From a virus, in the IMG/VR virus record IMGVR_UViG_3300043446_003867, positions 1-64,000 of that record: DNA of 64,000 bases; one strand, written 5' to 3'. The notes under the pieces are model-generated. The model saw nothing but the letters and a program-made list of their open reading frames with translations, was not told the origin of the DNA and made no database searches. Numbering within the stretch: position 1 is the stretch's first letter; every line of letters begins with the position of its first letter. Shown in pieces: positions 1 to 64,000 of the stretch. The position numbers were made by a program, and so were the translations under genes.

Positions 1-136
1 GCGGGCCCCCCCCCCGCCGGGGCGCCCGAAGTGGGATGCACGCTAGATTCTCTCGGCATCGGCGCGGTTCGCAGAGCGAACCGCTGCCAATGCCGCATTA
101 CGCGCGTCATAGCCGCGCGTAGGGAACCAAGAAGAA

Positions 137-1660
137 ATGAACATCCGAGTCGATAACCGATTGCGTCTCCCGGTGTGGGAGTTGAGCGAGGACGTGGTCG
201 CCGAACTGAAGTCGGCGTGTAGCCATACGAACCCGGCGAAGTTCAAGCTTGAACGACTTGCACGCGGGGCAAAGGGCAAACGGGGTATCGCGTTCCGGAT
301 GGCGGCGAAGCGCGAACCTGACCGCATCGAGACGTGGGCGGTGGAAGGTGATGAATTCACGATGCCGCGGGGTGCTCTGGGTCGGATGCGCGAGATCCTT
401 CGCAAGCACGAGATCGTGTGGAAGGCGGATGATTGCCGGACGAAAGGCAGCGGACCGCGATACACGAAGCAATTGATTCACCGGCCCAACCCGAAGGCGG
501 CGGACGGTGGAGATCTGCGCTGGTATCAGGAAGAAGCGATTGAGGCGGCGATTACGAGACAGAACTGCCTGCTACGAGCGCCAACTGGTTCTGGCAAGAC
601 AACGACCGCTATTGGGCTCCTGGCGCGACTACGACTGCCTACGTTGATCGTGGTGTGGACGGGTGGTCTGCTCGAACAGTGGCGTGACCGCATCGTGGCG
701 GAGCTTGGCATTCCGGCGGAGGAGATCGGCCAGATTGGCGGCGGCGTGCATAAGGTAAAACCTTTTACCTTAGCGATGCAGCAGAGCTTAATGCGCGGAA
801 ACGCTGCGAAATTGCGCGGTGTGTTCGGCGTCGTGATCTGCGACGAGGTGCAGCGGTTCGGGGCGAAGACGTTTTTGGATGTCGTCGACGCGTTCGACTC
901 GCACTACCGGATCGGCATCAGCGCGGACGAGACGCGGAGCGACGGCAAGGAGTTCCTGATCTATGACGAATTCGGCGACGTCGCGCACGAGGTGTCGCGT
1001 GAGCAACTGATCGACGCAGGAGCGGTGCTCGACGTTGAGTGTCGGGTGATTCCGACCGAGTTTCGCGCGGACTGGTACGTCACGGAACGTGATTCGGGTG
1101 GCTCGCCAAATCATACGATGCTGCTGGAAGAGATGACGGCGGACGAGACGCGAACAAAACTTGCGGTCGATATAGCGGCACAAGAGGTCGCGGCGGGGCA
1201 ACAAGTCGTCGTTCTTACGCACCGCGTCGAACATGCGAAGCGGATCGCGGTGGATCTTGTCGCGCGGGGGATCGAGGCGGACACGATGCTTGGCGGCGAG
1301 GAGAACAAAGGGCGATTCGAGGAGGCGCGATCCCGCCTTAAAGCGGGGCAACTTCGTGCCGTAGCTGCGACGGTGCAGGCGATGGGGACCGGGATCGATA
1401 TTCCGAGCCTTTCGCGTGGAGTCCTTGCAACCCCGATCGGCGCAAACAAGCAGTTGTATGGGCAGATTCGCGGGCGCTTGTGCAGGACCGGTAAAGATGA
1501 CGCAGTGCTCTATGTGTTGTGGGATCGCCATGTGCACGGGCTTGCGTCATTGAAGCGGTACGGGACGTGGAACCGTACGACGTTGGTGCAAGCGGGCGGT
1601 GAGTGGATAGACGCACGCGGATACATGAAGGGAACGAACGATGCGAAGGATGAAGGGTAA
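137..1660 (+). CDS. SF2 (DEAD/DEAH-like) helicase
   Basis: Walker A APTGSGKT, motif II CDEVQ, motif III GISAD, C-terminal GIDIP and QIRGR motifs. Confidence 0.9.
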   Translation: MNIRVDNRLRLPVWELSEDVVAELKSACSHTNPAKFKLERLARGAKGKRGIAFRMAAKREPDRIETWAVEGDEFTMPRGALGRMREILRKHEIVWKADDCRTKGSGPRYTKQLIHRPNPKAADGGDLRWYQEEAIEAAITRQNCLLRAPTGSGKTTTAIGLLARLRLPTLIVVWTGGLLEQWRDRIVAELGIPAEEIGQIGGGVHKVKPFTLAMQQSLMRGNAAKLRGVFGVVICDEVQRFGAKTFLDVVDAFDSHYRIGISADETRSDGKEFLIYDEFGDVAHEVSREQLIDAGAVLDVECRVIPTEFRADWYVTERDSGGSPNHTMLLEEMTADETRTKLAVDIAAQEVAAGQQVVVLTHRVEHAKRIAVDLVARGIEADTMLGGEENKGRFEEARSRLKAGQLRAVAATVQAMGTGIDIPSLSRGVLATPIGANKQLYGQIRGRLCRTGKDDAVLYVLWDRHVHGLASLKRYGTWNRTTLVQAGGEWIDARGYMKGTNDAKDEG

Positions 1661-1943
1661 CGAAGAGGCGTCGCCGGTGGGTGGTCCGGAGGCGAAACCG
1701 CGCGTGACGACGCTCACGGTGACGTGGGGGGCGGAAAAACTCTCGCCGATTCAGTACCACACGCTCGATATCGGTCCGGTTAGCGCCACGGTCGAGGTTC
1801 CCGAGGGGATGAGCGCGGAGAGCGCGCATCGGGCGGTGCTTTCGGAACTCCGGCTTCTCGTGGCCAACCAGTTTGAAACGCAGCTCGAAGACTTCATGCA
1901 GCGTGTGCGTGCGGCGGCGACAGCGGTGCGAGGGGCGAAATGA
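1641..1943 (+). CDS. hypothetical phage protein
   Basis: ORF tightly packed in the operon, ATGA overlap with the next gene. Confidence 0.6.
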   Translation: MRRMKGNEEASPVGGPEAKPRVTTLTVTWGAEKLSPIQYHTLDIGPVSATVEVPEGMSAESAHRAVLSELRLLVANQFETQLEDFMQRVRAAATAVRGAK

Positions 1944-2392
1944 GGCGCTTGATCACGGATATTGACCACAACACGCGTGAGTTCCTGGGCGCTGACAAGC
2001 CGAAGCGTGAACGTGGGCCGAACAAGGCGAAGATTCGGCGCGAGATCCGCGAGATGATCGATCGGAAAGACTTTGAGGGGGTGAAGCCGTCGCATCTCGT
2101 CGCGCTCTACGAGTACTGCCACGAGATGGTCTACGGCGAACTACCGTTGGAGATCGACTCACCGACGACGTGGAAGATGGCGACGTATGCGGCTGGTCGG
2201 TTGGTGAAAAAGCATTTCGAGGGCGACGCGGTGAGCGCGGTGGAGTTTGTTCGGTGGACGTGGGCGCGGGAGAAGCAGCGGCTTTCTTGGCGTGCAAAAC
2301 GAGGCATCACGTCGACGCGGCTCGGTTGGCGGCTTCAGTTCCGAGACGACATGGTTACGGATTATCGGATCGCATCGAGGGGGGAACCGTGA
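1940..2392 (+). CDS. hypothetical phage protein
   Basis: coupled by ATGA/GTGA overlaps on both sides. Confidence 0.65.
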   Translation: MRRLITDIDHNTREFLGADKPKRERGPNKAKIRREIREMIDRKDFEGVKPSHLVALYEYCHEMVYGELPLEIDSPTTWKMATYAAGRLVKKHFEGDAVSAVEFVRWTWAREKQRLSWRAKRGITSTRLGWRLQFRDDMVTDYRIASRGEP

Positions 2393-2643
2393 GCAATAAG
2401 ATCGATCTGCGTGCGCACGGGATTGTGTGGGATGCGGTCGCGTTGTTTATGCAGCTCCGGAAGTCGGAGGGCGCGTCGTTGCACGATGCGTCGATCGAGA
2501 TTGTTGCGGCGCTCATGGATTCTTCGGCGCGGATCAACATCATGCGTGGGCTCGACACGGCGGCATACGTCAAGATCGCGCATGATCATTACGAGAGCAC
2601 TCGCGAGATGATGCGCGAGGATTTGGCGCGGACGAGTAACTGA
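2389..2643 (+). CDS. hypothetical protein (GTG start)
   Basis: GTGA overlap, G-rich SD upstream, ends 1 nt before the helicase. Confidence 0.6.
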   Translation: MSNKIDLRAHGIVWDAVALFMQLRKSEGASLHDASIEIVAALMDSSARINIMRGLDTAAYVKIAHDHYESTREMMREDLARTSN

Positions 2644-2644
2644 C

Positions 2645-4141
2645 ATGGGGCGTCGAATTCTTAAGACAGAGTCCGAGACGGAATCGGCTCCTCTACCGAC
2701 GCGCCCGCGTGCAGATGCGGTGCAGATTCCGCACGATGTGATCAACGAGCAGACGCTCATCGCGGCGGCAATCGTCGACGCGAAGGCGCGCAAGAAGCTC
2801 ACGCTAAAGCTCAAGCCCGATGCGTTCCTCGTCAAAGAGCACGCCGAGATATGGATCGCGCTCAGCGAACTCGCTCGGCGCGATCTTGAATACGATCCGG
2901 CGACGTTGCGAACGATCGCGGGAACGCGCGTCGATGAGGAGTACATCGCGCAGTTGCTCGACGGGCGACGCGGAACGCCGGCGAATCTTGACCATCATGT
3001 GTCGATGCTCGAATGGGACCGGGCGCGCGTCGAAGCGGTTCGCGGTCCGCTCTCGCAGTTGCTCGAATCCCTTAAAGATCCGACCACGCCGCCGGAACGC
3101 GTTCGGGCGTACGCGCAGGCGGCGTCGAGTATGTTTTCGCAGGGTGCGTCGACGAGCTTGCTGCGCGAACCGACGGGGCTTGTGCAGTCGGCGTTGGCAC
3201 AACTTCGAAGCAAGCGGGATCAGGCTTGCTACCCATTTGGTATCGAGGGGTTTGATCGTCACGATGACGGTCGCTGGCGTATGGTGCCGGGCATGGCGCC
3301 GGGGCTAATCACGGTGCTCACGGGCGTGCCGGGCTCCGGCAAGTCGACGGTGACGGCGCGCATCGCGCTCGCGCAGATCAAAGCGGGACGGCGTGTTGCT
3401 TACGGCGCGTGGGAGATGGGCGATGAGCAGACGCTGATGCTCCTCGCGGCGATGGATCTCGGGTGGGGGCGCACGAAGCTCCAAACCGGCGATCTCACCG
3501 ACGACGAAGAGAAGGTGCTCGGCGAGAAGATGGAGGAGCTAGCGACGCACGTCCGCTTCGTGATGCCGCCGTTCTCGCCTCGGACGATGGTGAGCGGCGG
3601 CGCGGGGCGCGAGCGCGTGACGAACGATCGCGTGCTTGATCAGCTTCATGCGGTGCTTTCCGACGTCGGAGCGGACGTGTTTATCGCTGACCTGTTCAAG
3701 CGCCTGCTTCGACGGATCGAGCCGGACGAGGAGGAGCAGGCGCTCGTGCGCATTCAGGCCATCGCGGCGGATACGCGAACGCACTGCCTACTTCTCCAGC
3801 AGCAGCGCTCGAAGGACGTCGAAGCGCGTGCGGATAAGCGCCCGACGCGCGAAGGCATCAAGGGCTCCGGCGCGTGGGTCGAGATCGCCGACACCATCAT
3901 CGGCGTGCATCGGCAGGCGTTGTTCAAGAACATCGACGACGTCACGATCGAGCTAGACGTGCTCAAACAGCGTTGGGGCGCGTGGCCGATGGCGGTAGAA
4001 TTCGGGTGGGATAGCGAATTTGGGGCGATCTCGGGCGGGCGGGAAGTCTCGATTAACGTCTCGTTGGACGACGAGGGAGTCGACGGATTTCTTGACGCGC
4101 CGGTCAAAAAGGCGAAGCGGATGCAAAAGGGGCGAAAGTGA
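2645..4141 (+). CDS. dnaB: DnaB-like replicative helicase
   Basis: Walker A GVPGSGKST, EM motif, KGSGAWVEIADTII and KQR motifs; adjacent to primase. Confidence 0.85.
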   Translation: MGRRILKTESETESAPLPTRPRADAVQIPHDVINEQTLIAAAIVDAKARKKLTLKLKPDAFLVKEHAEIWIALSELARRDLEYDPATLRTIAGTRVDEEYIAQLLDGRRGTPANLDHHVSMLEWDRARVEAVRGPLSQLLESLKDPTTPPERVRAYAQAASSMFSQGASTSLLREPTGLVQSALAQLRSKRDQACYPFGIEGFDRHDDGRWRMVPGMAPGLITVLTGVPGSGKSTVTARIALAQIKAGRRVAYGAWEMGDEQTLMLLAAMDLGWGRTKLQTGDLTDDEEKVLGEKMEELATHVRFVMPPFSPRTMVSGGAGRERVTNDRVLDQLHAVLSDVGADVFIADLFKRLLRRIEPDEEEQALVRIQAIAADTRTHCLLLQQQRSKDVEARADKRPTREGIKGSGAWVEIADTIIGVHRQALFKNIDDVTIELDVLKQRWGAWPMAVEFGWDSEFGAISGGREVSINVSLDDEGVDGFLDAPVKKAKRMQKGRK

Positions 4142-5064
4142 AAGCGGACGTCGGGAAGGTGTTGGCGAAGCTCGGGATCGCGTATCGCCAGCAGGGAAAC
4201 GAACTGCATGCGTTGTGTCCGGCGCACGAGGACCGCAAACCGTCGTGGTCGATCAACGTTGCAACGGGTCAGCATCACTGTTTCTCGTGTGGGTGGGGCG
4301 GCGGTATCGCGACGCTCGTGCAGCGCGTCCGCGGCCTTGAAGGCTTGATCTGGAACACGGGTGATGCGTGGGATTGGATGCGCGCGAACGGGCTCCTACT
4401 TGGTGACGGAGAACGCTCGCTTGATTTGGAGTTGACGCTTCGGATGCCGTCGACGAGGCCGTTCGTGTTGCCGACCTTGATTGGCGCGGGGCAGTTAACG
4501 CTCTGGCCGACACCAGCGGTGCGGTACGCGCACGAACGGCGGATCCCTGGTTGGCAGATCAAGCGGTACGGGATCGGCGTTGCGATTGATGGTCGCCTCG
4601 CGAATCGTGTCGTGTTTCCCGTGCGCGATTCACAAGGCAACGAGATCAGCTACTCGGCGCGATCGTTCGTCGGCGCGCAGCCGCGTTACTTGACGCCGCA
4701 AGAAACGGAGAACCCGAAGCAAGGGGCGCTGTTCGGTGAGCAGTATTGGCCCGCGCCGGGATCGCGCACGCGCATCGTGGTCGTGGAGGGGGCGATCAAG
4801 GCGCTTGCGGTGGAGCGCGCGGCTGGCTGCGCGGTTGCGGGAATCCTCGGCGCGTCGCAGGCGAAGCATCCGATCGTCGCGGCGAAGTTGGCGACGTTTC
4901 GCGAGGTCACGGTGCTTCTCGACAACGACGAAGCGGGTGAGACGAACGCGGAAACCTTGCTTGGAGCGCTTCGACGACACACCACAGTGAAGCGCGCGAG
5001 GATGCCGGGCAAACTGGCGGCAGACGATGCGACGCCTACGGACGTGATGAGGGCGCTTGCATGA
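4138..5064 (+). CDS. dnaG: DNA primase (CHC2 zinc finger + TOPRIM)
   Basis: CPAHED...CFSCG zinc finger, VVEG and LDNDEAG TOPRIM motifs. Confidence 0.9.
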   Translation: MKADVGKVLAKLGIAYRQQGNELHALCPAHEDRKPSWSINVATGQHHCFSCGWGGGIATLVQRVRGLEGLIWNTGDAWDWMRANGLLLGDGERSLDLELTLRMPSTRPFVLPTLIGAGQLTLWPTPAVRYAHERRIPGWQIKRYGIGVAIDGRLANRVVFPVRDSQGNEISYSARSFVGAQPRYLTPQETENPKQGALFGEQYWPAPGSRTRIVVVEGAIKALAVERAAGCAVAGILGASQAKHPIVAAKLATFREVTVLLDNDEAGETNAETLLGALRRHTTVKRARMPGKLAADDATPTDVMRALA

Positions 5065-5381
5065 ATCGATCGACGGCAATCGGCAGGCTTTTTCGAGAGG
5101 ATCAGCTAGCGGGTCGCGCGGAGTTCGTTCGAGTGCTTCGGCGTCAGCATGGGCGCGTTGATCGCGTAGCGATCGACCTGGGTATCGGATGGCGACACGT
5201 CATCGAAATCATCTGGCGCGAGGGCTTGTGGGAAACGGTCGATAAAATCCGGGCGGAGAATCGCGATCACATCATTTACGAAGACGAGGAATGGCTCATG
5301 AAAACGCGTGCGGCGCTGGGCGTTCCTCACATTAGGCCGGTTCAGAAACGTCGCGGCGCGCGCGCAAGTAAGTGGGGATGA
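5061..5381 (+). CDS. hypothetical, possible HTH protein
   Basis: ATGA overlap; RVAIDLGIGWRHV resembles an HTH. Confidence 0.5.
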   Translation: MNRSTAIGRLFREDQLAGRAEFVRVLRRQHGRVDRVAIDLGIGWRHVIEIIWREGLWETVDKIRAENRDHIIYEDEEWLMKTRAALGVPHIRPVQKRRGARASKWG

Positions 5382-5689
5382 ACATGGAAGCGAACCAACA
5401 TGTGACGCCGGCGATGCGGAGCCGGTTGGACGTTCTCACGCCGGCACACGTCGCCGATGCGGCGCGGGCGTTGATCTTTCGACTTCGGCACCTACACGAG
5501 AACTTCGCGACTCGTGGCGGCGATTCCGACAAGGCGATGCGCCAACACGAGCGGATGACGGAGTCGCTTGCGAACTTCATCGCGATACTCGCTGCCGATG
5601 ACGCGTATCGCGAGATCGCTTCCGAACTCCGCGCGGGATTGGAGGCGGCGATTTCGTCAGCAAAATCCCAAGGTTTCCGAAAAAAGTAG
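5378..5689 (+). CDS. hypothetical protein
   Basis: ATGA overlap with the previous ORF. Confidence 0.55.
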   Translation: MNMEANQHVTPAMRSRLDVLTPAHVADAARALIFRLRHLHENFATRGGDSDKAMRQHERMTESLANFIAILAADDAYREIASELRAGLEAAISSAKSQGFRKK

Positions 5690-5787
5690 CATCATGCGTC
5701 TTTTTCTTATTGCGTCCTGAGCACGAATCAGCGACTGTTGATCCCGCTGAGGTCAAGGAACCTCCCAAGCAGAAAGAAGGAAACATC

Positions 5788-7269
5788 ATGTTCGAGATCT
5801 CGCTCAACGGTCAGGCGCGCACGGTCGACACCCAGGCGGAGGTTTGGGCGGTCGCCGACGAGATGGTCAAGCAGGCGGGTGGCGGCGTCCCGGCGATCCG
5901 CGAGATTGCGGCGGTGCCGGTCAACAAGGCGCGCCCCTCCGGGTGGGACGTCAAGCCGGAGCACGTCGACGCGGACGCGAAGGCGCGTGTGTTGGCGGAC
6001 ATGGCGGCGGCGCGCAACGCGGGGTTCGAGTTGAAGGAACCGCTGTTCGAGGCGGGCACCCGCGTCAACGAGATCGGCGTCGAGAACGCGCGCTCGGCGC
6101 GCCTCGACTTCGAGGCGAAGCCGCTGGTTGCCGACGCGATGAACGCGCTCTGCGCGCGCGTCGAGGCGGAGCAGCGCGAGGACGTCGTCGTCGAGTCGAC
6201 GGCGCTGGCGATGGACGTCCGCGGCCTGATCGTCGCGAAGGGTGCGCGGTTCCCGATGGCGGAGCGCGCGCTGAAGTCGCTGTGCGCGCGATTGGATCTG
6301 CCGCGCGGGGCGGGCACCTATCTCTCGGAATGCTGGCCCGAGTTGCGCGCGAAGAACATCAACAACTGGGTTCAGGCGATTGCGGCGGACGAGCAGAAGG
6401 CGCGCGCGGAAGCGTTCGCGAAGAACGAAAAGTTCGAGCCGGCGCTGGTGGCGCTCCGCACCCGGTTGTCGGAGGTGGGCAACCGCTACGTTTACGCGAC
6501 CGTGAGCGATTCGTATGCCGCGTATGACATCGATCAGGTGGCGCAGGCGATCGCGCTGGCGATGCCGAACGACGCTCGCGCCGAGGTGCACTACAACGGG
6601 CGCAGCGCCGAGATTCTGGTTCACTTCCACAGCACCGTGCAGCCCGAGGATTACGCGGCGGGCGAGGTGTTCCGCGCCGGACTGCGCTTCCGCACGGACG
6701 ATACTGGCGGCGGCGCGCTTAAGGGGTTCAGCTTCGTCGAGCAGAACCTCTGCCTCAACCTGATCATCACCAATCAGGCGGCGCTGCCGGTCTTCCAGCT
6801 TGCCCACCTCGGCAGCGTCGAGAAGATGGCCGAAAAGTTCGGCGAGGGTATGAAGGCGGCGCAGGATACGGTCGCGCCCTTCATGAAGCAGTGGGGGTAC
6901 GCGCGCAAGGACGACCTCGTCGCTGCGACCGTTGACGAGCGCAGCGGCTACGAGGGTATCGACATCACCGAGATCATGCAGGCGCTCCTGAACGGCGCGA
7001 TCGAGCGCAAGCTCGTGACGGTGCCGGGGCGACGCGAAGAGTCTATCCCCAAGATCGTCGAGGCGTGGACGCGCGACGAGGGCACCGACGGCCCGCTGCG
7101 TGGCACCATCACCCGCGCGGGATTCGTGAACGCGCTTACCCGCTATGCGCACGAAGACGTGGGTGATAGCTGGGCGGCGCACGAGATCGAACGCTCCGCG
7201 TCGACCCTGCTGTGGCCGACGCACAAGGGCGGGCCTCTCCCGCACATTCCGTTCGCCCCTCTCGCGTGA
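5788..7269 (+). CDS. DUF932/DUF945-like protein
   Basis: SD GAAGGA before ATG 5788; GLRFRTDDTGGGA...NLCLN resembles the DUF932 core. Confidence 0.6.
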   Translation: MFEISLNGQARTVDTQAEVWAVADEMVKQAGGGVPAIREIAAVPVNKARPSGWDVKPEHVDADAKARVLADMAAARNAGFELKEPLFEAGTRVNEIGVENARSARLDFEAKPLVADAMNALCARVEAEQREDVVVESTALAMDVRGLIVAKGARFPMAERALKSLCARLDLPRGAGTYLSECWPELRAKNINNWVQAIAADEQKARAEAFAKNEKFEPALVALRTRLSEVGNRYVYATVSDSYAAYDIDQVAQAIALAMPNDARAEVHYNGRSAEILVHFHSTVQPEDYAAGEVFRAGLRFRTDDTGGGALKGFSFVEQNLCLNLIITNQAALPVFQLAHLGSVEKMAEKFGEGMKAAQDTVAPFMKQWGYARKDDLVAATVDERSGYEGIDITEIMQALLNGAIERKLVTVPGRREESIPKIVEAWTRDEGTDGPLRGTITRAGFVNALTRYAHEDVGDSWAAHEIERSASTLLWPTHKGGPLPHIPFAPLA

Positions 7270-7282
7270 GGGGTGTGTCGAT

Positions 7283-7316
7283 GGGGGGGCGCTACGGCGC
7301 TCCCCCGGTTCCTTTT
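7283..7316 (+). terminator. probable intrinsic terminator
   Basis: GGGGGGCGC-TACG-GCGCTCCCC hairpin followed by TTCCTTTT. Confidence 0.55.
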
Positions 7317-7331
7317 CGTCTCGGGGGCATC

Positions 7332-7871
7332 ATGGATTTTGCATCGTTTCGTAAGGAGTACTCGCGCCAGTTTGCCGGCATGGCAAATCGGATTTGGAGC
7401 GGTTGGCGGTTGCCTGCGGCAGTCTCGCGCGAGGACGTTGAGCAGGAAATGTGGGCGAACGCGTGGCTTGCCTGGAATAACTGGCAACCGGGGCGTGGCG
7501 AGATGGAGCGGCACGTCTATGCGGTGGTCACCGCGAAGCAGGCGGCGGTCCGGTGGGTTCACGTTCAGCGTAACTCGTTGCGGCGTAGCGATACGGCTCC
7601 GGGCAGGTTCGCGGAAGGCCACGAACAGATCGACGAGTTGCAGTGTATGCAGTCGACGCAGGAGCTGGCGCTGGTGTTCGAGCAATCGCTGAGGGCGACT
7701 CTTCGCGCGTGCAACGAATTGGAGCGGGAAGCGGTGCGTGCGTTGGTGCGGCACGCGTTTGACGTCGACGCGGCGGCTACGGCGATGGCAAGCGTGGCGT
7801 TTCCGCGAATCAAGGCGCGTGCGTTGGTTGGCAAGATGGCGCGGACGGTCGAAACGGCGGTGAGCGCATGA
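7332..7871 (+). CDS. phage sigma-70-like factor
   Basis: region-2-like EDVEQEMW...W; region-4-like helical C-terminus; 179 aa. Confidence 0.6.
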   Translation: MDFASFRKEYSRQFAGMANRIWSGWRLPAAVSREDVEQEMWANAWLAWNNWQPGRGEMERHVYAVVTAKQAAVRWVHVQRNSLRRSDTAPGRFAEGHEQIDELQCMQSTQELALVFEQSLRATLRACNELEREAVRALVRHAFDVDAAATAMASVAFPRIKARALVGKMARTVETAVSA

Positions 7872-8815
7872 GGAAGATTGGCGGACTGAAGGCGACCGAA
7901 ATCAAATTCGCGGTCGTGGAGGCGGCGCTAAAGCGTAATCAGCTCGCGATCGGTGGGACGGACGTGCAGCGAATCGCGCGCTTGCAAGCGTTCTACCGAG
8001 AGCATACGCCGAAAGAGAGACTGGCCGATTGCAGCGTGTGCGACGGCATCAGCGACATCATGGAACCGGGATGCCCGTACTGCGGCGATGGGGCGCCGGA
8101 TCCCAATAAGCTCGTGCAGCTGAAGCCGTCGGCGATCGTGATGACGCCGGAGCGCGAACTGGATACCGTCGTCAAGCGGGTGCTCGACCTCAAGTCCCGG
8201 ACGGCCGACGCGTTGTGGGAACTGGGTGAGGAGATTCGGAAGCTCTACGAGTCGCAGCTTTGGCAGCGTCGTACCAATGACGACGGGCAGCAGAAGTACA
8301 AACAGTGGGCGACGTTCGTGGAGGCGGAACTCGGCATCAGCAACACGTACTCGTACCGGCTGATGGATATCGCGACGAAGTTCGATCGTGAGCAGGTGCG
8401 GGCATTCGGTCCGACCAAACTAAGCATGACGCTTCGCGTTCCCGACGAGGAGCGCGAAAAGATGCTTCGGGCGGCGGCGGAAGGCGCGTCGGTGTCGCAG
8501 CTTCGTGAACTGGCGCGCGATATCGGCGTTGTGGCGCAGGGATCGAATCGCGGCGCGAAAGGTGGAGCGGGACGCCACAAGCGGAGCAAAGCGCAGGATC
8601 GTCCGCGCTACTATGAGCGGTACCGGCTCAAGAATCTCCTCGGGCGGCGCGAGATGGTTCCTCATCGTGACGGGGAGTTGAAGGGGAACAAAATCCGGAT
8701 GCAGTACCCATTGGTGTGTGAGGAGCAGATCGCGCCGGGGCTCAAGCAGCGGTTCGTGCTCACGAACGACGTCGACGGGACGCTGATCTTGATCGTGGAG
8801 AGGGTTCGCGGATGA
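7868..8815 (+). CDS. Zn-ribbon + DUF3102-like DNA-binding protein
   Basis: CSVC...CPYC; LWELGEEI...WATFVEAELGIS...YRLM pattern. Confidence 0.5.
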   Translation: MRKIGGLKATEIKFAVVEAALKRNQLAIGGTDVQRIARLQAFYREHTPKERLADCSVCDGISDIMEPGCPYCGDGAPDPNKLVQLKPSAIVMTPERELDTVVKRVLDLKSRTADALWELGEEIRKLYESQLWQRRTNDDGQQKYKQWATFVEAELGISNTYSYRLMDIATKFDREQVRAFGPTKLSMTLRVPDEEREKMLRAAAEGASVSQLRELARDIGVVAQGSNRGAKGGAGRHKRSKAQDRPRYYERYRLKNLLGRREMVPHRDGELKGNKIRMQYPLVCEEQIAPGLKQRFVLTNDVDGTLILIVERVRG

Positions 8816-11316
8816 CCAAGATTCTGCAAGCGCATGCCGATCGCGATACGGGCGCGATCACGTACTACACCCGCGACGGCGCTCGCGTGCGCAAGCATCG
8901 GACGCCGGGGCAGTGGATCTCCTACTTGAAGGCGGAAGACGTCACCGAGGGGCTTCAGCGGATGCTGCGGAACTCGCAGCACGTTCGCGGGATGCGGCGC
9001 GAGGGCGAATGGTACGCGCTCAGCTGGGCGTCGCACGCGGCGCGCGAGGCGTCGTGCGACCCGAAAGAGGGTTGGTTCCGAAAGCAGGGCATCGACACGT
9101 TTGAGGCGGACGTTCCTCCGCTTCGGCGGTGGCTCGCGGATAACGCGATCGAGATCGAGCGTCCGCGGCGTTGTTACCTCGACATCGAAACCTGCGCGCG
9201 GCATCCGATGAGCGAGAAGGAAAAGCAGCGCATCCTGACTTGGACCGTCATGGACGACGACGGGAACGCGCGGCAGGGGTGTCTCAGTGCGGATGATGAT
9301 GCGTCGGAGCGCGCGCTCCTCGCGGACTTGTGGAGCACGTTCGAGGGGTTCGATCAGATCCTCGCCTGGAACGGAGATGGCTTCGACTTCCCGATGATTT
9401 TTTCGAGGTCGGCGCTGCATCGCATCACGGTCGATGCGCGGCGGTGGCTCTGGCTCGACCATCTGGAGCTATTCCGGCGGATGAACACCGCGGCGGAGTC
9501 GGGCGACGAGAAGCAATCGCTCGCGCTCCAGGCGGTCAGCATGAGCGTGCTCCGCGAAGGCAAGATGGAAGGGGTCGGCTACAAGCAGATCTTTCCGTAT
9601 TGGCAAGCTGGGGGCGAGAAGCAGCGATTGCTGCTTCAGTACAACCGCCACGACGTCGACCTGATGCGACGCATCGAGGCGAAAACCGGATACGTCGATC
9701 TGCTGCAAACTCTTGTCGAGGTGACGGGGGTGTTCGGGGATACGCATGGGATCTCACCGATGCCGCAGGTTGAGCAGTACATGCTCCGGCTCGGGAAAGA
9801 GCGTGGCGTTCATTTTCAAACGAGGCAGCGGCACGAGGAACAGAGTCAGTTCGCGGGCGCGTTCGTTATGGAACCGACTGCGCGGGGCATCGCGAGGAAC
9901 GTTCACGTCTGCGACTTCAGCAGCATGTACCCGTCGATCATCTTGACCTGGAACATGAGTCCCGAGACGTTCCGCGGGCTACGAAAGGCGGAACCGCAGC
10001 CCGTCTATTTGCGACACCTGCCCAATCCACCGCCTCCGCGACCCGACGACGTGTGCGAGACGGCAGGCATGATGATGTTCGCGAAGGAGCCGCGAGGATT
10101 GCTGGCGGAGGCGCTGGAGCAGATGCTTGCGATGCGCAAGCAGTGGAACGACGCGAAGTCGGCGCTCCCGCCGGGCACGACGGAGTGGGTGGACGCGGAT
10201 CGCCGATCGACAGCCTACAAGGTCGCGGCAAACTCTTTCTTCGGCGTTGTCGGCGCTCCGGTGTCGCGGCTCTACGTGCGTGAAGTAGCGAGCAGCATCA
10301 CGGGAACGGGCGTGTGGTTGATTCGCAAGACGATCGAGCTAGCGCAGGAGCGCGGCTTGGAGGCGATCTACGGCGACACCGACTCGTGCTTCGTGCGCGG
10401 ATGCAACGCGCAGGGGTTCGCAGACTTTGTGGCGGAGTGTAACCAGAAGCTCTACCCGCGCTTGGTTGTCGAGCAGGGCTGCGACGAGTCGCGAAACAGG
10501 ATCAAACTTGCATACGAAAAAGAGTTTGAGCGCGTCGTTTTCGTGTCAGCAAAGCGGTATGCGGGGCGTTATGCCCATTACAAGGGCGCGCCGGCAAACG
10601 AGCACTCGAAACCCGAGGTGAAGGGCTTGGAGTACAAGCGCGGTGATGGAACGCGTCTCGCGCGACGCCTACAAGCGGAAGCGATCGAACTCCTCATGGG
10701 CGGCGGTGTCGAAGTGCCGGCGGGCCTCGGAGAGCCATCACGGAAAACGCTGCGGCGCGAGGAATGCGCGGAGACGGCGGAAGCGTTCACGGAGTTGCTT
10801 ACGCGTTACCGCGAGGCGATTTTTAGCGAGGCACCGCTCGATCTCGACGACGTCGTGCAAACGAAGAAGATCGCAAAGGGGCTTCACGAGTACGCCAGCA
10901 AGATGAAGAAAGACGGGACGGAGGCGGCGCAGCCTCCTCACATCCGTGTCGCCAAGATCTTGCGCGAACGCGGCGAGGACGTGCGCGAAGGAACGCGCAT
11001 CGCATACGTAGTCGTCGACGGCTCCACCGCACCGGCAACGGTGATACCCGCAAGCGATTGGGTCGGCGAGTGCGATAGGTTCGAACTATGGGATGCGGTG
11101 ACGGCGCCGACGCTTCGGTTGCTGGAGGCGGCGTTTCCTGCGGTCGACTGGCAAACCCCGTGGACGATTCGTCGTCCGCGCAAACAAGCGGTGAAGGCGG
11201 CGATCGGGGCGAAGGCGACTGCGCGACAAGCGGAGAGCGAGGGGCGTGTGAAAAAGCGCGCGAAGCCGGACAACGGCCCTCTTTTTTCGCTGAAGGACGC
11301 GAAGTCGCGTCATTGA
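8812..11316 (+). CDS. polB: family B DNA polymerase with 3'-5' exonuclease
   Basis: ExoI DIET, ExoII WNGDGFD, ExoIII YNRHD; DFSSMYPS, KVAANSFFG and YGDTDS motifs. Confidence 0.95.
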   Translation: MTKILQAHADRDTGAITYYTRDGARVRKHRTPGQWISYLKAEDVTEGLQRMLRNSQHVRGMRREGEWYALSWASHAAREASCDPKEGWFRKQGIDTFEADVPPLRRWLADNAIEIERPRRCYLDIETCARHPMSEKEKQRILTWTVMDDDGNARQGCLSADDDASERALLADLWSTFEGFDQILAWNGDGFDFPMIFSRSALHRITVDARRWLWLDHLELFRRMNTAAESGDEKQSLALQAVSMSVLREGKMEGVGYKQIFPYWQAGGEKQRLLLQYNRHDVDLMRRIEAKTGYVDLLQTLVEVTGVFGDTHGISPMPQVEQYMLRLGKERGVHFQTRQRHEEQSQFAGAFVMEPTARGIARNVHVCDFSSMYPSIILTWNMSPETFRGLRKAEPQPVYLRHLPNPPPPRPDDVCETAGMMMFAKEPRGLLAEALEQMLAMRKQWNDAKSALPPGTTEWVDADRRSTAYKVAANSFFGVVGAPVSRLYVREVASSITGTGVWLIRKTIELAQERGLEAIYGDTDSCFVRGCNAQGFADFVAECNQKLYPRLVVEQGCDESRNRIKLAYEKEFERVVFVSAKRYAGRYAHYKGAPANEHSKPEVKGLEYKRGDGTRLARRLQAEAIELLMGGGVEVPAGLGEPSRKTLRREECAETAEAFTELLTRYREAIFSEAPLDLDDVVQTKKIAKGLHEYASKMKKDGTEAAQPPHIRVAKILRERGEDVREGTRIAYVVVDGSTAPATVIPASDWVGECDRFELWDAVTAPTLRLLEAAFPAVDWQTPWTIRRPRKQAVKAAIGAKATARQAESEGRVKKRAKPDNGPLFSLKDAKSRH

Positions 11317-11334
11317 CGCACCGGAGGTGCCCCT

Positions 11335-11889
11335 ATGGGACGACGAGTGATGCAAGAAGCGGTGGAGGCGCAGCCGGCATCGGCGGTGCGTGGCGACGAG
11401 ATCGATACGAGCGGGCCGAAGCTCGCGGCAGGCTACGAGCGGATTCAGGACCGGATCTTCAGCCTGCCCGATCCGGAGGCGGAATACGCGGAATTGCAGG
11501 CCGGGTTGCAGGTCGGCAACCAGCAGTTCGACAGCATCTTCTCGGCACTCGATCGGGCGGAGGACAACGCGCGCCGGGCGCATCGGCTCTACATCTGCGC
11601 GCGTGTCGACGCTGAGCGTTTCGCTCTCGACGCCGACGTGACGGAGGGCGGGCTTTGGGCGGCGGCGAACGCCGACCTGCAACGCGAGAAGGACTCCGGA
11701 GCGCGGACGAAGCAGATCACCGATGCGGACGTGCGCGCGCGGATTGCGTCGATGTTCCCCGATCAGTGGACCGAACTCCAACAGCGCCGAATCAAGGCGC
11801 GCAAGACGGTCGAGCATCTGGAACGATTCGCCGATCTTGCGAAGACGCGATGCTTCTCCCTCGCGAATATGCTCGCAACGAAGCGATAA
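11335..11889 (+). CDS. helical protein, possible UvsY-like recombination mediator
   Basis: SD GGAGG; coiled-coil; located before SSB-like and recA genes (function inferred). Confidence 0.45.
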   Translation: MGRRVMQEAVEAQPASAVRGDEIDTSGPKLAAGYERIQDRIFSLPDPEAEYAELQAGLQVGNQQFDSIFSALDRAEDNARRAHRLYICARVDAERFALDADVTEGGLWAAANADLQREKDSGARTKQITDADVRARIASMFPDQWTELQQRRIKARKTVEHLERFADLAKTRCFSLANMLATKR

Positions 11890-11961
11890 CGAATCCCCTG
11901 GGCCGACTGAGCGGATCAACGCGAAGCGGTCAATCAACCCCTAATCAACACTGGAACACAC

Positions 11962-13230
11962 ATGGATCTCGACGCATTCCTTGGACACAAAACCTCGACG
12001 CGTAGCGGCGGGTCGACCAAGACCATCAACTGGAAGAAGCGAAAGCCCTCGGAAATCAACGTTTGGCTGCACACGAAGGCTCCATACGTCGCGCTGTGGC
12101 GGCACGGTTGGCAACGGGTCGTCGAGCGCGAAGTGGACGGGGAGAAGACCCGCGACGTGTGGGGGTCGCCGTGGAACTGTTGGGAAGGTGAGGAAGTGCT
12201 CGCTGCGAAGGGGCGCGACGCGGACGGGCGGCGCAAGGTCCAACCGAAGATTTGCCCGATGTGCCGAGCGATTGAGTACGTGCGCAACTCGATCATCGAC
12301 GGGAAGCTCGATTGGCTTGAGCCGGTCTTCGCGTTCGAGGGCGACGATCCCAGCAAGCGGGTCGTGTTGACGGCGGTTGGTTTCGCGAACGCGTGGCCGA
12401 AGGAGCTGACCCGGCAACAGAAGATCGACTTGCAAAAGGCGGGAATCCGCTTGAATGAGTCGTGGAAGCAAAACTGCGCTGCGAAGTGCAATTACGTCTT
12501 CACGATCGTCGACAACGACGAACCGGAGGCGGGTGTGCAGATCGCGGTGGAAACGACGGCGCTAGGCGACGCGTTGAAGCGAGTGATCAATGACCGTGTG
12601 AAGGATCTTGGAACGACGGACGGCGACCCGAAAAAAAAGCCGTTCTGCATCGGATGGGAATACGACGCCAACGCGGTCAAGTTCGATGACAAGTATCGCG
12701 CGCGTATCGTGTCGCGCCACAAGTTGACGGACGAGATCGACGAGCTGATCACGGGCGACGCGCCCGATCTCTCGCAGATCATTGAGCGCGGAAACCTCGC
12801 GGCGCTTCGCACGTCGATGGAAGCGCACGCGCTTATCGATCTTCCATGGGATGAGATCTTTGGACCGGCGGAACGCGCGGCGGGGGGTAACGCGCCGCGT
12901 GCGCGTTCGGAGGAACCGGCGATGAGGGCGAAGGAAAGCGCGCCTGAGACGGCGAAGGAACCGCCAGCGCGTCGTACGCGTGCGGCTGCGAAGGAGGAGC
13001 CGAAACAGCCGGTCTATCCGCCGGGCACCGAAACGCTGCCGTGCGACAAGTGCGGAGCGATTATGGCCGACTACGAGGATACGTGCTGGAAGTGCGGGGC
13101 GAAGTACGAACTGGACGACGAGCCGGAGGAAACGCCGCCGCCGAAGGCCGCTTCGAAGCCGAAGGCGGAGGCGAAGCCTGCGCAGAAGTGGGCGGGCGAG
13201 TCGGACGAAGACGACCAGTTGGGGTGGTGA
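11962..13230 (+). CDS. putative ssDNA-binding protein
   Basis: CPMC motif, low-complexity linker, C4 ribbon, acidic aromatic tail ESDEDDQLGW; directly upstream of recA. Confidence 0.55.
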   Translation: MDLDAFLGHKTSTRSGGSTKTINWKKRKPSEINVWLHTKAPYVALWRHGWQRVVEREVDGEKTRDVWGSPWNCWEGEEVLAAKGRDADGRRKVQPKICPMCRAIEYVRNSIIDGKLDWLEPVFAFEGDDPSKRVVLTAVGFANAWPKELTRQQKIDLQKAGIRLNESWKQNCAAKCNYVFTIVDNDEPEAGVQIAVETTALGDALKRVINDRVKDLGTTDGDPKKKPFCIGWEYDANAVKFDDKYRARIVSRHKLTDEIDELITGDAPDLSQIIERGNLAALRTSMEAHALIDLPWDEIFGPAERAAGGNAPRARSEEPAMRAKESAPETAKEPPARRTRAAAKEEPKQPVYPPGTETLPCDKCGAIMADYEDTCWKCGAKYELDDEPEETPPPKAASKPKAEAKPAQKWAGESDEDDQLGW

Positions 13231-13233
13231 TCT

Positions 13234-14403
13234 ATGCCGCGCAAAAAGGCAGTAGAGGCGACTCCGGAACAGAAGTCGGTCAACGATCGGCTTGAGCGCA
13301 TGGCGGCGGTGGCGGAACGCTTCGCGTCGTTCCGTCCCGCTCCCGAGGTGCTGACGCGCGTTCGATCAGTACCGACACAGTTCATTCAGGTGGACCGCGC
13401 GACCCGCGTGGACGGTTGGCCGATCGAACGCATCGCGACGGTGCACGGACCGAGCAACCACGGCAAGACGACGTTCTGCCACGGGCTCGGACTTAGCTTC
13501 CTCGACCGCGGCCATTTTTATGGCTTCGTCGACGCGGAGTATACGACGCCGGAGCGATGGCTCGCGGAGTTGATGGGCGCGAAGGCGAGCCATCCTGGCT
13601 TCGTCGCGATGCGCCCGACCAGCTTTGAACAGACGGTGGACGGCGTGCGGCAGTTCGTCGAGACGATCGGCGAAGCGCGCGACAAGGGTGAGCTTGAGGC
13701 GGATACGAGCGCGATCCTGGTCGTCGATTCGATCCGTAAGCTCGTACCCGATCGCCTGATTGAAAAGATCGCGAAGGAGGGTGCTGGAGGCAAGAATGGC
13801 AGCGTCGACGGTATGGGCGGACGCGCGGCGATGTACAAGGCGGCGCTTCAATCCCAGTGGCTCGACGAACTCGTGCCTCTCCTCGCGAAGACTGGGACTG
13901 CGATGGTGATCATCGCGCGCGAAGCGGACGACCCGAATGCGAGTGCGCGCGACCATCAATTCGATGCGGCGTGGAAGGTTCAGGGTAGCAAGAGCCTGAT
14001 CTACGACGCTTCACTGGTGATCCGCATCACGCGTGACGGATGGATTCGCGAGGGGTCGCGTGAGGAAGGCGTCATCGTGGGCGAGCGGCATCGGGCGCGT
14101 GTGTGGAAAACCAAGGTCGGTGGCAAAGACAACCGCCACGTCGATGCGTATTTTCACACAGCAAACGGCGTCGATGGGCATGTGGGGTTCGATCGTGTTC
14201 GTGACGTGATCGAAGTCGCGAAAGACTTCGGCATCGTCGAACAAAAAGGCGCGTGGTTGTCGTACGGCGACAAGAAGTGGCAGGGCGACCGAAAGGTGAT
14301 TGACGCGCTACGAGCGGATCCGGGGATGCTCGGAGAGGTGGAGACGGCGGCGCGGGCGATGTTCAACGACAAGCCGTTGGACGAGGTCGAAGAAGACGCC
14401 TGA
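13234..14403 (+). CDS. recA: RecA/UvsX recombinase
   Basis: GPSNHGKTT, FVDAE, VVDSI, KTKV and GAWLSY motifs. Confidence 0.93.
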   Translation: MPRKKAVEATPEQKSVNDRLERMAAVAERFASFRPAPEVLTRVRSVPTQFIQVDRATRVDGWPIERIATVHGPSNHGKTTFCHGLGLSFLDRGHFYGFVDAEYTTPERWLAELMGAKASHPGFVAMRPTSFEQTVDGVRQFVETIGEARDKGELEADTSAILVVDSIRKLVPDRLIEKIAKEGAGGKNGSVDGMGGRAAMYKAALQSQWLDELVPLLAKTGTAMVIIAREADDPNASARDHQFDAAWKVQGSKSLIYDASLVIRITRDGWIREGSREEGVIVGERHRARVWKTKVGGKDNRHVDAYFHTANGVDGHVGFDRVRDVIEVAKDFGIVEQKGAWLSYGDKKWQGDRKVIDALRADPGMLGEVETAARAMFNDKPLDEVEEDA

Positions 14404-14411
14404 ACGACAAC

Positions 14412-14442
14412 GACCACCCTCGACTGCTCGGGGGTGGTCTTT
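14412..14442 (+). terminator. intrinsic terminator after recA
   Basis: GACCACCCTCGA-CTGC-TCGGGGGTGGTC followed by TTT. Confidence 0.7.
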
Positions 14443-14464
14443 GACTTGATCGGATGAAAGTACG

Positions 14465-15136
14465 ATGAACAAGCGTGGAGTCAAAAAGCCGGCCAACGTG
14501 ACGTTGGAGCATGTACCGGTCGATAAGCTCGTGGCGTATGCGCGCAACAGCAGGACGCATTCGCCAAAGCAGGTCGATCAGATTGCAAAGAGCATCGAGA
14601 CGTTCGGGTTCTTGAATCCGGTGCTGATCACGGCGACGGATGAGATCATTGCAGGACACGGTCGCGTCATGGCTGCGAAGCAGTTGGAACGTGAGACGGT
14701 GCCCTGCATTCGAGTGGAGCACCTGACCGAGTCACAGCGGCGGGCGTACATCATCGCGGATAACAAACTCGCGATGAACTCGGACTGGGACGAGAGTCGA
14801 CTGGCTGCGGAACTCGGTGAGCTTCGTTCCGAGATTGATCTATCGCTGCTCGGATTCACGGATTCCGAGATCGACGAGATCACTGATCTGCTGAACGATG
14901 CGGAACTGGAGCGGAGCGAAGAAGAGTCGCGGACGTTGCCGGCGGCGATCCAACTCGAACCGGCGCGGGAATACGCAGTCATCATGTGCGAGACGGCGGA
15001 GGAGTGGGAGGCGCTGAAGGTGGCGCTGAAGCTGACGCCGGTTCGGCGCGGCGGGTATCGCGAGGGGTCGCCGTTCGATGCGGTGGGAACGCAGCGCGTG
15101 GTCAAGGCGGCGTCGGTGCTGGAGTTGATCAAATGA
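14465..15136 (+). CDS. ParB/Srx N-terminal domain protein
   Basis: YARNSRTH, FGFLNPVLI, IIAGHGR, YIIADNKL motifs. Confidence 0.9.
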   Translation: MNKRGVKKPANVTLEHVPVDKLVAYARNSRTHSPKQVDQIAKSIETFGFLNPVLITATDEIIAGHGRVMAAKQLERETVPCIRVEHLTESQRRAYIIADNKLAMNSDWDESRLAAELGELRSEIDLSLLGFTDSEIDEITDLLNDAELERSEEESRTLPAAIQLEPAREYAVIMCETAEEWEALKVALKLTPVRRGGYREGSPFDAVGTQRVVKAASVLELIK

Positions 15137-15849
15137 TCATCGCGGTGCCGAGCAAAGGGAGGGCGGGGAACGTTCGTACGTTGAAACTGTTGCCGAACGC
15201 GACGCTGTTCGTGCCCGCGCTGGAGGCGGACAGCTATCGGGTTGGTGGTGCGGCGAATGTTGTGGCGGTCCCGGATACGGTTCGCGGCATTACGCGGACG
15301 CGTAACTGGATCCTGGACAACGTTGACGATCGACACGTCGTCATGATCGACGACGACTTGAAGATCGCCGGTTACATGAAGCTGTACGAGCACAACGCGA
15401 AGCAGAAGAAATTGACGGGTGATCAATGGATGGCGGAGTTCGCCAAGCTGTTCGAGATCACGGAGCAACTTCGCTATCGGATCTGGGGAGTCTCGACGGA
15501 TGGCGCGCTACGGTCGGTCTATACGTATCGACCGTTCCTTTGGCGCTCCTACGTGACGGCGTCGTGCATGGGCATTATCAACGACGGGCGCACGCGGTTC
15601 GATGAGTCGTTTCCGGTGAAGGAGGACTACGAGCTGAACCTCCGGTGCATCAAGGAAGACGGCGGGATCGTTGCGGCGCGGTACTTGTACTGGACGAACC
15701 ATCACTGGTCGACGGATGGCGGCTGTAAGGACTATCGAACGGTGCGCATGGAGCGTGAGTGCATCGCGCGACTCAAGCGGATGTATCCAGGCATGATCAC
15801 GGTTACGAAGCGCGCCAACGCCGAGTTCTGCATCGCGGTGACGGCGTGA
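15133..15849 (+). CDS. TAGT/GREB1-like GT-A glycosyltransferase (DNA base modification)
   Basis: IAVPSKGR, TRNWILD, MIDDD (DxD), KEDY and GGC motifs; ATGA-coupled to ParB. Confidence 0.75.
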   Translation: MIIAVPSKGRAGNVRTLKLLPNATLFVPALEADSYRVGGAANVVAVPDTVRGITRTRNWILDNVDDRHVVMIDDDLKIAGYMKLYEHNAKQKKLTGDQWMAEFAKLFEITEQLRYRIWGVSTDGALRSVYTYRPFLWRSYVTASCMGIINDGRTRFDESFPVKEDYELNLRCIKEDGGIVAARYLYWTNHHWSTDGGCKDYRTVRMERECIARLKRMYPGMITVTKRANAEFCIAVTA

Positions 15850-16214
15850 GCGGAAAGACGAAGAAGGTCCGGCAGGCGATCGCGCGGCTCAAGGGCATTC
15901 GCGACGAACTGCAATCGATTCTCGACGCGTTGGAGGAGGACGACGCGAAGCCGGTTTCGACCGGCTTCGTCGTCGTTCTCGAAGACTCGCCGTACCGCGT
16001 CACATCCTGGTCGAAGTCGATTTGGAAGAACCGCGACAGCGATCAGCGCAACTGGAGCGGCATTGACGCCTTTGGATTGCCGCACGTATTCGCGACCACC
16101 GAGGATGCGCAGCTGTGCGTTCGCGCGTGGCACGAAGTGACCGACAACGAGGGCGAGCCGCGCCAAAAGCTCCGCGTAATCCCGTACGATCCCGCCGCAT
16201 GGAACCATTTGTAA
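15846..16214 (+). CDS. hypothetical protein (GTG start)
   Basis: GTGA overlap. Confidence 0.55.
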   Translation: MSGKTKKVRQAIARLKGIRDELQSILDALEEDDAKPVSTGFVVVLEDSPYRVTSWSKSIWKNRDSDQRNWSGIDAFGLPHVFATTEDAQLCVRAWHEVTDNEGEPRQKLRVIPYDPAAWNHL

Positions 16215-16390
16215 GGATTGCTGAGCTAGAGGCAGAGAACGAAGTTCTCCGGGGGCGCGTCGCGAGGATGCGCGCCTGGATTGAACGCGCAACCGAACTG
16301 ATCGCCTTGCTCGGCGGTCAATCGACGTTCGACGCGCACAAGGCGCGCGTCATGGTCCGGGAGGGAATCAATGACACCGCACGAAGCTGA
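16199..16390 (+). CDS. small coiled-coil hypothetical
   Basis: fills the operon gap; RIAELEAENE. Confidence 0.45.
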   Translation: MEPFVRIAELEAENEVLRGRVARMRAWIERATELIALLGGQSTFDAHKARVMVREGINDTARS

Positions 16391-16694
16391 ACAAGAGATT
16401 GCTCGTTTGAAGGACGAGTACCGGAAGGTCGCGGCGATGCTGCTCGGCGAGATCCGCCGCACCGCGATGCTCCAGCGCGCAAGGCTCGGGGATCACGGGC
16501 TCGATCATCAATGGATCAGGCGAATCCTTGCAGAGCAGGCGAAGCCGGCGCCGCAAGGCATTCCGATGTACGCGGCGGAGCAACTGATCATCGCGTGGGC
16601 GGTCGGCGACATTCAGACGTTGCAGGAGTGGTGGTCGAACATGTTGGAAAAAGCAGAGGCGGAGAATCAGGCGATGGAGATGGCTGACCAATGA
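16371..16694 (+). CDS. hypothetical protein
   Basis: SD GGAGG, operon packing. Confidence 0.6.
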   Translation: MTPHEAEQEIARLKDEYRKVAAMLLGEIRRTAMLQRARLGDHGLDHQWIRRILAEQAKPAPQGIPMYAAEQLIIAWAVGDIQTLQEWWSNMLEKAEAENQAMEMADQ

Positions 16695-16879
16695 ACGCGC
16701 GCGTCATTCAGTTTGCGCAGGTCAAAACGTTGCGGGTGTGCCCGTGGTGCGACGCTCGACAGGAAACGAGCGATGACATGCCGGCGGTGCGGAAGTTCGA
16801 CCGGCAGCACCTCGCGTGCCGCGCGAAGGCGAAGCCGGTCGATTACACGGCGCGAAAGTACAGGCGAGGGGCTGAATGA
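16691..16879 (+). CDS. small Zn-finger protein
   Basis: CPWC...HLAC; ATGA overlaps. Confidence 0.55.
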   Translation: MNARVIQFAQVKTLRVCPWCDARQETSDDMPAVRKFDRQHLACRAKAKPVDYTARKYRRGAE

Positions 16880-17970
16880 AGATCTTGATCACGAGCGACT
16901 GGCATCTCGACGCGGTGACGGTGGGCGTTCGCCGATACGACGATATCGCCGCGGCGGTGGATTGGACGAGGGCGCTGGCCGAGGAGCACATGGTCGACCT
17001 GTACGCGTTCCTGGGCGATCTCTGCGATCCGGACGCCAACAGGGCGCCGCTCTGCGTAGCGAAGGCGATTGAGACGGCGTGCAAGCTGACGGGCGCGTTT
17101 ATCGCGAACCGATGGCTCGTCGGCAATCACGACGTGATCGAGGACGGTTCAGGTACGAGCACGATGACGCCCATCGCAGCGGCGGGAGAATGCCTGCGGG
17201 ATCGACCGTCGTTCGAGATGTTTCCCATGTCGGAGCCGTACACCGGCGCGATGCTCGTCTGGCTGCCGTTCACGCCGCGCTGCGCGACGTACGATCCCGC
17301 GGCGTACGTTCGATCGCTCCCGAACGACGCCGAACGCGTGATCGTGTTCGGACACCTGAATGTGCCGGGAGTCGTTCCGGCGTCGGAAACGCATGAGATG
17401 CCGCGAGGGCGCGACGTGTGGTTTCCGACGGATGCTATTCGAGAGCACTTCGGCGGGCGCGCGCTCTGCTTTAACGGTCACTATCATTCGACGAACGACG
17501 GTAAGAAAGTCGGCGTTGGCATCCCTGGTACGTTGGCGCGGTTGACGTTCGGTGAGCAGGACAACACGCCTGGGTGTCTGCTCGTCGATCTCGACAAAGG
17601 GTCGGCGGAGTTCATTCCGTACCCGCACGCGCGCAAGCTCGTGACGGTCGGTCCGGAGGAAAAGCTCTGGGCGGTGAAGAAACTCAAGTTTGACGCGGAT
17701 CCGTCGACCATCGTTCGACTTCAGCCCCCGGCGGATTGCTCGGATAGCAAGATCGATGAGGTGCGCGACTACCTTGCGTCTCGGGTGGCGGCGGTAAAGA
17801 CGATGCCAGCGCCGAAAGGCGGCGTGGCCGTCGTGACGGAGAAGATTGAGAAGACGCCGCGAGTAAGTACGCGCGGCGTCATAGAGGAGTTGCTAACCGC
17901 GCCGATGACGGCGGATCGCGACAAAGTTCGCGCCATTGTCGAAGCGTCAATGAATGAGGCAGGACTATGA
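16876..17970 (+). CDS. sbcD: SbcD/Mre11-like metallophosphoesterase nuclease
   Basis: SDWH, LGDL, GNHD, GHL and GHYH motifs. Confidence 0.9.
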   Translation: MKILITSDWHLDAVTVGVRRYDDIAAAVDWTRALAEEHMVDLYAFLGDLCDPDANRAPLCVAKAIETACKLTGAFIANRWLVGNHDVIEDGSGTSTMTPIAAAGECLRDRPSFEMFPMSEPYTGAMLVWLPFTPRCATYDPAAYVRSLPNDAERVIVFGHLNVPGVVPASETHEMPRGRDVWFPTDAIREHFGGRALCFNGHYHSTNDGKKVGVGIPGTLARLTFGEQDNTPGCLLVDLDKGSAEFIPYPHARKLVTVGPEEKLWAVKKLKFDADPSTIVRLQPPADCSDSKIDEVRDYLASRVAAVKTMPAPKGGVAVVTEKIEKTPRVSTRGVIEELLTAPMTADRDKVRAIVEASMNEAGL

Positions 17971-18230
17971 CCCCGGTAGAATTGGCAAGCGCGCTTAGGC
18001 ATGCGATGGCGACGCTCGACGACATCGCGCATGAGATGAATACGACCGGCACGGCGTGCGAGTGCTGCGGGATGATGCGTCGCGATAACTTCGATGACTG
18101 GCAAGCGCGGCAGGCGCTTGAGGGCGCGCATGGTCGTATCTCGAAGCTCTACGACAAACTGATGAACAACGAGTGGCAGGGGCGGCAGTTGGTCCCGGTC
18201 ACGCCAGCAAGCGAGATGCGAGGAAAATAG
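17967..18230 (+). CDS. hypothetical protein
   Basis: SD, ATGA overlap, CECC. Confidence 0.55.
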   Translation: MTPVELASALRHAMATLDDIAHEMNTTGTACECCGMMRRDNFDDWQARQALEGAHGRISKLYDKLMNNEWQGRQLVPVTPASEMRGK

Positions 18231-18231
18231 G

Positions 18232-20217
18232 ATGCACGTCACGGGGGTTTCGCTGAAGAACTGGCTGCGGTACGCGGGCGAGCACGACGTCGTGCTCGCC
18301 CCTTCCGTTTACGGGATCGTTGCGCGGCACGCGGGCGATGATCGGCGCTCAAATTGGGCGGGCAAGACGTCGTTCATTGAGGCGATCCGGTTCGCCTTGT
18401 ACGGCGTGCATCGCTTTGCGCGCGAGGATGACTGGATCACGCGTGGCGTAGCGTTCGGACAGGTTGCGGTGACGTTGAGCAACGGGATCGTGATCACGCG
18501 CAGTCGGCGGCGTGGTCAGTCGACGCAGCTTGAATTGTCGAAGGACGGACAGGTGCTGGCGCGGCAGGACGGGGCGCAGAGCGAAATCGATGCGTTGATC
18601 GGGCTCTCGCGGGAGGACTTCGACACGACGTGCTGGATCGGGCAAAAGCAGCTTTCGCGCCTGATTCTCGCTCGCTCGGCGGAGCGCTTCGAGCTTGTGT
18701 CATCCTGGCTAGGGCTTGAAAAGCTACAGAAGGCGGAGGAGTCGGCAAAGGCGGCGTACGCAGCGGATCGCGCCCGTTCGTCGCAGATCGCTTCGACGCA
18801 GAAGATCCTGACGGACCGCTGGTCGCAGATGATTCTCCGCGCGGGGATCCCGAACATGGAGACGGCGACGGCGGAGGAGTTCGGCGCGGCAATCGAGCGG
18901 GAGATCGCGGAGCTGCGCGCCGAGATCGAGCAAACGCGCGGTGACGTGTCGCGGCTGCTCAAGGCGGTTCGGGCGCGGGAGGCGGTCGAAGCGAGCAAGA
19001 AGCACCGGGCGCAGCTCGCCACGGACTTCGCTCGCGTGTCGGAGGAGGGCAAAGAACTCTCGGCGGCGGTAAAGACGGCGGCGACGGAGCCGATCGACGT
19101 GGACGCTGCCGACGAAGCTCTGCGGGAGAAGTCGGCGATCGTGGCGCTTACGGGCGAAGCGCTCAAGTCGGCGCGCTCGCTCGTGCGCGGGGCGTTCGAT
19201 GGGCGGTGTCCGGTCGCGGGGATCTCGTGCCCGGCAAAAGAGCAGATCAACGCCGACGGCCAGAAGAACACGGATCACTACGACAAAGCGAAAGAGGCTT
19301 ACGAGGAGGCGTGGAAAGTAGAAGCGGACGCGCGTGCGAATCTCCGGACCGAGCGATCAAAAGCCGATCGGCTACGGCAGAGCACCGATCGGCTCCGCGA
19401 CTTGCGCGCTCGGGCAAAGGAGCTGAAGGCTCGCCTCGATAGCGAGCCGGAACAGGCCCTAGAAGGCATCGACGCCGCCGAAACGGGCGACGGGGCGCTC
19501 GCGCGCCTGAATGACCTTCTCGCGGCGGCTACGGCCCGAGAAGAGGCGCTGACCGCGGCGCTCAAGCAGGCGAAGGAAACGGACTTCGCTCTGAAGCACG
19601 AAGCCGAGATGGCGGACAAGGCGAACGCGGCTCTACTGGCGTCGCAGGCGGCGGTGCGAATCCTCGGGCGGCAAGGAGCGCAGCGGGTGATCGCGGAGGC
19701 GGCGCTCACGGAGATTGAAGCGGGGGCGAACGATATGCTCAAGGCGGCGGGGATCGATCTCGCGGTCAAGCTGCTGTGGGCTCGCGAAGGGTCGGGGCTC
19801 GCGTCGATGTGTTCCGAGTGCGGAACCGCGTTTCCGACGTCCGCGCGCGTCAAAGCGTGCGGGCGGTGCGGCGCGGAGCGCGGGCAGAAGGTTATTGAAC
19901 GGCTGGACGTTGAGCTAAGCGACCGCAGCGGCGCCGCGGAAGACCTCGCGGGAGCGGCGCTCCAGCTAGCGGCGACGGCGTGGCTTCGCCGAGAACGTGA
20001 TGTGCAGTGGAGCGTGGCGCTGATTGACGAGCCATTTGGCGCACTCGACGAAGCGAATCGGCGAGCGTTTGCGACGCACCTCACGGCGATGCTCCGAGGC
20101 GCTTACGGTTTCGAGCAGGCGTTCATCGTCGCGCACCATCCCGACGTAACCGACGCGCTCCCCGATCGCGTCATAGTCCGAGCGAACCCAACTGGGAGTT
20201 CACTGGAGGTAGCGTGA
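18232..20217 (+). CDS. sbcC: SbcC/Rad50-like ABC ATPase
   Basis: NWAGKTS Walker A, Q-loop, coiled coil with central CPV, RSGA signature, IDEPFGALD, H-loop. Confidence 0.9.
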   Translation: MHVTGVSLKNWLRYAGEHDVVLAPSVYGIVARHAGDDRRSNWAGKTSFIEAIRFALYGVHRFAREDDWITRGVAFGQVAVTLSNGIVITRSRRRGQSTQLELSKDGQVLARQDGAQSEIDALIGLSREDFDTTCWIGQKQLSRLILARSAERFELVSSWLGLEKLQKAEESAKAAYAADRARSSQIASTQKILTDRWSQMILRAGIPNMETATAEEFGAAIEREIAELRAEIEQTRGDVSRLLKAVRAREAVEASKKHRAQLATDFARVSEEGKELSAAVKTAATEPIDVDAADEALREKSAIVALTGEALKSARSLVRGAFDGRCPVAGISCPAKEQINADGQKNTDHYDKAKEAYEEAWKVEADARANLRTERSKADRLRQSTDRLRDLRARAKELKARLDSEPEQALEGIDAAETGDGALARLNDLLAAATAREEALTAALKQAKETDFALKHEAEMADKANAALLASQAAVRILGRQGAQRVIAEAALTEIEAGANDMLKAAGIDLAVKLLWAREGSGLASMCSECGTAFPTSARVKACGRCGAERGQKVIERLDVELSDRSGAAEDLAGAALQLAATAWLRRERDVQWSVALIDEPFGALDEANRRAFATHLTAMLRGAYGFEQAFIVAHHPDVTDALPDRVIVRANPTGSSLEVA

Positions 20218-20504
20218 AGAGGCGACTTTTGCTGCCAACGAACGGCACGCGCGAAAGCGAAGAAGCCGCGGAAGCGGTCGCGCCGAAGGCGCCGGCGATG
20301 CGACAAGCGATCGTGCGGCTACTTCGCGAGCGACCGTGGCTTACCTGCGCAGATATCGAAAGCGCGCTCAGGTTGAAGCACCAAACGGTGTCGGCGCGGC
20401 TCTGGGAACTCTCTAACGAGAGACGCGTCACATACGAATCGCGGCGCGGAACGAATGGTCGGCTGGTCCGGCACTACTCTGCTTTGGATAAGGGGGCTCC
20501 GTGA
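20214..20504 (+). CDS. winged-HTH protein
   Basis: LTCADIE...HQTVSARLWEL. Confidence 0.65.
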   Translation: MKRRLLLPTNGTRESEEAAEAVAPKAPAMRQAIVRLLRERPWLTCADIESALRLKHQTVSARLWELSNERRVTYESRRGTNGRLVRHYSALDKGAP

Positions 20505-20731
20505 AATACCGAATCATGTACGCGACGGTGACTGAGATCGAAGTCGATATCGAAACCGACAAGACGCCGGACGAGCTTCGTCGGCTCGATGGCGAGTCGT
20601 GCACTCCGCAGTGGGCGATCCTCGCTCGGGCGCAGATCGGAAGCGGCAAGGCGTCGATGCGCGTCCTGGACAGCTACGTCGACCTGGAGGCGATCCAGGC
20701 GCTCGACGAACCGATGGGTGAGACGTCGTGA
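20501..20731 (+). CDS. hypothetical protein
   Basis: 4-nt overlaps. Confidence 0.55.
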   Translation: MKYRIMYATVTEIEVDIETDKTPDELRRLDGESCTPQWAILARAQIGSGKASMRVLDSYVDLEAIQALDEPMGETS

Positions 20732-21045
20732 AGCCGTGGAAGGCGCAGCCCTGGAAAAGGCCGATCTTCCGGCGATACCGGCTCGGCAACATGCGCTGGG
20801 CGATGATCAACGACGTCGCGGTGAAGATCGCGGAAACGACGATTGAGATGCTGCACGCGGAGCGGACGACCGCGTCGTATAGCGTGCTGGTCGGGAAGAA
20901 GGAAACCGCCGACCGGGACAAGCTCGCGCTGCACGTTCAGATGCACGAGTTCGCGATCCGCGAGCTGAAGGCAAGAATCGCCCTGGATCAACTGATTCGG
21001 GAATACGAGGGGTTGAGCGATGGTGGCGAAGAAGGAACCGTTTGA
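20728..21045 (+). CDS. hypothetical protein
   Basis: 4-nt overlap. Confidence 0.55.
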   Translation: MKPWKAQPWKRPIFRRYRLGNMRWAMINDVAVKIAETTIEMLHAERTTASYSVLVGKKETADRDKLALHVQMHEFAIRELKARIALDQLIREYEGLSDGGEEGTV

Positions 21046-21790
21046 GACGCGCGACGTTTGGCTGACTCGCGGCGAGGGTGACGGATGGATCGGGATTAGC
21101 CCTTTCGTGCATCCGAAGTGTACGAAGTGCGGGACGACGCTTCGGCCCACGCTGACGTTCTCGACCGACAATGGCGTCGTGGACCAGCGGAACTGGTGCG
21201 TCGACTGCACGCGCGTCGCGCTGGTCGACATGGCGGCGCTGGTCTACGAGCGCGACGCGGCGAGGGAAGAGGCGACGCGGCTAACGCGGGAGCGCGACGA
21301 GGCTAAAAACGAACTTGAACATTACTTACGCCCAGCTTCCGTAACGGAAAGCGTTCGTTCGGCGGCGAAGCGCCGAATGGTTCTCGACGGCGCCGACGCG
21401 CAGGCGCTCGAAAACGCAATTACACTCACGGAGCGTGAGCGCGACGAAGCGCGCGCCGAGGTGGAGCGGTTGCGGGAACTGCTCGATGAAAACGCATACG
21501 AGCGTGGACTGCTGGCTCGTCGCATGACCGAAGCGCAGATCCGACGCGATGAACTTGGCGCCGAGGTGGAGCGATTGACGGCAGAAGTTGAGATGCTTCG
21601 CGGTGTAGGCTGTTGCGAGTCTGACAAGCTCAATGAGCCACCCTCCGGCCCGTGCGGCGTGTGCCGCAAATGCGCATATCGCCGAGGATCGGAGGCCATG
21701 CGCGAGGCGTGTGCGCGCGTGGCGGATGCGCACTGCGTTCCTGGCACGCGCGACGTGATCCGCGCTCTACCGATTCCGGGGGATTCATGA
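21020..21790 (+). CDS. Cys-rich coiled-coil hypothetical
   Basis: CxxC pairs and ERDEARAEVERL-type repeats. Confidence 0.6.
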   Translation: MVAKKEPFETRDVWLTRGEGDGWIGISPFVHPKCTKCGTTLRPTLTFSTDNGVVDQRNWCVDCTRVALVDMAALVYERDAAREEATRLTRERDEAKNELEHYLRPASVTESVRSAAKRRMVLDGADAQALENAITLTERERDEARAEVERLRELLDENAYERGLLARRMTEAQIRRDELGAEVERLTAEVEMLRGVGCCESDKLNEPPSGPCGVCRKCAYRRGSEAMREACARVADAHCVPGTRDVIRALPIPGDS

Positions 21791-22002
21791 AACTGACGAG
21801 AACCAAGATGATCGTGCGCCTTCACATCGTGGAGGCGGGAACGAACGAAAAGCGCATCATGACGGCGCAGGTCATGGTGCCGGACGAGTGGCGGCACGAG
21901 ATGCCGAGCCTTCAATGCGTCGGCATCGAATACTTGCAGCCCGAACCGCTGGCGGAAGGCGAGCGGTGGGGACGATCGGGCGATCAGAAGGACGATGTGT
22001 AA
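21787..22002 (+). CDS. hypothetical protein
   Basis: ATGA overlap, SD. Confidence 0.55.
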   Translation: MKLTRTKMIVRLHIVEAGTNEKRIMTAQVMVPDEWRHEMPSLQCVGIEYLQPEPLAEGERWGRSGDQKDDV

Positions 22003-22206
22003 ATGTGGAAGTACAACCCGAACGCGACGAAGCGCCAGCAGGCGTATCGCACGCACTGGTTTGATCGCGACGGCGGACGAAGCATCTGCGGTCGCGTGAT
22101 CAACAGCGAGGACTGGATCGAGGACGTCGCCGGCGGCTACCAGGACTGCGAGCGGTGCCAGCTCCAACTGGAGAAGACTTACGATGGATCGTCCAACCTG
22201 GACTAG
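22003..22206 (+). CDS. small Zn-finger protein
   Basis: H...CG...CERC. Confidence 0.55.
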   Translation: MWKYNPNATKRQQAYRTHWFDRDGGRSICGRVINSEDWIEDVAGGYQDCERCQLQLEKTYDGSSNLD

Positions 22207-22585
22207 CGTGTGGATGCGGATCGCTCGCGTGATCGCGGAGCGAAGCGTTGATCCGAGGCTCAAGGTCGGGTGCGTGATCGTCGATGCGGACAACCGGTCG
22301 ATGCTCGGGCTCGGCTACAACGGCGACGAGATCGGCGGCAAGCACGCGGTCGACAGCCTGGAGCCGGGGCAGAGCGGCTTCGTGCACGCGGAAGTCAACG
22401 CGCTGATCAAGACGCGTGAAACGCAAGGCGCGACGGTCTACGTGACGCACTCGCCTTGCGTCGTGTGCGCTCGGGCGCTGGTCAACGCACGCGTCGCTCG
22501 CGTCATATACGGGGTGGGCTACCGCGACACGCGCGGGATTGAGATCCTGGCGCGCGCGGGCATCACCGTCGAAGAGGCAACGTGA
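22184..22585 (+). CDS. dCMP deaminase family protein
   Basis: VGCVIV, GYNG, HAE and SPCVVC motifs. Confidence 0.92.
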   Translation: MDRPTWTSVWMRIARVIAERSVDPRLKVGCVIVDADNRSMLGLGYNGDEIGGKHAVDSLEPGQSGFVHAEVNALIKTRETQGATVYVTHSPCVVCARALVNARVARVIYGVGYRDTRGIEILARAGITVEEAT

Positions 22586-22743
22586 ACAAGAGTTTTTGGT
22601 ACATGGTTTTTTTGGATTACGGGATGCCGATCTTCGGCGTGTGGCTGCTCAGCGATTACCCGCGCGTGTTGTTCTATCTGGCGATCGTCAACGCAAACTT
22701 GCTTGATCGCCGCTTGCGCGTGGTCGAAGCGAAAACGCGATGA
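22582..22743 (+). CDS. small membrane protein (not in ORF track)
   Basis: GTG start, 53 aa, hydrophobic, 4-nt overlaps on both sides. Confidence 0.5.
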   Translation: MNKSFWYMVFLDYGMPIFGVWLLSDYPRVLFYLAIVNANLLDRRLRVVEAKTR

Positions 22744-22970
22744 GGCAGTTTGCCGTCTACAGCGCAGGGCAGCGCGTCGGGTGGCTTACGCTCCGTTTGC
22801 AGTATTGGAAACCGAAGCGGGCGGGCGTGACGGGCGAGCGATGGATCGCATTCTGCAAGTGTGGACTAACGCACGACGTGTCGCGCGAGTCGCTGCTTAG
22901 CGGGCGGGTGCGCGCTTGTTTGCGTTGCGCGAAGGCGTATCGTGCGCAGGAAGACGAGGGGATCCGATGA
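22740..22970 (+). CDS. small C4 Zn-finger protein
   Basis: GQRVGWLT...CKCG...LLSG...CLRC. Confidence 0.55.
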   Translation: MRQFAVYSAGQRVGWLTLRLQYWKPKRAGVTGERWIAFCKCGLTHDVSRESLLSGRVRACLRCAKAYRAQEDEGIR

Positions 22971-23482
22971 CGAACGGAAGGCAAAAGGGAAGCGTCGGTG
23001 AGCGGGAAGTCGCGCGCCTGATTCAGCAGTGGTGGGCGACCGTCGACGCGAAAGCGAAGTTCGTGCGAACGCCGCTCAGCGGGGGGTGGGGAACGGCGCA
23101 GGTTCGTTCCGACTTCCGCGCGAGCGGCGACTTGATGACGACGTCGTTCAGCTTCCCTTGGTGCGTCGAGATCAAGCGACGCGAGGGCTGGAAGCTCGGC
23201 AACGTGATCGGCGGCGAGAAGTCGCCGGTGTGGGGCTGGTGGGCGCAGACGTGGACGGCGGCGCAGGAAGCCGGCGCGGACCCGATGCTCTGGTTCAGGA
23301 AGAACAACGAACCCTGGTACGTCATGCTGCACGCGCTGGCGGACGGGACGAAACCCGTCGTCAAAAACGTCTCGTACAGCCGCGTCTATCGCCCTGATGG
23401 CGAGCACGTCATCGTGACGCGGGCTGCGGATCTGCTCGGGATCAACGCGGGGCTGTTCTCGACGTCGAAGGGTAAGCCGTGA
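22967..23482 (+). CDS. PD-(D/E)XK Holliday junction resolvase-like nuclease
   Basis: KGSVGEREVA...GDL...VEIK. Confidence 0.8.
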   Translation: MTNGRQKGSVGEREVARLIQQWWATVDAKAKFVRTPLSGGWGTAQVRSDFRASGDLMTTSFSFPWCVEIKRREGWKLGNVIGGEKSPVWGWWAQTWTAAQEAGADPMLWFRKNNEPWYVMLHALADGTKPVVKNVSYSRVYRPDGEHVIVTRAADLLGINAGLFSTSKGKP

Positions 23483-23892
23483 AGGAAGCGCGTGACGAGG
23501 AGGAGAAGGCGGCGGGTACGTATTACGAAGGGCCTGAACCGCCTAGTCGATACGCGCAAAGTGTCGTGTTCTTCGCAGCGACGCATCCGGGGGCAACTGT
23601 GGAGGAGTGGGCGGCGTTTACGTTGACGCTCGCGCAGCGGTGTTATCGAGAGGGCTATACGCGCGGGAAGGAATGGCGCGAACGGGATCTCGATTCGGTC
23701 ATGGCTGCGACGGAAGACGTGGCCGCGCACGACTGGGAATGGAACTCGCCGCAGATCCCGACGAGCGAGGAACTCGCGGCGCGCGTCGAAGGCTCGTTGC
23801 TTGAGGATATGCCCGACGAAGAGGCTCGCGTTCGCTACCTCGACGCGATCGGGCGTCTCACAGGCACATTCCGGGTTGTGGTTTCAAGATAG
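23479..23892 (+). CDS. hypothetical protein
   Basis: GTGA overlap. Confidence 0.55.
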   Translation: MKEARDEEEKAAGTYYEGPEPPSRYAQSVVFFAATHPGATVEEWAAFTLTLAQRCYREGYTRGKEWRERDLDSVMAATEDVAAHDWEWNSPQIPTSEELAARVEGSLLEDMPDEEARVRYLDAIGRLTGTFRVVVSR

Positions 23893-23924
23893 TTTTTGCT
23901 TGGCGGCGCGTCATAGTCGCGCGC

Positions 23925-24503
23925 ATGGAACCATTGACTACCTGGACGTTCGCGATGCTACTGGCCCTGGCGCCGGCATCGCAGCGCATGAAGAAGTACG
24001 AGACGGAGGCGGAGTACACGCGCCGCGTGCAAACGATCGCCGATGACATGGTCGCAGTCATTGAGGCGGCGGAACCCCTTCCGGGCATGACGAAGCAGGA
24101 GACGTTGGCGCTCGTGATGGTGACGGCAAACGCGGAGAGCAGCGGCTTCCGGTACGACATCGACCACGGATTGCCGGGAGGGATTGGCGACCACGGGCAG
24201 AGCTATTGCGTCATGCAGGTGCGTGCGCGGTCCGGCTTCGTTCGCACGCACGATCCGGTTGCGCGGCAGTGGAAGGGTGCGGACCTGATCGCGGACCGGC
24301 GCAAGTGCCTGACAGCGGGGCTCGCGTTGCTCCGCGACTCTATGATGTGGTGCGCGGGGAAGGGCGCGAAGGGCGCGACGTTGATCAGCGCGTACACGGT
24401 CGGGAAGTGCCGACCGGAGCCGGTGGCAACGGCGCGATGGAATCAGGCGCGCTCGCGGCGATTCGTGCCGAGCGCGTCATTGAAGCTGGCGAGGAACCCA
24501 TGA
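23925..24503 (+). CDS. exported lysozyme-like / lytic transglycosylase-like protein
   Basis: hydrophobic N-terminus, AESS motif and SYCVMQV (GLMQ-like). Confidence 0.55.
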   Translation: MEPLTTWTFAMLLALAPASQRMKKYETEAEYTRRVQTIADDMVAVIEAAEPLPGMTKQETLALVMVTANAESSGFRYDIDHGLPGGIGDHGQSYCVMQVRARSGFVRTHDPVARQWKGADLIADRRKCLTAGLALLRDSMMWCAGKGAKGATLISAYTVGKCRPEPVATARWNQARSRRFVPSASLKLARNP

Positions 24504-24790
24504 CTCCAACCGCATTCAACAACGCCATCGTTTCGGTCGTCTCCGCCTACGCGGAGGTGCTCCAGCAGCTTGCCGCGGAGAACGAACTTCTGAGAAAGGC
24601 GGCGAAGCAGGCGATCCCGCCCGACATGATGCTGGTGACAAAGAAGAAGTACGGGAAGCTGCGCGATATGGTTACGACCATCTCGAAGCGGGGCGCGAAC
24701 CGGAAGCAAGACGCGTCCGTCTATCTTGCCGAACTTGAAGTGCTTTACGAGCAGGCGATGGCGCTCGTGCACGAGACGGAGAACCCTTGA
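24500..24790 (+). CDS. hypothetical protein
   Basis: SD GAGG, ATGA overlap. Confidence 0.55.
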   Translation: MTPTAFNNAIVSVVSAYAEVLQQLAAENELLRKAAKQAIPPDMMLVTKKKYGKLRDMVTTISKRGANRKQDASVYLAELEVLYEQAMALVHETENP

Positions 24791-25569
24791 ATTGGTGCGA
24801 AGAGGACGGGCGCTCTGGTTGGCGCGAAACAGGCGCGGTCAGCACGAGTAACTTCGCGGCGTGGGACTTCTGGACCAAGGCGGCGCGGCTCGTGTGCGCG
24901 GTCGAGGGTCGCCATGCGGATTACGTAAGCGCGTTGACCGATGGCGTGCTCGACGTGGGGCCGTTGGCGATCCCGCTCGACGTGCGCGCGGCGACGATGC
25001 GGCATCAGACAGCGGGCGGCGCGTCGATACTTGGCGAGATACCGATACACGCGTGGCGTGAGGCGATGGGGTTGGAGTGTGCGCAGACGAGCGTTGGCTT
25101 TACTCGCGCGCGTGAGGATGGGGGGCCGGTGTTCACAATCGGTGTGACGCCGATCGTAGGCGACGAGTTGCGCCACGTATTCTTGGGCGGCAGCGATGGC
25201 GTGACGTGGACGGAACAGCAGCGAACGTTGAGCGGGCAGTGGGTGGCTGCGATTTCGCGATTGCTGCGGCACGAGGGTGCGCGTGGGAAATTGCTCGTGG
25301 GAATCGGCGACGCGTTGAAACTCCATGTGTTCGGGACGCCTGCGCACATGCGGGTGATGCAGTTGGTCGCGAGCAGGCAGTACCGCGCGGTGGGCGTCTA
25401 CCTTGCGTTGGCAGTCAACGCGGACGCGGCGGCGTTGCGCGTGGCGAACTTTGCGGGCTGGGATGCGGGCCGTATGATGGAAGCGGCGGCGATGGCGGGT
25501 CCGTGGCCGGAGACGTTTGCAGTGCGGATCCCGCGCATTCGCGCGGCACTAGAGCGAGAGGGTTGGTAA
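24787..25569 (+). CDS. hypothetical protein
   Basis: TTGA overlap; TAATG coupling to the next gene. Confidence 0.55.
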   Translation: MNWCEEDGRSGWRETGAVSTSNFAAWDFWTKAARLVCAVEGRHADYVSALTDGVLDVGPLAIPLDVRAATMRHQTAGGASILGEIPIHAWREAMGLECAQTSVGFTRAREDGGPVFTIGVTPIVGDELRHVFLGGSDGVTWTEQQRTLSGQWVAAISRLLRHEGARGKLLVGIGDALKLHVFGTPAHMRVMQLVASRQYRAVGVYLALAVNADAAALRVANFAGWDAGRMMEAAAMAGPWPETFAVRIPRIRAALEREGW

Positions 25570-26141
25570 TGTCGGGGCGGCACAACGGCGGTGGAGAACC
25601 GAACAAGCGCGGCGAGAGTCGCATCGTGACGATGGAACAGCGCAGGGAGCGACTGGACCTGATCGAACAACTGATGGTGCGCGGAGTCGGTGCGACGAAG
25701 ATCGAGAAGGCGTGTGCCGAGAAGTTCGGGATGCCGCGCAGCACGGTGTTGAAGTACATGGAGAGGCTGCGCGAGCAGTGGGCAGAAGAGGAACGCGTTA
25801 CACGCCCGACCAATAAAGCGACGGCGCAGCGGCGGCTCTACCAACACATTCAGAAGGCGCGCGAGGCGGATAACTGGGCGGCGGTTGCGTCGTTGGAGCG
25901 CCTGCTGTCGGATATCCAAGGCACGAAGGAGGCAACGGAGGTGAACGTGAACCTCGAAGCCATGTCGCGAGAAGCGACGCTGCACGTCATCGCGAACATC
26001 ACGCCGGAGATGCGTGAGAAGATCCTGGGTGAGCAGCGGCGGCTTCGAGAGCTGGCGGCGAAGATCGATACGAGCGCGATGATTCCCGTGGTGACGCCGG
26101 AAGAAGTGCTCGCACCGAGCGAATCTTCAGAGGACGAATAA
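25569..26141 (+). CDS. HTH protein, candidate terminase small subunit
   Basis: N-terminal HTH (KFGMPRSTVLKY), helical middle, EVNVNL strand; TerS role is inferred. Confidence 0.45.
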   Translation: MSGRHNGGGEPNKRGESRIVTMEQRRERLDLIEQLMVRGVGATKIEKACAEKFGMPRSTVLKYMERLREQWAEEERVTRPTNKATAQRRLYQHIQKAREADNWAAVASLERLLSDIQGTKEATEVNVNLEAMSREATLHVIANITPEMREKILGEQRRLRELAAKIDTSAMIPVVTPEEVLAPSESSEDE

Positions 26142-26240
26142 AAAACACCGCGCTGGTCGATTTCGACTGGCGCGGTTTTGGGTTTTGGTTTACGTTCTGC
26201 ATGTGGGTTCGACGAGCCCCGAAGGAAAAGGCAGAGAACG
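26140..26240 (+). promoter_or_regulatory. module 1
   Basis: -35 TGGCGC 26168, 17 bp, -10 TACGTT 26191; leader hairpin GGGTTC-GAC-GAGCCC. Confidence 0.8.
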
Positions 26241-26456
26241 ATGGCGAAGAAGAACGAAATCCGAGAAATGAACGGCTTCCAGGTCGGCGAGATCGTTCGC
26301 GGCCCCGTGGTCGGTGTCTTCAAGATCGTCGAATTCGCGGAGATGGCTGGGGAGATGCGGGCGATGCTGCGCCTCGCGGCGATCGTGAATGGCGAGGTGA
26401 TCGTGAGCCGCGCGAAGTCGGCGCTGCTGCCCTCGGAGCTTCGCAAGCTCGCGTGA
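26241..26456 (+). CDS. cassette 1 ORF, 71 aa
   Basis: ATG directly after the module RBS. Confidence 0.75.
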   Translation: MAKKNEIREMNGFQVGEIVRGPVVGVFKIVEFAEMAGEMRAMLRLAAIVNGEVIVSRAKSALLPSELRKLA

Positions 26457-26462
26457 GGCGAT

Positions 26463-26560
26463 AAAAAATCTCAAACTCGCGTCGATTTTTACTGGTGCGG
26501 GTTTGGGTTTCGGTTTATGGTCTGCTCATCGGTCAATGACCGACAACGAGGAGAACGACA
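26463..26560 (+). promoter_or_regulatory. module 2
   Basis: TGGTGC 26493, 17 bp, TATGGT 26516; hairpin TCGGTC-AAT-GACCGA; SD GAGGAG. Confidence 0.8.
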
Positions 26561-26935
26561 ATGGGACGGATGATCAACTTTCAGGAATACCTCGCGATCA
26601 ACCACGTCGCTTCTGGTCCCGTGGTCGTGGACAACAACTACGGCGTACCGTGCCACAAGTGCGGCATCCGTATTAACCGCAGCGCGATCTGGCGGCACCT
26701 TCGCGCGGGCAAGCCCGGCGGGTGCGCGTATGTCTCGCCCGAGGAGGCGCGTGGTTACGTTGCCGGTGTCGCGTGTCAGCCCGCGGACGAGCCGGCGGGC
26801 GACCGGTCGGCGGTGCTCCAGTGGCGCAAGGGCTACAAGCGCGGGAAGGAAGATCGTATGCAGATGCTTCGACTCGGGAAGCGGGAAGCTCTCGTGAGCG
26901 TTTACGCGCGCTGCAAAGCGGCCCTTGGGTGCTGA
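26561..26935 (+). CDS. cassette 2 ORF, Zn-finger-like
   Basis: CHKC...H...C; follows the module. Confidence 0.75.
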   Translation: MGRMINFQEYLAINHVASGPVVVDNNYGVPCHKCGIRINRSAIWRHLRAGKPGGCAYVSPEEARGYVAGVACQPADEPAGDRSAVLQWRKGYKRGKEDRMQMLRLGKREALVSVYARCKAALGC

Positions 26936-26945
26936 TCGCGAAGAA

Positions 26946-27058
26946 CTCCTCTCGGAAAAAAAACGAGAGGGGTTCGATTTTGACTAGCGTGGGTTCGGGT
27001 TTCGGTTTATGATGACTGTGTTGGGTCAATGAGCCCACGAAGAGAGAGGCAGAAGACG
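26946..27058 (+). promoter_or_regulatory. module 3
   Basis: poly-A-loop hairpin; TAGCGT 26985, 17 bp, TATGAT 27008. Confidence 0.8.
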
Positions 27059-27451
27059 ATGAACAACGAACTCAATTCCCGTGCGTTCAACGCGTGGTCA
27101 CTCCTCGCGGAGTTCCACTTCAGCGCGGAACAGGTCCGGATGATCGTGCAGGCGGTGGCGCACTTGTCGTTCGAACAGCAGGTGAAACTGGCGGTGGCGC
27201 TCTACGACATCGGGATGCGTGCGGAGTTCCTTCACGAAGAGGAGCGGTCGCTCGCGAAGCGGGTGGCGTATCTGGCGAGCAAGCAGGGGTCGATCGCGAA
27301 CGACATCGCGGCGATTCAGTCGATCGCGAAGTCGATCGAGGATCTTCGTGCGCGATACAAGGCGGCGAGCGAGAAGTTTCATCAAATGGCGAATTTCGCC
27401 GAGGTGAAACTTGCTCCCGAAATGTTCCCCGCGGACTTCGGTCGGATCTGA
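27059..27451 (+). CDS. cassette 3 ORF, coiled coil
   Basis: ATG after the module. Confidence 0.75.
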   Translation: MNNELNSRAFNAWSLLAEFHFSAEQVRMIVQAVAHLSFEQQVKLAVALYDIGMRAEFLHEEERSLAKRVAYLASKQGSIANDIAAIQSIAKSIEDLRARYKAASEKFHQMANFAEVKLAPEMFPADFGRI

Positions 27452-27462
27452 GCGGGGGCGCC

Positions 27463-27567
27463 ATGTTCATCGCGGATTGCTGCCACGGGTGGATCAATCT
27501 CGGCCTTTGCGCCCTCGCGGCGTACGCGGGCCATCGCTTTCAAATGTTCGTGAACCCGGAGAATTGA
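27463..27567 (+). CDS. 34-aa hydrophobic peptide
   Basis: G-rich SD, fills the gap. Confidence 0.35.
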   Translation: MFIADCCHGWINLGLCALAAYAGHRFQMFVNPEN

Positions 27568-27568
27568 G

Positions 27569-27745
27569 ATGAGAACGACGATGCACAAGGACGGTTCGAT
27601 CACGTATTGGAGCGTCCACCGCCAGCAGTGGGTTCGCCGCTCGCGCGGTGTCGACTTCGCGGATCTCGTCGCGATGCCCGAAAAGCTGCGCCTGCGCGTG
27701 CAGCGTCATATCGCACGACACACCCTCAAGGAGTGCGCGCCGTGA
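27569..27745 (+). CDS. 58-aa hypothetical (not in ORF track)
   Basis: SD GGAG, MRTTMHKDGSITYWSV..., GTGA overlap with the next ORF. Confidence 0.55.
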   Translation: MRTTMHKDGSITYWSVHRQQWVRRSRGVDFADLVAMPEKLRLRVQRHIARHTLKECAP

Positions 27746-27939
27746 GCCTTCGAATCGCGCTTTGGGTCGATCGTGTGAGCGATCCAACCGACCCGGTGTG
27801 GATCGTTTCGCTGGAGGACGACGATAGCAGCGAGACGCTGCGCGTCTGCCCGTTCAATGAGGCGGGCGAGCGTACGGCGCGCAAGGTCGCGAAGCAGGCG
27901 GCGACCCGTCGCGGGATCCCGCTTCAGGTGGAGTCGTGA
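27742..27939 (+). CDS. hypothetical (GTG start)
   Basis: SD AAGGAG, 4-nt overlaps. Confidence 0.6.
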   Translation: MSLRIALWVDRVSDPTDPVWIVSLEDDDSSETLRVCPFNEAGERTARKVAKQAATRRGIPLQVES

Positions 27940-28226
27940 AGGCGTTCCGGCTCTCGCAGGCGGTCGTCGATCACATTGCCGAAGACTTCGATCCGGCTGA
28001 CGACGTGGTCGGCGACGAGGAGTACCTGCAACGTGCGCGGGTGCTTCGCGCGCTCATCGCGGGCGAAGCGGTGGAGCGGGCATCCGCGGTTCGCGCGCTC
28101 CACGAAGCGGCGAACGCGTGCGACGATCGGCTCGTCGAAGGGAAGCTCGACGGGTACGAGCGGCAGCACCAAGCGCGAATGCGCGATGCTCTCACTGCGG
28201 CGGCGTATCGGTACGCGGCGCGGTAA
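27936..28226 (+). CDS. hypothetical protein
   Basis: SD GGAG, GTGA overlap. Confidence 0.6.
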   Translation: MKAFRLSQAVVDHIAEDFDPADDVVGDEEYLQRARVLRALIAGEAVERASAVRALHEAANACDDRLVEGKLDGYERQHQARMRDALTAAAYRYAAR

Positions 28227-28814
28227 TCACTCGACAACTCGGCGTTCCTGCATCCACGTCCACAACGATGCGCCCCAAAAGGCGTAGCCCTCGGGGGTCG
28301 CGTGGATGCCGTCATTTTGGCGCGCGATCACGATGCGCGTGGAGTCGAAGGCGATCGGCGACAGCATAACGGCGCGCTGGACGGCGTGCCGGACGGGATA
28401 GCGGACGGGAAGCGTCGGAGGGCTGATCCACACGAGCACGGCGTCGGCGTGGTTCGCGGCGGCTTGAAGTTCGCTGATCCTGGCGTCGATGTTTGCCGCG
28501 TCGCCGACAACTGCGTCGTTGGTTCCGAGGCTGACGAGCACGAGCGAAGGCTTGGTGCGCGCAAGGAGATTGCGCAAGACGGCGGGCCAGTGGACGACGC
28601 GCGAGCCGCGAACGGCGACCGTCGTCCACTCGTAACCGGCTCGCTCGGCGATGCGTTGAAGATGGGGACCAAAGCCTTCGGCGTGCGAGTCGCCGATCAA
28701 TAGGATGCGCTCACCTCGACGAACGGCGGCGGCGTGGCAGTCAAACTCAAGTTCCGCGGAAGTTTTGCGAGAGGTCGACGCGAGTAGGGAGAGGGCGAGC
28801 AGAAGCGAGCGCAT
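28227..28814 (-). CDS. exported SGNH/GDSL hydrolase
   Basis: signal-like MRSLLLALSLLA; IGDSH, LGTND and DGIH blocks. Confidence 0.88.
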   Translation of the reverse strand: MRSLLLALSLLASTSRKTSAELEFDCHAAAVRRGERILLIGDSHAEGFGPHLQRIAERAGYEWTTVAVRGSRVVHWPAVLRNLLARTKPSLVLVSLGTNDAVVGDAANIDARISELQAAANHADAVLVWISPPTLPVRYPVRHAVQRAVMLSPIAFDSTRIVIARQNDGIHATPEGYAFWGASLWTWMQERRVVE

Positions 28815-28831
28815 CGCGCTACGCTGCACGC

Positions 28832-29551
28832 ATGACCGTCGACGAGCAAGTCATCGACGGGGGGCCATGGACCTGCGACGATGCGGGCACCTGCAAGCGC
28901 TTACTTTTCCGTATGTATTGGCAGCCGGTGGACGAGGCCGGCAACGTGGTGGAAAACGAGTGGGAGCACTCACAGGCGCGCGCGCGACGGGAGGCGATCG
29001 CGAAGCCGAAGCAGACCGAGAAGAGGCCCGAAGTGAAGATCGAACAGGTTGAGGAAGCGCACGCGGCACCCGCACACGAAACGCGCGCGCAAGTTCCCGA
29101 CGCACCGGCGGCGGCGCCGGTAGCACAGATCGCCGTTCCATCCCCTGCAACGGCGGCGCACGAGGTTGCAGGGCTGATGCCCGCTGGAGGGGCGGCGAAC
29201 GGCATCACAGTCGTTCTCGCCGCGATCGCCGTGCTCGGTGGTGGGGCTGGGTGGAAGTTCTATTCGCAATGGGCGAAGCAGAAGCACGAGGAACGGATGG
29301 CCGAGATCGAGCGCGGCGCGCGCGTCGACGACGATGGCAAGAAGCGTTGCGAGGGGCACGCACAAGAAAGTCGCGTGGCAGTCGCGAACGTCGACGCGAA
29401 GGTCGAAGCGTTGACTCAGCGCATCGCATCGCTGGAGGCGCGTAACTCGGACACGGCGGCAATCTCGTTTGGAGAGAACGTCGAGGACCGACTCGTGAAG
29501 ATTGAAAAGGCGTTGAAGGCTGCAAAGCGACGTGCGACGACGGCGCGATGA
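28832..29551 (+). CDS. membrane protein with one TM helix and coiled coil
   Basis: ITVVLAAIAVLGGGAGW TM segment; possible lysis accessory. Confidence 0.6.
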   Translation: MTVDEQVIDGGPWTCDDAGTCKRLLFRMYWQPVDEAGNVVENEWEHSQARARREAIAKPKQTEKRPEVKIEQVEEAHAAPAHETRAQVPDAPAAAPVAQIAVPSPATAAHEVAGLMPAGGAANGITVVLAAIAVLGGGAGWKFYSQWAKQKHEERMAEIERGARVDDDGKKRCEGHAQESRVAVANVDAKVEALTQRIASLEARNSDTAAISFGENVEDRLVKIEKALKAAKRRATTAR

Positions 29552-30459
29552 CTCGCGAGCGCCTGCTGACGATTGCACTGGTGATCGGCGCCGTCGCTCT
29601 GGGCGGCGCCGTTTGGTTTCAGCGTCGAGAGATCCGCCGGCTCCGCGCCGACGTCGAGCAGAAGGACGGAGAGATTCGGCGTCTCGGTGCCGGCATCGTC
29701 GTCGTGCGCGAAGTGAAGGGCGATCCGGCGACGGTGCTCGTGGCCGCGGAGCGCGCTGGGTTCGATGTTGCCACGCTCAGGGCAGACTTGGATGATCACG
29801 GAATGGTGCTCAGGGGGGTCTTAAACGCGTCCGCGAGCACGCAAGGTGGCGTGACCCCACCACACGAAGGAAAGCCCCTCGGCGGGTCGGCTACGGGCTC
29901 GCAAACGAGCATCGAGGAACGCGCGGGTGACGGCGTCGTGCCGTGGGGCCGAGCGGTGTACGATCCTGCGCAGGCGAAACCGTGGACGGTGGAGCAGTAC
30001 CCGAGGACGTACTCCGCGGGCGTCGCGCTCGCGGAGCGGGAAGACGGATCGCAGTTCGCTTACGTGACGATGGGGATCGAGTCGCAGGGCTCGCGCGTGA
30101 AGCTGGAGCCCTCGGCTGTTGAGCTGACGACGACGCCGGAGCCCTCGCGCTGGCGATGGGGCGCGTGGCCGTTGCTGACGCTAGACGCCGGTTTACGGGC
30201 AGGTTCGTTCGAGTGGTTTCCGGGCGTGGCAGTCGCGTTCGCGACGCGAGGAACGCGCGCTGGAGCGCCGGAATGGACCTTCCTCGCGGCGGGGCTCGCG
30301 TACGGAATCGAAGGGCGCCGCGCGGCGTTGTCGTTCGCGCCGGTGAGTTACACGCTCCGCGATCTTCTCCCGGTACGAAGCACGAGCGTCGGCCCGGCAA
30401 TCTTCGTCGACGAACGCGCGGAACTCACGTACGCGGTCGGCTTGCGCGTGGTTTTCTGA
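29548..30459 (+). CDS. N-anchored envelope protein with beta-rich C-terminus
   Basis: N-terminal TM helix, coiled coil, amphipathic strands, ends YAVGLRVVF. Confidence 0.6.
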   Translation: MTRERLLTIALVIGAVALGGAVWFQRREIRRLRADVEQKDGEIRRLGAGIVVVREVKGDPATVLVAAERAGFDVATLRADLDDHGMVLRGVLNASASTQGGVTPPHEGKPLGGSATGSQTSIEERAGDGVVPWGRAVYDPAQAKPWTVEQYPRTYSAGVALAEREDGSQFAYVTMGIESQGSRVKLEPSAVELTTTPEPSRWRWGAWPLLTLDAGLRAGSFEWFPGVAVAFATRGTRAGAPEWTFLAAGLAYGIEGRRAALSFAPVSYTLRDLLPVRSTSVGPAIFVDERAELTYAVGLRVVF

Positions 30460-30474
30460 GAGGATTCGCGCGAG

Positions 30475-30582
30475 AAAAAAAAAAACGACACGGTGTGTCG
30501 ATTCTCACTGGCGCGGTTTTGGGTTTTGGTTTACGGTGACTGTGTTGGGTCAATGAGCCCACAAGGAGAGAGGCAGAAGACA
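30475..30582 (+). promoter_or_regulatory. module 4
   Basis: A11 + CGACAC/GTGTCG hairpin; TGGCGC 30509, 17 bp, TACGGT 30532. Confidence 0.8.
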
Positions 30583-30876
30583 ATGGCGATGTTCAAAGTT
30601 CTCTACGCGAAGAAAATCGATCTTCCTCGTCGGGCGCCCGTCGTTTTTGACTCGTGGTTCGATACCATCGGCGACGTCGAGGCGAATTCCACCGAAGGCG
30701 TGTTCGAGTACATGAACACCGAAGGGCCTAGCAAGTTCAACGTGCGATCGATGATGGTCGGCGACGTCGTGATCGCTGACGATGGCGCGTGGCGTTGCGA
30801 GCCGGCTGGTTGGTGTCTGGTCGATATCCTGAGCACCGCCGAGCTGATTCCTCGGTTCGTAGGAAAAACCGCCTGA
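30583..30876 (+). CDS. cassette 4 ORF (YodL-like motif)
   Basis: VFEYMN...RSMMVGDVV...W. Confidence 0.7.
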   Translation: MAMFKVLYAKKIDLPRRAPVVFDSWFDTIGDVEANSTEGVFEYMNTEGPSKFNVRSMMVGDVVIADDGAWRCEPAGWCLVDILSTAELIPRFVGKTA

Positions 30877-30899
30877 TCGGCGCGTCGGGATTCTCAGAG

Positions 30900-31000
30900 A
30901 AAAAAAAACGAACCCGCGTCGATTTCGACTGGCGCGGGTTCGGGTTTCGGTTTATGGTCTGCATGTGGGTTCGATGAGCCCCAAGGAAAGGCAGAAGACG
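30900..31000 (+). promoter_or_regulatory. module 5
   Basis: TGGCGC 30930, 17 bp, TATGGT 30953. Confidence 0.8.
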
Positions 31001-31153
31001 ATGAAGATCAGCAAAGCAGAACTCGCCGTTGTCCGTAAGATCGCCGCCGCCATGAAGGCGAAAGACGCGGTGGCGGCTGAGAAGCTGCTCCGGTCGCTTC
31101 GCCCCGAGATCCTGCCGGAACTGGCGGCGGTGATCCGGGAAATGATGGCGTGA
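31001..31153 (+). CDS. cassette 5 ORF a, 50 aa
   Basis: ATG after the module. Confidence 0.7.
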   Translation: MKISKAELAVVRKIAAAMKAKDAVAAEKLLRSLRPEILPELAAVIREMMA

Positions 31154-31178
31154 ATTGCTCAACGAAAGGGAGACGAAA

Positions 31179-31400
31179 ATGGCTCGTGATCTTGCAGTCG
31201 AGTTTGGTTCCTTCGCTGACGTGTGTGTGATCGTTCGCGCGTACAGCGATGCTGGGCGTCGCTTTCTGGCGCAGATGGCGGGTGTCGCGGCGGAGTACTA
31301 CGCGCCCGTCGAGTCGATCGAATTGCGCAAGAGCGCGGCGCAGGACGTGTGGAATCGCGCGGTCGATGCCGGCTTGGTGATCGATTGCGTCGCGCGCTGA
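31179..31400 (+). CDS. cassette 5 ORF b
   Basis: SD AGGGAG. Confidence 0.6.
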   Translation: MARDLAVEFGSFADVCVIVRAYSDAGRRFLAQMAGVAAEYYAPVESIELRKSAAQDVWNRAVDAGLVIDCVAR

Positions 31401-31409
31401 CGGCGCGGG

Positions 31410-31522
31410 TGAGGCGGCGAAAAAAAAGACGCCGCCTCATTTTTTGACTAGCGCGGGTTCGGGTTTCGGTTTATGGTAGCTGCGTTGGGTCAATGAGCCC
31501 ACGAAGAGAAAGGCAGACGACG
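31410..31522 (+). promoter_or_regulatory. module 6
   Basis: TGAGGCGGCG-A-rich loop-CGCCGCCTCA + T6; TAGCGC 31449, 17 bp, TATGGT 31472. Confidence 0.8.
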
Positions 31523-31705
31523 ATGAGCGAGCGCGAAATCAAGATGCTGGCTGTGATCGAAGCGGCGAAGGAACTGGCCGAGGCGCACCATGAGGCGTTC
31601 CTCGCCGCGCCGTCGCGAGAGAACCGCGACAAGGCGCGGAAGGCGTCGTACGCGGTCCTTGACTGGATCGCTCGATACCGCGCGGAGTTCCTTTCCCGCG
31701 GTTGA
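31523..31705 (+). CDS. cassette 6 ORF, 60 aa
   Basis: ATG after the module. Confidence 0.7.
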   Translation: MSEREIKMLAVIEAAKELAEAHHEAFLAAPSRENRDKARKASYAVLDWIARYRAEFLSRG

Positions 31706-31711
31706 GCGGTG

Positions 31712-31817
31712 AAAAAAAAAAACGAGTGGCGTCGTTTTTTGACTGGCGCGGTTTTGGGTTTAGGGTTACGGTAGCTGTGTTGGGTCAATGAGCCCACGAA
31801 GAGAAAGGCAGACGACA
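31712..31817 (+). promoter_or_regulatory. module 7
   Basis: TGGCGC 31744, 17 bp, TACGGT 31767. Confidence 0.8.
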
Positions 31818-32153
31818 ATGGCGTACATCAATAGCGAGAAGGTTGCGCAGATCCGGGCGTCGCTGAAGAAGGCGCTTCCTGAGTACAAGTTTTCCGTCCG
31901 GAAGAACTCGGGGAACCACGGTGTGACCGTGTCGATCATGGCGGGGCCGAAGCGGTTCGCAGCAGCGGATCACTCGCAGCTGAATCACTACCGCATCGAG
32001 TGGTACGAAAACGCAGACGTGCTCGAAAAGATCGTGGATATCGCGAACGACGGCAACCACGACAACTCGGAACCGCAGTTCGACTACTTCGACGTTGGCT
32101 GGTACATTCACCTGGAGCAAGGGCGCTGGAACCAGCCCTACGTCATGCAGTGA
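31818..32153 (+). CDS. cassette 7 ORF, LPD29-like
   Basis: IRASLKKALPEYKFSVR...VSIMAGP resembles large-polyvalent-protein-associated domains. Confidence 0.55.
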   Translation: MAYINSEKVAQIRASLKKALPEYKFSVRKNSGNHGVTVSIMAGPKRFAAADHSQLNHYRIEWYENADVLEKIVDIANDGNHDNSEPQFDYFDVGWYIHLEQGRWNQPYVMQ

Positions 32154-32158
32154 CGGTG

Positions 32159-32270
32159 AAGATCCCCCCTCGAAAAAAGCGATGGGGGATCTTTTTTTGC
32201 TGGTTCGGTTTCGGGTTTGGGTTTATGGTCTGCTCATCGGTGAACGACGCCGACAACGAGGAGAAAGAAA
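32159..32270 (+). promoter_or_regulatory. module 8
   Basis: A-loop hairpin + T7; TGGTTC 32201, 17 bp, TATGGT 32224; SD GAGGAG. Confidence 0.8.
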
Positions 32271-32534
32271 ATGGCTCACGCAATCGAATCCTTCGCCGCT
32301 GAATCCGTCGCTGCCAAGCGTCCCGCGCAGTTGCGCGACAGCAACAACAAGCAGTTCATCGCGACCCGCTTCGACCGCATGTGCCAGTGCGGGCATCCCG
32401 CGAGCGTTCACTCGGCGAAGCAGATCGTGGTCGAGGGGCGCAAGATGCGTGAGTGCTTCTGTGCGGACTTCGATGAGTCGGTGGAGCCCTGCGAATGCGA
32501 ACTCTTCAAGGCTGCGAAGAAGAAGGCGGCGTGA
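32271..32534 (+). CDS. cassette 8 ORF, Cys/His-rich
   Basis: CQCGH...H...C...CEC. Confidence 0.75.
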   Translation: MAHAIESFAAESVAAKRPAQLRDSNNKQFIATRFDRMCQCGHPASVHSAKQIVVEGRKMRECFCADFDESVEPCECELFKAAKKKAA

Positions 32535-32539
32535 TCGGG

Positions 32540-32649
32540 AAGCCCTCTCGAAAAAAAGCGAGGGGGCTCTTTTTTTACTGGCGAGGGTTCGGGTTTCGGG
32601 TTACGTTCTGCTCATCGATCAAGGGATCGACAACGAGAAGGAGACGACA
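32540..32649 (+). promoter_or_regulatory. module 9
   Basis: A-loop hairpin + T7; TGGCGA 32579, 17 bp, TACGTT 32602; hairpin TCGATC-AAGG-GATCGA. Confidence 0.8.
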
Positions 32650-32943
32650 ATGAACGCGATGGTGACCATCCAACAGCTCTGCGGCGGCAACGGCAACCGG
32701 CTCGTGGCGATGATCGGCGCGCACTCGTTCTTGGCGGGGAAGAACGAACTCCACTTCCAATTCAAGGGATCCCGCGCGGCGAATCGGGTGAAGATCGAAC
32801 TCAACGCGTTCGATCTCTACGATGTTACTTTCTTCGCGGGCCGTGGCGTCAACGTGCGCGAGGTGGAGCGGATCTCGAATGTTCCCGCTGAGAATCTTCG
32901 GCGCGTGTTCGTCGGTTTCACTGGACTCGACGTTTCGCTCTGA
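32650..32943 (+). CDS. cassette 9 ORF, phage hypothetical
   Basis: QL.GG..R..AM.GA...DLY.V.F...TGL pattern; SD AAGGAG. Confidence 0.75.
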   Translation: MNAMVTIQQLCGGNGNRLVAMIGAHSFLAGKNELHFQFKGSRAANRVKIELNAFDLYDVTFFAGRGVNVREVERISNVPAENLRRVFVGFTGLDVSL

Positions 32944-32963
32944 TCCGAGGGGATCGGGGGTGG

Positions 32964-33066
32964 AAAAAAAAAACGAACCCACGTCGATTTCGACTGGCGT
33001 GGGTTCGGGTTTCGGTTTATGGTCTGCTCATCGGTCAACGGGCCGACAACGAAAAGGCAGAAGACA
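32964..33066 (+). promoter_or_regulatory. module 10
   Basis: TGGCGT 32995, 17 bp, TATGGT 33018. Confidence 0.8.
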
Positions 33067-33258
33067 ATGAAGATCGAACAGATTCCCGCGGAGATGAAGA
33101 AGGCGATCGCGAAGGACATGGCGGCGATTCGTGAGGCGTTCGAACTGGCGGAGGCGAGCTACGACGCGGAGCTGATGGCTCGCGCGGTGCGCGCGTACGG
33201 TCGGCTGTGCGACATGTGCGCGGAGTTCGGTCTGCCCTGCCCCGCTGTCATTTGCTGA
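33067..33258 (+). CDS. cassette 10 ORF a
   Basis: ATG after the module. Confidence 0.7.
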   Translation: MKIEQIPAEMKKAIAKDMAAIREAFELAEASYDAELMARAVRAYGRLCDMCAEFGLPCPAVIC

Positions 33259-33270
33259 AGGAGAACTGAC

Positions 33271-33462
33271 ATGAGACTGCCAAACGTCATCGCACTTTCG
33301 ACTGTTGCAGATCTGCTGGACGCGTCTCGCTCGCGCCTCTCTTTCGAGGCGGTCAACGAGCTGGAGTGTCTTCCCGAGGCGTGGACTGTTCGCAAGGCGT
33401 GGTCCTCGTTGTCGCGCGATACGCGTGCAGCGATCCGCGCGTCGCAGGTAGTCGCGGGCTGA
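33271..33462 (+). CDS. cassette 10 ORF b
   Basis: SD AAGGAG. Confidence 0.7.
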   Translation: MRLPNVIALSTVADLLDASRSRLSFEAVNELECLPEAWTVRKAWSSLSRDTRAAIRASQVVAG

Positions 33463-33468
33463 TGCTGG

Positions 33469-33577
33469 AAGCCCTCTCGAAAAAACGAGGGGGCTCTTTT
33501 TTTTACTGGCGTGGTTTTGGGTTTCGGGTTACGTTCTGCATGTGGGTTCGATGAGCCCCAAGGAAAGGCAGAGAACG
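33469..33577 (+). promoter_or_regulatory. module 11
   Basis: A-loop hairpin + T8; TGGCGT 33507, 17 bp, TACGTT 33530. Confidence 0.8.
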
Positions 33578-33955
33578 ATGAACGCTCACGAGATCAAGAT
33601 CGCCGAGGAAGCTTACGAGGGTGCGGGCGTGGAGGCGGCGCTGGTTGTGGCGCGCGGTGCGCTGCGTAGCGCGCGCGTCGCGGGTAAAGCGGCGAAGTCG
33701 GCGGCGGAACACGAGGTCGCGGCGCTGGCGTACAAGCGCGCGGTCGAAGCGATCGAAGCGGCGCGCGCGGCGATGTGGAGGGCGCTTTACGGGTGGTGTG
33801 TCGCGGTCGACGAATTGGAGCGCGCGGACGCGAACGATCGCGCGCGGCGGAGCCCCTACGCGGCGCTTGAGGCTGGCTTGGAGGCGGGGCTGAAGGAAGC
33901 GAACGAAGCGAACGGGATGCACGCGCTGGCGTACGTGCGCGCGATGCGTGCGTGA
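33578..33955 (+). CDS. cassette 11 ORF, helical; paralog of the cassette 12 ORF
   Basis: ATG after the module; alignable to 34071..34475. Confidence 0.75.
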   Translation: MNAHEIKIAEEAYEGAGVEAALVVARGALRSARVAGKAAKSAAEHEVAALAYKRAVEAIEAARAAMWRALYGWCVAVDELERADANDRARRSPYAALEAGLEAGLKEANEANGMHALAYVRAMRA

Positions 33956-33960
33956 TCGCG

Positions 33961-34070
33961 GATCCTCCTCTCTCGAAAACGCGAGGGGGGGATCGTTTTC
34001 TACTGGTTCGGTTACAGGTTTTGGGTTATGCTCATCGCGGTGGGTCGATGAACCCGAAAATGGAAAGGAA
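33961..34070 (+). promoter_or_regulatory. module 12 (diverged)
   Basis: hairpin + T4; TGGTTC 34004, 17 bp, TATGCT 34027. Confidence 0.75.
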
Positions 34071-34475
34071 ATGGCTATGAAAGACGCAATCGCGATCCGG
34101 ATTGAACAGCGTGAGGCGGAGCTTGCCGCGTCGGCGTATCGCGCGGCGAACGTTGAGGAGATGCTTCGTGTTTCGCGCGAGAAGCTGCTCGAAGCGCGTC
34201 GCCTTGGAGACGTCGCAGATGGCGAGGAGAACTACGAAGCGTATGGTGCGGCGGCGCTCGCATACGACGAGGCGGCAGTGGCTATCGGGAAGGCGCGCCG
34301 TGCGCTCGGTGGGGCATACGTGAGCTGGAGCGATGCAGTCGCGAAGTGGGAACGCCCGGACGCGTACGACTTCGCGCCGCGGAATCCTTACGAGAAGATC
34401 GAAGCGGTACTTGAGGAGGAGCGGGAAGAAGTGAACGCAGGGCGGCGACTCTACTCGCTTCTGGCGATGTTCTGA
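34071..34475 (+). CDS. cassette 12 ORF, helical
   Basis: ATG after the module. Confidence 0.75.
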   Translation: MAMKDAIAIRIEQREAELAASAYRAANVEEMLRVSREKLLEARRLGDVADGEENYEAYGAAALAYDEAAVAIGKARRALGGAYVSWSDAVAKWERPDAYDFAPRNPYEKIEAVLEEEREEVNAGRRLYSLLAMF

Positions 34476-34487
34476 GAATCCTGGCCG

Positions 34488-34605
34488 GATCCTCTCATCG
34501 AAAAAAAAAAGCGATGAGGGGATCTTTTTTTGCTGGTTCGGTTTCGGGTTTGGGTTTATGGTCTGCTCATCGGTCAACGGGCCGACAACGGGAAGGCAGA
34601 AGAAG
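34488..34605 (+). promoter_or_regulatory. module 13
   Basis: A10-loop hairpin + T7; TGGTTC 34534, 17 bp, TATGGT 34557. Confidence 0.8.
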
Positions 34606-34806
34606 ATGAGCGCATTCGGGAAGGGTCAGATCGTCGTCGCGAAGTCGGCAGCGCAGGGGCTCGTGAAGGGTCGGAAGTACGTGGTGCTGGCTGTCCTGAA
34701 CACCGTCGGCGGCTGGTATCTCTACGAGGTGCACGGGGTGGAGGGATCGAACAACTCGGTCCTCCGGATCGCCAACGCGCAGTTCGTCTTTTCTGAGGTG
34801 AAGTGA
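34606..34806 (+). CDS. cassette 13 ORF, SH3-like beta protein
   Basis: ATG after the module; F.KGQIV...L.KGRKY.V pattern. Confidence 0.7.
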   Translation: MSAFGKGQIVVAKSAAQGLVKGRKYVVLAVLNTVGGWYLYEVHGVEGSNNSVLRIANAQFVFSEVK

Positions 34807-34814
34807 TCGGGCGG

Positions 34815-34922
34815 GAACGCCTCGCGAGTGGATCGCGGGGCGTTCTTTTTCGCTTGATAGGTTTCGGGTTTCGGGTTATGGTTTCCGTATCGGACAAGGT
34901 TCCGACAACGAGGAGATGAGCG
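34815..34922 (+). promoter_or_regulatory. module 14 with canonical terminator
   Basis: GAACGCCTCGCGA/TCGCGGGGCGTTC + T5; TTGATA 34854, 17 bp, TATGGT 34877; SD GAGGAG. Confidence 0.85.
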
Positions 34923-35033
34923 ATGAACAACGAGGAAGTGCTTGAGGCGAACGCGGGCGAGATCGAGGCGGACGAGCGGCGCGCGGAGGAGATCGACGAC
35001 GCGGAGTGTTACGGCGCGGAGCATTGGGGCTGA
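34923..35033 (+). CDS. cassette 14 ORF, 36-aa acidic peptide (not in ORF track)
   Basis: MNNEEVLEANAGEIEADERRAEEIDDAECYGAEHWG, correctly spaced from the SD. Confidence 0.7.
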   Translation: MNNEEVLEANAGEIEADERRAEEIDDAECYGAEHWG

Positions 35034-35040
35034 ACGGCGC

Positions 35041-35069
35041 AAAAAAGCCCGCGGAGGGTATCCGCGGGC
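35041..35069 (-). terminator. terminator for the endolysin
   Basis: GCCCGCGGA/TCCGCGGGC stem preceded by A6 (T6 on the minus strand). Confidence 0.75.
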
Positions 35070-35090
35070 GTCGTTGCATTGTGGGTCAGG

Positions 35091-35552
35091 TCAAACGGGC
35101 TTCATCCACAGGTCGCCTTCGGCTTTGCGGCGCTTGGTGAGGCCGGGGAGGGCTTGGAGCTTTCCGCCGACGGTGGCCTTGTCCCACATGGCGAGACCGG
35201 CGGGAACCAGCTCCGGCTTACCGGCGCGGAGGTTTTTCATCGCGGTGGAGTCATTGAGCGGGCCGGAGCCGACGTTGTAAGTCCAGCTGACGAGGGCATC
35301 GAACTGGTTCTGATTGAGCGGCGGAAGGTTCGCGCGATGGATCGCCTTCTCGAAGCGAACGAGGTCTTTCGCGAGCAGTTCGCTGGCCTGGGCTTCGGTC
35401 AGCTCGGTAAACGTCTCGCCCTTCTCGACAACGTGGCCGTAGCCGATGGTCGGCTTACCGGCGGGGCAGAGGTAGACTTTCGGGACGAAGCCTTCGCAGT
35501 CTTTGATCAGCTTGAGGCCAGCGGCGCCGGTTTTGAGATGTTCGTTGCTCAT
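35091..35552 (-). CDS. endolysin, GH24 lysozyme
   Basis: EG...YLCPAGKPTIGYGH, NQNQFDALVS.TYNVG and GLTKRRKAE motifs. Confidence 0.95.
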   Translation of the reverse strand: MSNEHLKTGAAGLKLIKDCEGFVPKVYLCPAGKPTIGYGHVVEKGETFTELTEAQASELLAKDLVRFEKAIHRANLPPLNQNQFDALVSWTYNVGSGPLNDSTAMKNLRAGKPELVPAGLAMWDKATVGGKLQALPGLTKRRKAEGDLWMKPV

Positions 35553-35763
35553 GGTCGAATTTCCTCCGGGAAAAGCCAGGGTAACGAAAAAAAGTGATCA
35601 GGCGAGACAAAAACGGACGCGGAGCGCGTCATGGGGGAAGTCGTATCCCGAAGGGAACGGATGGGGGTGAGGAGCCGGGAGGGAAAGGACGGCAGGAAGC
35701 GTCGCCCAGTTGGGTACTGGGGAGGCAGAAAAGGGCTTGATGATAACTAGCCGTTAATACCGA

Positions 35764-36180
35764 GTGGCGCGCGAGGCAGGGACCGTGGAGAGAGCGAAGA
35801 CGGGAAAGAAACGACGGGTGACGCGGACTCGACGGCAGTTGAGTGTGGGGGAGCGGTTCGGCGCGTTGGTTGTGGAGACGGTACGCCCGACGACGTTTCG
35901 ATGTGACTGCGGGAAGGTCGTCGAGAAGCGGATGCCGTATGCGGTCTACACGAGCAAGCATCCTAGCTGCGGGTGTAAGCGAGTCGCGTACAAGAGCGAG
36001 AAGCGAACGAACTCGCCGAACTACGAGCTAGTCGGCTTGGCGAATGACGCAGACAAGGTCACGTACATGCGCTGGCGGGTGAGGTGTAGGAAGTGCGGAG
36101 CGGAACTCACTGTCTCGAATGGTCAGCTCTTGGTCAGTAGGAAGAACCGCTACGGGTGTCGAATCTGCCTCATGGGGTAG
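35764..36180 (+). CDS. basic double Zn-finger protein
   Basis: GERFGALVV...CDCG...SCGC and CRKCG...CRIC; no HNH core seen. Confidence 0.6.
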   Translation: MAREAGTVERAKTGKKRRVTRTRRQLSVGERFGALVVETVRPTTFRCDCGKVVEKRMPYAVYTSKHPSCGCKRVAYKSEKRTNSPNYELVGLANDADKVTYMRWRVRCRKCGAELTVSNGQLLVSRKNRYGCRICLMG

Positions 36181-36198
36181 AAAGTCGAGTTCTAACCG

Positions 36199-36528
36199 AT
36201 GACGTTGGGAAGATTGCTGCGGGGAATCAGGGAAGAGAGAGGGTGGACGCTGAGGCATGTCGCGAAACGCGCGGGATTGTCGCCGACGATCGTGTCGAGA
36301 GTGGAGACGGACCAGGATAGGATCGCGCCCGATACGCTCGAATCACTCCTGGTGACGATCGAAGCGAACGAGGAGCAGACCACGCGGGCGTTCTTTCTCG
36401 CAGGTAGGTTCCCGGACTCCGTGCTGGAACGCGCGCTGGCGTCAGAGGAGAACTTCGCGAGCGTCATCCGGTTCGTTCGTAGTCTCCCGATCCCGAACCC
36501 TTCCCGCTATCCGGCTCGATCTCCCTGA
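36199..36528 (+). CDS. XRE-family HTH regulator
   Basis: LRGIREERGWTLRHVAKRAGLS...SRVE. Confidence 0.88.
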   Translation: MTLGRLLRGIREERGWTLRHVAKRAGLSPTIVSRVETDQDRIAPDTLESLLVTIEANEEQTTRAFFLAGRFPDSVLERALASEENFASVIRFVRSLPIPNPSRYPARSP

Positions 36529-37147
36529 GCGTGTACCCGTATGCGGCGGTCTATCGTTCTCCGCGAGACGTTCGAGAGAGATGGTCTGACCCCCGTTCGC
36601 GGTACCCTCTGAGCGCCCCGGTCGTCGTATCGATGAACTCACTCGTACCCCATCGCTCACGACCCATTTTCAACCCCGTTCCACCCTCACGGTAGATGAT
36701 TCGTACCGTCGAGTTTTCCAGCGAAATAATCGCAACGGATTGGCCTACGCTGGTCGCTTCGCGCGTCTCCTCAGCGGTCAGAAGGCCGATTGCCGGGCCG
36801 TGACCGGCCCTCCCCGAGCCTTTCGAGAGCCACCCTAGGGGTCGATGACCCCCGAGGCATCGACGCGTTAAAACGCCGTTTAGGAGGAAGTTGCTCCGAG
36901 GGGGATCGGTACGGTGTGAACCGAAACGGTCGTTTCGGGTCACGGAGGGGCGACTCGGGTGCTCGGAATTGGCCGACGTTACCCTTTACGTGGGGGCATG
37001 CCCTGGCTCGATCTTGCGGTCGTTTCCTCGCGGCTGACCGCGGCTGCGGGCCGCTGGGCGGCTCGCCGAGGCCGCTGGCACGCGAGGGGGGTGCAGGGGA
37101 AGTGACGGGGGGCGTGCAGGACAAGGGTACCCCAAACTCGTCGTGAC

Positions 37148-37237
37148 AAATTTTTAGGTTAGGCGACTTGAAGGGATTCGGGTTTTGGGTTACGCACAAA
37201 GGAGTGGCCGAAGGTCGGTCGACGGAGGTGGAGAGGA
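37148..37237 (+). promoter_or_regulatory. module 15 (diverged)
   Basis: TTGAAG 37168, 17 bp, TACGCA 37191; hairpin GGCCGA-AGG-TCGGTC; SD GGAGG. Confidence 0.65.
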
Positions 37238-37289
37238 ATGAGCGCGAAGGTTGTCGGTGAGTGCGTCATGGGTGGAGTGGAGGTGTGTG

Positions 37290-37628
37290 ATGCGAGTGTT
37301 TTTGACTCCGAGGGCGTTGGTTGGGGTTGGTGAGTGGGAGCGGGTGGGGGAAGCGATATTGTTCGGGTGTGAGGAGTATTTGATCGGGGGTGTGTCGTTC
37401 GTGGTGTGGAGCGAGGACGAGGGGTCGCGGGTATTGGGGGCGGTGTATGAGATCGACGCGGAGGGGGTTGAGGGGATTGATCGGCGGATGGTGGATCAGT
37501 CGAGGGAGGAGCGGACGGTGTTGATGGGAGGGGTGGCGGAATTCGCGGAGGTGTATGTGTTGCGGAATCGGGCGTTGTTGGCGGGATCGTGGGACGTGGA
37601 AAAGATGTCGATGAGCGGTCCGGGATGA
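37290..37628 (+). CDS. degenerate gamma-glutamylcyclotransferase (AIG2)-like protein
   Basis: SD GGAGGT; VLGAVYEI...IDRR...R...V...AEVYV pattern. Confidence 0.45.
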   Translation: MRVFLTPRALVGVGEWERVGEAILFGCEEYLIGGVSFVVWSEDEGSRVLGAVYEIDAEGVEGIDRRMVDQSREERTVLMGGVAEFAEVYVLRNRALLAGSWDVEKMSMSGPG

Positions 37629-37630
37629 CG

Positions 37631-37709
37631 AATTCTACTTGATTGGGTTCGGGTTTCGGGATATGGTCTGCTTGTGGGTTCAAGGAGCCCCGAAGAAGGA
37701 GACGGGATC
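37631..37709 (+). promoter_or_regulatory. module 16
   Basis: TTGATT 37639, 17 bp, TATGGT 37662; hairpin GGGTTC-AAG-GAGCCC; SD AAGGAG. Confidence 0.8.
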
Positions 37710-37901
37710 ATGGGAAAGCGAATCAAGATTGACGGTGTGGTTTGTGAGGTTGTGAACGCGTATTCGAGCGGGCCGGGAGCGCCGGCGTTCGAGTACGACC
37801 TACGCGATGGGGGGTATGTGTATTGCGTGGGGCCGGAGTGGAAGTTGCAGATGAGGGGTCAGTTCGCGCGGGTGGTGAACGTCGAGATCATCGCGGAGTG
37901 A
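37710..37901 (+). CDS. cassette 16 ORF, 63 aa
   Basis: ATG after the module. Confidence 0.7.
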   Translation: MGKRIKIDGVVCEVVNAYSSGPGAPAFEYDLRDGGYVYCVGPEWKLQMRGQFARVVNVEIIAE

Positions 37902-37977
37902 TTTTCACTTGCGTGGTTTTGGGTTTCGGTTTATGGTTCCTGTATCGGACAACGATCCGACAACGAGGAGGTGAGTC
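37902..37977 (+). promoter_or_regulatory. module 17
   Basis: TTGCGT 37909, 17 bp, TATGGT 37932; TCGGA/TCCGA hairpin; SD GGAGGT. Confidence 0.8.
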
Positions 37978-38256
37978 GTGGGTGAGTGGAAGTTCAACAA
38001 GTGGGCGGATTGCTACGGGGCGTTGATCGAGGAGATCCCCGAAGTGGCGGCGGCGCGAGTGGCGGAGGTCTTCGGTCGCGGCGTGGAGATGAATCATAAG
38101 GATTACGGGGCGGAGTGGGTTTTCGAGGGGTGTGTCGAGGGGCGGCGGGTGAATTACCGCGTGTATGAGCGCGGGGGCGTCATGAGGTTCGGGGGGCCGC
38201 ATGATCATTTCGGATTTGCGGCGTTCCGCGCGTGGTTTCTGGCGTGTGTTGCGTGA
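37978..38256 (+). CDS. cassette 17 ORF
   Basis: GTG after the module. Confidence 0.7.
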   Translation: MGEWKFNKWADCYGALIEEIPEVAAARVAEVFGRGVEMNHKDYGAEWVFEGCVEGRRVNYRVYERGGVMRFGGPHDHFGFAAFRAWFLACVA

Positions 38257-38272
38257 TCGAAGGAGACGGACG

Positions 38273-38992
38273 ATGGCGAAGAAGATTCTCAAGGAAGCGA
38301 TGTACGCGGTGATTTACGTGCGCGTGAGCACGGATCAGCAGGCGAAGGAGGGGATCGGGCTCGACGCGCAGCTTGCGCGGTGCAAGGCGGTGGCGGAGGC
38401 GCGCGGGTTGATGGTCATCGATGATTTCCGAGACGAGGGAATCAGCGGCAAGGCGGAGATTCGGCTTCGGCCTGGTCTGCAAGCGGCGATCGCGAAGTGT
38501 AAGGAACGGAACGCGATCCTGATTAGTTATTCGGTGAGCCGTATTGCGCGTCGGCAGCGCCTTCTCTGGGATCTGCTCGATCCGGAGGGCGGGCACCGGC
38601 TGGCGTATATCTCGGCGACGGAGCCGTTTGATACGTCGACGCCGATGGGGCGCGCGATGCTCGGGATGATCGGGGTGTGGAGCCAGCTCGAAGCGGACCT
38701 CGTGAGCGAGCGGACGAAGGATGCGCTTGCTCAGGCGAAGGCGCGCGGGACGCGTCTCGGAGCGCCGTCGACGGCGTCGCTCGTTACGGAAAGCGCGGTT
38801 GCGCGGATCGACGCGTTGGCGGCGGAGGGGTTGTCGTTGCGGTTGATCGCGGACAAGTTGAACGCGGAGGGTGTCCCGACGGCGAAGGGGGTCGGGCAGT
38901 GGTGGCCGAAGACGGTGCGGTCCGTATTGGTTGATCTGCAAATCAAGCGGATTGCGGCGCTTCCGCGTCATGAAGAAAGCGAGGAACGATGA
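38273..38992 (+). CDS. small serine recombinase (resolvase domain + short recombinase-type HTH)
   Basis: YVRVST catalytic Ser, DEGISG, RPGL, SRIAR, ERTK, IADKLNAEGVPT...W; SD AAGGAG. Confidence 0.92.
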   Translation: MAKKILKEAMYAVIYVRVSTDQQAKEGIGLDAQLARCKAVAEARGLMVIDDFRDEGISGKAEIRLRPGLQAAIAKCKERNAILISYSVSRIARRQRLLWDLLDPEGGHRLAYISATEPFDTSTPMGRAMLGMIGVWSQLEADLVSERTKDALAQAKARGTRLGAPSTASLVTESAVARIDALAAEGLSLRLIADKLNAEGVPTAKGVGQWWPKTVRSVLVDLQIKRIAALPRHEESEER

Positions 38993-39468
38993 ATATCTTT
39001 GCGCTCGATAGCGATCCGGTCCGCGCGGCGGAGTACATGTGTGACAAGCACGTCGTCAAGATGGCGCTGGAGACGGCGCAGCTACTCTGCACGGCGCTTG
39101 CGCAGCATGGGGCGGAGGAGTTGCCGTACAAGCCGACGCATCGGAACCACCCGTGCACGATCTGGGCGGCGGAGTCGCGCGCGAACTTTCTATGGCTCGC
39201 GGAGCACGGTGACGCGATTTGTCGCGAGTACAGCAAGCGGTACGGCGGGCGCGAGCATAAGTCGCGCGCGGTCATCGTACGGGCGGCGGAGCAGAGCGCG
39301 AAGATCCCGGAGCGTTCGTTGACGCGGTTCGCGCAGGCGATGCCGGATCAGTACAAGAACGCGGATCCGGTCGCGGCGTATCGGGCGTACTACATCGGGG
39401 ACAAGGCGCGGTTCGCGTCGTGGCGCGCGCCGGCGGTGGTGCCGGATTGGTGGCGCGCGGAAGCGTGA
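38989..39468 (+). CDS. pyrimidine-dimer DNA glycosylase (T4 endonuclease V family)
   Basis: MNIF.LD...DKHVVKM.LE.AQLL, H.NHPCT.W and AYRAYY motifs. Confidence 0.8.
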   Translation: MNIFALDSDPVRAAEYMCDKHVVKMALETAQLLCTALAQHGAEELPYKPTHRNHPCTIWAAESRANFLWLAEHGDAICREYSKRYGGREHKSRAVIVRAAEQSAKIPERSLTRFAQAMPDQYKNADPVAAYRAYYIGDKARFASWRAPAVVPDWWRAEA

Positions 39469-39489
39469 TAGGGTGCTGCTCCGGGTGGC

Positions 39490-41130
39490 ATGAGATACCA
39501 AGATAGTGAAGGAAACGAGCTGACGCCGGAGCAGATTCAGGACGGCGTCGATCTCTTCGCGTGGGTGGAGGAGCAGGCGGAGTTGGCGAGGAAGGACGTG
39601 AAAACGTTCTTCCAGTTCGTCATGCGTCACGAGACGAAGAGGACGCCGCTCGATTGTATGCCGCATCAGCGGGTGCTGTTCGACTTCGTTGAGCAGTATC
39701 CGCGGTGTGTGATCCGGATGCCGGTCGGCACGAGCAAGACGTTCAGCATGGCGGCGTTGACGTTGCATCTCCTCGGGCGGGATCCGTCGTCGCGTGGCGC
39801 GATTGTGTCGGCGACGCAGGCGCAGGCGCAGAAGCCGTTGAGCATGGTGCGGGATACGATCGAGAACAGCGTCGAGTTGCGGCGGGTGTTTCCGAAGCTG
39901 CGGAAGTCGTCGCGCAAGACGGACTCGTGGGCGCAGAGCGAGATCACGGTGGATCGTCCGCCGGGTATCCGTGACCCGTCGCTGATCGCGGTGGGTATCG
40001 ATGGCGCGATCGCAGGCGCGCGTCTCTCATGGATCGTCGTCGACGATATCCTCGACCGCGAGAATACGAGCACGGCGGCGGGCTTGCAGAAGGTCCACGA
40101 TTGGTTCGACAGCTCGGTCCTTTCGCGTATCGATCCGGGGCACGGGCGAATCGTCGTCACGAACACGCCGTGGCATCCGGAAGATCTCACGTACAAGCTG
40201 GAATCGGCGGGGTGGCCGACGATCACGATCGACGTCCTCGGCAATATTCGACTCTCGAACTGCGACGACTTCGATACGGATGACATCGTACCGAGTGCGC
40301 GACCGGGAGAGATCTATCGGTTGGCGTCGCATGGCGAACCGACGAACTCGCGGGGCGAGGTGATCGACGAGACGGAGCCGCTGTGGGCGGGGCGTTATCC
40401 GTGGAGCGAGATCGAGGAGTTGAAGCGGACGCACCTCCCGCATCGATTCAATCAGCTCTATCTCTGCATCTGCCGAAGCGATGAAACGGCGCGGTGCAAG
40501 GTGGAGTGGGTCGAAACGTGTAAGGCGCAGGGGCGCGGGCTTACGTTGCTCTCCAGCTACCATGGCGACAATCCGACGATCACGGGCGTCGACCTCGCGG
40601 TGGGGCGAGGGTCGCAGTACGACCAGACGGCGCTATTCACGTTCGAGCAGCATCGAAACGGGAAGCGGCAGATCATCGACATCGAGTTCGGGCAGTGGGA
40701 CGCGCCGACGATCGTGCAGAAGTTGATCCACAAGGCGCAGGTCTACAAGTCGATCGTCCGCGTGGAGAACAACGCGGCGCAGGACTACCTCGTGCAGTTT
40801 GCGCGGGCGGCGAACGCGTCGATCCCGATCAAGGCGCACGCGACGGGGCGCTCGAAGGCGCATCCGGAGTTCGGCGTCGAAGGCATCTTCATCGAGATTC
40901 AAAACGGCGCGTGGATCATCCCTTGCGATCCGGGTGGGCGATGCCATCCGGCGGTACAGCGCTGGATTGACGATTGTTTGTATTATCAAGCGGGTTCGCA
41001 CGTCGGCGACGTGTTGATGGCGTCATGGTTTGCGCGTGAGCAGGCGCGCGATCTCGGGTTCAGCGCGGGGCGCGGTTCGTCGGGCGCGCAGAGCGTTGGT
41101 GCTCTGGCGTCGCAGCTCATGTCGCGTTAG
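39490..41130 (+). CDS. terL: terminase large subunit
   Basis: PHQ, MPVGTSKT Walker A variant, IVVDD, TPWHPEDL, nuclease GVDLA and GDVLMA. Confidence 0.9.
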   Translation: MRYQDSEGNELTPEQIQDGVDLFAWVEEQAELARKDVKTFFQFVMRHETKRTPLDCMPHQRVLFDFVEQYPRCVIRMPVGTSKTFSMAALTLHLLGRDPSSRGAIVSATQAQAQKPLSMVRDTIENSVELRRVFPKLRKSSRKTDSWAQSEITVDRPPGIRDPSLIAVGIDGAIAGARLSWIVVDDILDRENTSTAAGLQKVHDWFDSSVLSRIDPGHGRIVVTNTPWHPEDLTYKLESAGWPTITIDVLGNIRLSNCDDFDTDDIVPSARPGEIYRLASHGEPTNSRGEVIDETEPLWAGRYPWSEIEELKRTHLPHRFNQLYLCICRSDETARCKVEWVETCKAQGRGLTLLSSYHGDNPTITGVDLAVGRGSQYDQTALFTFEQHRNGKRQIIDIEFGQWDAPTIVQKLIHKAQVYKSIVRVENNAAQDYLVQFARAANASIPIKAHATGRSKAHPEFGVEGIFIEIQNGAWIIPCDPGGRCHPAVQRWIDDCLYYQAGSHVGDVLMASWFAREQARDLGFSAGRGSSGAQSVGALASQLMSR

Positions 41131-41153
41131 CGTCGCAGGCGGAGGTTCCGCAC

Positions 41154-41684
41154 ATGAAAGATTTCGTCGTCATCCACGATCCGGCAGGGAAACTGTCGGA
41201 AGGCAAGGTTCTCACGGGCAACGCCGTCGCCGTCGCGAAGTCGCGCGGCGTCGTTCTTCTCCCGGTTGAGCCTGATCTGATTCCTCGATCCGCGTTCGCC
41301 GGATGGGCGAAGCGTTGCTACGGCGACGGCGAGCAGTTCGCGCAGTTGCAGTCCTCGCGTGGCTGCGCGCTCGCGCTTCACGCGCACCCGGACTTCCCGA
41401 CGCTTCACTGGGCGGCGCGAATCGTTCCGTTCGCCCCGCACGTTGAGGGTTCGCTTCGCATCGCGAGCGACACGGCGCAGCTTCACTCGCTCGCGTGCGG
41501 CATCGCGCCCATCACGTCGCCTGTCGTGCTTGATACGCTCGGCGAGGAAGACGCGCAGGGTGGGTGGACGGTGTACGGCGCGGCCAAGGCGACGATTCCG
41601 GGCGATGCGTACATCGCAGTGCAGCTTTACGGCATGATGACGGGCGCGCGCGTGGCGTGGTTCGCCATCAGTCAGAGCGCCTAA
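41154..41684 (+). CDS. hypothetical protein
   Basis: SD GGAGG. Confidence 0.6.
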   Translation: MKDFVVIHDPAGKLSEGKVLTGNAVAVAKSRGVVLLPVEPDLIPRSAFAGWAKRCYGDGEQFAQLQSSRGCALALHAHPDFPTLHWAARIVPFAPHVEGSLRIASDTAQLHSLACGIAPITSPVVLDTLGEEDAQGGWTVYGAAKATIPGDAYIAVQLYGMMTGARVAWFAISQSA

Positions 41685-41695
41685 CGAGGATCGTC

Positions 41696-42118
41696 ATGGC
41701 GGATCTCGTCGCACTCTGGACTGAGGCGCGCGAGGCGCGCGCGCGTTACATGGCGCTTGCGCGCGAGAAGGCGCGCGATGATGCGAGCGTTTCGCAGGAG
41801 ACGCTGACGGCGGCGGCGAACGACGCGGTGCTCGCGGAGTACCGCGCGCGTGACGCGCAGATTCGGAACACTTGGACGGAGTGGAAGGCGCCGACGCGCT
41901 ACGAGCACGTTTGGGGCAAGTGGACGGCGCGCGTCATTGATCCCGAGACGGGGATGCCGGAGCCGCAGAAGGTCATGATGGGGTGCCGCAACTGCGGCCA
42001 ACAGTGGCAGACGACGTGCGCGAGCGGGCACGTCCAAGCGCACATTCAGAAGTTCGCGGTGCAGCATCTACACGCGGACGTGTTCGGGTACGTGCCGAGG
42101 AAGGGGCTGGACGAATGA
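41696..42118 (+). CDS. hypothetical, C2H2-like C-terminus
   Basis: SD GAGG; CRNC...H...H. Confidence 0.6.
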   Translation: MADLVALWTEAREARARYMALAREKARDDASVSQETLTAAANDAVLAEYRARDAQIRNTWTEWKAPTRYEHVWGKWTARVIDPETGMPEPQKVMMGCRNCGQQWQTTCASGHVQAHIQKFAVQHLHADVFGYVPRKGLDE

Positions 42119-42399
42119 ACGTGATGATTGGGGGCGGTCAGGCGAAGGCGAGCGAGGCGTGCCCGTATTGCGGCGCGTCGACGCCGCTCATGCTTGGGCC
42201 GCAGGACTTCGGGCCGGAGCACGCGGTGCAGGTCGTTGAGGCGTTGCGGACGAGCACGCTCTACGGGTGTGATGCGTGCGGGAAGAATTGGGCGGTGGTT
42301 CGGAAGAAGGGCACGCCGCCGTTCTTCCAAGGCGCGAAGGGCAATCGGCACGAGCGACGAGCGGCGGTGGCGAGGGCTCGTCGCAAGCGTGCGGCGTGA
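42115..42399 (+). CDS. Zn-ribbon protein
   Basis: CPYC...CDAC; ATGA overlap. Confidence 0.6.
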   Translation: MNVMIGGGQAKASEACPYCGASTPLMLGPQDFGPEHAVQVVEALRTSTLYGCDACGKNWAVVRKKGTPPFFQGAKGNRHERRAAVARARRKRAA

Positions 42400-42423
42400 C
42401 GCGGAAGGGGGTAGGGTTGCGCC

Positions 42424-42657
42424 ATGACTCAGGCTCAGCTCTACGCCGCATGTGTGACGATCGCGCCGAACTTCACAGTGCAGATCATTTGGACGACGCT
42501 GCCGACCGTGTCGCGGTCGATCCAGTGGTTCGGGCGACCGAAGGGAACGCTCAACAATCTGACCGGCGGCATCGTTTTCCCGGACAATAGCGACTTTGAG
42601 CCGAAGCTGACCTTCGTGCTGACGCAGGCGCTCGCGGTGCTTCAACAGGCGGGCTAG
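42424..42657 (+). CDS. hypothetical virion-associated protein
   Basis: precedes the tail fibre gene; leaderless-type -10. Confidence 0.55.
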   Translation: MTQAQLYAACVTIAPNFTVQIIWTTLPTVSRSIQWFGRPKGTLNNLTGGIVFPDNSDFEPKLTFVLTQALAVLQQAG

Positions 42658-42668
42658 GATCGACGACC

Positions 42669-44660
42669 ATGAGCTACCTGAGTCTTCCGGCGGGCGCGGT
42701 CGCACGACCGCTTATTTCTGGCGTAGCGAACGCTGCGGGCCTGCGCGCGGTCGCTCCCTCGGCGACGTTCGGTCAAGGCATCACGGCGACCGTGACGGGC
42801 CTCGGGACGTTCGCCTTCGATACGGCGTCGCTGGCGGTCGATAACGGCACGACGGTGATCAAGCCCGACGACATCCTCGTCGGCAACCCAGGGCGATGGA
42901 TTGCTGCGGGCGGAGGCGGCGGAATCGGAGGCGGCGGCACAACGGATGTTATCCCGATGTGGAGCAGCCCGACGGCGCTGACGGATAGCCCGATCTCGCG
43001 TATTGGCGGTGCGATCGACGCGAGTTCGTTGACCAACAGCGGCGTTGGATACACGAACGGCAATTACATTAACGTTCCTCTTACTGGCGGAAGCGGTACG
43101 GGTGCCACGGCTGACATCGTGGTCTTCGGCACGTCGGTCACCGCGGTGTTCCTGCGCAAGCGCGGCATCAACTACGTGGCTGGCGAAGTGCTTTCGGCTG
43201 CGACGATCGGTCCCGGCGCGAACTTCCAGTACACGATCATCAAGATCGCCGACACGGTGGGAACGTCGGCGGAGTTTACGTCGGCGCTGAGCGTTGGTGC
43301 GGGCACGTCGTCTCCACGCGGCTCGTTTGACACGGCGGGGTGCGCGTTTATCGGCGTGCCATCGGGAACGGTCGTTGAGTATGCGAACGCGTTGCGGGCG
43401 CGTATTACGACTGGTCTTTCTATCGGCGCGCTGACGTCGTACTCAATCACGACGCCGTTAGAACTCCCGGTCGGAATGTCGATGAACCAGGCGTTCGACG
43501 GGAGCGCGATCGCTGGAGGCTGGACCGCGATCGGTATGTATTCGGTTCCGCGAGCGACGGCATCGCAAGCGGGATCGAACTACACCGTTTACGGCATGTA
43601 CTCGGTCGCGGCGCGCTCGTACGCGGCGGATCTTTCGACGACGTCAACGTATGTGGGCATTTTGACAGCCGCGCAGATTGCCGGTTCTGCGTTCGTGTCA
43701 GCGTCGACGGGCACGCTAATTGGCATCGACGCGTCGGTGGCAAACCCGCGCACGGGTCACAACGTCGGATCAATGTACGGAGGGGTATTCCGCACATCGG
43801 TATCGAACGGCACGGCGAACACCGTCGTGGGCGTGCGCGTTTCGTCAAGTGGTAGCGGCACGATCCTGGATTATTACGGTCTCCGGATTGAGCAGAACGG
43901 CACGTTGATCACGAGCAACCTGCGCATCGGTATCGCGCAGGAAGACCCGTCGTGCGCGAACTACTACCAGGGAACGTCGGCGTTCGGCATGTACGAGCCG
44001 AACCCGCGCGCTAACGTGCACGTTGGTCCGTCGACGGCGACGCATGGTTCGATGTTCTTTGAGACGGGCGTCGCTCCGGCGGTTCCGGTCACCGGTCATG
44101 TCTGGCGCGACGGAAGCGAACTCTACGTCGAGGCGCTAAACATCACGCCGCTCACGGCCAACTTCAAGGTCGGCACGGCGGGCTACGGCGTTGACTTCAG
44201 CGTCACGCCGAACGCGGGAACGTCGGAGCTGTTTGACGACTACGAGGAAGGAACGTGGACGCCGGGCTTTACGGTTACGGGCGCGGGTGCGTCGATCGCG
44301 ATCGTTAACGCGGACACCGAAGCGGTCTACACGAAGAAAGGGCGCGAAGTCACCGTGTGCTTCTCAATCGCTGTCGGCGCGATCGTTAACACGCCGCAAG
44401 GCGTCGACATCACGGGCCTTCCGTATCCCGTCGATAGTGGTTGCGGCACGTACGGCTTAACGATTCCGGTCGACATCTATCTGGGAACGAACTTCGCCAA
44501 CAAGTTCGCTGGGTTCGCGGGCACTCTCTACAACGGCGGATCGTCAATTCAGCTCGTTTGGTACGATCACAACGGCGTGATCGACGTCACGCCTGGACCA
44601 AGCATTCAGGCGAACAACAGCGTGATCAGCGCATCAATCACCTACTTTGCAGCAACGTGA
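42669..44660 (+). CDS. tail fibre / receptor-binding-like protein
   Basis: G/T/S/A-rich beta protein; DNGTTVIKP...GRW N-terminus; DDYEEGTWTP...YTKKGREV C-terminal domain. Confidence 0.75.
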   Translation: MSYLSLPAGAVARPLISGVANAAGLRAVAPSATFGQGITATVTGLGTFAFDTASLAVDNGTTVIKPDDILVGNPGRWIAAGGGGGIGGGGTTDVIPMWSSPTALTDSPISRIGGAIDASSLTNSGVGYTNGNYINVPLTGGSGTGATADIVVFGTSVTAVFLRKRGINYVAGEVLSAATIGPGANFQYTIIKIADTVGTSAEFTSALSVGAGTSSPRGSFDTAGCAFIGVPSGTVVEYANALRARITTGLSIGALTSYSITTPLELPVGMSMNQAFDGSAIAGGWTAIGMYSVPRATASQAGSNYTVYGMYSVAARSYAADLSTTSTYVGILTAAQIAGSAFVSASTGTLIGIDASVANPRTGHNVGSMYGGVFRTSVSNGTANTVVGVRVSSSGSGTILDYYGLRIEQNGTLITSNLRIGIAQEDPSCANYYQGTSAFGMYEPNPRANVHVGPSTATHGSMFFETGVAPAVPVTGHVWRDGSELYVEALNITPLTANFKVGTAGYGVDFSVTPNAGTSELFDDYEEGTWTPGFTVTGAGASIAIVNADTEAVYTKKGREVTVCFSIAVGAIVNTPQGVDITGLPYPVDSGCGTYGLTIPVDIYLGTNFANKFAGFAGTLYNGGSSIQLVWYDHNGVIDVTPGPSIQANNSVISASITYFAAT

Positions 44661-44667
44661 GGGCACC

Positions 44668-45003
44668 ATGGAAGTCGTGATGAAGTACGCGCTTGACCGC
44701 GTCGAAGTTGAGCAGACCTGGAAGACGATCAATGTGCGCAGCCGCGTGCAGAAGTGGGTGAAGAACGGCGCGGACGAGATGCTGGTGGAGCCGAACGCCG
44801 GTCTGCATCGCGTCGTGCTTAACCCTGGCGACTGGGCGGGCGCGGACAAGTGGGGCGTTCGTTCGTACGCCGACATCGCGTGGGGGGCGGACGTGATTTC
44901 GGCGTGGCAGGCGGAGCAGGAACGCATTCGCGCGCTTACGGCGGCGCGTGTGCAGGCGCCGGCGGCGGACACTCAGGCTGACGTGAGCGTCGTTCCGTCG
45001 TGA
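44668..45003 (+). CDS. putative tail fibre assembly protein
   Basis: small ORF directly after the fibre gene. Confidence 0.45.
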   Translation: MEVVMKYALDRVEVEQTWKTINVRSRVQKWVKNGADEMLVEPNAGLHRVVLNPGDWAGADKWGVRSYADIAWGADVISAWQAEQERIRALTAARVQAPAADTQADVSVVPS

Positions 45004-45251
45004 TTCGTTCGCTGAAAGTTCGCGCCGCGACGTGGCTCACGAAGCGATTGCTGAAGTTTTTGGCGTCGCAGACTGAGAAGGAAGTCGACGAGACGGAGGC
45101 GTTCCCGACGCCTCCGCAGTCGCCTTTGACGCAGGAATCTTGCGTGATGATGTACACGCCTCCCGCGCCGCGCGTTATGAAGACGGAAGCGGCGCCGCTC
45201 GCGGGTAGCGCGAGGGCGAGGGCGGAGCAGGCGCGAAAGAGGACCGTATGA
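45000..45251 (+). CDS. hypothetical protein
   Basis: 4-nt overlaps on both sides. Confidence 0.45.
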   Translation: MIRSLKVRAATWLTKRLLKFLASQTEKEVDETEAFPTPPQSPLTQESCVMMYTPPAPRVMKTEAAPLAGSARARAEQARKRTV

Positions 45252-47167
45252 GCAACGTGATGCAGATGGGCGCGAACTTGGTGATCGGTTCGTCGTTCGG
45301 GATCGACAACACGACCCTCGGGCCGGACTTCCGCGCGCGCACGCTGATCGATTCGGAACGTTACAAGGTGCTTGACCGCAAGGCGACGTACTATTCGTGC
45401 ACACAGCACGACTTCAAGAAGCACGACTTCGATGGTCGCGCGATTCCGGAAGGGAACCCGCTCCTTGGACAGCCGAATCTCGCGAGTGTTCAAGCCGATT
45501 GGTACGTACCGCTTCGCTCCCGACGACCGAGCGCCCCGTACCGTCTCGCTCGTGTCATCGTCGACTCGTTCACCAATCTCGTGTTCGGCTATCAGCGGTG
45601 GCCGACGATCCGTGTTCCTGGTGATAGCGATGCCGAAGAGTTCGTTCGCGCGCTAGTCGATGAGAGCGGGCTGCGCACGCTGATGATCCGTGCGCGAACG
45701 ATCGGAGGCTCGACGGGTAGCGTCGGGCTTTCGTGGCGGTTCTTCGCGGGCAAGCCGGTCGTGCAGGCGCACCAGCCGCGGTCGATCTACATTCACGAGT
45801 GGGAGGATCAGGATCGCCTGATCCCCGCGCACGTCATTGAGATCTATAAGTTCAGCCGCAACGAGTGGGATCCGCAGAAGCAAAAGTTCGTCGTGAACTG
45901 GTACTGGTTCCGGCGCGATTGGACGCTCAAGGCTGACATCACTTACAAGGAAGTGCGCTTCGATCAGGCGGTCGATCCCGAGTGGCAGATCGACGAGGAA
46001 GCCTCGCACGTTCACAACGATGGCTTCTGCCACTTCGTGTGGATTCAAAACCTCCCGACGGAGAACCCGGAGAGCATCGACGGCAACGCGGACTACGAAG
46101 GGCTCTACGAGAACTTCGACTCGATCGACTTGCTGCACAGCACGCTGATTCGCGGCACGACGTTGAACCTCGATCCGACGCTCGTGCTCAAGCTCGATCC
46201 CGACATCATCGAGCGCACGGGCTTGCGCAAGGGCACCGACAACGCGCTTGTTGTCGGGCAAGCAGGCGATGCACACTACATGGAGCTGCAAGGTTCTAGT
46301 GTTCAGGTCGGCACGCAGTTGTTCGCAAAGATGCGCGAAAGCACTCTCGAAGTCGCGCAGTGCGTCGTGCCCGACCCGAACCAGATTGGCGCGGCGGGTA
46401 CGTCCTCGGTGGCGTTGAAGGTCGTCTACGCGCCGATGCTTGGCAAGGCGGACATTCTCCGCGAGCAGTACGAACGCGGGTTGCTCGACCTGCTTACGCA
46501 GATGCTCAAGTCCGCGCGCAACGCCAACTCGAATCCGGTGATCCGCGAAGGTGAAAACGGCGAGATTGTCGAAGAACGTTACGTTCTCGATCTTCCGCCG
46601 CGGCTTGAGCGCCAAGATGTTCTCGACGACGAAGGGAATCCGACGGGCGAAAAAGAAGACGCTTTCGTCGATCAGACTCCGGGTGAAAGCAACCGCATCA
46701 CGTTTGACTGGGGCGATTATTTCCTACCAACGGCGCAGGATCAGCAACAAACGGCGACGACGCTTTCGCAACTCGTTGCCGGCGGTCTTCTCTCGCAAGA
46801 GAGCGGTGCTGATCTCGCCTCGCGTGTAGTCCGCATCGATCCGCGCGCCGAATGGGATCGTATTCAGCGCGAGCAGAAGGAAAAAGCGTCGCAGCAGTCG
46901 TCGATGTTTGGCGGCGATATGGGTGGTGCGCCACTTGGCGGCGATATGGGTGGTGCGCCGGAAGGCGCGGGCTTTGGTATCAAGGGCGGCATGGGTGGTC
47001 GCGTCGGTGCGGAGGACGAACTGCCACCGGGCGCGGAGCCGCGAAAGGCCGGAGCAAAGGCTCTGCGTGTGAATGAAGTTCGCGCGATGCTTGGGGAACC
47101 GTTGCTTGAAGGTGAAGAGGGCGATTTGACGCTGGAAGAGTATCGGCATCGGAAAGGGATCGCGTGA
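45248..47167 (+). CDS. portal protein (SPP1 gp6-like)
   Basis: size, position before the MuF-like gene, LARVIVD and SSVALK motifs. Confidence 0.8.
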   Translation: MSNVMQMGANLVIGSSFGIDNTTLGPDFRARTLIDSERYKVLDRKATYYSCTQHDFKKHDFDGRAIPEGNPLLGQPNLASVQADWYVPLRSRRPSAPYRLARVIVDSFTNLVFGYQRWPTIRVPGDSDAEEFVRALVDESGLRTLMIRARTIGGSTGSVGLSWRFFAGKPVVQAHQPRSIYIHEWEDQDRLIPAHVIEIYKFSRNEWDPQKQKFVVNWYWFRRDWTLKADITYKEVRFDQAVDPEWQIDEEASHVHNDGFCHFVWIQNLPTENPESIDGNADYEGLYENFDSIDLLHSTLIRGTTLNLDPTLVLKLDPDIIERTGLRKGTDNALVVGQAGDAHYMELQGSSVQVGTQLFAKMRESTLEVAQCVVPDPNQIGAAGTSSVALKVVYAPMLGKADILREQYERGLLDLLTQMLKSARNANSNPVIREGENGEIVEERYVLDLPPRLERQDVLDDEGNPTGEKEDAFVDQTPGESNRITFDWGDYFLPTAQDQQQTATTLSQLVAGGLLSQESGADLASRVVRIDPRAEWDRIQREQKEKASQQSSMFGGDMGGAPLGGDMGGAPEGAGFGIKGGMGGRVGAEDELPPGAEPRKAGAKALRVNEVRAMLGEPLLEGEEGDLTLEEYRHRKGIA

Positions 47168-48195
47168 AGCGACTCTCACAAGCGATGTTGATCGACCGAC
47201 GGCAAGCGTTCGCGCTTGCCGATCGCGTTGGTAAACGCGAAGTGGAGCGCATGATGAAAGATGCGGCGGACGAGCTACGCGCGCGCATCTCGTCCAACAT
47301 CGCGACAAGCAGCACGACGCCAACGTCGATTCGTGAAATGCGGGAGACGCTTGCGCAGCTTGAAGGCGTGACAAAGGCGCTATCGCGGCGGGTGGGACGA
47401 ACGACACTCGGGATGGCCGGTGAGGCGGCGGAAGTCGCGGCGAGTGCGGTGTTTGATTATATGGAGGACGCGAATCGCGCGTACATGGGGCGGCCGCTCG
47501 GATTGCGCGAAGCGAGCGTGCTCACCGAAGCAGTGTCCGGCACGAATGCGTCGGTACTTCGACGACTCGCGTCGACCGAGTCGCAGATCGAAGACGTGAT
47601 GGCGGATCCCGACGCAGCGGAAGTTGCACCGCGTATGAATGCGGAGGGCGGCGTGCTCTCGCGGTATTCAATGGAGACGATCGGTGTCTTTGAAGACACA
47701 CTTCGCAACGGCATGATCACGGGAAAACCGTGGGGTGACGTGCGGCAGGAGTTGATCGACAAATCGCCATTCCTGCAAGGCGCGCCGCGTTTCTGGGCGG
47801 AACGCATCATCCGTACGGAGACGATGACTGCTTACAATCGCGCGGGATGGGAGACGATTCGCGAAGCTGACGATGAGCTTGGCGACATGACGAAGATCCT
47901 GAGTGCGACGTTCGACAACCGGACGGGATGGGATAGCTACCAAGTTCACGGGCAGATTCGGCGACCCGACGAGGCGTTCCAGTGGGCAGGTGGGTTCTAT
48001 CAGCATCCGGCGAACCGCCCGAACGATCGCGAAGTCGTCGTACCGCATCGCATTTCGTGGCCGATCCCGGATGAATTGTCGTGGCGCAGCGACGCGGAAG
48101 TTGTCGCAGCATGGCAGCGGGATCGGAGGAAGGGCGCTCCTCCGCCGCGTCCGAAGATGACGACGATCGACTTGAAACGATTCGGACGCGGCTGA
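47164..48195 (+). CDS. MuF / SPP1 gp7-like minor head protein (short form)
   Basis: AERIIRTET..AYN, D.RT...HGQ, HPANRPNDR; no toxin extension. Confidence 0.85.
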   Translation: MKRLSQAMLIDRRQAFALADRVGKREVERMMKDAADELRARISSNIATSSTTPTSIREMRETLAQLEGVTKALSRRVGRTTLGMAGEAAEVAASAVFDYMEDANRAYMGRPLGLREASVLTEAVSGTNASVLRRLASTESQIEDVMADPDAAEVAPRMNAEGGVLSRYSMETIGVFEDTLRNGMITGKPWGDVRQELIDKSPFLQGAPRFWAERIIRTETMTAYNRAGWETIREADDELGDMTKILSATFDNRTGWDSYQVHGQIRRPDEAFQWAGGFYQHPANRPNDREVVVPHRISWPIPDELSWRSDAEVVAAWQRDRRKGAPPPRPKMTTIDLKRFGRG

Positions 48196-48244
48196 TTGCT
48201 TGCGCCACATCTCATTCGCGCGCTACGGTACGCGCGGAGGCAAC

Positions 48245-48550
48245 ATGGCGAAGCCGTTCAAGCTCAGTGGCAGCAGTGGTACCGGACCGGCGCGTGACAG
48301 CGGTGGTCGTTTCTTGCGTGCCGCGCTTCCGGGCGAACTCGTGACGAAGTATCCCGCGGAGAAGGGCTTCACCGACAACGAGGCGCTGCGTGCGCTTCGT
48401 GTTCCCGATCGGATGGTTGGTGAAGGCAAGCCGAAGAACGTCGCTGGTCCTGGCGCAACGGCGCCCGCGCCTGTATACCCGGATGCGCTTCCGTGGCCGA
48501 AGGCGGAACCGTTCAACGACGCGAACAAAGTCCCCTTCAAGTTCCGATGA
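48245..48550 (+). CDS. small basic head-region protein
   Basis: SD GGAGG. Confidence 0.65.
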   Translation: MAKPFKLSGSSGTGPARDSGGRFLRAALPGELVTKYPAEKGFTDNEALRALRVPDRMVGEGKPKNVAGPGATAPAPVYPDALPWPKAEPFNDANKVPFKFR

Positions 48551-48559
48551 GGTAATACG

Positions 48560-48922
48560 ATGGCTGAAGCGAAGACGCCGGGCGATGGCAAGACCTCGCC
48601 CTTTGGCAACGGTTCCGGAAAAGGCACGAACACAGGAGCATCGACGATGGCTAACTCGACGGCGGGCGCGAACCCCGGCAAGAACGGCAACAACTTCCTC
48701 ACGAACCCCTCGGGCAACTCCCCGGCGGGTGCGAAGCCGACCGACTTCACGCGCGCCAAGGTTGCGACGCAGAAGTCGGGTCAGGCTGCGGACATCAACG
48801 CGCAGTCGGCCATCAAGGACAAGGGTCAGCTCGTTCCTCTCGCGGACGTCACCAGCGGTCCGCGCAAGGAAATGGTCGGCGCGGGTTCCATCGGCGACAG
48901 CCGCAAGCCGTTCAAGCTCTGA
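48560..48922 (+). CDS. low-complexity G/N/T-rich head-region protein
   Basis: SD GAGGT. Confidence 0.65.
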   Translation: MAEAKTPGDGKTSPFGNGSGKGTNTGASTMANSTAGANPGKNGNNFLTNPSGNSPAGAKPTDFTRAKVATQKSGQAADINAQSAIKDKGQLVPLADVTSGPRKEMVGAGSIGDSRKPFKL

Positions 48923-48928
48923 TCCATC

Positions 48929-49351
48929 ATGGGCCAGCTTGCCATCAGCGGAACCGTAATCGGCGGACCAGTCACGGTCGGCGCCGCGTTCGGTTTTCCG
49001 CAAGCGATGTTCACGACGCAGCTCGCTACGACGCCGTCGCCGAAGCCGTTCTCGGCGGCGTCGGGCGTGCTGACGCGACGCCTCGCGACGGTGCCGCCAG
49101 CGTGGGCAACGCTTACGGGCGTTGGTCCCACCGACACGGTGCAGCGAGGCGATACGCTTTACCTGCGCAGCGATTCGCAGGTGCTTCTGCGCTTGTCGCA
49201 GGTTGATCCGCTCAATCCGAGCGGACCTGCGCTCACGCGCGAAGTCTACGTGCAGGGCCTTTTCATCTGCGAGTTCCCGCAATCCTCGTTGCTGGTGTTG
49301 CTGGAGGCGCAGGGTTCTGCAACCATCGAGTACCTCATTACGGGTCAGTAG
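48929..49351 (+). CDS. putative structural protein
   Basis: operon position, beta-rich. Confidence 0.6.
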   Translation: MGQLAISGTVIGGPVTVGAAFGFPQAMFTTQLATTPSPKPFSAASGVLTRRLATVPPAWATLTGVGPTDTVQRGDTLYLRSDSQVLLRLSQVDPLNPSGPALTREVYVQGLFICEFPQSSLLVLLEAQGSATIEYLITGQ

Positions 49352-49363
49352 GAGTTCACAGTC

Positions 49364-50038
49364 ATGTCGGAAACGATCAAGCAATCTCTCAACCGCGCGG
49401 ATCTCAACACGCTCGCGGACCAGCTTCGCACCCTCGCCTTCGGCGACATCGTCGCTTCGCTCCCGACGACGCTTCGTCAGAGCGCGGCTGCGGTGGGTTC
49501 GTTCGTGGATCCGGCGACCAACTTCGTCGTGTCCGCGCAGGATGCGGACACCCCCGCGTGCGCGGTGCTCTACGCTTCGGCTCGCGCGGGTGCGGGTACT
49601 CCCGGCGTCCTCACCATCGTTGCGTACGGCTCCGTGCCCGCGGCTGGTGAGATCTGCGTCGCGCCGAACGGCCAGCTTGTGACGGCGACCGCCGACGCGT
49701 GGACCGATCTTGACGTGGTCTTCGTGCCTGAGAAGGGCACGATCGTTGAGGTGACGGCGAACGTGTCCGCGAACACGCTTACCCTTCCGACCAACGTGAC
49801 CACGGTCGGCGCGTGCACCCTCATGGAATGCACCGTCCTCACCGGTGGTTCCGTCGGCGCGAAGTTCGTTGAGCTTCCGGGCACCGCTCCGGCGGCTGGC
49901 TCGGCGGCGCTCAACGCGGCCAAGACCACTGTCGCGTTCAACGCTGGCGACGCGGTCACCAGCGCGACGGTCAAGTTGCTCGTGTCGTCGTCGGTCGACG
50001 TCGCGGCTCTGCTCGCTTCCACGAGCAGCTTCGTCTGA
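49364..50038 (+). CDS. putative head decoration / structural protein
   Basis: SD AGGAG, A/T/V-rich. Confidence 0.6.
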   Translation: MSETIKQSLNRADLNTLADQLRTLAFGDIVASLPTTLRQSAAAVGSFVDPATNFVVSAQDADTPACAVLYASARAGAGTPGVLTIVAYGSVPAAGEICVAPNGQLVTATADAWTDLDVVFVPEKGTIVEVTANVSANTLTLPTNVTTVGACTLMECTVLTGGSVGAKFVELPGTAPAAGSAALNAAKTTVAFNAGDAVTSATVKLLVSSSVDVAALLASTSSFV

Positions 50039-50067
50039 TCAACTGAGGTAAGGGAGTAACCTCGCAC

Positions 50068-50895
50068 ATGAACGGTATGGACCAAGCCACCACCACCGAG
50101 GTCACGGGGACGCCCGTGACCGCATCTGTTTCCACGACGGGCACCGCGCCCGTCACGACTGCCGTTGGTACTGCTACGGGCGAGTCGTTTGCGACGAAGA
50201 AGGCCGAACCGGCGACCGCACAGGCGGCGGAACCCAAGGCGACCAAGCGCGCAACGAAGCTCTCGCTCTCGCAGCAGGACTTCAACGAACGCATCAAGCG
50301 CGCGAAGACGAGCGCGTTCAAGGATGCGTTCGGCACCGACGACGTCGATAGTATCAAGCAGCGTCTCGCTCGCGCCGAGGAGCTGGAGGCGCAAGCCGAG
50401 GAGGCGCGCGTCGCTCGTATGAGTGAAGTGCAGCGTGTGAAGTACGAAGCGGATCGTGCGCGCCGAGAGGCGCAACAGTATCGCGCGCAGGTTGAAGAGA
50501 TGCGCGAGCGCGAAGTGGTTCGCGATCAGCAGTCCTTCGTGGAGCGCGTTGCATCGCGACACGTCAATCCGGTTTACATGGAGGAGGCGTCGATCGCCTT
50601 CGCTCGTGAAGTCGCGAAGGCGGATCCCCGTGAAGTTGCTCGCTGGACTGAGAAGGACGTTAGCCGTTGGTTCGCGAGCTACGTCGCGAAGAAGCCCGCG
50701 TTCGCCGCGTCGCCGAACGCGCGTAAGATTGAGAAGAAAATCGCGAGCGCGCCCACGCCGCCGCCGCGCCCCGCTCGCCCTGCGACTCCGAGTGGGTCGG
50801 CGGTTCCGAGCAAGACGTTCAAGCCGGGTCAGCCGAACAGCATGACGCGCGAAGAAGCGCGAGCAGAAGCGAAGCGACGCGGTTACACTTGGTGA
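50068..50895 (+). CDS. putative capsid scaffolding protein
   Basis: coiled coil, low-complexity ends, directly upstream of the capsid gene. Confidence 0.65.
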   Translation: MNGMDQATTTEVTGTPVTASVSTTGTAPVTTAVGTATGESFATKKAEPATAQAAEPKATKRATKLSLSQQDFNERIKRAKTSAFKDAFGTDDVDSIKQRLARAEELEAQAEEARVARMSEVQRVKYEADRARREAQQYRAQVEEMREREVVRDQQSFVERVASRHVNPVYMEEASIAFAREVAKADPREVARWTEKDVSRWFASYVAKKPAFAASPNARKIEKKIASAPTPPPRPARPATPSGSAVPSKTFKPGQPNSMTREEARAEAKRRGYTW

Positions 50896-51016
50896 TGTTC
50901 TAACGTCGATGATCTCGACACCGACGCTCACGCTACGCTGGCGGTCAACAGCGGTTTCAAGCGACGGGCAGAGATAAGACGACATAAAGTCAGTCAGTCA
51001 GTCAGGAGAAAGATCA

Positions 51017-52405
51017 ATGCCTCTCGTTCTTGGTATTCCCCCCAGTGTTGTGAAGCTCGTGCAGGAAGGTCTGCTTGAGCGCGCGTTCCACGATGGCCTC
51101 TTCCCGGCGCTCCAGTACCGCCAGGAAGCGCTCGTCGAAGAGTGGCCGGCCAACACCGGCAACGAACTCTTCATGAGCCGTCCGGGCCTCCTCGCGCCCG
51201 TGACGAAGCCGCTCCAGCCGGGCACCGACCCGAGCCCGCAGGCGGTGAACTACGAGCAGTGGACCGCGGTGCTCAACCGCTTCAGCGGTACCATCGACAC
51301 GAACATGCCGACGAGCGCGACCGCTTCGTCGAACCTGTTCCTCCGCAACATCCACCAGCTGGGCCTCCAGGCTGGTCAGTCGCTCAACCGCATCCCGCGT
51401 AACTCGCTGTTCAAGGCGTACCTCTCGGGCCAGACGCTCACCATCGCGGCGGGCGTTGCGGGCGACACGACGATCCGCGTTGCGGCTCTCAACGGCTTCA
51501 CCACGGTCGTCATCCCGTCGTCGACGGTGCGTCCGGTCCCGGTGTCTCCGGCGACCCCGCTCACGGTGACGATCTCGGGTGTCACCGGCACCCGCAACGT
51601 CGTCGGCTTCACCCCGGACAACCCGGACGATCCCGATGGTCCCGGCACCCTTCAGCTCAGCGCGGCTCTCGGCGGCGCTGGTGTTGCGAACCGCGCTCCG
51701 GTCATCTCGTCGGCGGCTCCGCTCGTCATCCGCAGCGGTGGCGGCATCTCGGTCGACGCGCTCAACGCGGGTGACGTGTTCACCCTTCAGGACGCGATCA
51801 ACGCCGTCAACAAGCTCCGCCGCAACAACGTGCCCCCGCACGAGGACGGCTACTACCACGCGCACATCAGCCCCGACGGCAACGCGCAGGTCTTCACCGA
51901 TCCGGCGTTCCAGCGCCTCAACACCGCCCTCCCGGATTATCATATCTACCACGAGGGCTTCATCGGCACGATCGCCGGCATCATGTTCTTCATGAACACC
52001 GAGTCGCCGGATCGCAACAACGTCGGCACGCTCATCTCGACGGGTGCGAACTCGCTCTACGGCGAGGACATCGGTTCCGAAGTCGTCAACGCAGCGGGCG
52101 TCAACGTCGGCCGCATCCTCATCACGGGCCGTGGCGCTCTCTACGAGAAGTGGCTCCCCGGCACGAACTTCGTCTCTGAGGCTGGCATCACCGGCAAGAT
52201 GGGCGAGTTCGACATCGTCAACGGCGGCATCAACGTGCAGACGGAGCGCATCGACCTGATCCTCCGCGCGCCGCTGAACCGCCTCCAGGACACCGTGGCT
52301 GCGACGTGGCAGATCAGCACGTCGTTCCCGGTTCCGAGCGACATCACCTCGGGCACGGGTCCGGAGCGCTTCAAGCGCGCCGTCGTGATCGAGCACGCGC
52401 TCTGA
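51017..52405 (+). CDS. major capsid protein
   Basis: 462 aa, strong SD, strongly biased codons, follows scaffold, followed by a terminator. Confidence 0.8.
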   Translation: MPLVLGIPPSVVKLVQEGLLERAFHDGLFPALQYRQEALVEEWPANTGNELFMSRPGLLAPVTKPLQPGTDPSPQAVNYEQWTAVLNRFSGTIDTNMPTSATASSNLFLRNIHQLGLQAGQSLNRIPRNSLFKAYLSGQTLTIAAGVAGDTTIRVAALNGFTTVVIPSSTVRPVPVSPATPLTVTISGVTGTRNVVGFTPDNPDDPDGPGTLQLSAALGGAGVANRAPVISSAAPLVIRSGGGISVDALNAGDVFTLQDAINAVNKLRRNNVPPHEDGYYHAHISPDGNAQVFTDPAFQRLNTALPDYHIYHEGFIGTIAGIMFFMNTESPDRNNVGTLISTGANSLYGEDIGSEVVNAAGVNVGRILITGRGALYEKWLPGTNFVSEAGITGKMGEFDIVNGGINVQTERIDLILRAPLNRLQDTVAATWQISTSFPVPSDITSGTGPERFKRAVVIEHAL

Positions 52406-52419
52406 TCGTTGCGGTATAG

Positions 52420-52453
52420 AGAAGGGCGAGCCTCGAAAGGGGCTCGCTCTTTT
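52420..52453 (+). terminator. intrinsic terminator after capsid gene
   Basis: GGGCGAGCCTC-GAAA-GGGGCTCGCTC followed by TTTT. Confidence 0.85.
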
Positions 52454-52546
52454 CGTTAGAAGTCATGCTATTCATCGTGACGCAGGGTCGCCGTAACCTT
52501 CCCCGAGTGCCCCCCCTCGGAACGCATCGCGGCGACCCTGCACTTC

Positions 52547-53509
52547 ATGGGATGGTGCAAGATGCGGCAGACGTCATTGATTACATGGGCGCGAGCAACC
52601 AGCGGCTTCGGCGACAAGCGATCCGGCAAAACCGAGTTCTCGTCGCAACAGGCGTTGCAAACGTATTTGCGCCAGCATCCGAAGGCGGACGCAAGCAAGC
52701 ACTCCGTCGTGCAGCAAAAGCAGCAGCAGGCGCAGAAGGAAGAACCGTCTCGCAAGACTGCGCAGAGCCACGGGCATGCGGTCAGCGAGAAGGCGCGTGC
52801 GGAAACCAAGTCCAAGATCGAAACGCTCGCAAAGCAGGGGAAGGTCGCAGGTAGCTACGACGCGCTCCACAAAGAGGGCGTTGAGTTTTTGAAGAAGCAC
52901 GCGGCGGGTCTTCCGGCGTCGAAGTCGGCGCTCACGGAGTTGTCCGCAGACCTTGGCGGCAAGGTGTCGGGGCGTACGAAGGAGATCGATTCGGCGCTCA
53001 ACAAGGTTGTGCTGAAGCACAAGGGGAACGATCCGAGTCGCCCCGAGAAGGGTTACTCCAAGGTGTCGGAACTTGCGGACGGCGCGGGTCTTCGATGCAT
53101 TGTAAACTCACCGAAGGACGTGCTCACGGTCGTTGATCGGTTGAAGAAGGATCCTCGCTTTGAGAACATCTCGAAGGACGAGGAGGATTACATCACCAAG
53201 CCCAAGGGCGGGTATCGCTCGTACCACCTTGTCATGCGCGACAAGCGCGATGGGCTGTTGAAGGAATTTCAGATCCGGACGCCTCGGCAGAATACGTGGG
53301 GCGATTGGTGTCACGACGTCTACAAGCCGCAGAACGCGTTGCAGATGGCGACGATGAAGGATCCGCTCGCGAAGCGCGAAGTGCTCGCGTACGCCGAGAA
53401 GATGTCGGATCGTTACTTCGACATGGATAGCGGGAAGAAGCCGCGCGGGTCGGCACCGCCTTGTACGCCCGCCATCAAAAAGTCGTTCGGGTGTCTGCCC
53501 GATAAGTAG
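52547..53509 (+). CDS. RelA/SpoT-domain small alarmone synthetase-like protein with N-terminal extension (start uncertain)
   Basis: GRTK..DS...K, LADGAGLR, DYITKPK.GYRSYH, EFQIRT..Q..W...H..YK. Confidence 0.9.
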   Translation: MGWCKMRQTSLITWARATSGFGDKRSGKTEFSSQQALQTYLRQHPKADASKHSVVQQKQQQAQKEEPSRKTAQSHGHAVSEKARAETKSKIETLAKQGKVAGSYDALHKEGVEFLKKHAAGLPASKSALTELSADLGGKVSGRTKEIDSALNKVVLKHKGNDPSRPEKGYSKVSELADGAGLRCIVNSPKDVLTVVDRLKKDPRFENISKDEEDYITKPKGGYRSYHLVMRDKRDGLLKEFQIRTPRQNTWGDWCHDVYKPQNALQMATMKDPLAKREVLAYAEKMSDRYFDMDSGKKPRGSAPPCTPAIKKSFGCLPDK

Positions 53510-53520
53510 GAGCGAAAACC

Positions 53521-53754
53521 ATGGCTGACAAATCGTGGGTTGAGCGGTCGAGTGAAGCGATTGAGCGCTTCATGCCGAAGGCTGGCGAGGGGTTCAACGT
53601 CGTTGCGGTCGATGCGTACGAGGAACCCGGCGACGAGTTGTACCTAGTCGGTAACTTCGAGAGCGAAGCCGAGGCAGAGGAAGCGGCGGCAGCGCATACG
53701 AAGCGCAGCGGCGATAAGGCGTACGTGTACGCGCCGGAAACGTTGAGGCGTTGA
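53521..53754 (+). CDS. small acidic protein, candidate antitoxin/immunity
   Basis: SD AGGAG; directly downstream of the synthetase; role inferred. Confidence 0.55.
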   Translation: MADKSWVERSSEAIERFMPKAGEGFNVVAVDAYEEPGDELYLVGNFESEAEAEEAAAAHTKRSGDKAYVYAPETLRR

Positions 53755-53755
53755 G

Positions 53756-54598
53756 ATGCCACTCAAAAAGGGTTCTAGCGACGAAACGATTGGCGCCAAC
53801 ATCGGTAAGTTGGTCGGAGAAGGCTACCCGCAGAAGCAGGCTGTAGCGATCGCCTACAAGGAGGCGGGTCGCAGCAAGTCTGGTTCGGAATGCGTTGCGT
53901 GCTCGACGAAGAGTGCGCGTGGCAAGTGCGTGAAGTGCGAAAGCGGTCGCGGCGCTCTGGTGACGTGGGCTCGCTCGGTGAGCGGCATGGGTCGCAGTGG
54001 CAAGGCAGAGTTCTCTTCGCAACAGGCGTTGCAGAGCTACCTTCGCCAGCATCCGAAGGCTGACGCGAGCAAGCATAGCGTTGCGCAGGCGGCGACGAAG
54101 TCGGCTGCGCCGCAAGAGGCCAAGCCCGAGGTTCACCCGGAGTTTTCCAAGTTCGTCTCTACGCTGTACCCGGCTATTGCGGCGGGTCATCTATCCGGAC
54201 CCGATTCTCTGAAACTCATGGCGAAGCATCCGCACGCTCCTGCCGGGTTCGAGAAACATCTGGAGGGCGACGCGAGCAAGCATAGCGTGACGGGCGGAGA
54301 GCAGCCGAAACTCGCCGAGGCACGTCCGTCGATTAAGCGCGCGTCGACGAGTCGCTTTCAGGATCCGAAGGGGCCGATGAAGTGGCGGGCTGGCGACGAT
54401 TCTAGCAAGTACATTCACACGCTTGATGGAACGTACAATTGGACGCCTTCAACTGGGCATCTCTCGTTCATTTCAAATAAGAACGGGCGGCGCACCGTTC
54501 TTTCCAAGGATCTTAATCCACGGCGCACTGGCGGATTTCACGATATGAAAAACGAAGAGCAAGCCATGGAGCGCGTCAAGCAACACGCGAATAGGTGA
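53756..54598 (+). CDS. modular head-region protein
   Basis: MPLKKG...QKQAVAIA N-terminus; ~42-aa segment shared with the synthetase. Confidence 0.7.
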   Translation: MPLKKGSSDETIGANIGKLVGEGYPQKQAVAIAYKEAGRSKSGSECVACSTKSARGKCVKCESGRGALVTWARSVSGMGRSGKAEFSSQQALQSYLRQHPKADASKHSVAQAATKSAAPQEAKPEVHPEFSKFVSTLYPAIAAGHLSGPDSLKLMAKHPHAPAGFEKHLEGDASKHSVTGGEQPKLAEARPSIKRASTSRFQDPKGPMKWRAGDDSSKYIHTLDGTYNWTPSTGHLSFISNKNGRRTVLSKDLNPRRTGGFHDMKNEEQAMERVKQHANR

Positions 54599-54601
54599 GC
54601 C

Positions 54602-55693
54602 ATGGCCGGGAAGTACGACCACATCGACTTCAAGCCACCGTCATCCGTCGCGAACGCGGCGGAGCGCGGGCTTGAGTACCGCAAGAAGCAGGGCAAGGAC
54701 AAAGCCGGCTTGACGCAGAAGGAAGCGTCGAAGCAGGGCATCGGCTCTGGCGTTCAGCGCGCGTCGAACCTTAAGGGGCGGAGCAATCTGAGCCCCGAGA
54801 CGGTGCGGCAGATGGGTCGGTTCTTCTCGCGTCATGAGAAGAACGCGAAGATCGATGCGGAGCACAAGGGTGAGCCCTGGAAGGACAAGGGCTACGTAGC
54901 GTGGCTCCTTTGGGGTGGCGACGCTGGGCGGTCGTGGGCGAACAAGGTGATTCGGCAGATGGACGCTGCGGACAAGAAGTCGGGCAAGGGCATCGAGGAC
55001 GCGTGCTGGAAGGGCTACGAGGCGGTCGGCATGAAGACCAAGAATGGTCGGAAGGTGCCGAACTGCGTGCCGAAGAAGGGTAAGGGAATCCCCGACGCGC
55101 AGGAGCGCGCGGCGTTCGATATCCCTCTCGCTCGGTGGGCGAACGCGATGGGCGGTCGCGGCGTCGAGCTTCGCGCTCCGGCGGTGAAGCAGAAGACGAA
55201 CTACTCGTGCGGACCGGCGGCGCTTCGTTCGGGAATGGCGGCGCTCGGTGTCGGCGCGAAGGAAGACGAGCTAGCCGAGAAGGCGGAGACGAGCGCGAGC
55301 GGTGGCACGAGTATCCACGGGCTCGCGAAGGCGGCGCAGGCGTTCGATCTGGAAGCCGAGATCCGCGATGGCATGACGGTGGACGAACTCATGTCGTGCA
55401 TGGACGATGGGTGCGTGGTCCTCGTTTGCTTGCAGGCGGGCGACGACGCGGAGGATTACGATTCTTCGCACTGGGTGCTGCCGGTAGCGGTGAAGGACGA
55501 GGGCGGCGCTCCGATCGTCGAGTGCATGGACCCGAGCCGGAAGAAGGTTCACTCCGTGATGAAGCTCGACGAGTTCGAGGAGCGCTGGCACTGCGTCGAC
55601 ATGGGCAAGCCGGTCAACGGGCTCGCGCTCGTGATCCGCGGAGAGTCGCCGGCGAACATGACGCTGATCGACACGGCGAAAATGCCGATGTGA
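54602..55693 (+). CDS. N-terminal phage domain + C39-like cysteine peptidase
   Basis: Q.TNYSCGPAAL, GGTS...L, SHWV, MDP; N-domain with FFSRHE...AWLLWGG. Confidence 0.85.
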   Translation: MAGKYDHIDFKPPSSVANAAERGLEYRKKQGKDKAGLTQKEASKQGIGSGVQRASNLKGRSNLSPETVRQMGRFFSRHEKNAKIDAEHKGEPWKDKGYVAWLLWGGDAGRSWANKVIRQMDAADKKSGKGIEDACWKGYEAVGMKTKNGRKVPNCVPKKGKGIPDAQERAAFDIPLARWANAMGGRGVELRAPAVKQKTNYSCGPAALRSGMAALGVGAKEDELAEKAETSASGGTSIHGLAKAAQAFDLEAEIRDGMTVDELMSCMDDGCVVLVCLQAGDDAEDYDSSHWVLPVAVKDEGGAPIVECMDPSRKKVHSVMKLDEFEERWHCVDMGKPVNGLALVIRGESPANMTLIDTAKMPM

Positions 55694-55738
55694 CGAGCGC
55701 GTCGAAGCCCGCTATGATGCGCGCGGAGGTGTTTCGTC

Positions 55739-56053
55739 ATGGCTCGTAAGCAACGCGAAGATAATCAGCAGGGAATCGCCGACTACTCGTACACGTCGCA
55801 GTCGTCGGCGGTGGAGATGGTCGACAACAGCGCCGAACTCATCGATCCCGCACCGATGGGCGGGACGGCGTACGAGGAGCGCGCGGCGATGCTCGCGGAC
55901 GTTCCGCCGATCAAGCAGTACCGCGTCGTTAGCGACGCTCTCGTGATGAACCGAGGCGCGCGCACTCTGCTCCGCGCCGGGAAGATCATCGACGGGGCGA
56001 ACTACGACCTGGAGCAGTTGAGCACGCAAGGCGTTCGGTTCGAGGAATACTGA
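55739..56053 (+). CDS. hypothetical virion-region protein
   Basis: SD GGAGG. Confidence 0.6.
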   Translation: MARKQREDNQQGIADYSYTSQSSAVEMVDNSAELIDPAPMGGTAYEERAAMLADVPPIKQYRVVSDALVMNRGARTLLRAGKIIDGANYDLEQLSTQGVRFEEY

Positions 56054-56235
56054 TGCCGTTCGAGGACGACGTCGCTAGCGTTCACTTGTTCGACGTTGGC
56101 GACGACGTTCTCGAATCAGACGTCGCGTACGATTCGGCAACGATGCTCGCGCTGCTCTGGTTCGCGGCGCGCTACGATGCAGCGATGGTGTCGGGCGCGG
56201 CGAACTTCATCATTCAGGAAGCGAGCGAGGGATAG
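56053..56235 (+). CDS. hypothetical protein
   Basis: TGATG coupling. Confidence 0.5.
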   Translation: MPFEDDVASVHLFDVGDDVLESDVAYDSATMLALLWFAARYDAAMVSGAANFIIQEASEG

Positions 56236-56238
56236 GCG

Positions 56239-56643
56239 ATGGCATTCAGCGAGCAAGAGAAGGTCCGGATCCGACATCACCTCGGCTACCTGAACGTCGG
56301 GCAAGCCTACACGTTCGTTGCTGGCGCTCCGGCGGGCGTTGAAACGCAGTTCCTCATTGAAGGTGCGATGCAGCGCGTGCTTCCCGAAGCCGAGACGTTG
56401 GCGAGGGAACTGCTCGCGCGGTGCGATTCGGTCGAAGGGCAGATGATGGACAACCAGGATCTGCTCGCGGTCGAGCAGGTCGATGAAATCAAGATCCGCC
56501 AGGACGAGTTCCAGGCGCTCTTGAAGCGGTATCACTACCATCGGAACGCACTGGCGAACGTCCTCGGCGTCTACCCGAACCCGTTCGACAAGCGTTTTGC
56601 GGCGGGGACCGGCGGTGGTATCAACGTCAACGTTCAGCACTGA
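56239..56643 (+). CDS. putative head-tail adaptor
   Basis: size, helical, position after the head genes. Confidence 0.5.
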   Translation: MAFSEQEKVRIRHHLGYLNVGQAYTFVAGAPAGVETQFLIEGAMQRVLPEAETLARELLARCDSVEGQMMDNQDLLAVEQVDEIKIRQDEFQALLKRYHYHRNALANVLGVYPNPFDKRFAAGTGGGINVNVQH

Positions 56644-56654
56644 GGAGAAGTTCG

Positions 56655-56924
56655 ATGTCCAAGATTGTGGTTCTCGCCCCGTTCAGCGCCGCTGTCAGCA
56701 GCGGTCCGCGTAAGTTCCTTCCCGGCGACGTGGTCGATAGCGACCAGTACAGCGCCGCCGACTACACGGCGATCACGTCGGCTGCTCCGACGAAGTACAC
56801 CGCCGCGTTCGACGCGCCGGCTCCCGCGCTCATCGCGGCGCAGGCGCAGGCGATCGAGATCCGCAACAACGGCGGTGATCCCGAGAACCAGACCGAGGGC
56901 ATCATGTACCGAGCGATGTTCTGA
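56655..56924 (+). CDS. hypothetical virion-region protein
   Basis: SD GAGGAG. Confidence 0.6.
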   Translation: MSKIVVLAPFSAAVSSGPRKFLPGDVVDSDQYSAADYTAITSAAPTKYTAAFDAPAPALIAAQAQAIEIRNNGGDPENQTEGIMYRAMF

Positions 56925-56953
56925 GCATCTAGGCGCCCCATAGCGCGACTTTT

Positions 56954-56988
56954 AGACGCGGAGCCTAACAGGCCCGCGTCTTTCGTTT
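56954..56988 (+). terminator. probable intrinsic terminator
   Basis: AGACGCGG...CCGCGTCT followed by TTCGTTT. Confidence 0.65.
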
Positions 56989-57029
56989 GAGCGGCTGACG
57001 TAGCGCCCGTGGAGCGCTACGCTGCGGTC

Positions 57030-57581
57030 ATGCCACGTCCGCACCCGCTGCAACCGTTCCAAGCCAAGATGACGCTCGCGAACCGGCTTCGGGGTCCGGC
57101 GGATCGCGTGCGGCAGATCGCGACCGACATGGGCGTGCGACCGTACCGCGTGTTCCTCGTGTGGACGACGTTCCAGGGCGAGGAGCGCGGCGAAGGCACC
57201 GAAGTCGAGTTGGCGCGCGTCGAGATTCTGCCGACGCCGAAGATCGGTGAGTTGACCAGCCTCGGCATGAACCCGTACTCGCAGGGTTTCGCGAGCACGG
57301 GCTCGCTTCGCCTTGAGAAGATCAGCGCGGGGTTCACGCAGCCGCAGCTCATGGGGCTCGAAGTGCCAGGGCGCGGGCAGCTTCCGAACATGCCTCGCAA
57401 CGTCGACTTCTGGTACGAGATGCGTGAGGACGGGCGCGGCGGCGATAAACCGGTGCCGCTCCGCTATCGCCTCGCATCGTCGCCGTATCGCGCGGCGGGA
57501 CGTGTCTCGTGGTCGGTCATGCTAGAACGGCAAGACGAGGCGACGCAGATGGATGGACAGCCGCCGTTCGCGTTGAGGTGA
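57030..57581 (+). CDS. putative head closure/stopper protein
   Basis: position in the neck module, beta-rich. Confidence 0.5.
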   Translation: MPRPHPLQPFQAKMTLANRLRGPADRVRQIATDMGVRPYRVFLVWTTFQGEERGEGTEVELARVEILPTPKIGELTSLGMNPYSQGFASTGSLRLEKISAGFTQPQLMGLEVPGRGQLPNMPRNVDFWYEMREDGRGGDKPVPLRYRLASSPYRAAGRVSWSVMLERQDEATQMDGQPPFALR

Positions 57582-57584
57582 ACC

Positions 57585-58103
57585 ATGGCGACCGTTATCA
57601 AACTCAGTGATGCGGCAGTCTACTTCGGCACGTCGGGTCCGGTGGCGGTCAAGCTGAAGACCGCGGCGCTCAAGGGGATCTACTCCGCCGCGCTTCGGTC
57701 GAAGCAGATTCTTCAAACGACCGAGATTCAGGATGCGGATCCTCCGCCGGTAAACAAGGGCGTCTATCGCGCTGGATGGCAGGTGGAGAAGCTGAAGAAC
57801 GGGGCGGCGTATTACAACAGCGTGCCGTACGCGCGATATATCGAGGACGGTGTGCCGGCGATGAACGTCGTCATGTCGCAGAAAGCGATCATGGCGATTG
57901 CTGAGTGGGCGCGTAGGAAGCTCGGCGGCTTGGACGAGAAGCAGGCGCTCAACGTCGCGTATGCGATCATGCAGAACCTCAAGAAGCGCGGTATTTTCAA
58001 ACACGGCGCGGGCTTGAAGATCATGAAGAAGTACAACGATCGGAAGCTCAACGAAGTCATTCGGCGAGAGATCGACGCTGAGATCGACAAGGTGAAGTTT
58101 TGA
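57585..58103 (+). CDS. HK97 gp10-like neck/tail completion protein
   Basis: PVNKGVYRAGW...NSVPYARYIEDG. Confidence 0.7.
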   Translation: MATVIKLSDAAVYFGTSGPVAVKLKTAALKGIYSAALRSKQILQTTEIQDADPPPVNKGVYRAGWQVEKLKNGAAYYNSVPYARYIEDGVPAMNVVMSQKAIMAIAEWARRKLGGLDEKQALNVAYAIMQNLKKRGIFKHGAGLKIMKKYNDRKLNEVIRREIDAEIDKVKF

Positions 58104-59005
58104 GCACGAAGTACTTAGACAATCCGATCGCATCGCCGCCGACGGTTACGCAGCGATACGGCGAACCGCCGTACCCGATGCTGCCGAATATCGACGCGCG
58201 CTCGCATGGGCTGCGTGTTCTCAGTCGATGGTTCTCGTCGCTCGTGTTCCGGCGCACCATGGCACCCAATCAAGAACCGGAAGCGTTCAGCGTCACGCCG
58301 GATCGAGTCTTCTACGAAATGCCCGATAGCGTCGAGATGCTGGAGTTCCCGGCGATTGGCGTTCTTCCGGGACGAGGGCAGTACATCACGCGTGGCATTG
58401 GCGGCGCGGATCCTGGCGAAGCGCGTGAGGACGGTTACTCGCTAAGTATCCCGTACGACTACCAGGAGATGTTGACGGTCGAGGTGATCGGCTCAAAAAT
58501 CGCCGAGCGGCGCGCGATGATCGCGGGTATCGAATCTGCGGTCGGATCGTACGAGGGCACGACCGACCTCCGCTTGGTGATGCCGGAGTACTACGGACTG
58601 GCGGCGACCTACTCGCTCATGGAACGCGAGAACCTGGAGGAGCCGGATTCGCCTCGCGGTCGTCGGCGCGGGCATTTGTTCATTCAAATGCTTGTGCCAG
58701 TCGTGACGCAGGCGCGGCTTGTAGAGTTCTTCCCGAGCGTTGACATCAACGTGTCGGGATCGATCGGCGCCGACGTGGGCGTCGGCTTCTTTCCGTCTAA
58801 GGTGGAGGCGGCGACGCTTGCCTACACTGGGACGCAGGCGCTCGCGGCGATGGGTCTGGATGTCTTTCAGGCGCGCACCATCGCCCGAGCTACGCTAGGG
58901 ATCAACAGATTGGAGGCGGACGCGCTGACGATCGACTATCTGGTTGCCTTGATGCAGTGGCTCGCGGCGAGGAATGCTACCTTGCGCACAGCTACGACCC
59001 CGTGA
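58100..59005 (+). CDS. putative tail terminator protein
   Basis: position before the sheath; TTGA overlap. Confidence 0.5.
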   Translation: MSTKYLDNPIASPPTVTQRYGEPPYPMLPNIDARSHGLRVLSRWFSSLVFRRTMAPNQEPEAFSVTPDRVFYEMPDSVEMLEFPAIGVLPGRGQYITRGIGGADPGEAREDGYSLSIPYDYQEMLTVEVIGSKIAERRAMIAGIESAVGSYEGTTDLRLVMPEYYGLAATYSLMERENLEEPDSPRGRRRGHLFIQMLVPVVTQARLVEFFPSVDINVSGSIGADVGVGFFPSKVEAATLAYTGTQALAAMGLDVFQARTIARATLGINRLEADALTIDYLVALMQWLAARNATLRTATTP

Positions 59006-59029
59006 GACAGTTCGCATAGGAGTTCGCAC

Positions 59030-61534
59030 ATGTCCGTTTTCATCCGTCGATTCACCTTTGACCCCGGCGTCCAAGTTTTTCTTGAGATCGAGGCGGTCAA
59101 CGTCCTGGACCTGACTCCGCCGTCGTCGATCACGGGTGTCGGCACTGGCACCGCAATGATCGTGGGCGAGTTCGAGGACGGGCCGTTCAACACGCCGCTT
59201 GAAGTCACGAGTGCGACGGAGCTTGCGAGCACGTTCGGCAACTTCGGTTACACGTACGGTGGCGTGACGGCGCAGAACCCCTGCGCTCGCGTGCGCTACG
59301 CCGATGGCGCAGTGGTTCCTGAGTACTGGAACGGTAACGGGCTCCTCGCGCTCAACGCGAAGCGCTTTTCCCGTCTCCTCATCACCCGCGCCGACACCAG
59401 CGTCGGCGTCGTTGACTTTGAGCGTTGCGCGTCGATCGTCGGTGGTTCGGCGTTCACCTACTCGCTCTCGCCGGCGCAGACGTTCATCTTTGGCACGGCC
59501 ACGGCGTCGTACACGGTGACGTTCAACGCGGCGGCGGCGACGCTCACCAGCGCGGCGGGCGTCTACCCGACGGGCTTCACGGGTGGCGAAGTGATGACGA
59601 TCGTTCGCGACGGCATCACGTATACGGTCGTCTTTCAGGCGAGCGATCAGACGCAGACGCAGGTAATCGACCGCATCAACGGCACGCTGGGCTACACGGC
59701 GGCGGTCAACGGCGGCGGTGGCGTTACCACGCTCTCGTCGCTCAATCGCGGTTCGGGCGCGACGATCGCGATCACCGCGCCGACGACGGCGTCGGTTCTC
59801 GCGGCGACTGGTTTCGTGATCGCGTCGGCGACGGGCACCGGCAACGTGTTGAACATCGCGGCGGTTACGGCGTCCGAGATTGCTTCGCTCGTCAGCACGG
59901 CCTCCGCTGGTGCGGTTGTGCTCACGCAGCTTGATAGCGGCGCGCTCCGCCTTGAGGGTATCGGCGCTCCACTCACGGGCGTGCTTCGAGTGACGGGTGG
60001 CACGGCGACCGCGGCGCTCGGCTTCTCGCTCACGCAGAACGCGGCGTGGCAAAATGCGCCGGTTGAAGTTGAGATCGACGCGATCGATGCGGGCGTCGCG
60101 GCGGCGCTCGGCTTCGCGGTTACGACGGCGCGTCCGGTGATCGTCAGCAGTGCGGGCGTTTACCCGACGGCGTTCGTCGGCGGTGAAGAGATGACCATCA
60201 CGGTTGCGGGTTCCGCGCCGAAGGTCGTCACGTTCCAGTCGACCGATCAGACGATCGCGCAGGTTGCGGCGCGTATCAACCTCACGCTCGGTTACACGGC
60301 GGTCGTTGCGCAGAGCGCGACGATCCTCGCGATGGCGGGCACGGGGCAAAGCAGCATCGCGATCCCGGCGGGCACGCGCGTTCGCAACGCGGGCGGCAAC
60401 GTGTGGGTCACGATGCAGACCCAGGCAGTCGACGCGGGCGCTCCTGGTCCGTACGCGCTCAAGGTTCGTCCTGCGACCGACGACGGCACGGCGCCTCTCG
60501 CGGCGGCGCTTTCGATCAACGCGCTCAGCTCGCCGTTGTTCGGTGCGGCGTTCATCGTGTTCAACCCGCTCCAAGTGAATGCGGCGTTGAGCGAGTCGGC
60601 GATCGATGCATCGTACACGGTGGCGATCGACTCAACGCTTAACAGCGCGTCGGTTGCGGCGGAGACGAACATCATCTGGTCGGCTCGCCAATCGAACGCG
60701 GTGCGCACGAAGCTCCGCCAGAACGCGAACGACGCGGCGTCTAGCGGCCTCTACGGACGCATCGCCGTGATTCGTCCGCCGCTCAAGACCACGAAGGCGC
60801 AGGCGCGTTCGGGCGCGGCGCAACCGGGCGTCGGCGCGTACCGCGACCAGCGCGTTGTGTACGTCTATCCGGGCGTGCAGACGTTCATTCCGGCGATCGC
60901 GACGATCGGCACTGCTGGCGGCGCTGGCTTTACGGCTGATGGCATCATTGACATCGGCGCTGACGGATTCCTCGCGTCGGTGTGTTCGCAGCTTCCGCCG
61001 GAGGAGAACCCCGGTCAGCTCACGACGTTCACGGGCGGCGCGCTCGGCATTGAGGCGGGCAACCCCGACGTGCAGAACCTCACGCTCACGGACTACAAGA
61101 ACTTCCGCGCTTCGGGCATCTGCGCGCCTCGCATGGATCTCGGGACGATGATCTTCCAGTCGGGCGTAACCTCGGTCGATCCGGCGGTCTACCCCTCGCT
61201 GCGCAACATCAACCGTCGTCGCATGGCGGACTTCATTCAGGACAGCCTTGCGATCGCGCTCAAGGCGTTCGGTAAGCAGCTCGCGACTCGCACGCGTCGC
61301 GCGCTCATCACTGGACAGATCAAGTCCTTCATGGACGGGCTGCTCTCGCCGAACAACAGTGCGGCGCAGCGCATTGAGGGCTACACGATCGACAGCGTGA
61401 GCGGGAACACCGCAGAAACGCTGGCGCTCGGGATCTTCCGTATCATCCTGAACGTCCGTACGATCGCCTCGCTCGACGCGATCGTGCTGCAAACGACCGT
61501 CGGCGAATCTGTGGACGTGTCTCAGACCGCGTGA
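59030..61534 (+). CDS. contractile tail sheath protein
   Basis: PGV...VGEFEDGP...FG N-terminus; INRRRMADFI C-terminal sheath motif. Confidence 0.88.
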   Translation: MSVFIRRFTFDPGVQVFLEIEAVNVLDLTPPSSITGVGTGTAMIVGEFEDGPFNTPLEVTSATELASTFGNFGYTYGGVTAQNPCARVRYADGAVVPEYWNGNGLLALNAKRFSRLLITRADTSVGVVDFERCASIVGGSAFTYSLSPAQTFIFGTATASYTVTFNAAAATLTSAAGVYPTGFTGGEVMTIVRDGITYTVVFQASDQTQTQVIDRINGTLGYTAAVNGGGGVTTLSSLNRGSGATIAITAPTTASVLAATGFVIASATGTGNVLNIAAVTASEIASLVSTASAGAVVLTQLDSGALRLEGIGAPLTGVLRVTGGTATAALGFSLTQNAAWQNAPVEVEIDAIDAGVAAALGFAVTTARPVIVSSAGVYPTAFVGGEEMTITVAGSAPKVVTFQSTDQTIAQVAARINLTLGYTAVVAQSATILAMAGTGQSSIAIPAGTRVRNAGGNVWVTMQTQAVDAGAPGPYALKVRPATDDGTAPLAAALSINALSSPLFGAAFIVFNPLQVNAALSESAIDASYTVAIDSTLNSASVAAETNIIWSARQSNAVRTKLRQNANDAASSGLYGRIAVIRPPLKTTKAQARSGAAQPGVGAYRDQRVVYVYPGVQTFIPAIATIGTAGGAGFTADGIIDIGADGFLASVCSQLPPEENPGQLTTFTGGALGIEAGNPDVQNLTLTDYKNFRASGICAPRMDLGTMIFQSGVTSVDPAVYPSLRNINRRRMADFIQDSLAIALKAFGKQLATRTRRALITGQIKSFMDGLLSPNNSAAQRIEGYTIDSVSGNTAETLALGIFRIILNVRTIASLDAIVLQTTVGESVDVSQTA

Positions 61535-61551
61535 GCTAGGAGAGCAGAGCT

Positions 61552-61995
61552 ATGGCAACGAATGATCCGCGTCTCAGAGGGCAAGAAGTCGAGGTCCGTA
61601 TCGTCACGAACGGAACCCTTGAAAACAGCATCACGGCGGTCGCCACGTTTGAGGAAACCTTCAAGCTGGAGAAGAAGGAAGACGCCTTCCTCGGCGAGAC
61701 GAACAACCGTTACGATCACATCTTCCAGGGCATCGACGGTCGCATGGAGTTCCAGGTGAACTCAAACGACTGGATGATCTTCCAAAACGTGATCAAGGCG
61801 CAGGCGCAGCGCAAGACGCCGGGCACCAAGATCAACCTCACGCGCACCGACTACTACGCGAACGGGCAGACGAGCATCATCACGTACTCGGATTGCAAGT
61901 TCGGTCCTTCGCCTACCAGCGTCGCCGGACGCGGGGAGTTCGTGAAGGTGTCGCTCGACTTCTCGTGCTCGGATCGAGTTGAGCAGTTGAGCTAA
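61552..61995 (+). CDS. tail tube protein
   Basis: 147 aa, directly after the sheath, SD AGGAG. Confidence 0.75.
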   Translation: MATNDPRLRGQEVEVRIVTNGTLENSITAVATFEETFKLEKKEDAFLGETNNRYDHIFQGIDGRMEFQVNSNDWMIFQNVIKAQAQRKTPGTKINLTRTDYYANGQTSIITYSDCKFGPSPTSVAGRGEFVKVSLDFSCSDRVEQLS

Positions 61996-62106
61996 CGCGC
62001 GAAAGCGCACAAGTGGACCGGGGCGCCGGTATGCTTCGATGACGATCGCGGCACCTCCCTATCGGCGTTCCGGTCCTCTTTTCGACGGGAGAAAGAAAAG
62101 AGGAAC

Positions 62107-62652
62107 ATGATGAAAGAACACACGCGAAAACTGTCTTCGATGCCTGCGACCGAGGAGCCTAAGCAAGACGACTTCCCCGAGGTCGATCACGCGACGGAGC
62201 CTTTGCCTGCTGCGGCGACGATGCCGGAACCCGAAGGGGATGACGTTCCTGATTGGGTCGTCATCCCTGACAACATGAAGATCCCGCGAGGCAAGCGGTT
62301 GACGTTCGTTCGCTTCCGCGCGAACTGGACGGATTCGCCCTTCAAGGGAGAGCGGCAGTGCGTGATCTGGACGCTGACTGACGGCGAGGAAAAACTCGCT
62401 AACGATCGGTGTGCAGGATCGCCGACGCGAGCGCCTGCGGAGTACACGAAGCAGATGATTCGTGTGGTCGACGGCGTTCTCGTCGATTGGTCGAAGACGC
62501 GCGGACCGGGGAGCGTCGACGAGTTTTGGAAGGAGATCGGCCCCAAGTGTCGATCGATGCTCATGCGTATGTACACGCAACTGCACCTTCCCTCGGACGA
62601 GGACATCAACGATTTTTTTCAGCACTGCGTCGCTGTGCGCACGGCGAACTGA
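62107..62652 (+). CDS. tail assembly chaperone (gpG-like)
   Basis: between tube and tape measure genes; slippery T7 near the 3' end. Confidence 0.7.
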   Translation: MMKEHTRKLSSMPATEEPKQDDFPEVDHATEPLPAAATMPEPEGDDVPDWVVIPDNMKIPRGKRLTFVRFRANWTDSPFKGERQCVIWTLTDGEEKLANDRCAGSPTRAPAEYTKQMIRVVDGVLVDWSKTRGPGSVDEFWKEIGPKCRSMLMRMYTQLHLPSDEDINDFFQHCVAVRTAN

Positions 62653-62966
62653 CGCGAACGACCGATGGCCATTGGCAAGACCCCGACGAGCGAAAACGAT
62701 TGCTGTACGGCGTCGCTCGCTTGTCGGGCGTTCCGATGCAGGATGCGCACTTCGCGCGAGTCCTTGAAGAGATCATGGACCCGGCGACGCTTGAACGGCA
62801 GCGCGTTCGGCGGCACGTCTATCTTGCGAAGTACGGGAAGCAGTCGATGCTTCAGTGGGAGAACGTCGATTCGCGCGTAGTTCGACAGTATGCAACGGCG
62901 CTATCCGATTTCATCGCGGAGGAGAACGAAGCGATGAGGCGCGAGAATAGTCGCCACGAGGAGTGA
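62613..62966 (+). CDS. -1 frameshift extension of the chaperone (gpT-like)
   Basis: -1 frame open from T TTT TTT (62613-62619) to TGA 62966. Confidence 0.7.
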   Translation, partial: FFSALRRCAHGELTRTTDGHWQDPDERKRLLYGVARLSGVPMQDAHFARVLEEIMDPATLERQRVRRHVYLAKYGKQSMLQWENVDSRVVRQYATALSDFIAEENEAMRRENSRHEE

Positions 62967-62970
62967 AGCT

Positions 62971-64000
62971 ATGGCGACCGGCCCCGAGATCAAAACTAAG
63001 ATCACGATCGATGACGCGGCGACTGCAACGCTGAAGGACATTGAGAAGGGCTTTCGCGACGCTGGCAAAGAAGCGGAGAAGACGTCGACCGCCGCGACCG
63101 GATTCATCAAGCAGTTCGCGGCGGTCGCGCTCGGCGTCAACATCGGAAACATCCTCGGCGGCATCAAGTCAGGATTGATGTCCGGCTTCGATGCTGCCGT
63201 GGAGGCCGACAAAGAGTTCCGAAAGCTCACGCAAAGCGTGATCGGGATTCAGCGATACGGGAAGCAGTCTTTCGACTCGCTGCAAGAGCGCGCGACGCTC
63301 GTGAAGAAGGCGATTGAGTCGATCGCGGACGCGTCGCAAATATCGCGTCGCGAGTTGGTCGATGCGTTTAACGACGCGGCGAAGAACACGTCGCTCACTG
63401 ACACGCAGCTTACGAAGCTCATGTCGCGTCTCGCGGATTCCTCTCGCGCGTTGCCTGCGCCGATCAAGGAAACGCTGGCCGGCTTTGAGGAGCTAAACAA
63501 GAACATGATCAGCGCGAGCAATCCGATCGTGCTGATGGTGAAGCAGGCGGGCTTGCTGCGAGGACACAGCGAGCGCATCGCCAAAGAGATGGAGTGGATG
63601 GGGAAGACTCGCCGCATCAAGTATGCGGAAGAGGCGCTGGCCATCCTGCAAGATCGCGCGAAGAAGATCCCGCCGTCGCTTGCTGACATCAGTGCGCGCT
63701 TCGACGATATGAAGACCGACGCGCTGCGGTCGTTTGGAACGCCGTTGCTGCGCGCGTTCCTTCCCGCGTTGGAGGGCGTTTACAAGAAGATGACCGAAGG
63801 GCGCGGCGACATTGAAGCGTACGCGCGCGAACTCGGAATGCAGGTCGGTCAGTGGGTCACGGAGGCGGCGCAGAAGATCAAAGACGGCTTCCAGTACCTT
63901 CGCGAAAACGGCTCGGAGATCAAAAAGAACATCGTTGAGGCGTTCACGAACGCGCGCGACATCTTCACAGGCATCTACAATCGCGCGAAGGAAATCGCGA
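62971..64000 (+). CDS. tape measure protein, 5' part (runs off the window)
   Basis: SD GAGGAG, MATGPEIKTKITIDD..., helical and Ala-rich, no stop in the window. Confidence 0.8.
   Translation, partial: MATGPEIKTKITIDDAATATLKDIEKGFRDAGKEAEKTSTAATGFIKQFAAVALGVNIGNILGGIKSGLMSGFDAAVEADKEFRKLTQSVIGIQRYGKQSFDSLQERATLVKKAIESIADASQISRRELVDAFNDAAKNTSLTDTQLTKLMSRLADSSRALPAPIKETLAGFEELNKNMISASNPIVLMVKQAGLLRGHSERIAKEMEWMGKTRRIKYAEEALAILQDRAKKIPPSLADISARFDDMKTDALRSFGTPLLRAFLPALEGVYKKMTEGRGDIEAYARELGMQVGQWVTEAAQKIKDGFQYLRENGSEIKKNIVEAFTNARDIFTGIYNRAKEIA

Follow-up and report, generated by a model that had tools for sequence, protein, structure and literature searches.

In the genome of an uncultured freshwater phage, one terminator-promoter-leader unit occurs 17 times, every copy standing before a different small gene of unknown function, and nothing indicates that the adjacent recombinase acts on these copies. 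The best reading of this array is a hyperplastic region resembling the promoter-early stem-loop (PeSL) cassettes in a phage that is not T4-like. We consider it fairly probable that the array is a hyperplastic multi-promoter region assembled from a single composite regulatory cassette and that it functions as PeSL elements do in T4-type phages. In the proposed mechanism, a GC hairpin bordered by A and T tracts would halt incoming transcription, a promoter-like core would restart it, and a short leader of ~40 nt would be made, with a 5–7-bp hairpin first and a strong Shine–Dalgarno (SD) sequence and start codon last. As each module would combine a terminator, its own promoter and a leader, each small gene would be strongly expressed and insulated from its neighbours. 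Since the modules place ~100 nt of nearly identical sequence on either side of unrelated genes, homologous recombination between modules could delete, insert or swap cassettes while leaving expression intact.

Organization of the array

A first-pass annotation of the window, the 64-kb stretch of DNA analysed, described 17 co-oriented modules of ~100 bp, and all 17 were confirmed, with −35 positions running from 26168 to 37909. An nhmmer profile made from these sites recovered 17/17 on the + strand (E 2.7e-28 to 1.5e-12), all intergenic and together spanning 26137–37975. The best remaining matches had E values of at least 4.9, so the 89 081-bp record holds no further copies; a separate repeat search, independent of the profile, recovered the same repeat families. 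From 5′ to 3′, each module is laid out as a GC hairpin with A/T tracts, a promoter-like core, a covarying hairpin, and an SD sequence and start codon at the 3′ end, where a called gene begins in 16 of the 17. Cassette order depends on the original assembly; when k=31 contigs of the source run were checked against the modules, nine were spanned and eight were broken (m02, m05, m06, m07, m08, m10, m11 and m13). The modules are as follows.

Module 1, 26137–26245, + strand: 13-bp upstream hairpin, its 3′ arm being part of the −35/spacer; core, leader hairpin, SD; ATG 26241
Module 2, 26460–26564, + strand: upstream hairpin overlapping −35/spacer; ATG 26561
Module 3, 26955–27064, + strand: separate 12-bp terminator-like hairpin; ATG 27059; multi-gene stretch of 3.4 kb behind
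Module 4, 30478–30587, + strand: weak 6-bp upstream hairpin, also a minus-strand terminator-like site; ATG 30583
Module 5, 30900–31006, + strand: left and middle closest to module 10, right to module 11; ATG 31001
Module 6, 31419–31527, + strand: 38-nt run identical to module 7; ATG 31523
Module 7, 31713–31822, + strand: ATG 31818; LPD29 domain in the gene behind
Module 8, 32168–32274, + strand: ATG 32271
Module 9, 32546–32655, + strand: ATG 32650; gene behind is phrog_9437 (unknown function)
Module 10, 32964–33072, + strand: upstream hairpin overlapping −35/spacer; compensatory change relative to module 5; ATG 33067
Module 11, 33476–33583, + strand: ATG 33578
Module 12, 33971–34081, + strand: ATG 34077; gene paralogous to the cassette 11 gene
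Module 13, 34502–34610, + strand: ATG 34606
Module 14, 34831–34931, + strand: sole sigma-70 consensus-scan call (TTGATA-17-TATGGT); ATG 34923, opening a 36-aa ORF
Module 15, 37142–37243, + strand: most divergent copy; no upstream hairpin; −35 place TTGAAG
Module 16, 37618–37707, + strand: no upstream hairpin; −35 place TTGATT; ATG 37710
Module 17, 37879–37975, + strand: no upstream hairpin; GTG 37978; resolvase gene follows without a convincing terminator

In module 15, the in-phase ATG (37238) opens a frame of only 31 codons, and the likely gene, in the frame of 37251–37628, begins a few codons later.

The promoter-like core

The most conserved 30 nt of the module lie 5′ of the leader hairpin and have promoter geometry. 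The −10 place reads TAnnnT in 16 of 17 modules (module 15 has TACGCA), and its distance from the −35 place is fixed at 17 nt by a spacer of three GGTTTYG repeats. Consensus frequency is highest in this spacer (0.89), followed by the −10 (0.87) and the −35 place (0.74). At the latter, modules 1–13 match TTGACA at 2–3 of 6 positions and modules 14–17, which read TTGnnn, at 3–5. A sigma-70 consensus scan called a single module of the 17. Given the weak −35 matches in 13 modules and this single call, it is uncertain whether host RNA polymerase would recognize the modules unaided. The modules are best described as putative promoters, and the array would presumably be expressed early.

A different reader is conceivable, and we regard it as unlikely but credible that the modules are not plain host early promoters but make up a regulon or a promoter class specific to the phage. 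The GGTTTYG repeats and the non-consensus −35 of modules 1–13 would then be read by a phage activator, sigma-like factor or repressor, for which the array itself encodes a candidate:

36199–36528, + strand: Xre-type HTH protein (HTH_31, 5.6e-12), candidate regulator inside the array

In that case modules 14–17 would be the first to fire, with the remaining 13 turned on or off as a group. Pointing in this direction are the conservation of the spacer above the −35 place, the difference in −35 matches between the two groups of modules, the HTH gene, and operator-like palindromes at the same spacer position in the modules of two relatives (L026 and L028). Against it, neither a sigma factor nor an RNA polymerase was found among the 70 ORFs of the window that were scanned with Pfam or PHROGs, recent copying or gene conversion could equally explain the spacer conservation, and the consensus used for scoring may not be that of the host. 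Such a class would alter the reader and timing of the promoter while leaving the cassette architecture unchanged; the triple GGTTTYG spacer may conceivably mark a portable class of promoters that a phage factor recognizes.

Upstream and leader hairpins

Upstream GC hairpins are strong (at least 9 bp) in 12 modules, weak in two and absent from three, several carrying U tracts, and in four modules the 3′ arm of the hairpin is part of the −35/spacer. Placement of the stem-loop upstream of or over the promoter boxes agrees, at the sequence level, with the terminator criterion of PeSLs, and these hairpins are accordingly described here as predicted terminators.

The leader hairpin occupies the same offset in all 17 modules, beginning 7 nt after the −10, and its arms covary. 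Its outer stems fall into eight distinct types, each pairing at 5/5 positions, versus 3.34/5 when arms are crossed between types, and a share of 5e-5 of 20 000 permutations attained the observed pairing; since the hairpins compared were picked as the best local hairpin, full pairing within types is partly built in. Fourteen G·U pairs occur, on the sense strand. Folded singly, the leaders are no better than shuffles (z −2.40 to +0.78), with the hairpin present in the MFE structure of 13 of the 17. At the 5′ end of the transcript, such a hairpin may protect the mRNA.

These RNA-level signals also bear on an improbable account in which the modules are not promoters, and long transcripts from a few promoters are instead punctuated by hairpins acting as RNA processing or stabilizing sites joined to translation-initiation modules for the individual ORFs. 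It would fit the weak sigma-70 matches of most copies, and the best-supported conserved elements, namely the sense-strand G·U pairs and the fixed SD distance, are indeed of this kind. However, it leaves aside that the most conserved block precedes the hairpin, with TAnnnT standing 7 nt before it; that the strong terminator-like hairpins before 12 modules, many with U tracts, would halt a long transcript; and that the equivalent modules of relative L026 match sigma-70 well.

Genes carried by the cassettes

The first-pass view of the array as a run of self-contained expression cassettes is supported. The expectation of one or a few small, mostly unrelated ORFs per module held: 14 modules precede one or two, module 3 is followed by ~3.4 kb with ~8 ORFs, and module 14 by 2.2 kb including a reverse-strand endolysin. 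An all-against-all comparison of 39 proteins returned a single related pair (33578–33955 versus 34077–34475, 36% identity). Nearly all cassette products lack a family in Pfam and PHROGs, and among the 30 array ORFs scanned against these collections none gave an anti-host or anti-defence match. Homologues of cassettes 7 and 9 occur in unrelated viral contigs, where in four of five loci they stand alone behind their own TTGAC-type promoters; these loci have no other gene in common. The endolysin gene, the only one called on the minus strand of the 89-kb record, comes with a terminator-like hairpin of its own on that strand (35069–35047). This gene and those flanking the array are listed below.

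25569–26141, + strand: conserved left flank of the array; weak small-terminase match (phrog_4102, 2e-4)
35091–35552, − strand: endolysin (Phage_lysozyme, 3.7e-38)
38989–39468, + strand: Pyr_excise (DenV-like)/phrog_624 protein
39490–41130, + strand: large terminase subunit (TerL), start of the conserved structural block

A homologue of the left-flank gene is called MerR-type by one source.

Exchange between modules

The modules are mosaics of one another, which supports past exchange among them. Their PHI-type score is 0.98–1.06 versus 1.31 ± 0.03–0.04 under permutation, with 0 of 5000 permutations as low, a signal that may be inflated by the covarying stems and the poorly alignable left part. 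In m05, the left and middle blocks are nearest to m10 (0.96 and 0.97) and the right block to m11 (0.92); in m13, the left and middle blocks are nearest to m08 (0.96 and 1.00) and the right block to m10. In one k=31 contig, modules 6 and 7 are fused in register across their 38-nt exact repeat at ~5–10× depth, a joint that may be an assembly artefact.

Comparison with relatives revealed replacement of the array's content. In L028/G003 both flanks are kept (53% and 61% identity), the interval measures 4.3 kb versus 12.1 kb, and homologues of the array ORFs are absent from it at E < 1e-4. In L026, five modules of the same architecture and different sequence lie upstream of a resolvase–TerL pair, and two of them account for all sigma-70-type calls made in 10.2 kb, against an expectation of 0.2. 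Searches turned up no close relative carrying this module, and breakpoints within modules at gained or lost cassettes were therefore not observed directly. The proposal that the repeats serve as exchange points is indirectly supported by the mosaic modules, by the replaced content between kept flanks and, with the reservation above, by the module 6/7 joint. The suggestion that RecA could drive the exchange stands as to the gene, which is present:

13234–14403, + strand: RecA-like recombinase, candidate driver of module–module homologous exchange

The mechanism itself is conjectural; the phage also has Mre11/Rad50-type genes (Metallophos and AAA_23), whose products, together with the RecA-like protein, could perform homologous recombination between modules.

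The serine recombinase

Behind the last cassette lies the only recombinase gene at the array:

38273–38992, + strand: small serine recombinase, 239 aa (Pfam Resolvase, 3e-33)

The protein combines a catalytic domain, whose YxRVSTxxQ motif aligns to TP901-1 integrase, with the first part of a ‘Recombinase’ domain (profile positions 6–49 of 102). Among solved structures, the TP901-1 integrase catalytic domain matches it best (3.6e-14), with Gin-type invertases next. As annotated at first pass, the gene starts 16 nt past the last cassette ORF (stop 38256, ATG 38273), with no convincing terminator between them, consistent with a shared transcript.

The further idea of integron-style exchange driven by this enzyme is not supported. 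Recombinase homologues adjoin TerL in three of three related records (59–64% identity), the present module is absent from all three, and one of these relatives has no repeat array in the 8.7 kb upstream. Judged by the refuting condition stated at first pass, recombinase and array are thus distributed independently of each other; the gene is part of the terminase neighbourhood and not of the array. An integron-like platform, in which the recombinase would act site-specifically on the modules, capturing, excising and reordering cassettes, is consequently very improbable, even though the enzyme looks catalytically intact, and is apparently co-transcribed with the last cassette, the modules contain inverted repeats, and Comeau et al. 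(PMC4122927) leave ‘homologous or site-specific’ recombination open for PeSLs. Besides the relatives, the scattering of mosaic breakpoints over the blocks, as homologous exchange expects, argues against it, as do the cassettes' own predicted promoters, which integron cassettes do not bring, and the failure to find paired sites, inverted or direct, that would connect the recombinase gene with the modules.

Comparison with known systems

Like integrons, the array contains short gene cassettes, repeated elements with inverted repeats between them and a recombinase gene at one end. Integrons, however, employ a tyrosine-recombinase integrase (IntI) and promoterless cassettes served by one common promoter, whereas here the only recombinase is a serine enzyme, encoded downstream of and co-oriented with the array, found also in relatives without the repeats, and every cassette has a promoter-like core. 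That the array is a promoter-carrying, serine-recombinase analogue of the integron, with modules as sites for capturing and reordering early genes, is very hard to credit. The enzyme shares the Resolvase catalytic domain with small serine recombinases and TP901-1-type large integrases; it differs in its length and partial ‘Recombinase’ domain, without a zinc-ribbon or coiled-coil part.

The host-takeover module of SPO1 is described as a ~12-kb cluster in which early genes, most of them small, are equipped with strong promoters and ribosome-binding sites and grouped into many short operons (PMC6873191). The array is likewise a small-gene cluster of about 12 kb in many short predicted operons; no shared sequence or proteins were found between the two, and host shut-off functions are known for SPO1, whereas no anti-host function was found for the array.

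The resemblance to the PeSL cassettes of T4-type phages (Arbiol et al. 2010, PMC2839356; Comeau et al. 2014, PMC4122927), already noted at first pass, holds feature by feature. Both are ~100-bp composites of an A/T-rich part, promoter (here a promoter-like core), stem-loop, SD and start codon (PMC2839356), both precede orphan genes of a hyperplastic region, and in both the similarity between copies could serve as a recombination point. In both, too, the stem-loop may precede, overlap or follow the promoter boxes, and the placements found here match PeSL subclasses in the same description (PMC2839356). Differences are also evident. PeSL hosts described so far are T4-like, whereas the leading MCP matches of this phage are not to T4-like phages, the best being 31%, to a Streptomyces phage, with PolB at most 27% and TerL at most 31% identical to those of GenBank phages. 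Two distinct hairpins are found per module, a predicted terminator and a 5′-terminal leader hairpin; the spacer, made up of three heptads, outdoes the −35 place in conservation, the −35 being non-consensus in 13/17; and 17 copies form one 11.8-kb array, whereas PeSLs are scattered. PeSLs are further marked by indels or replacements between close relatives, with breakpoints in the motifs, and by mini-circles; the promoters and terminators of the array are predictions from sequence.

Being unusually clean, with 17 near-identical units that each carry a gene, the array lends itself well to three natural-history questions: by what route phages acquire and shed small early genes, what role a 5′-terminal leader hairpin plays in phage mRNAs, and why a promoter spacer is conserved beyond the −35 box. 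It also provides a compact set of predicted insulated expression parts. If the PeSL-like reading is true, promoter-terminator cassettes that express and shuffle orphan genes are not peculiar to T4-type phages and would represent a recurrent solution in unrelated tailed phages, the same layout recurring with other sequences in three relatives.

Extent and genomic setting of the module array

A profile built from 17 proposed module sites (m01–m17, each with a promoter-like core, a leader hairpin and a Shine-Dalgarno site with start codon, preceded in most copies by a terminator-like hairpin) recovers all 17 and no others on both strands of the 89-kb record, with E-values from 2.7e-28 to 1.5e-12, the next-best matches lying at E of at least 4.9. 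The 17-copy unit described in the first-pass annotation therefore stands, its copies occupying 26137-37975, and the array is a real and striking feature. The genes behind the modules are, as had been claimed, unrelated to one another, save for one pair (33578-33955 and 34077-34475, 36% identity), and the predicted resolvase-family gene does begin 16 nt past the end of the last cassette ORF, with its ATG at 38273. Outside this genome, an IUPAC core pattern gave 16 single, scattered matches in IMG/VR, taken as chance; a longer pattern gave one match among JGI metagenome contigs, in an AT-rich unrelated contig; and the module profile had no match in two related virus records, L025 and L026.

The record spans 89081 bp (CheckV completeness 97%; ends classed 'linear' by IMG/VR), with a window GC content of ~62%, 101 of 102 genes on the plus strand according to a codon-usage gene call, and no tRNA genes found in the window. 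It encodes a helicase, a DnaB-type helicase, a family B polymerase and an AAA_23 (Rad50/SbcC-type) ATPase, accompanied by a DnaG-type primase, a RecA-like protein, a Metallophos (Mre11-type) phosphoesterase, a TET-associated glycosyltransferase and a PDDEXK nuclease; also encoded are a large terminase, a portal and a tail-sheath-domain protein. The glycosyltransferase family match (8.9e-12, window 14986-15849) suggests modified DNA bases. A G/C homopolymer-rich stretch opens the record (window 1-136), and a terminator-like hairpin closes it (genome 88987-89081). The best GenBank phage matches reach at most 31% identity for TerL, at most 27% for PolB and 31% for MCP (to a Streptomyces phage), and megablast of 26000-39500 found no match among GenBank phages. 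Since no GenBank phage is close, the phage is not T4-like by its TerL, PolB and MCP markers.

Module anatomy

By folding, 12 of the 17 modules carry an upstream GC-rich hairpin of at least 9 bp; the hairpin is weak in m04 and m07 and absent beside m15–m17. Many of these hairpins are preceded by an A tract and followed by a T tract, and nine are terminator-like by consensus scan. The 3' arm is itself the conserved -35/spacer segment in m01, m02, m05 and m10, and between m10 and m05 both arms have changed while the pairing is kept.

The promoter-like core extends over 45 nt without indels. Its -10 place reads TATGGT or TACGKT, with TAnnnT in 16 of 17 copies, and the -35 place, 17 nt upstream, is TGGCGC-like in m01–m13 (two to three of six matches to TTGACA) and TTGnnn in m14–m17 (three to five of six). 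Several copies do carry a TTGAC-like word, but it is misplaced by 5 nt in the upstream direction. Three GGTTTYG-type repeats make up the 17-nt spacer, whose consensus frequency (0.89) exceeds those of the -10 (0.87) and the -35 place (0.74). A simple sigma-70 scan passes m14 only. That the module promoter needs or obeys a phage factor, as opposed to being served by host polymerase alone, we regard as rather unlikely. Sigma-54 and ECF-type promoter readings were dropped on inspection by eye, their conserved dinucleotides being missing.

A leader hairpin of 5-7 bp begins 7 nt past the -10 in all 17 modules, at or beside the expected +1. Its outer stems fall into eight distinct types, all fully paired, whereas arms mixed across stem types pair at a mean of 3.34 of 5 positions, with the observed pairing attained in a 5e-5 share of 20000 permutations; pairs were counted on hairpins picked as the best local ones, and by script, since MAFFT alignments lost the stem register. 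The second stem pair is G-C in ten copies and C-G in seven. The stems further contain 14 sense-strand G.U pairs, an indication of an RNA hairpin. Weighing the other way, leaders folded singly are no more stable than shuffled sequences (z -2.40 to +0.78), and 13 of the 17 show the hairpin in their minimum-energy structure. The module closes at its 3' end with a purine-rich Shine-Dalgarno site and a start codon at fixed spacing. A search of Rfam assigned the module to no family and returned one sub-threshold chance match.

Cassette content

Nearly all array products remained unnamed in comparisons with Pfam and PHROGs. The features that could be described are:

31818-32153, LPD29-domain protein
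32650-32943, phrog_9437 member, unknown function
35091-35552, minus strand, endolysin with its own terminator-like hairpin
35764-36180, HNH-like protein, weak match
36199-36528, Xre-type HTH protein
37251-37628, AIG2/GGACT-like protein, weak match

None of the products had a Pfam or PHROGs match to an anti-defence or host-takeover function, and because no match points that way, such a role is a guess. An atlas look-up for the product of cassette 11 returned weak helical look-alikes only.

Of all genes called in the 89-kb record, only the endolysin gene is on the minus strand; its locus within the array (35047-35763) includes ~200 nt of adjacent, seemingly non-coding sequence. Among the array genes, the AIG2/GGACT-like gene (37251-37628) alone shows any conservation in relatives, recurring just upstream of the recombinase in L026 (7360-7506) and in a third related record, L028 (13770-14650, identified by eye).

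The serine recombinase

The features at the right end of the array are:

38273-38992, serine recombinase
38989-39468, DenV-like gene
39490-41130, TerL

The recombinase (239 aa) carries a serine-recombinase catalytic motif and retains just the start of the 'Recombinase' domain; it aligns best with the TP901-1 integrase catalytic domain, followed by Gin-type invertases. Integron-style exchange of cassettes by this enzyme had been put forward, with co-occurrence of recombinase and array as its test. Homologues with 59-64% identity occur in all three related records, each at most 2.7 kb upstream of TerL, and the GGTTTYG module is absent from all three. The recombinase thus travels with the packaging genes and not with the array. 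Nor was any site pair tying recombinase to modules found, and inverted repeats near the recombinase and the endolysin amounted to short chance pairs. These results make recombinase-driven, integron-like exchange highly improbable.

The gene order from serine recombinase to TerL is conserved across four related phages (window 38273-41130). At 4830-6605 of L025 the recombinase and DenV-like gene run in the opposite orientation to TerL, with 2.5 kb of unrelated sequence between the pair and TerL. The sole small-terminase-like match (25569-26141, E 2e-4), which is the left-flank gene of the array, lies 13 kb from the recombinase-TerL pair.

Proposed exchange at the modules

With each module divided into a left block (hairpin), a middle block (core) and a right block (leader), the most similar copy differs from block to block. 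m05 is nearest to m10 in its left and middle blocks (0.96/0.97) and to m11 in its right (0.92); m11 is nearest to m09 in its left block (0.96) and to m05 in its right; and m13 is nearest to m08 in its left and middle blocks (0.96/1.00) and to m10 in its right. Block distance matrices are weakly correlated (rho 0.19-0.40). A PHI-type statistic of 0.98-1.06, against 1.31 +/- 0.03-0.04 in permuted data (0 of 5000 as low), may be inflated by stem covariation and by the loose alignment of the left part. Judged from their sequences, the modules are mosaics of one another, the neighbour switches being plainer evidence than the PHI-type statistic.

All four sequencing runs were examined as contigs, in which starts, ends, strands and rare junctions are invisible; joints with one side shorter than 30 letters in runs X1, X3 and X4 were excluded as probable repeats or other organisms, and array parts uncovered in X4 were left out of the evidence. 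A 962-nt contig from a second run of the source sample lacks cassette 6 and joins 31483 in register to 31779, the joint sharing 38 letters. A contig of this kind could stem from a PeSL-type deletion (PeSL, promoter-early stem-loop) or from a low-depth k=31 graph traversing a 38-nt exact repeat a single time; it is treated as a lead only. X4 includes a 261-nt fragment that matches module 8 and the beginning of cassette 8 exactly, and one contig that matches through module 10 to 33112 and then diverges; because X4 mixes relatives, these too are leads only. Genes that could serve exchange are present, namely the RecA-like and Mre11/Rad50-type (Metallophos, AAA_23) genes.

Related viruses

Relatives were compared with the genome by ORF-wise tblastn, tblastx being uninformative in GC-rich DNA. 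The left-flank protein had no match among GenBank phages and no relative in an alignment against one genome per species. On this ORF-level comparison, the related records retain the flanks of the array and replace its interior. L028 keeps the left-flank gene (53%), the recombinase (61%), TerL (68.5%) and the next gene (56%), with 4.3 kb between left flank and recombinase versus 12.1 kb here, and no homologue of an array ORF was found in that interval at E < 1e-4. L026 has its recombinase directly before TerL and, upstream of it, five modules that share the architecture seen here (-35, a 17-nt palindrome-bearing spacer, -10, a covarying hairpin, GGAAAGG and ATG) whose sequence is unrelated to m01–m17; two of them are the sole sigma-70-type calls in 10.2 kb, where 0.2 would be expected. 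In L025, whose structural genes have 91-100% amino-acid identity to those of the window phage, the 8.7 kb ahead of TerL is unrelated and holds no repeat array. The proposal that the repeats are exchange points gains indirect support from module mosaicism and from the replaced interior in relatives, with the serine recombinase an improbable agent.

Also counted in favour of exchange are homologues of cassettes 7 and 9, which occur at five loci in otherwise unrelated viral contigs (GC 44-53%). At four of the five the gene stands alone behind its own TTGAC-type promoter, one with a hairpin over the -35, and these loci share no other gene with the array.

In L028, a ~650-nt C-rich non-coding block (11300-12125) with nested direct repeats at 54-170 nt spacing and two 50-nt repeats occupies the array's place, and could be an origin or packaging region. 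Separately, a block with the gene 23925-24503 (window 23895-24787) lies ~17 kb upstream of TerL in the window phage; in L025 (10914-11785, 92% amino-acid identity) and in an X4 contig it lies between homologues of 41154-41684 and of 41696 onward, a translocation between otherwise collinear genomes.

Comparison with known cassette systems

According to Arbiol et al. 2010 (PMC2839356), PeSLs of T4-type phages are ~100-bp conserved motifs in which an AT-rich segment is combined with a sigma-70-like early promoter and a transcription-terminating stem-loop, the latter placed before the promoter boxes, between them, across them or immediately behind them, with the Shine-Dalgarno site and start codon of an orphan gene at the 3' end. 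They cluster in hyperplastic regions, where recombination among PeSLs deletes or inserts genes and yields mini-circles. Comeau et al. 2014 (PMC4122927) report PeSLs in further T4-like pairs and leave undecided whether exchange is homologous or site-specific. Among literature on PeSLs and intergenic repeats with early promoters, the relevant work found was T4-related only, and other lineages may have been described.

Set against these accounts, the likeness to T4-type PeSLs raised earlier holds point by point in layout, the promoter and terminator here being putative. We consider it probable that the array is a set of PeSL-like insulated expression cassettes, situated in the hyperplastic region of a new phage outside the T4 group. 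Unlike the PeSLs of these accounts, the array is known here from sequence alone and belongs to another phage lineage, with two hairpins per unit, a conserved spacer, a non-consensus -35 place and all copies in a single dense array. The SPO1 host-takeover module (PMC6873191) is a looser, functional analogue.

Follow-up and report, generated by a model that had tools for sequence, protein, structure and literature searches.

Proteins of the RelA/SpoT type have already been described in the late regions of phage genomes. In passages of the main text on polyvalent proteins, members with such a domain are placed among late or head genes, and the proposal is that the virion takes them up, that a built-in peptidase matures them and that they enter the cell along with the DNA, so the concept of a head-packaged, peptidase-processed RelA/SpoT effector is already published (Iyer, Burroughs, Anand, de Souza, Aravind 2017, J Bacteriol, PMC5512222). 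Another class comprises the MuF toxins, whose immunity genes lie downstream (described in parts of Jamet et al. 2017, PMC5576092, and Paulet et al. 2025, PMC12226406), for instance the Apk2 toxin, which a passage of the second study pairs with the inhibitor IapK and the hydrolase Aph1. A third group of small proteins, the pZFD antitoxins, is characterized by a beta-beta-alpha-beta core and conserved C-terminal tyrosines in the passages that present them (Dominguez-Molina et al. 2024, PMC11782079).

Here we analyze four consecutive genes (ORF1 to ORF4) of the 89-kb genome of an uncultured myovirus that recall each of these systems. Our preferred reading of the sequence comparisons, to which we give somewhat less than an even chance, is that they make up, within the head module, a leader-cargo locus of the polymorphic kind, equipped with a cognate inhibitor and a peptidase of its own.

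Organization of the locus

The four genes are flanked upstream by the major capsid gene and downstream by the connector and sheath genes in the window, the 64,000-nucleotide stretch of DNA that was analyzed (Table 1). Downstream of them are a weak Neck1/tail-completion match (57585-58103) and the sheath gene (59030-61534). The genes are tightly spaced (11 nt between ORF1 and ORF2, 1 nt between ORF2 and ORF3, 3 nt between ORF3 and ORF4), and Shine-Dalgarno-like sequences (GGAG, GAGG or AGGTG) precede the starts of ORF2, ORF3 and ORF4. The ORF calls and the Pfam and PHROG searches thus confirm the layout reported in a first-pass annotation made from the sequence alone, namely a synthetase, a 77-aa ORF after 11 nt and two more ORFs in the interval between capsid and neck genes. 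For ORF1, position 52562 is probably the true start (MRQTS...), in line with gene call P0001 of the database and with the homologues. The hairpin that follows the capsid gene is kept in the sister contig G001 and may act as a terminator or attenuator. A hairpin scan listed the same stem on the minus strand only.

Table 1. Coordinates of the features discussed in the text (positions in the window)
Feature	Position	Strand	Description or basis
MuF-like head protein, short form (context)	47164-48195	+	Pfam Phage_Mu_F E 4.1e-8, residues 176-287 of 343
Major capsid protein gene, upstream border of the locus	51017-52405	+	phrog_1357 major head protein, E 2.8e-18
G+C-rich hairpin then TCTTTTCG, after the capsid stop codon	52425-52455	+	Read from the sequence; terminator- or attenuator-like
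ORF1	52547-53509	+	320 aa, predicted small alarmone synthetase; likely true start 52562
ORF1 N-terminal leader: LxxWAR...SGFG tag + ...EFSSQQALQTYLRQHPKADASKHSV module	52562-52709	+	Likeness to ORF3, homology with G001
ORF2	53521-53754	+	77 aa, acidic synthetase partner; candidate inhibitor or immunity protein
ORF3	53756-54598	+	280 aa, modular protein
ORF4	54602-55693	+	363 aa, C-terminal C39-like peptidase
ORF4 N-terminal helical domain, residues 1-130	54602-54991	+	Widespread phage module
Tag LARWANAMGGRG directly before the ORF4 peptidase domain	55127-55162	+	Motif scan
C39-like cysteine peptidase domain of ORF4	55178-55588	+	PF03412; putative catalytic Q197, C203, H290, D310

The first-pass annotation had also described the MuF-like gene upstream as a short form without a toxin and the system as independent of MuF. 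Both descriptions hold: Phage_Mu_F is the only Pfam domain of that gene, all others being under cut-off, and ORF1 itself has no MuF domain.

A small alarmone synthetase

Residues 142-259 of ORF1 match RelA_SpoT (PF04607; E 2.3e-16, 60.5 bits against a cut-off of 27). This is the sole Pfam family above its cut-off in the protein, and neither an HD hydrolase nor a long-RSH regulatory domain was found, in agreement with the synthetase domain without hydrolase first noticed. Across 14 aligned homologues, R143, K145, S149, K153, D178, G181, R183, Y223, R224, H227, E240, Q242, T245 and H256 are invariant. These residues align with the RelP/RelQ motifs RxK...S...K, DxxGxR, YRSxH, ExQxRT and H, which are the catalytic and nucleotide-binding motifs of such synthetases. 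A profile search of the PDB gave the (p)ppGpp synthetases RelP and RelQ as best matches (E 3e-22 to 4e-17); CapRel (E 2.5e-10) and FaRel2 (E 7.6e-7) were also retrieved, and Tas1 was unmatched at E<=1. We rejected ORF1 as an orthologue of YjbM or spoT_relA because the NCBIfam matches fall far under the equivalog cut-offs. By its domain, its residues and its lack of a hydrolase, ORF1 is a RelA/SpoT homologue of the small alarmone synthetase type, with predicted activity. Toxicity should not be taken for granted, as the closest relatives of ORF1 with solved structures are housekeeping enzymes. In four related loci (L005, L007, L012 and L013), the synthetase is the C-terminal domain of multi-module proteins of 550-840 aa.

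A portable leader

The N-terminal ~50 aa of ORF1 form a leader composed of an amphipathic LxxWAR tag, a Gly-rich turn and a module ...F-S-x-x-A-L-x-x-Y-L-x-x-HPKADxSKHSV. Much of it recurs in ORF3, whose residues 61-121 are 63% identical to residues 4-66 of ORF1 (BLASTP, E 2e-22). Pairwise BLAST of ORF4 against ORF1 and ORF3 gave no support (E 2). The claim that one peptide is common to the three proteins is therefore borne out for ORF1 and ORF3, whereas ORF4 shares only the 12-residue tag. ORF3 begins with a phrog_2423 module (residues 1-44, E 4.8e-16), followed by a CxxC...CxxC stretch, the tag (residues 68-79, 53957-53992), the KHSV module and a second ...DASKHSV; searches with its C-terminal part gave no lead to function.

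The tag pattern [LIVM]xxWA[RNK]xx[SG]GxG occurs four times in the 89-kb genome, always in coding plus-strand frames, against 0.013 occurrences expected and a maximum of one in 300 residue shuffles. An acidic protein (genome positions 65065-65643) carries the tag at its C-terminus with only two residues remaining after it, so a cut after GxG would do little there. The motif scan found no tag in the capsid or scaffold-like proteins. The tag peptide is conserved although its DNA has diverged, and its position before the peptidase core is kept in homologues that are only 43-48% identical, which argues for selection on the peptide and against a scar.

A further comparison comes from the sister contig G001, in which the portal is 94% identical and the capsid protein 98-99% identical. 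Nucleotide homology with this contig (blastn, 92% over 50806-52709 of the window) ends at the last codon of the leader, and the gene after its capsid gene consists of the leader and a topoisomerase IB in place of the synthetase. G001 is 27% complete; it ends inside the topoisomerase gene and contains no ORF4 match. Elsewhere the leader precedes Topoisom_I (L112, E 9.5e-37), a long helical protein in sister phages, and other proteins in L108, L109 and L113. These alignments support a leader that is real and portable, the enzyme behind it varying between sister phages while its place stays the same. The shared peptide motif of the first-pass annotation is thus a genuine element, exchanged as a unit between synthetase and topoisomerase IB.

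A conserved partner of the synthetase

ORF2 (pI 4.53) belongs to a family of ~70-aa proteins with 314 cluster representatives at E<=1e-3, and no Pfam family was found among 61 members. In nine of ten loci, all fetched with ORF2-type queries only, a synthetase of the ORF1 subfamily lies directly beside the ORF2-family gene, and in eight of these nine it is upstream on the same strand. The same pair is found in L005, L007 and the archaeal provirus Pro-Nvie1 (hhalign probability 97.5%, E 5.5e-12). None of the 150 best representatives of the ORF2 family contains a synthetase domain itself. This recurrent adjacency supports a conserved gene pair, and with it the suggestion that the small partner belongs with the synthetase.

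The AF2 model of ORF2 (pLDDT 90.5) has an alpha-beta-beta-alpha-beta arrangement, and the fold search with it reached a best Z of 4.6, with no match at Z>=5. The family is unnamed, lacks a Pfam model and has only unconvincing fold matches. An ORF2-like domain is also N-terminal in 200-790-aa proteins (17 of the 150 representatives), with a PI3/PI4-kinase-like domain in two of ten examined; such fusions would not be expected of a simple immunity protein. Proteins of this family are good candidates for new inhibitors or regulators of enzymes of the RelA/SpoT type, and the family's link to one synthetase subfamily spans bacterial phages to a Nitrososphaera provirus.

The pair adjoins portal, prohead protease or capsid genes in the window, L001, L005, L007 and L014. 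In L010 and L011 it is away from head genes, beside DNA polymerase A, and in L009 it is convergent with a small alarmone hydrolase gene (SpoT-type HD_4, E 3e-12). Because it also occurs outside head modules (L009, L010), the pair is not intrinsically virion cargo. These loci speak for one alternative, an unpackaged toxin-antitoxin or exclusion module: like gp29/gp30 of mycobacteriophage Phrann or other toxSAS pairs, ORF1 and ORF2 would be expressed in the infected or lysogenic cell, where they would block competing phages or arrest the host, and their place in a late operon would be incidental. In PADLOC, ORF1 matches PDC-S33, a candidate defence family (E 1.2e-17); the close linkage of the two genes is like that in toxSAS operons, and the L009 arrangement recalls the three-gene FaRel operon (both as presented in parts of PMC7229694). 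However, the pair in the window is inside a structural operon, behind the capsid-gene hairpin, with the partner downstream of the synthetase as in polymorphic toxins. Moreover, the multi-module relatives of ORF1 are encoded beside portal and protease genes, and its leader is shared, as an exchangeable unit, with enzymes, topoisomerase IB among them, that do not serve as toxins in toxin-antitoxin systems. On balance we consider this alternative unlikely.

A C39-like peptidase that carries the tag

The C-terminal part of ORF4 matches Peptidase_C39 (PF03412; E 6.9e-8 to 1.2e-9, 32.8-34.3 bits against a cut-off of 22), and DUF3335 (PF11814) also passes (27.1 against 25). Its atlas neighbors are C39 and C39_2 clusters, several of them mostly viral, and it has an NCBIfam match to TIGR01193 (E 0.0055). 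Q197, C203, H290 and D310 are invariant in five ORF4 homologues (43-89% identical), and we assume their catalytic roles from the C39 family. The AF2 model has a pLDDT of about 90 over the N-terminal domain and <50 over the C39 part, which is too poor for active-site geometry. Pfam searches found no ABC domain in ORF4, and no metallopeptidase family was among the hits at E<=0.1 for ORF1 to ORF4.

Searches with the N-terminal domain of ORF4 matched 95 IMG/VR loci, of which 80 were kept. In ten carrier proteins examined, it is fused to Phage_capsid_4 three times and to Peptidase_S78_2 twice, and these fusions to capsid proteins and prohead proteases fit a location inside the head. ORF4 was rejected as a classical prohead protease, since it belongs to another clan and only its N-terminal domain is common with the S78_2 fusion proteins.

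The tag directly precedes the C39 core in all five aligned homologues; before the L109 and L113 peptidases it lacks GxG. L108, L109 and L113, identified by their capsid protein (E 1e-252 or better), each have a C39 homologue downstream of the capsid gene together with a leader-bearing protein. The Pfam matches uphold the C39 peptidase called in the first-pass annotation, and its co-occurrence with leader-bearing proteins in relatives is supported by these gene neighborhoods.

The same peptidase lends itself to a second alternative, late host takeover, in which ORF1 would act in the producing cell under regulation by ORF2, and ORF4 would be a C39-like prohead maturation protease that replaces the usual serine protease, the tag serving as a docking or cleavage site on proteins of the head interior and nothing being injected. 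Indeed, none of the S78, S78_2, S14 (ClpP), S49 and S77 prohead-protease families was found in the genome at E<=1, the N-terminal domain of ORF4 is equally placed in S78_2 prohead protease proteins (L017, L020) and capsid fusions, and the peptidase gene comes after the capsid gene in four relatives. Many phages are without a prohead protease, so its absence here proves little. The tag is, moreover, missing from the capsid and scaffold-like proteins, and the proteins that bear it, namely enzymes and an acidic protein, are not part of the shell. We regard late takeover as unlikely, too. It shares cleavage with the leader-cargo reading and differs from it only on injection.

Papain-like folds include cell-wall peptidases, and the catalytic-Cys stretch of ORF4 matches the endolysin-labelled phrog_6007 (E 2.5e-6) and phrog_1519 (E 1.1e-3). 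Still, although wall-degrading domains are frequent in polyvalent proteins according to passages of PMC5512222, it is highly improbable that ORF4 attacks the cell wall as a virion-associated lysin or endolysin, or host proteins as an effector protease, with the tag being no more than a recombination scar or linker, given that a T4-type lysozyme is encoded separately in the genome (PF00959, E 1.8e-39), that the best families of ORF4 are C39 and C39-like, and that the tag keeps its place before the core as a peptide.

Proposed function of the leader-cargo locus

In the leader-cargo reading, the leader would be a portable address behind which different enzymes are joined. In this phage the cargo is a small alarmone synthetase resembling RelP/RelQ, and in sister phages it is either topoisomerase IB or a long helical protein. 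ORF2, which would be translationally coupled to ORF1, would be the cognate binding partner of the synthetase and most likely silences the enzyme in the cell that builds the virions. The ORF4 peptidase, with the tag at the N-terminal edge of its catalytic domain, most likely recognizes or cuts the tagged proteins during head assembly, and the processed synthetase would ride in the head. Once injected into a new cell, it would use ATP to synthesize nucleotides of the (p)ppGpp type and alter the physiology of the host. The first-pass interpretation was similar; comparison bears out its gene pair, its independence from MuF, the portable leader and the co-occurrence of tag and peptidase, while the role in the virion stays a proposal.

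A bolder version, which we hold to be rather doubtful, is an undescribed dedicated cargo system in which the bipartite ~50-aa leader (LxxWAR tag and KHSV module) would send interchangeable enzymes to the capsid interior. The tag-bearing C39-like peptidase would mature them, in a viral parallel to the processing of double-glycine leaders, and may also act as the prohead protease. ORF2 and its relatives, for their part, would represent a new class of inhibitors of alarmone synthetases, widespread and common to bacterial phages and an archaeal provirus.

To our knowledge, only in a few model phages is it understood how proteins are selected for packing in the head and for delivery with the DNA. 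If true, a short leader that is portable and has a peptidase of its own would provide a testable rule of cargo selection, as well as a handle for loading foreign proteins into laboratory phage capsids. If the enzyme is delivered on infection, phages themselves would trigger the chemistry of the host stringent response at the very start of infection.

Comparison with known systems

The locus resembles the polyvalent proteins in having a RelA/SpoT synthetase domain among late or head genes with many small modules (as in passages of PMC5512222), and the ORF1 relatives in L005, L007, L012 and L013 (551-840 aa) do fit that class. However, polyvalent proteins combine many domains in one polypeptide, whereas here the parts are split over four genes, ORF1 being a leader plus one enzyme and ORF3 and ORF4 short chains of modules. 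The peptidases named in the passages of PMC5512222 are only zincin-like MPTase, assemblin-like, DD and LonC, in contrast to the C39-like domain found here, and those main-text passages make no mention of a conserved small synthetase partner or of an LxxWAR/KHSV leader.

With the MuF and Apk2 toxins, as far as the cited passages present them, the locus shares a head-module protein with a conserved N-terminal part, a swappable C-terminal enzyme (RelA/SpoT-type pyrophosphokinases included) and a small downstream ORF; their second immunity, a hydrolase, may be compared with the HD_4 gene in L009. The conserved part differs: MuF toxins are N-terminal MuF fusions, whereas ORF1 has the ~50-aa leader instead. 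By sequence, the (p)ppGpp synthetases are nearer to ORF1, and fold searches detected no likeness between the ORF2 family and inhibitors of the Tis1/IapK type.

The toxSAS systems (PhRel, FaRel, FaRel2 and CapRel, in the parts of Jimmy et al. 2020, PMC7229694, that describe them) likewise have a synthetase without hydrolase and a tightly linked small protein. Known classes of antitoxin in such modules include pZFD, Tis1-like, Panacea and small alarmone hydrolase. The ORF2 model appears to share the beta-beta-alpha-beta core and conserved C-terminal tyrosines reported for pZFD antitoxins in passages of PMC11782079, with YxY in place of their YXXY motif. The match to the CapRel antitoxin region itself (pZFD, 277-347) is weak, only Z 3.4 with an rmsd of 3.9 over 58 residues, tied with unrelated chains. 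Furthermore, toxSAS form chromosomal defence operons, whereas the genes here are virion genes with a cargo leader.

The C39 domains of bacteriocin exporters cut double-glycine leaders, the classical leader ending in GG. Here, too, a short N-terminal leader ends in glycines and a C39-family peptidase is encoded close by. The exporters have an ABC part, whereas ORF4 has none and its domain is fused to head-associated modules. The leader also differs from the double-glycine consensus, ending in LxxWAR...GxG instead of GG, and the tag here is found inside and at the end of proteins as well. Taken together, the parts are known in kind from polyvalent proteins, MuF toxins and toxSAS, and what is novel here is the leader, the partner family and the link to a C39 peptidase.

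Layout of the late region

The source record (89,081 bases, CheckV completeness 97%; the window is its first 64 kb) has a late region of the myovirus type, as judged from PHROG and Pfam matches in the window. The four ORFs that follow the capsid gene, and their spacing, were borne out as the first-pass annotation had described them: a synthetase (ORF1), a small partner (ORF2), a modular protein (ORF3) and a C39-like peptidase (ORF4). A Shine-Dalgarno-like site precedes every downstream start, and two of these sites overlap the preceding stop codon. A G+C-rich hairpin and then a T-rich run lie 3' of the capsid stop codon, so late transcription reaching the locus is probably attenuated. At the DNA level, the whole locus had no blastn match in 50,697 deposited phage records.

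An odd site, between the genes for terminase and portal, is occupied by the fibre-like protein of 663 aa. Repeated stretches of it match, at 27-39% identity, a 1,266-aa protein encoded elsewhere in the genome, and it also has PHROG tail-fibre and baseplate matches.

Features of the late region and sites of the tag peptide, in window coordinates unless marked as genome (the whole record)
Feature	Position	Strand	Remarks
T4-type lysozyme	35118-35504	-	PF00959, E 1.8e-39
Large terminase	39490-41130		
Fibre-like protein	42669-44660		
Portal	45248-47167		
MuF-like protein, short	47164-48195		
Major capsid protein	51017-52405		
ORF1-ORF4	52547-55693		
ORF1, synthetase	52547/52562-53509		tag at residues 10-21
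ORF2, partner	53521-53754		
ORF3, modular protein	53756-54598		tag at residues 68-79
Second module copy in ORF3	54251-54289		shortened
ORF4, C39-like peptidase	54602-55693		tag at residues 176-187
CWKGYE module in ORF4	54971-55111		residues ~124-170
Small connector-type ORFs	55739-59005		weak Neck1 match at 57585-58103
Sheath	59030-61534		
Tube	61552-61995		
Acidic 192-aa protein	genome 65065-65643		tag in last 14 residues
1,266-aa protein	genome 78176-81976		

A synthetase subfamily and its linked partner

Pfam detects a RelA_SpoT domain in ORF1 (E 2.3e-16) but no hydrolase domain. Its true start is probably 52562, given the database gene call and the fact that every leader-bearing homologue opens with M-R/K-x-x-x-L-x-T-W-A. 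A scan of IMG/VR with the single protein found nothing, and relatives there were obtained with alignment-based scans. In the alignment, 14 homologues share R143, K145, S149, K153, D178, G181, R183, Y223, R224, H227, E240, Q242, T245 and H256, which we take to be the RelA/SpoT synthetase motifs, together with a C-terminal stretch specific to the subfamily (...CHDVYKP...PPCP...FGCL). When a profile of these 14 homologues was compared with solved structures, RelP/RelQ-type (p)ppGpp synthetases ranked best (E 3e-22 to 4e-17), followed by long Rel/RelA enzymes (E 1e-16 to 1e-13) and the tRNA-modifying CapRel (E 2.5e-10) and FaRel2 (E 7.6e-7); the (p)ppApp synthetase Tas1 was unmatched at E<=1. ORF1 also matched the PADLOC candidate family PDC-S33 via its synthetase domain. 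We infer from these comparisons that ORF1 would be a nucleotide pyrophosphokinase making (p)ppGpp-type alarmones, its acceptor not being readable from sequence, and we predict that it is very probably an active synthetase. For Apk2, motif swaps are reported to have failed to change specificity (PMC12226406).

ORF2 is acidic (pI 4.53), and a word-based search found three close relatives only. By eye, the ORFs 3' of distant ORF1 homologues in two IMG/VR loci (L005, L007) and in the archaeal Nitrososphaera provirus Pro-Nvie1 resemble it, and hhalign identified Pro-Nvie1 gp7 as ORF2-like (probability 97.5%, E 5.5e-12). With a profile of six sequences, a search of 1.84 billion cluster representatives retrieved 314 proteins at E<=1e-3, 118 of them at E<=1e-10. 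Among the 150 best representatives, 125 are no longer than 120 aa and none contains a synthetase domain; 17 exceed 200 aa, and in these the ORF2-like domain is invariably N-terminal. Two of 10 long members examined carry a PI3/PI4-kinase-like domain. The ORF2-like domain is also the N-terminal part of proteins of 270-790 aa (database proteins P0036 and P0044; L012:1754-3130), and the L012 fusion gene lies directly 3' of a synthetase gene. No Pfam family covers the ORF2 family, with weak SPOR matches in 2 of 61 members.

Linkage was assessed on IMG/VR loci fetched with ORF2-type alignments only and then searched with the synthetase profile. For 9 out of 10 such loci (counting the near-duplicates L010 and L011), an ORF1-type synthetase lies directly beside the ORF2-type gene (E 1e-56 to 1e-95). 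It is upstream on the same strand in eight, with an overlap or a gap of at most ~60 nt save in L014. The sole miss, L099, lacks a synthetase, and its resemblance to ORF2 is itself marginal (tblastn E 9e-5; HMM E 2.4e-4, split into two pieces). In the reverse direction, starting from the synthetase gave five loci (L001, L005, L006, L007 and L008), and three of them contain the partner. That ORF2 is the cognate partner of the synthetase is thus well supported.

The AF2 model of ORF2 (pLDDT 90.5) has the order alpha-beta-beta-alpha-beta. Two features, the beta-beta-alpha-beta core and the tyrosines conserved at the C-terminal end, are reminiscent of the pZFD antitoxins as described in PMC11782079. 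Among 61 family members, 32 have Y[IVL]Y and 59 an aromatic-x-aromatic pattern. Foldseek gave no PDB match at E<=0.001, and Tis1 (entry 6OX6) is absent among the fold-search matches listed. VIA-align placed mevalonate kinase and a Caulobacter NMR protein at the top, with ClpS, SPOR and RRM-like chains tied beneath them. Because the best Z is only 4.5-4.6 and unrelated chains are tied, ORF2 was not assigned as a pZFD, ClpS-like or SPOR domain, and these candidates were dropped for want of a convincing solved-fold match. The sole ORF2-CapRel alignment covers the CapRel antitoxin region (277-347) at a Z of 3.4, within noise. Going by what IapK, Tis1 and antitoxins of the toxSAS modules do, ORF2 is predicted to be, most probably, an inhibitor of the synthetase.

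The pair adjoins head genes in five loci. The capsid gene is upstream of it in the window; in Pro-Nvie1, as deposited, the portal is upstream and protease/capsid downstream; and downstream of it are the portal in L005, a head maturation protease in L007 (E 2e-38), and protease, scaffold and capsid in L014. In L010/L011 the pair instead precedes a family-A DNA polymerase. In L005, L007, L012 and L013 the synthetase forms the C-terminal domain of proteins of 551-840 aa that are built from small, repeated modules; with this architecture they are polyvalent proteins sensu Iyer et al. 2017. Homologues of ORF3, ORF4 and the MuF, portal, capsid and scaffold proteins were not found in the pair-carrying loci at E<=1e-2, and the pair is all that the window phage has in common with these phages.

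Some loci show further arrangements. In L009:5348-7127, an ORF2-like gene comes after a SpoT-type HD_4 hydrolase gene (E 3e-12), the ORF1-type synthetase is convergent to them and no head genes are near; this three-gene set recalls the FaRel and Apk2 systems, where there are two immunity genes. A DUF2201 metallopeptidase/VWA protein is encoded nearby. Tandem synthetase paralogues (319 and 291 aa) precede a single ORF2-like gene in L014:3574-5396. The portal gene of L005 (11948-15104, on an Acidimicrobiia-MAG contig) is apparently interrupted: an 805-aa ORF matches the portal PHROG at residues 331-433 only and is followed by a 249-aa continuation, which, read from the translations, looks like intein insertions.

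A portable leader

The tag [LIVM]xxWA[RNK]xx[SG]GxG occurs four times genome-wide, against 0.013 expected, always in coding + frames. In ORF1 and ORF3 a module of ~30 aa, whose end reads HPKADASKHSV (the KHSV module), comes after it; tag and module together form the leader. Residues 61-121 of ORF3 and 4-66 of ORF1 are 63% identical (E 2e-22). Between the two genes, the module's DNA shows nearly 90% identity, and the tag peptide is kept despite differing codons, which points to selection on the peptide. ORF3 also holds a second copy of the module, and its C-terminal part gave no lead from the atlas.

The 51-aa leader as query found four database proteins at E<=0.01: ORF1, a partial ORF3 call and two topoisomerases IB. 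Its wider spread was seen only via degenerate DNA patterns, not by protein search. The tag pattern matched three loci, of which L103 and L105 were off-frame chance matches in G+C-rich DNA and were dropped. The other led to the IMG/VR contig G001, which by its protein identities (portal 94%, capsid 98-99%, terminase 74%) is a sister phage. Directly 3' of its capsid gene, G001 encodes the leader joined to a topoisomerase IB that resembles P0007/P0008, database proteins carrying PF01028. Nucleotide homology between the two phages is 92% over window positions 50806-52709 and ends where the leader ends. With a topoisomerase in one phage and a synthetase in the other behind the same leader, the leader is a portable unit behind which the enzyme is exchanged. 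In L106 (G001):980-2334 the capsid gene is split into two overlapping ORFs of 314 and 140 aa. They share 98-99% identity with the undivided 462-aa gene of the window, and we attribute the split to a frameshift or sequencing error.

The KHSV-module pattern yielded eight further loci. The leader is joined to Topoisom_I in L112 (E 9.5e-37) and to long helical or low-complexity proteins in L108, L109 and L113. In L110, L111, L114 and L115, the module occurs alone and is N-terminal, internal or repeated in unrelated phage proteins, often with a tag-like ...V-x-A-R-F... element before it. The recurring consensus is ...F-x-[ST]-x-E-A-L-x-x-Y-L-x-x-H-P-[KG]-A-D-x-x-[KN]-H-x-V. We predict that the leader is probably a trafficking or processing signal.

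The very acidic 192-aa protein combines SGEGDDEDEE repeats, a basic GKMGY-repeat tail and the tag LAAWARSMGGMG at its extreme C-terminus. Its gene lies 1,065 bases beyond the end of the window, flanked by the genes for the presumed tape measure and baseplate hub. The protein has no PHROG match; L109 encodes a homologue (E 1.9e-21), cut by the locus end.

A C39-like peptidase encoded near leader-bearing proteins

ORF4 ends in a C39-like domain (above the Pfam threshold) and begins with a helical domain at residues 1-130, the only part for which the AF2 model is usable (pLDDT about 90). The N-domain model had no fold match at Z>=5.5, and neither the whole protein nor its C39 part matched PDB sequences. 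In IMG/VR the N-domain matched 95 loci, of which 80 were kept; none of these matches ORF4 past residue ~171. Among 10 carriers examined, it is fused to capsid proteins in three and to S78_2 prohead proteases in two, which ties the domain to the head interior; other fusions are to AAA_33, DUF6582 or DUF5824. The small module that follows it in ORF4 (CWKGYE...G-x-K-V-P-N-C-V-P) matches several PHROGs of unknown function and, in the fetched loci, 13 ORFs whose proteins are not N-domain carriers.

The first homologue of the C39 part was on L095, a 1.6-kb metagenome contig (89% identical, same architecture). Others are in L108, L109 and L113, which are relatives of the window phage (capsid protein match at E 1e-252 or better). 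The peptidase gene is downstream of the capsid gene in these three loci, immediately 3' of it in L108 and past one 174-aa ORF in L109. A leader-bearing protein is encoded near the peptidase in all three loci, and this co-occurrence supports a functional link between them. Q197, C203, H290 and D310 are invariant in the five-way C39 alignment, and presumably form the catalytic set, going by C39-family roles. Immediately before the catalytic core stands a tag that reads L-x-x-W-A-[NS]-A, and the parts upstream of it are unrelated among the five (the ORF4 N-domain, a phrog_2423-like module as in ORF3, or a short tail).

ORF4 would recognise or cut the tag, possibly including its own release; that it cleaves tagged proteins is a tentative reading. 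A simple rule of cutting after GxG is weakened, since the tag is the extreme end of the acidic protein and GxG is missing in L109 and L113. None of the five classical prohead-protease families was found in the genome. G001 has no match to ORF4, but with a completeness of 27% and an end that falls within the topoisomerase gene, this contig is uninformative on the peptidase. ORF4 is unlikely to be an endolysin because a T4-type lysozyme is encoded elsewhere in the genome; Amidase_2 and SLT domains were not found there. The lysozyme gene is on the minus strand within an otherwise plus-strand array of small cassettes.

Proposed mechanism and comparison with known systems

The first-pass annotation had envisaged a MuF-independent synthetase that is packaged in heads, processed by the C39 peptidase and injected, with the small ORF as immunity. 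All three ideas in this inference already have published precedents. Effectors that are packaged in heads and bring their own processing are described in PMC5512222, MuF toxins followed by an immunity gene in PMC5576092 and PMC12226406, and small alarmone synthetases that are toxic and countered by protein antitoxins in PMC7229694 and PMC11782079. We predict delivery in virions with about even confidence, and we propose the full mechanism provisionally. Three elements are new here: a family of ORF2-like partners tied strictly to a single synthetase subfamily, a two-part leader behind which the cargo has demonstrably been exchanged between sister phages, and the conserved association of this leader with a C39-like peptidase. 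In the literature listings and passages covered, neither the ORF2 family nor the LxxWAR/KHSV leader is described, nor is any phage head module that includes a C39-like peptidase.

The defining MuF fusion of the MuF toxins is absent here, so the locus does not belong with them. RelA/SpoT is listed among the phage-type polyvalent domains, for which packaging, processing and delivery have been proposed (Iyer et al. 2017, PMC5512222), but ORF1 is not itself a polyvalent protein, and ORF4 belongs to none of the four peptidase superfamilies that the paper lists for such proteins. The leader proteins follow the same exchange logic as the polymorphic toxins, but with an N-terminal part that is new.

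Follow-up and report, generated by a model that had tools for sequence, protein, structure and literature searches.

A two-part protein tag on swappable cargo, its first part also on a C39 peptidase, encoded beside the capsid gene of an uncultured phage

Phages inject proteins along with their DNA and, to our knowledge, the addressing of arbitrary cargo to the head is understood in very few systems, namely T4 CTS, MuF fusions and P1 Dar. A stretch of 64,000 nt (the window), part of an 89-kb record of an uncultured phage, raises the question of why genes next to that of the major capsid protein encode unrelated proteins bearing the same short tag, in one case directly before a C39 cysteine peptidase domain. 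The source phage is a myovirus whose capsid and neck genes flank the cassette described here. Upstream, and on the plus strand like all window features described below, are encoded a portal protein (45248..47167; phrog_64 portal, E 8.1e-10), a stand-alone MuF-like minor head protein with no effector fused to it (47164..48195; PF04233 Phage_Mu_F, 34.4 bits against a cut-off of 29.6) and the major capsid protein (51017..52405; phrog_1357 major head protein, E 2.8e-18). The capsid protein is approximately 30% identical to its nearest counterparts in cultured phages, and the first tagged gene begins approximately 150 nt downstream of the capsid gene. Two ORFs of 834 aa had suggested that the window might be a wrapped genome, which was rejected on the lack of nucleotide similarity between positions 1-20000 and 40001-64000; their products are a DNA polymerase and a tail sheath.

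The first tagged gene, p320 (52547..53509), encodes the tag followed only by a RelA/SpoT-type nucleotide pyrophosphokinase (PF04607, aa 142-259, E 2.3e-16; 60.5 bits against a cut-off of 27), with no MuF domain. Judged from the sequence, its true start is probably the second methionine codon at 52562, because homologs begin MRQ(S/T).LITWAR. Directly 3' of it lies p77 (53521..53754), a small acidic ORF without family match, which is possibly a putative immunity or chaperone protein. The next gene, p280 (53756..54598), encodes a phrog_2423 domain (aa 1-44, E 4.8e-16), a CxxC...CxxC cluster, the tag, a degenerate second half-copy and a C-terminal part for which no family match was found. It is followed by p363 (54602..55693), in which two phage modules (phrog_2859, aa 5-122; phrog_9737, aa 124-159) precede the tag motif and a C39 cysteine peptidase domain (PF03412, aa 193-329). 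The initial annotation had assigned a single signal and a module of approximately 42 aa to all three proteins, each time ahead of a different C-terminal cargo. The translations of the motif copies agreed exactly and the cargo does differ (RelA_SpoT in p320, the part without family match in p280, C39 in p363); the full module of 42-44 aa is present in p320 (52577-52708) and p280 (53957-54082), whereas p363 has only its first 12 residues. The conserved tag stands, but as two separable elements, of which the second does not depend on C39.

Part 1 (hereafter the W-helix) consists of a helix, LxxWA[RN]xxxG-x-G, with glycine-rich linkers on either side, and part 2 is a beta-alpha-beta mini-domain of 26 aa, EF..AL..YL..HP.AD.SKH.V. 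In p320, part 1 is LITWARATSGFG, comprising the W-helix and glycines (52577..52612), and part 2 is TEFSSQQALQTYLRQHPKADASKHSV (52631..52708; mini-domain HMM, E 5.6e-20). In p280, part 1 is LVTWARSVSGMG (53957..53992), directly preceded by SGRGA, and part 2 is AEFSSQQALQSYLRQHPKADASKHSV (54005..54082; E 4.1e-19), with a partial second copy of the mini-domain end (DASKHSV) at 54269..54289, a weak HMM stretch with E 0.27. Part 1 of p363 is LARWANAMGGRG (55127..55162). Comparison of the 42 aligned codons of the two full modules gave 19 identical, 17 synonymous and 6 nonsynonymous codons with no frame problems, in line with the many synonymous differences reported initially; over the 25 codons from EF onwards the figures were 15, 9 and 1. 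As the differences are mostly synonymous, selection has acted on the protein. No Pfam, PHROG or NCBIfam model matched the tag, which agrees with its having been called undescribed. Among 61 sequences, the mini-domain residues F, Y, H and P showed no variation and A, D, H and V very little, and the mini-domain of a relative was predicted as strand-helix-strand with a pLDDT of approximately 86. The conserved His-Ser/Thr of the mini-domain was weighed as a self-cleavage site and dismissed, since His can be followed by S, T, W, Q, H, K or R.

The pattern L..WA....G.G occurred four times in the predicted proteome of the 89-kb record (approximately 23,700 aa), compared with an average of 0.013 over 300 residue shuffles, the pattern having been set post hoc from three copies and the fourth having turned up only later. 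This fourth copy of part 1 occupies the extreme C-terminus of an acidic protein encoded beyond the window (genome 65065-65643), and the C-terminal W-helix was retained in 13 of 13 homologs. Between 0 and 5 residues follow the conserved glycine in these proteins, one homolog stopping on the glycine itself. The position of part 1 is therefore variable: N-terminal, internal or extreme C-terminal.

Assignment of p363 to the C39 peptidases is supported by family scores, catalytic residues and predicted fold. The protein scored 32.8 bits against PF03412 (cut-off 22) and 27.1 against DUF3335 (cut-off 25), the C39_2 score of 20.7 falling under its cut-off of 24. In an alignment of 28 C39 proteins (p363 itself and 27 homologs) the catalytic residues Gln197, Cys203, His290 and Asp310 of the peptidase domain (55178..55693) were invariant, with the oxyanion Gln six residues before the Cys; we take these to be equivalent to the ComA residues. 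Foldseek searches with the predicted structure returned the peptidase domains of PCAT1 and ComA as top matches (7n87, E 7e-5, TM (target) 0.70; 3k8u, TM (target) 0.77, rmsd 2.9), and residues 201-350 of the AlphaFold2 model had mean pLDDT values of 72-97 in blocks of 10 residues. The protein stands alone at 363 aa between the capsid and neck genes and has no transporter part, which sets it apart from ABC exporters. As the initial annotation had stated, the motif lies just before the C39 domain, ending at residue 187 with the Pfam match starting at residue 193; its GG (residues 184-185) is 18 residues upstream of Cys203. L176, W179 and G187 were nearly invariant in the 28 aligned proteins, and the spacing between the W-helix and the catalytic domain behind it was constant in 27 of them; in one the helix lay upstream, and three had two copies. 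Alignment of the module against the C39 proteins with hhalign placed module positions 1-12 on the W-helix stretch as the sole match (E 0.002, at a probability of only 13.7%). A helix was predicted at residues 174-182 and was not docked on the C39 domain; since pLDDT was below 50 across residues 166-200, the model says nothing on docking.

A profile search with the mini-domain yielded 414 cluster representatives, mostly on contigs of huge phages and often near head genes. Their cargo included RelA/SpoT, topoisomerase IB, zeta-toxin, ART and HD domains and many domains of no known family; GNAT (related contig L015) and helical proteins were also found behind the tag, and zeta toxin behind the full module in proteins P0098 and P0103. 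In 21 metagenomic proteins the module was 68-100% identical and the C-termini were unrelated. The slot beside the capsid gene that holds RelA/SpoT in the window is taken by topoisomerase IB in the related phages L001 and L010; in L016, topoisomerase IB cargo is encoded past the neck genes. These results bear out the proposed polymorphic effector family, with one tag before unrelated C-termini in the same genomic slot of relatives. Small acidic ORFs resembling p77 also trail the topoisomerase IB cargo of L010 and L016. None of the phages in GenBank carries the module: matches to p320 (13 records) covered the RelA/SpoT part only and matches to p280 (79 records) the phrog_2423 domain only, with one longer match (H14) that had an unrelated continuation. 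A scan of genome contigs returned no more than three weak, partial matches, with 15-32 residues aligned at 41-67% identity, and these were left aside; the ESM Atlas gave no usable match for the one mini-domain protein submitted.

Close C39 homologs co-occurred with at least one tagged gene in nine of ten independent contigs (the window, L002, L003, L004, L005, L011, L012, L015 and L016), counted over the available DNA, the tenth (L095) ending approximately 0.7 kb past its C39 gene. The C39 gene is a fixed gene of the syntenic core, while the other tagged genes swap. Together with the near-invariant L, W and G in the region ahead of the peptidase domain, the co-occurrence upholds the suggested tie between motif and C39 peptidase. 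Part 2 is far more widespread than part 1 and independent of C39. A second C39-like family was found in 2 of 49 records of the wide mini-domain family and in none of the five that were at least 90% complete, and a general link between mini-domain and C39-like genes was rejected on these counts; members of that second family lie within 10 kb in five contigs (L058, L069, L076/L078, L080 and L091), adjacent in L069 and L080. The junction between helix and mini-domain also differs, with 3.08 Gly per 12 residues in the window's clade (38 sites) against 0.36 in the wide family (132 sites). In the wide family, 122 of the 132 junctions fit [AGS]-x-[ED], and all 132 have A, G or S as the first of these three residues (P3).

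The data establish the anatomy and conservation of the tag, its co-occurrence with C39, the variation of its cargo and its setting among head genes; we infer packaging of the tagged proteins, their cleavage and the identity of the protease. The reading that we prefer, tentatively and with slightly less than even confidence, is that the C39 peptidase of the head cluster reads part 1 as a portable tag for docking and processing, and that part 2 remains on the packaged effector. The three genes would form a variable cassette of virion-packaged, probably injected effectors. Part 1, an amphipathic helix of approximately 10 residues (L-x-x-W-A-[RN]-x-x-x-G), would be a clade-specific peptide for docking and processing, recognised by the phage's own C39 (double-glycine-type) cysteine peptidase, which would take the place of a head-maturation protease. 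The enzyme would cut at the glycines flanking the helix, in itself and in cargo, thereby releasing the proteins from whatever precedes the helix, be it the phrog_2423 domain, other modules or a short leader; p363 would cut itself at the GG 18 residues before Cys203, much as StbD-CT does. Part 2 would be an independent, very widespread N-terminal element of phage-packaged effectors that is kept on the mature cargo.

Support for a head-protease role comes from the phrog_2423 domain, which heads most of these C39 proteins and also a DUF2213 protein of Acinetobacter phage AP22 annotated as head maturation protease, and from PHROGs searches over the entire 89-kb record, in which no classical prohead protease came up. 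Several observations count against this reading. Proline is poor at the P1' position, and it follows the conserved glycine in the C39 homologs P0043, P0048-P0050 and L002. A cut after a C-terminal W-helix, as in the acidic protein, would achieve nothing. C39-like domains of cultured phages are annotated as lysin domains, the best PDB match by sequence is the cell-wall isopeptidase PeiR, and the wide mini-domain family is mostly unlinked to C39-like genes, the second such family occurring in 2 of 49 records. The misfit of the tag to the double-glycine leader consensus, the undocked helix of the AlphaFold2 model and the low hhalign probability also count against it.

A related system is the capsid targeting sequence (CTS) of phage T4 internal proteins, a short N-terminal tag on unrelated packaged proteins followed by a site for the prohead protease gp21, the cargo being injected with the DNA. 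A short tag common to unrelated, here putatively packaged, proteins is the likeness; there is no sequence likeness, the present tag has two parts and is also internal and C-terminal, and the candidate protease is a C39 cysteine peptidase where that of T4 is an S77 serine protease. No L/I-x-E site was found at the tag in this clade, and S77 protease PF03420 gave no match in 50 records related to the window's own, one of them that of the closely related L004 phage; with the control silent too, this search carries no weight. Double-glycine leaders are N-terminal, 15-30 residues long, end in GG, GA or GS, have hydrophobic residues at -4, -7 and -12 and follow the consensus LSxxELxxIxGG. The locus resembles these leaders and the PCAT/ComA-type exporters in pairing a bona fide C39 domain with an amphipathic helix that ends in glycine(s). 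An invariant Gly follows the helix, and W would stand at -7. Among the differences, the putative P2-P1 residues are S-G, G-G, A-G or L-G, and the peptidase is soluble, belongs to the head cluster and lacks a fused ABC transporter. Part 1 also misfits the consensus and is not always N-terminal, which tells against a bacteriocin-type N-terminal leader.

StbD-CT, the C39 peptidase toxin of a CdiA-like protein and a structural neighbour of p363 (8ssk), undergoes cis auto-processing after a Gly-Gly 25 residues before the catalytic Cys, as demonstrated experimentally in the available text of the preprint (bioRxiv 10.64898/2026.05.07.723447). In both proteins C39 follows a delivery domain (a putative one in p363) and a linker Gly-Gly, at 18 residues in p363; StbD-CT differs in its contact-dependent-inhibition delivery and immunity protein and, in that text, in having no W-helix or tag shared with other proteins. 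MuF polymorphic toxins of temperate phages, as described in the available parts of PMC5576092 and PMC12226406, likewise belong to the phage head module and combine a constant N-terminal part with exchangeable toxin domains, RelA/SpoT-like ones included, whereas here MuF is a separate, unfused protein of 343 aa (47164-48195) and the conserved part is a tag of 42 aa. Polyvalent proteins (Iyer et al. 2017, PMC5512222) have the same effector repertoire of RelA/SpoT, ART-PolyVal, DUF2958, zeta toxin and topoisomerase; their packaging was predicted and processing by built-in peptidases proposed. The available part of that article names four peptidase superfamilies (zincin-like MPTase, assemblin-like, DD and LonC) and does not contain the word 'papain'. 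The proteins described here differ in carrying mostly a single cargo behind the tag, as do p320 and p280 (p363 has three modules, and a protein of 2808 aa in L090 of the wide family is clearly multi-effector), and in a mini-domain without Pfam match, which may be among the 40 novel domains of that article. In giant phage SPN3US, the available text of PMC10052503 has the prohead protease gp245 cutting head-protein propeptides, of 20 and 24 residues, at AXE. The wide family similarly has an N-terminal helix of approximately 20-30 residues followed by [AGS]-x-[ED], and this resemblance to the AXE cut site makes clade-specific junction chemistry an argument for processing; no protease of the gp245 kind was identified in these contigs, and the window's clade has glycine-rich linkers in place of the site. 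Literature searches found nothing joining polyvalent proteins, bacteriophage and C39, or double-glycine, prohead and phage, and the articles consulted from a search on C39, virion, bacteriophage and cysteine peptidase describe no head-cluster C39.

The variable position of the W-helix suits a docking motif better than a leader, and the same tag is found on four functionally unrelated proteins of one phage. The main alternative, possible if somewhat unlikely, is that the W-helix is purely a capsid address, not read by C39, with a binding partner in the procapsid such as the scaffold, portal, MuF or shell interior, the peptidase being a further tagged cargo, injected and self-freeing, that attacks host proteins. 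StbD-CT, a delivered C39 toxin, self-processes and then cleaves GyrB and ParE, according to the available text of the preprint cited above. Contig L006, in a record approximately 7% complete in which no C39-like gene was found, has another clade-specific N-terminal helix (LRSKVIRLAH.NPELR..LLPLL) on four cargo genes in a row, whether or not they carry the mini-domain. The fixed position of the C39 gene among swapping tagged genes speaks against a pure address, as does the restriction of glycine-rich flanks to the C39-bearing clade, and no binding partner was identified.

Two further explanations are each considered improbable. That p363 is a cell-wall peptidase (virion-associated lysin or endolysin), its shared motif having nothing to do with the processing of phage proteins, would fit its best PDB sequence match, the pseudomurein endoisopeptidase PeiR (8z4h, E 5e-5; ComA, E 7e-3), a match to phrog_6007 'endolysin' (aa 180-240, E 2.5e-6), the many lysins among its viral fold neighbours and its only cultured-phage match, the 'protease C39 domain' of lysin A of Gordonia phage Mollymur; p363 aside, no endolysin was recognised in the 89-kb record. 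By fold, however, PCAT1 and ComA (ranks 1-8) stand above PeiR (21 and 27), the Pfam C39 score exceeds its cut-off, and the N-terminal domains and tag of p363 are common to cargo genes. The protein also lies between capsid and neck genes with no wall-binding domain and no adjoining holin. The module might instead be a small structural or linker domain with no targeting or processing role, kept at gene starts as a site of homologous recombination for cargo swaps. Such swaps do fall exactly behind the module, and the third gene of L010 has a mosaic joint in which the first 15 residues of p363 run straight onto it. Conservation of the protein sequence (17 of the codon differences being synonymous and 6 nonsynonymous), the invariant and near-invariant residues, identity across very different phages and G+C contents, the confidently predicted compact fold and the C-terminal copy retained in all 13 homologs are evidence to the contrary.

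Extending the preferred reading of a C39-read docking and processing tag to the whole clade is more speculative, and we hold it doubtful. These phages would have rebuilt head loading and maturation around C39, with the W-helix as both procapsid ticket and cut mark on the protease itself, the swappable injected enzymes and the acidic protein. The mini-domain would be a universal handle, as yet without a name, of injected effectors across huge phages, and the cleavage site would have co-evolved with the head protease, as [AGS]-x-E in giant phages and as glycine runs here.

A two-part tag on swappable enzymes, its first part shared with a C39 peptidase, points to a new phage route for loading and releasing injected proteins. 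If true, this would be the first C39 double-glycine peptidase in virion biology. The tag of 10 residues and the mini-domain of 26 residues would then provide a sequence handle with which to find injected effectors in uncultured phages, and together they would be a candidate means of filling capsids with foreign proteins.

The IMG/VR record, of which the window forms the first 64 kb, is 89,081 nt in length and is estimated to be 97% complete. PHROG and Pfam scans of the record describe a myovirus-type phage whose gene content includes replication genes, the large terminase, tube, tape measure and baseplate, together with a portal (45248-47167), an unfused MuF protein (47164-48195), a major capsid protein (51017-52405) and a sheath (59030-61534); a coiled-coil scaffold-like protein lies at 50068-50895. 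The major capsid gene is followed by tagged and C39 genes, the neck genes, the sheath and then the tube, tape measure and baseplate. The closest capsid proteins of cultured phages are only ~30% identical to that of the window, at 31% for the nearest one in GenBank, and the phage group is therefore uncultured. No endolysin, holin or classical prohead protease was recognised across the 89-kb record using PHROGs at E-values up to 1e-5. A serine recombinase (integrase or invertase, phrog_95/125) is encoded at 38201-38992, just 5' of a DNA-binding protein and the large terminase, and the last ~12 kb of the record mostly hold few convincing ORFs. Two ORFs of exactly 834 aa (8812-11316 and 59030-61534) were considered as a repeat and rejected, being a DNA polymerase and the tail sheath, mutually dissimilar and equal in length by coincidence.

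Three neighbouring forward-strand genes behind the capsid gene, p320 (52547..53509), p280 (53756..54598) and p363 (54602..55693), share a sequence element, and the three peptide stretches listed for them in the initial annotation match the translations exactly. The full module or tag of 42-44 amino acids occurs in p320 (52577-52708), with RelA/SpoT as cargo, and in p280 (53957-54082); its first 12 residues, the W-helix, recur alone in p363 just before the C39 domain (55127-55162). Comparison of the two long modules over 42 codons gives 19 identical codons, 17 with synonymous and 6 with nonsynonymous differences, which amounts to purifying selection at the protein level. Four matches to L..WA....G.G are present in the predicted proteome of ~23,700 aa, against 0.013 expected from 300 shuffles; the fourth copy turned up after the pattern had been fixed and sits outside the window. 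It forms the C-terminal end (...PLAAWARSMGGMGRR-stop) of a strongly acidic protein of 192 aa (genome 65065-65643; L106:2166-2744) encoded directly 3' of the tape-measure gene, and this terminal W-helix is kept in 13 of 13 homologues. As a guess, this protein might act as a DNA mimic or as an internal protein. Glycines flank the W-helix on both sides, internal copies following [SG]-G-[RK]-G and every copy being followed by G-x-G or GG.

In 21 proteins recovered by a word-indexed search the module is retained (68-100% identity) and leads into unrelated sequence; the module is absent from GenBank phages. The module either opens the protein (M-x3-L-x-T-W-A-R...) or is preceded by the domain phrog_2423 and a Gly/Arg/Lys/Ser linker; in some proteins of the latter kind a CxxC...CxxC cluster is also present. 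In p280 this cluster, possibly a zinc ribbon, separates phrog_2423 from the W-helix (53888-53956), and the proteins P0009 and P0010 have it as well. Related contigs, whose capsid proteins align closely by eye with that of the window over their full length, carry a cassette from the capsid gene to the neck genes. Where the window has a tagged RelA/SpoT protein behind the capsid gene, contigs L001 and L010 have a tagged topoisomerase IB; in L016 the topoisomerase IB cargo gene is located 3' of the neck genes, in L015 a GNAT domain (PF00583) follows the tag, and further related contigs encode tagged helical proteins rich in Ala, His and Lys. A mosaic gene (L010:1930-2559) fuses the first 15 residues of p363 (MAGKYDHI.FKPP.S) straight onto the module. 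The polymorphic effector family proposed initially is thus borne out, the module preceding unrelated C-termini and the cargo being swapped between related phages. A 77-aa acidic ORF (53521-53754) lies directly 3' of the RelA/SpoT cargo gene, and small acidic ORFs also lie 3' of the topoisomerase IB cargo in L010 (941-1162) and L016 (11008-11280); these may be immunity or chaperone proteins. Between the neck genes of the related phage L004 is an ORF (11053-11715), HNH-endonuclease-like by eye, that is missing from the equivalent position of the window.

By family, residues and predicted fold, p363 is a genuine C39 enzyme. The domain scores above the Pfam cut-off, Gln197, Cys203, His290 and Asp310 are invariant in 28 aligned C39 proteins, and the model of the domain is confident, the PCAT1 and ComA peptidase domains being the nearest solved folds. 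L176, W179 and G187 are nearly invariant in the same alignment, with the consensus (ERAAFDIP)L-x-R-W-A-x-A-x-G-G-[RK]-G(G)-x-V-x-V-R-V-P...Q-x-T-x-Y-[TS]-C-G-P, and most members carry phrog_2423 at the N-terminus. Since the W-helix is displaced by 55 residues upstream in P0047 (L004 9082-9966) relative to other C39 homologues and is duplicated in three, it is movable and not part of the C39 fold. Profile-profile comparison of the module with the C39 alignment gave a single match, at module positions 1-12 (E 0.002, probability 13.7%). A tagged gene is present in nine of ten independent contigs with a close C39 homologue, the tenth ending ~0.7 kb past the C39 gene, and none was found at eight more distant C39-like loci.

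A profile built from 15 modules and run against 1.84 billion representatives returned 414 proteins at E-values up to 1e-3, 62 of them at up to 1e-10. Among the 150 matches listed, 33 start at profile position 1 or 2 and most others cover only positions 17/18-43, which defines the second part of the module as a mini-domain, with the consensus [AGS]-x-E-F-[PS]-[ST]-x-[ED]-A-L-x-x-Y-L-[KR]-x-H-P-x-A-D-x-S-K-H-x-V. Across 61 sequences there is no variation at F, Y, H and P and very little at A, L, A, D, H and V. The AlphaFold2 model of the mini-domain is compact (pLDDT ~86) and runs from a short strand (EF) through a helix and the HPxAD turn into another short strand (xV); the mini-domain has no matching model in Pfam, PHROG or NCBIfam. 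Proteins carry one to four copies, mostly near the N-terminus. The mini-domain was located at 72 viral loci, and many of these belong to contigs 200-530 kb long; of 13 loci sampled, 7 lie within ~6 kb of genes for portal, head, head-protease or connector proteins. Cargo in 50 of the 150 matches listed includes RelA/SpoT, topoisomerase IB, zeta toxin, HD, ferritin, ADP-ribosyltransferase and ChaB, and 7 of 60 locus ORFs have a Pfam family (topoisomerase IB twice, zeta toxin, DRAT, DnaJ, pentapeptide repeats, OAS1_C). Neighbouring L006 genes encode ART-PolyVal and DUF2958 behind a common N-terminal helix of another kind, with or without the mini-domain. A 2808-aa polyvalent-type protein (L090:6560-14983, twin L089) combines one mini-domain with topoisomerase IB, 2'-5' RNA ligase and a poly(A)-polymerase head domain split by an intein with a LAGLIDADG domain. 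On a few huge-phage contigs a distinct second C39-like family (RQxSQY[TS]C ... HASVV ... DPNIP) adjoins giant mini-domain proteins (L069:7295-8692 and 8702-13645; L080:8013-9071 and 8909-12814).

In the wide family an amphipathic helix leads directly into the mini-domain through [AGS]-x-[ED] at 122 of 132 sites; P3, the first of these three residues, is A, G or S at every one of the 132, and the 12 residues upstream contain 0.36 glycines on average. In the W-helix clade there are 3.08 glycines per 12 residues and [AGS]-x-[ED] fits only 14 of 38 sites; sites were assigned to clades by regular expression, which places at least two that resemble the glycine type (P0057, P0083) among the 'wide' ones. 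The wide-family [AGS]-x-E resembles cut sites of giant-phage prohead proteases, such as gp245 of SPN3US, which cuts after AXE and for which known N-terminal propeptides of 20 and 24 residues are among those described (PMC10052503). This fits a helix acting as a propeptide or docking piece, with a site behind it suited to the resident protease, but a small residue followed by Glu could equally be structural.

A packaging role is supported by the head context: no classical prohead protease was recognised, and phrog_2423 recurs in other phages. This 44-aa domain (MPLKxGSS...QAVAIA; 53756-53887 in p280), which also heads cargo proteins and may itself be a head-interior domain, forms in Acinetobacter phage AP22 the N-terminus of a DUF2213 protein whose annotation is head maturation protease (L092:4001-5326), and a phrog_2423 protein (L111:6001-6582) is encoded two genes upstream of an annotated 'internal virion protein D' in MW202675.1. 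The favoured reading, held tentatively, is that the W-helix is a portable tag for docking and processing that the C39 peptidase recognises. On this model p363 would process itself at G184-G185, 18 residues before Cys203, the peptidase would also free cargo from upstream domains or short leaders, and the mini-domain would remain attached to the packaged effector. The proposed self-cut parallels that of the C39 toxin StbD-CT, for which a preprint reports an experimentally demonstrated cis cut after G157-G158, 25 residues before Cys183 (bioRxiv 10.64898/2026.05.07.723447).

Several observations weigh against this model. A cut behind the C-terminal W-helix of the acidic protein would be pointless, although a Gly run also precedes that helix; Pro follows the conserved Gly in some C39 homologues; the tag does not match the classical leader consensus; and AlphaFold2 of p363 gave no docking signal for the W-helix. 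For these reasons the chief rival is a pure address tag, with the C39 protein a self-freeing injected protease, which is judged rather unlikely. That p363 is a lysin is improbable, and would accord with PeiR as its best PDB match by sequence, with lysin A of Gordonia phage Mollymur as its only cultured-phage relative and with the lack of any recognised endolysin in the record.

The system of the window works like the T4 capsid-targeting sequence, MuF toxin fusions and polyvalent proteins, yet is a member of none; its MuF protein is unfused. The mini-domain cargo and the ART-PolyVal and DUF2958 proteins match the polyvalent-protein domain repertoire of Iyer et al. (2017, PMC5512222), whose listed peptidase superfamilies lack a papain-like or C39 type; the mini-domain might already be one of the 40 novel domains aligned in the supplement to that study. 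Among the matches listed in a full-text search, no literature joining C39 or double-glycine processing to phage heads was found. Phage-packaged polymorphic effectors as such are known, and the two-part tag and the candidate protease are new.
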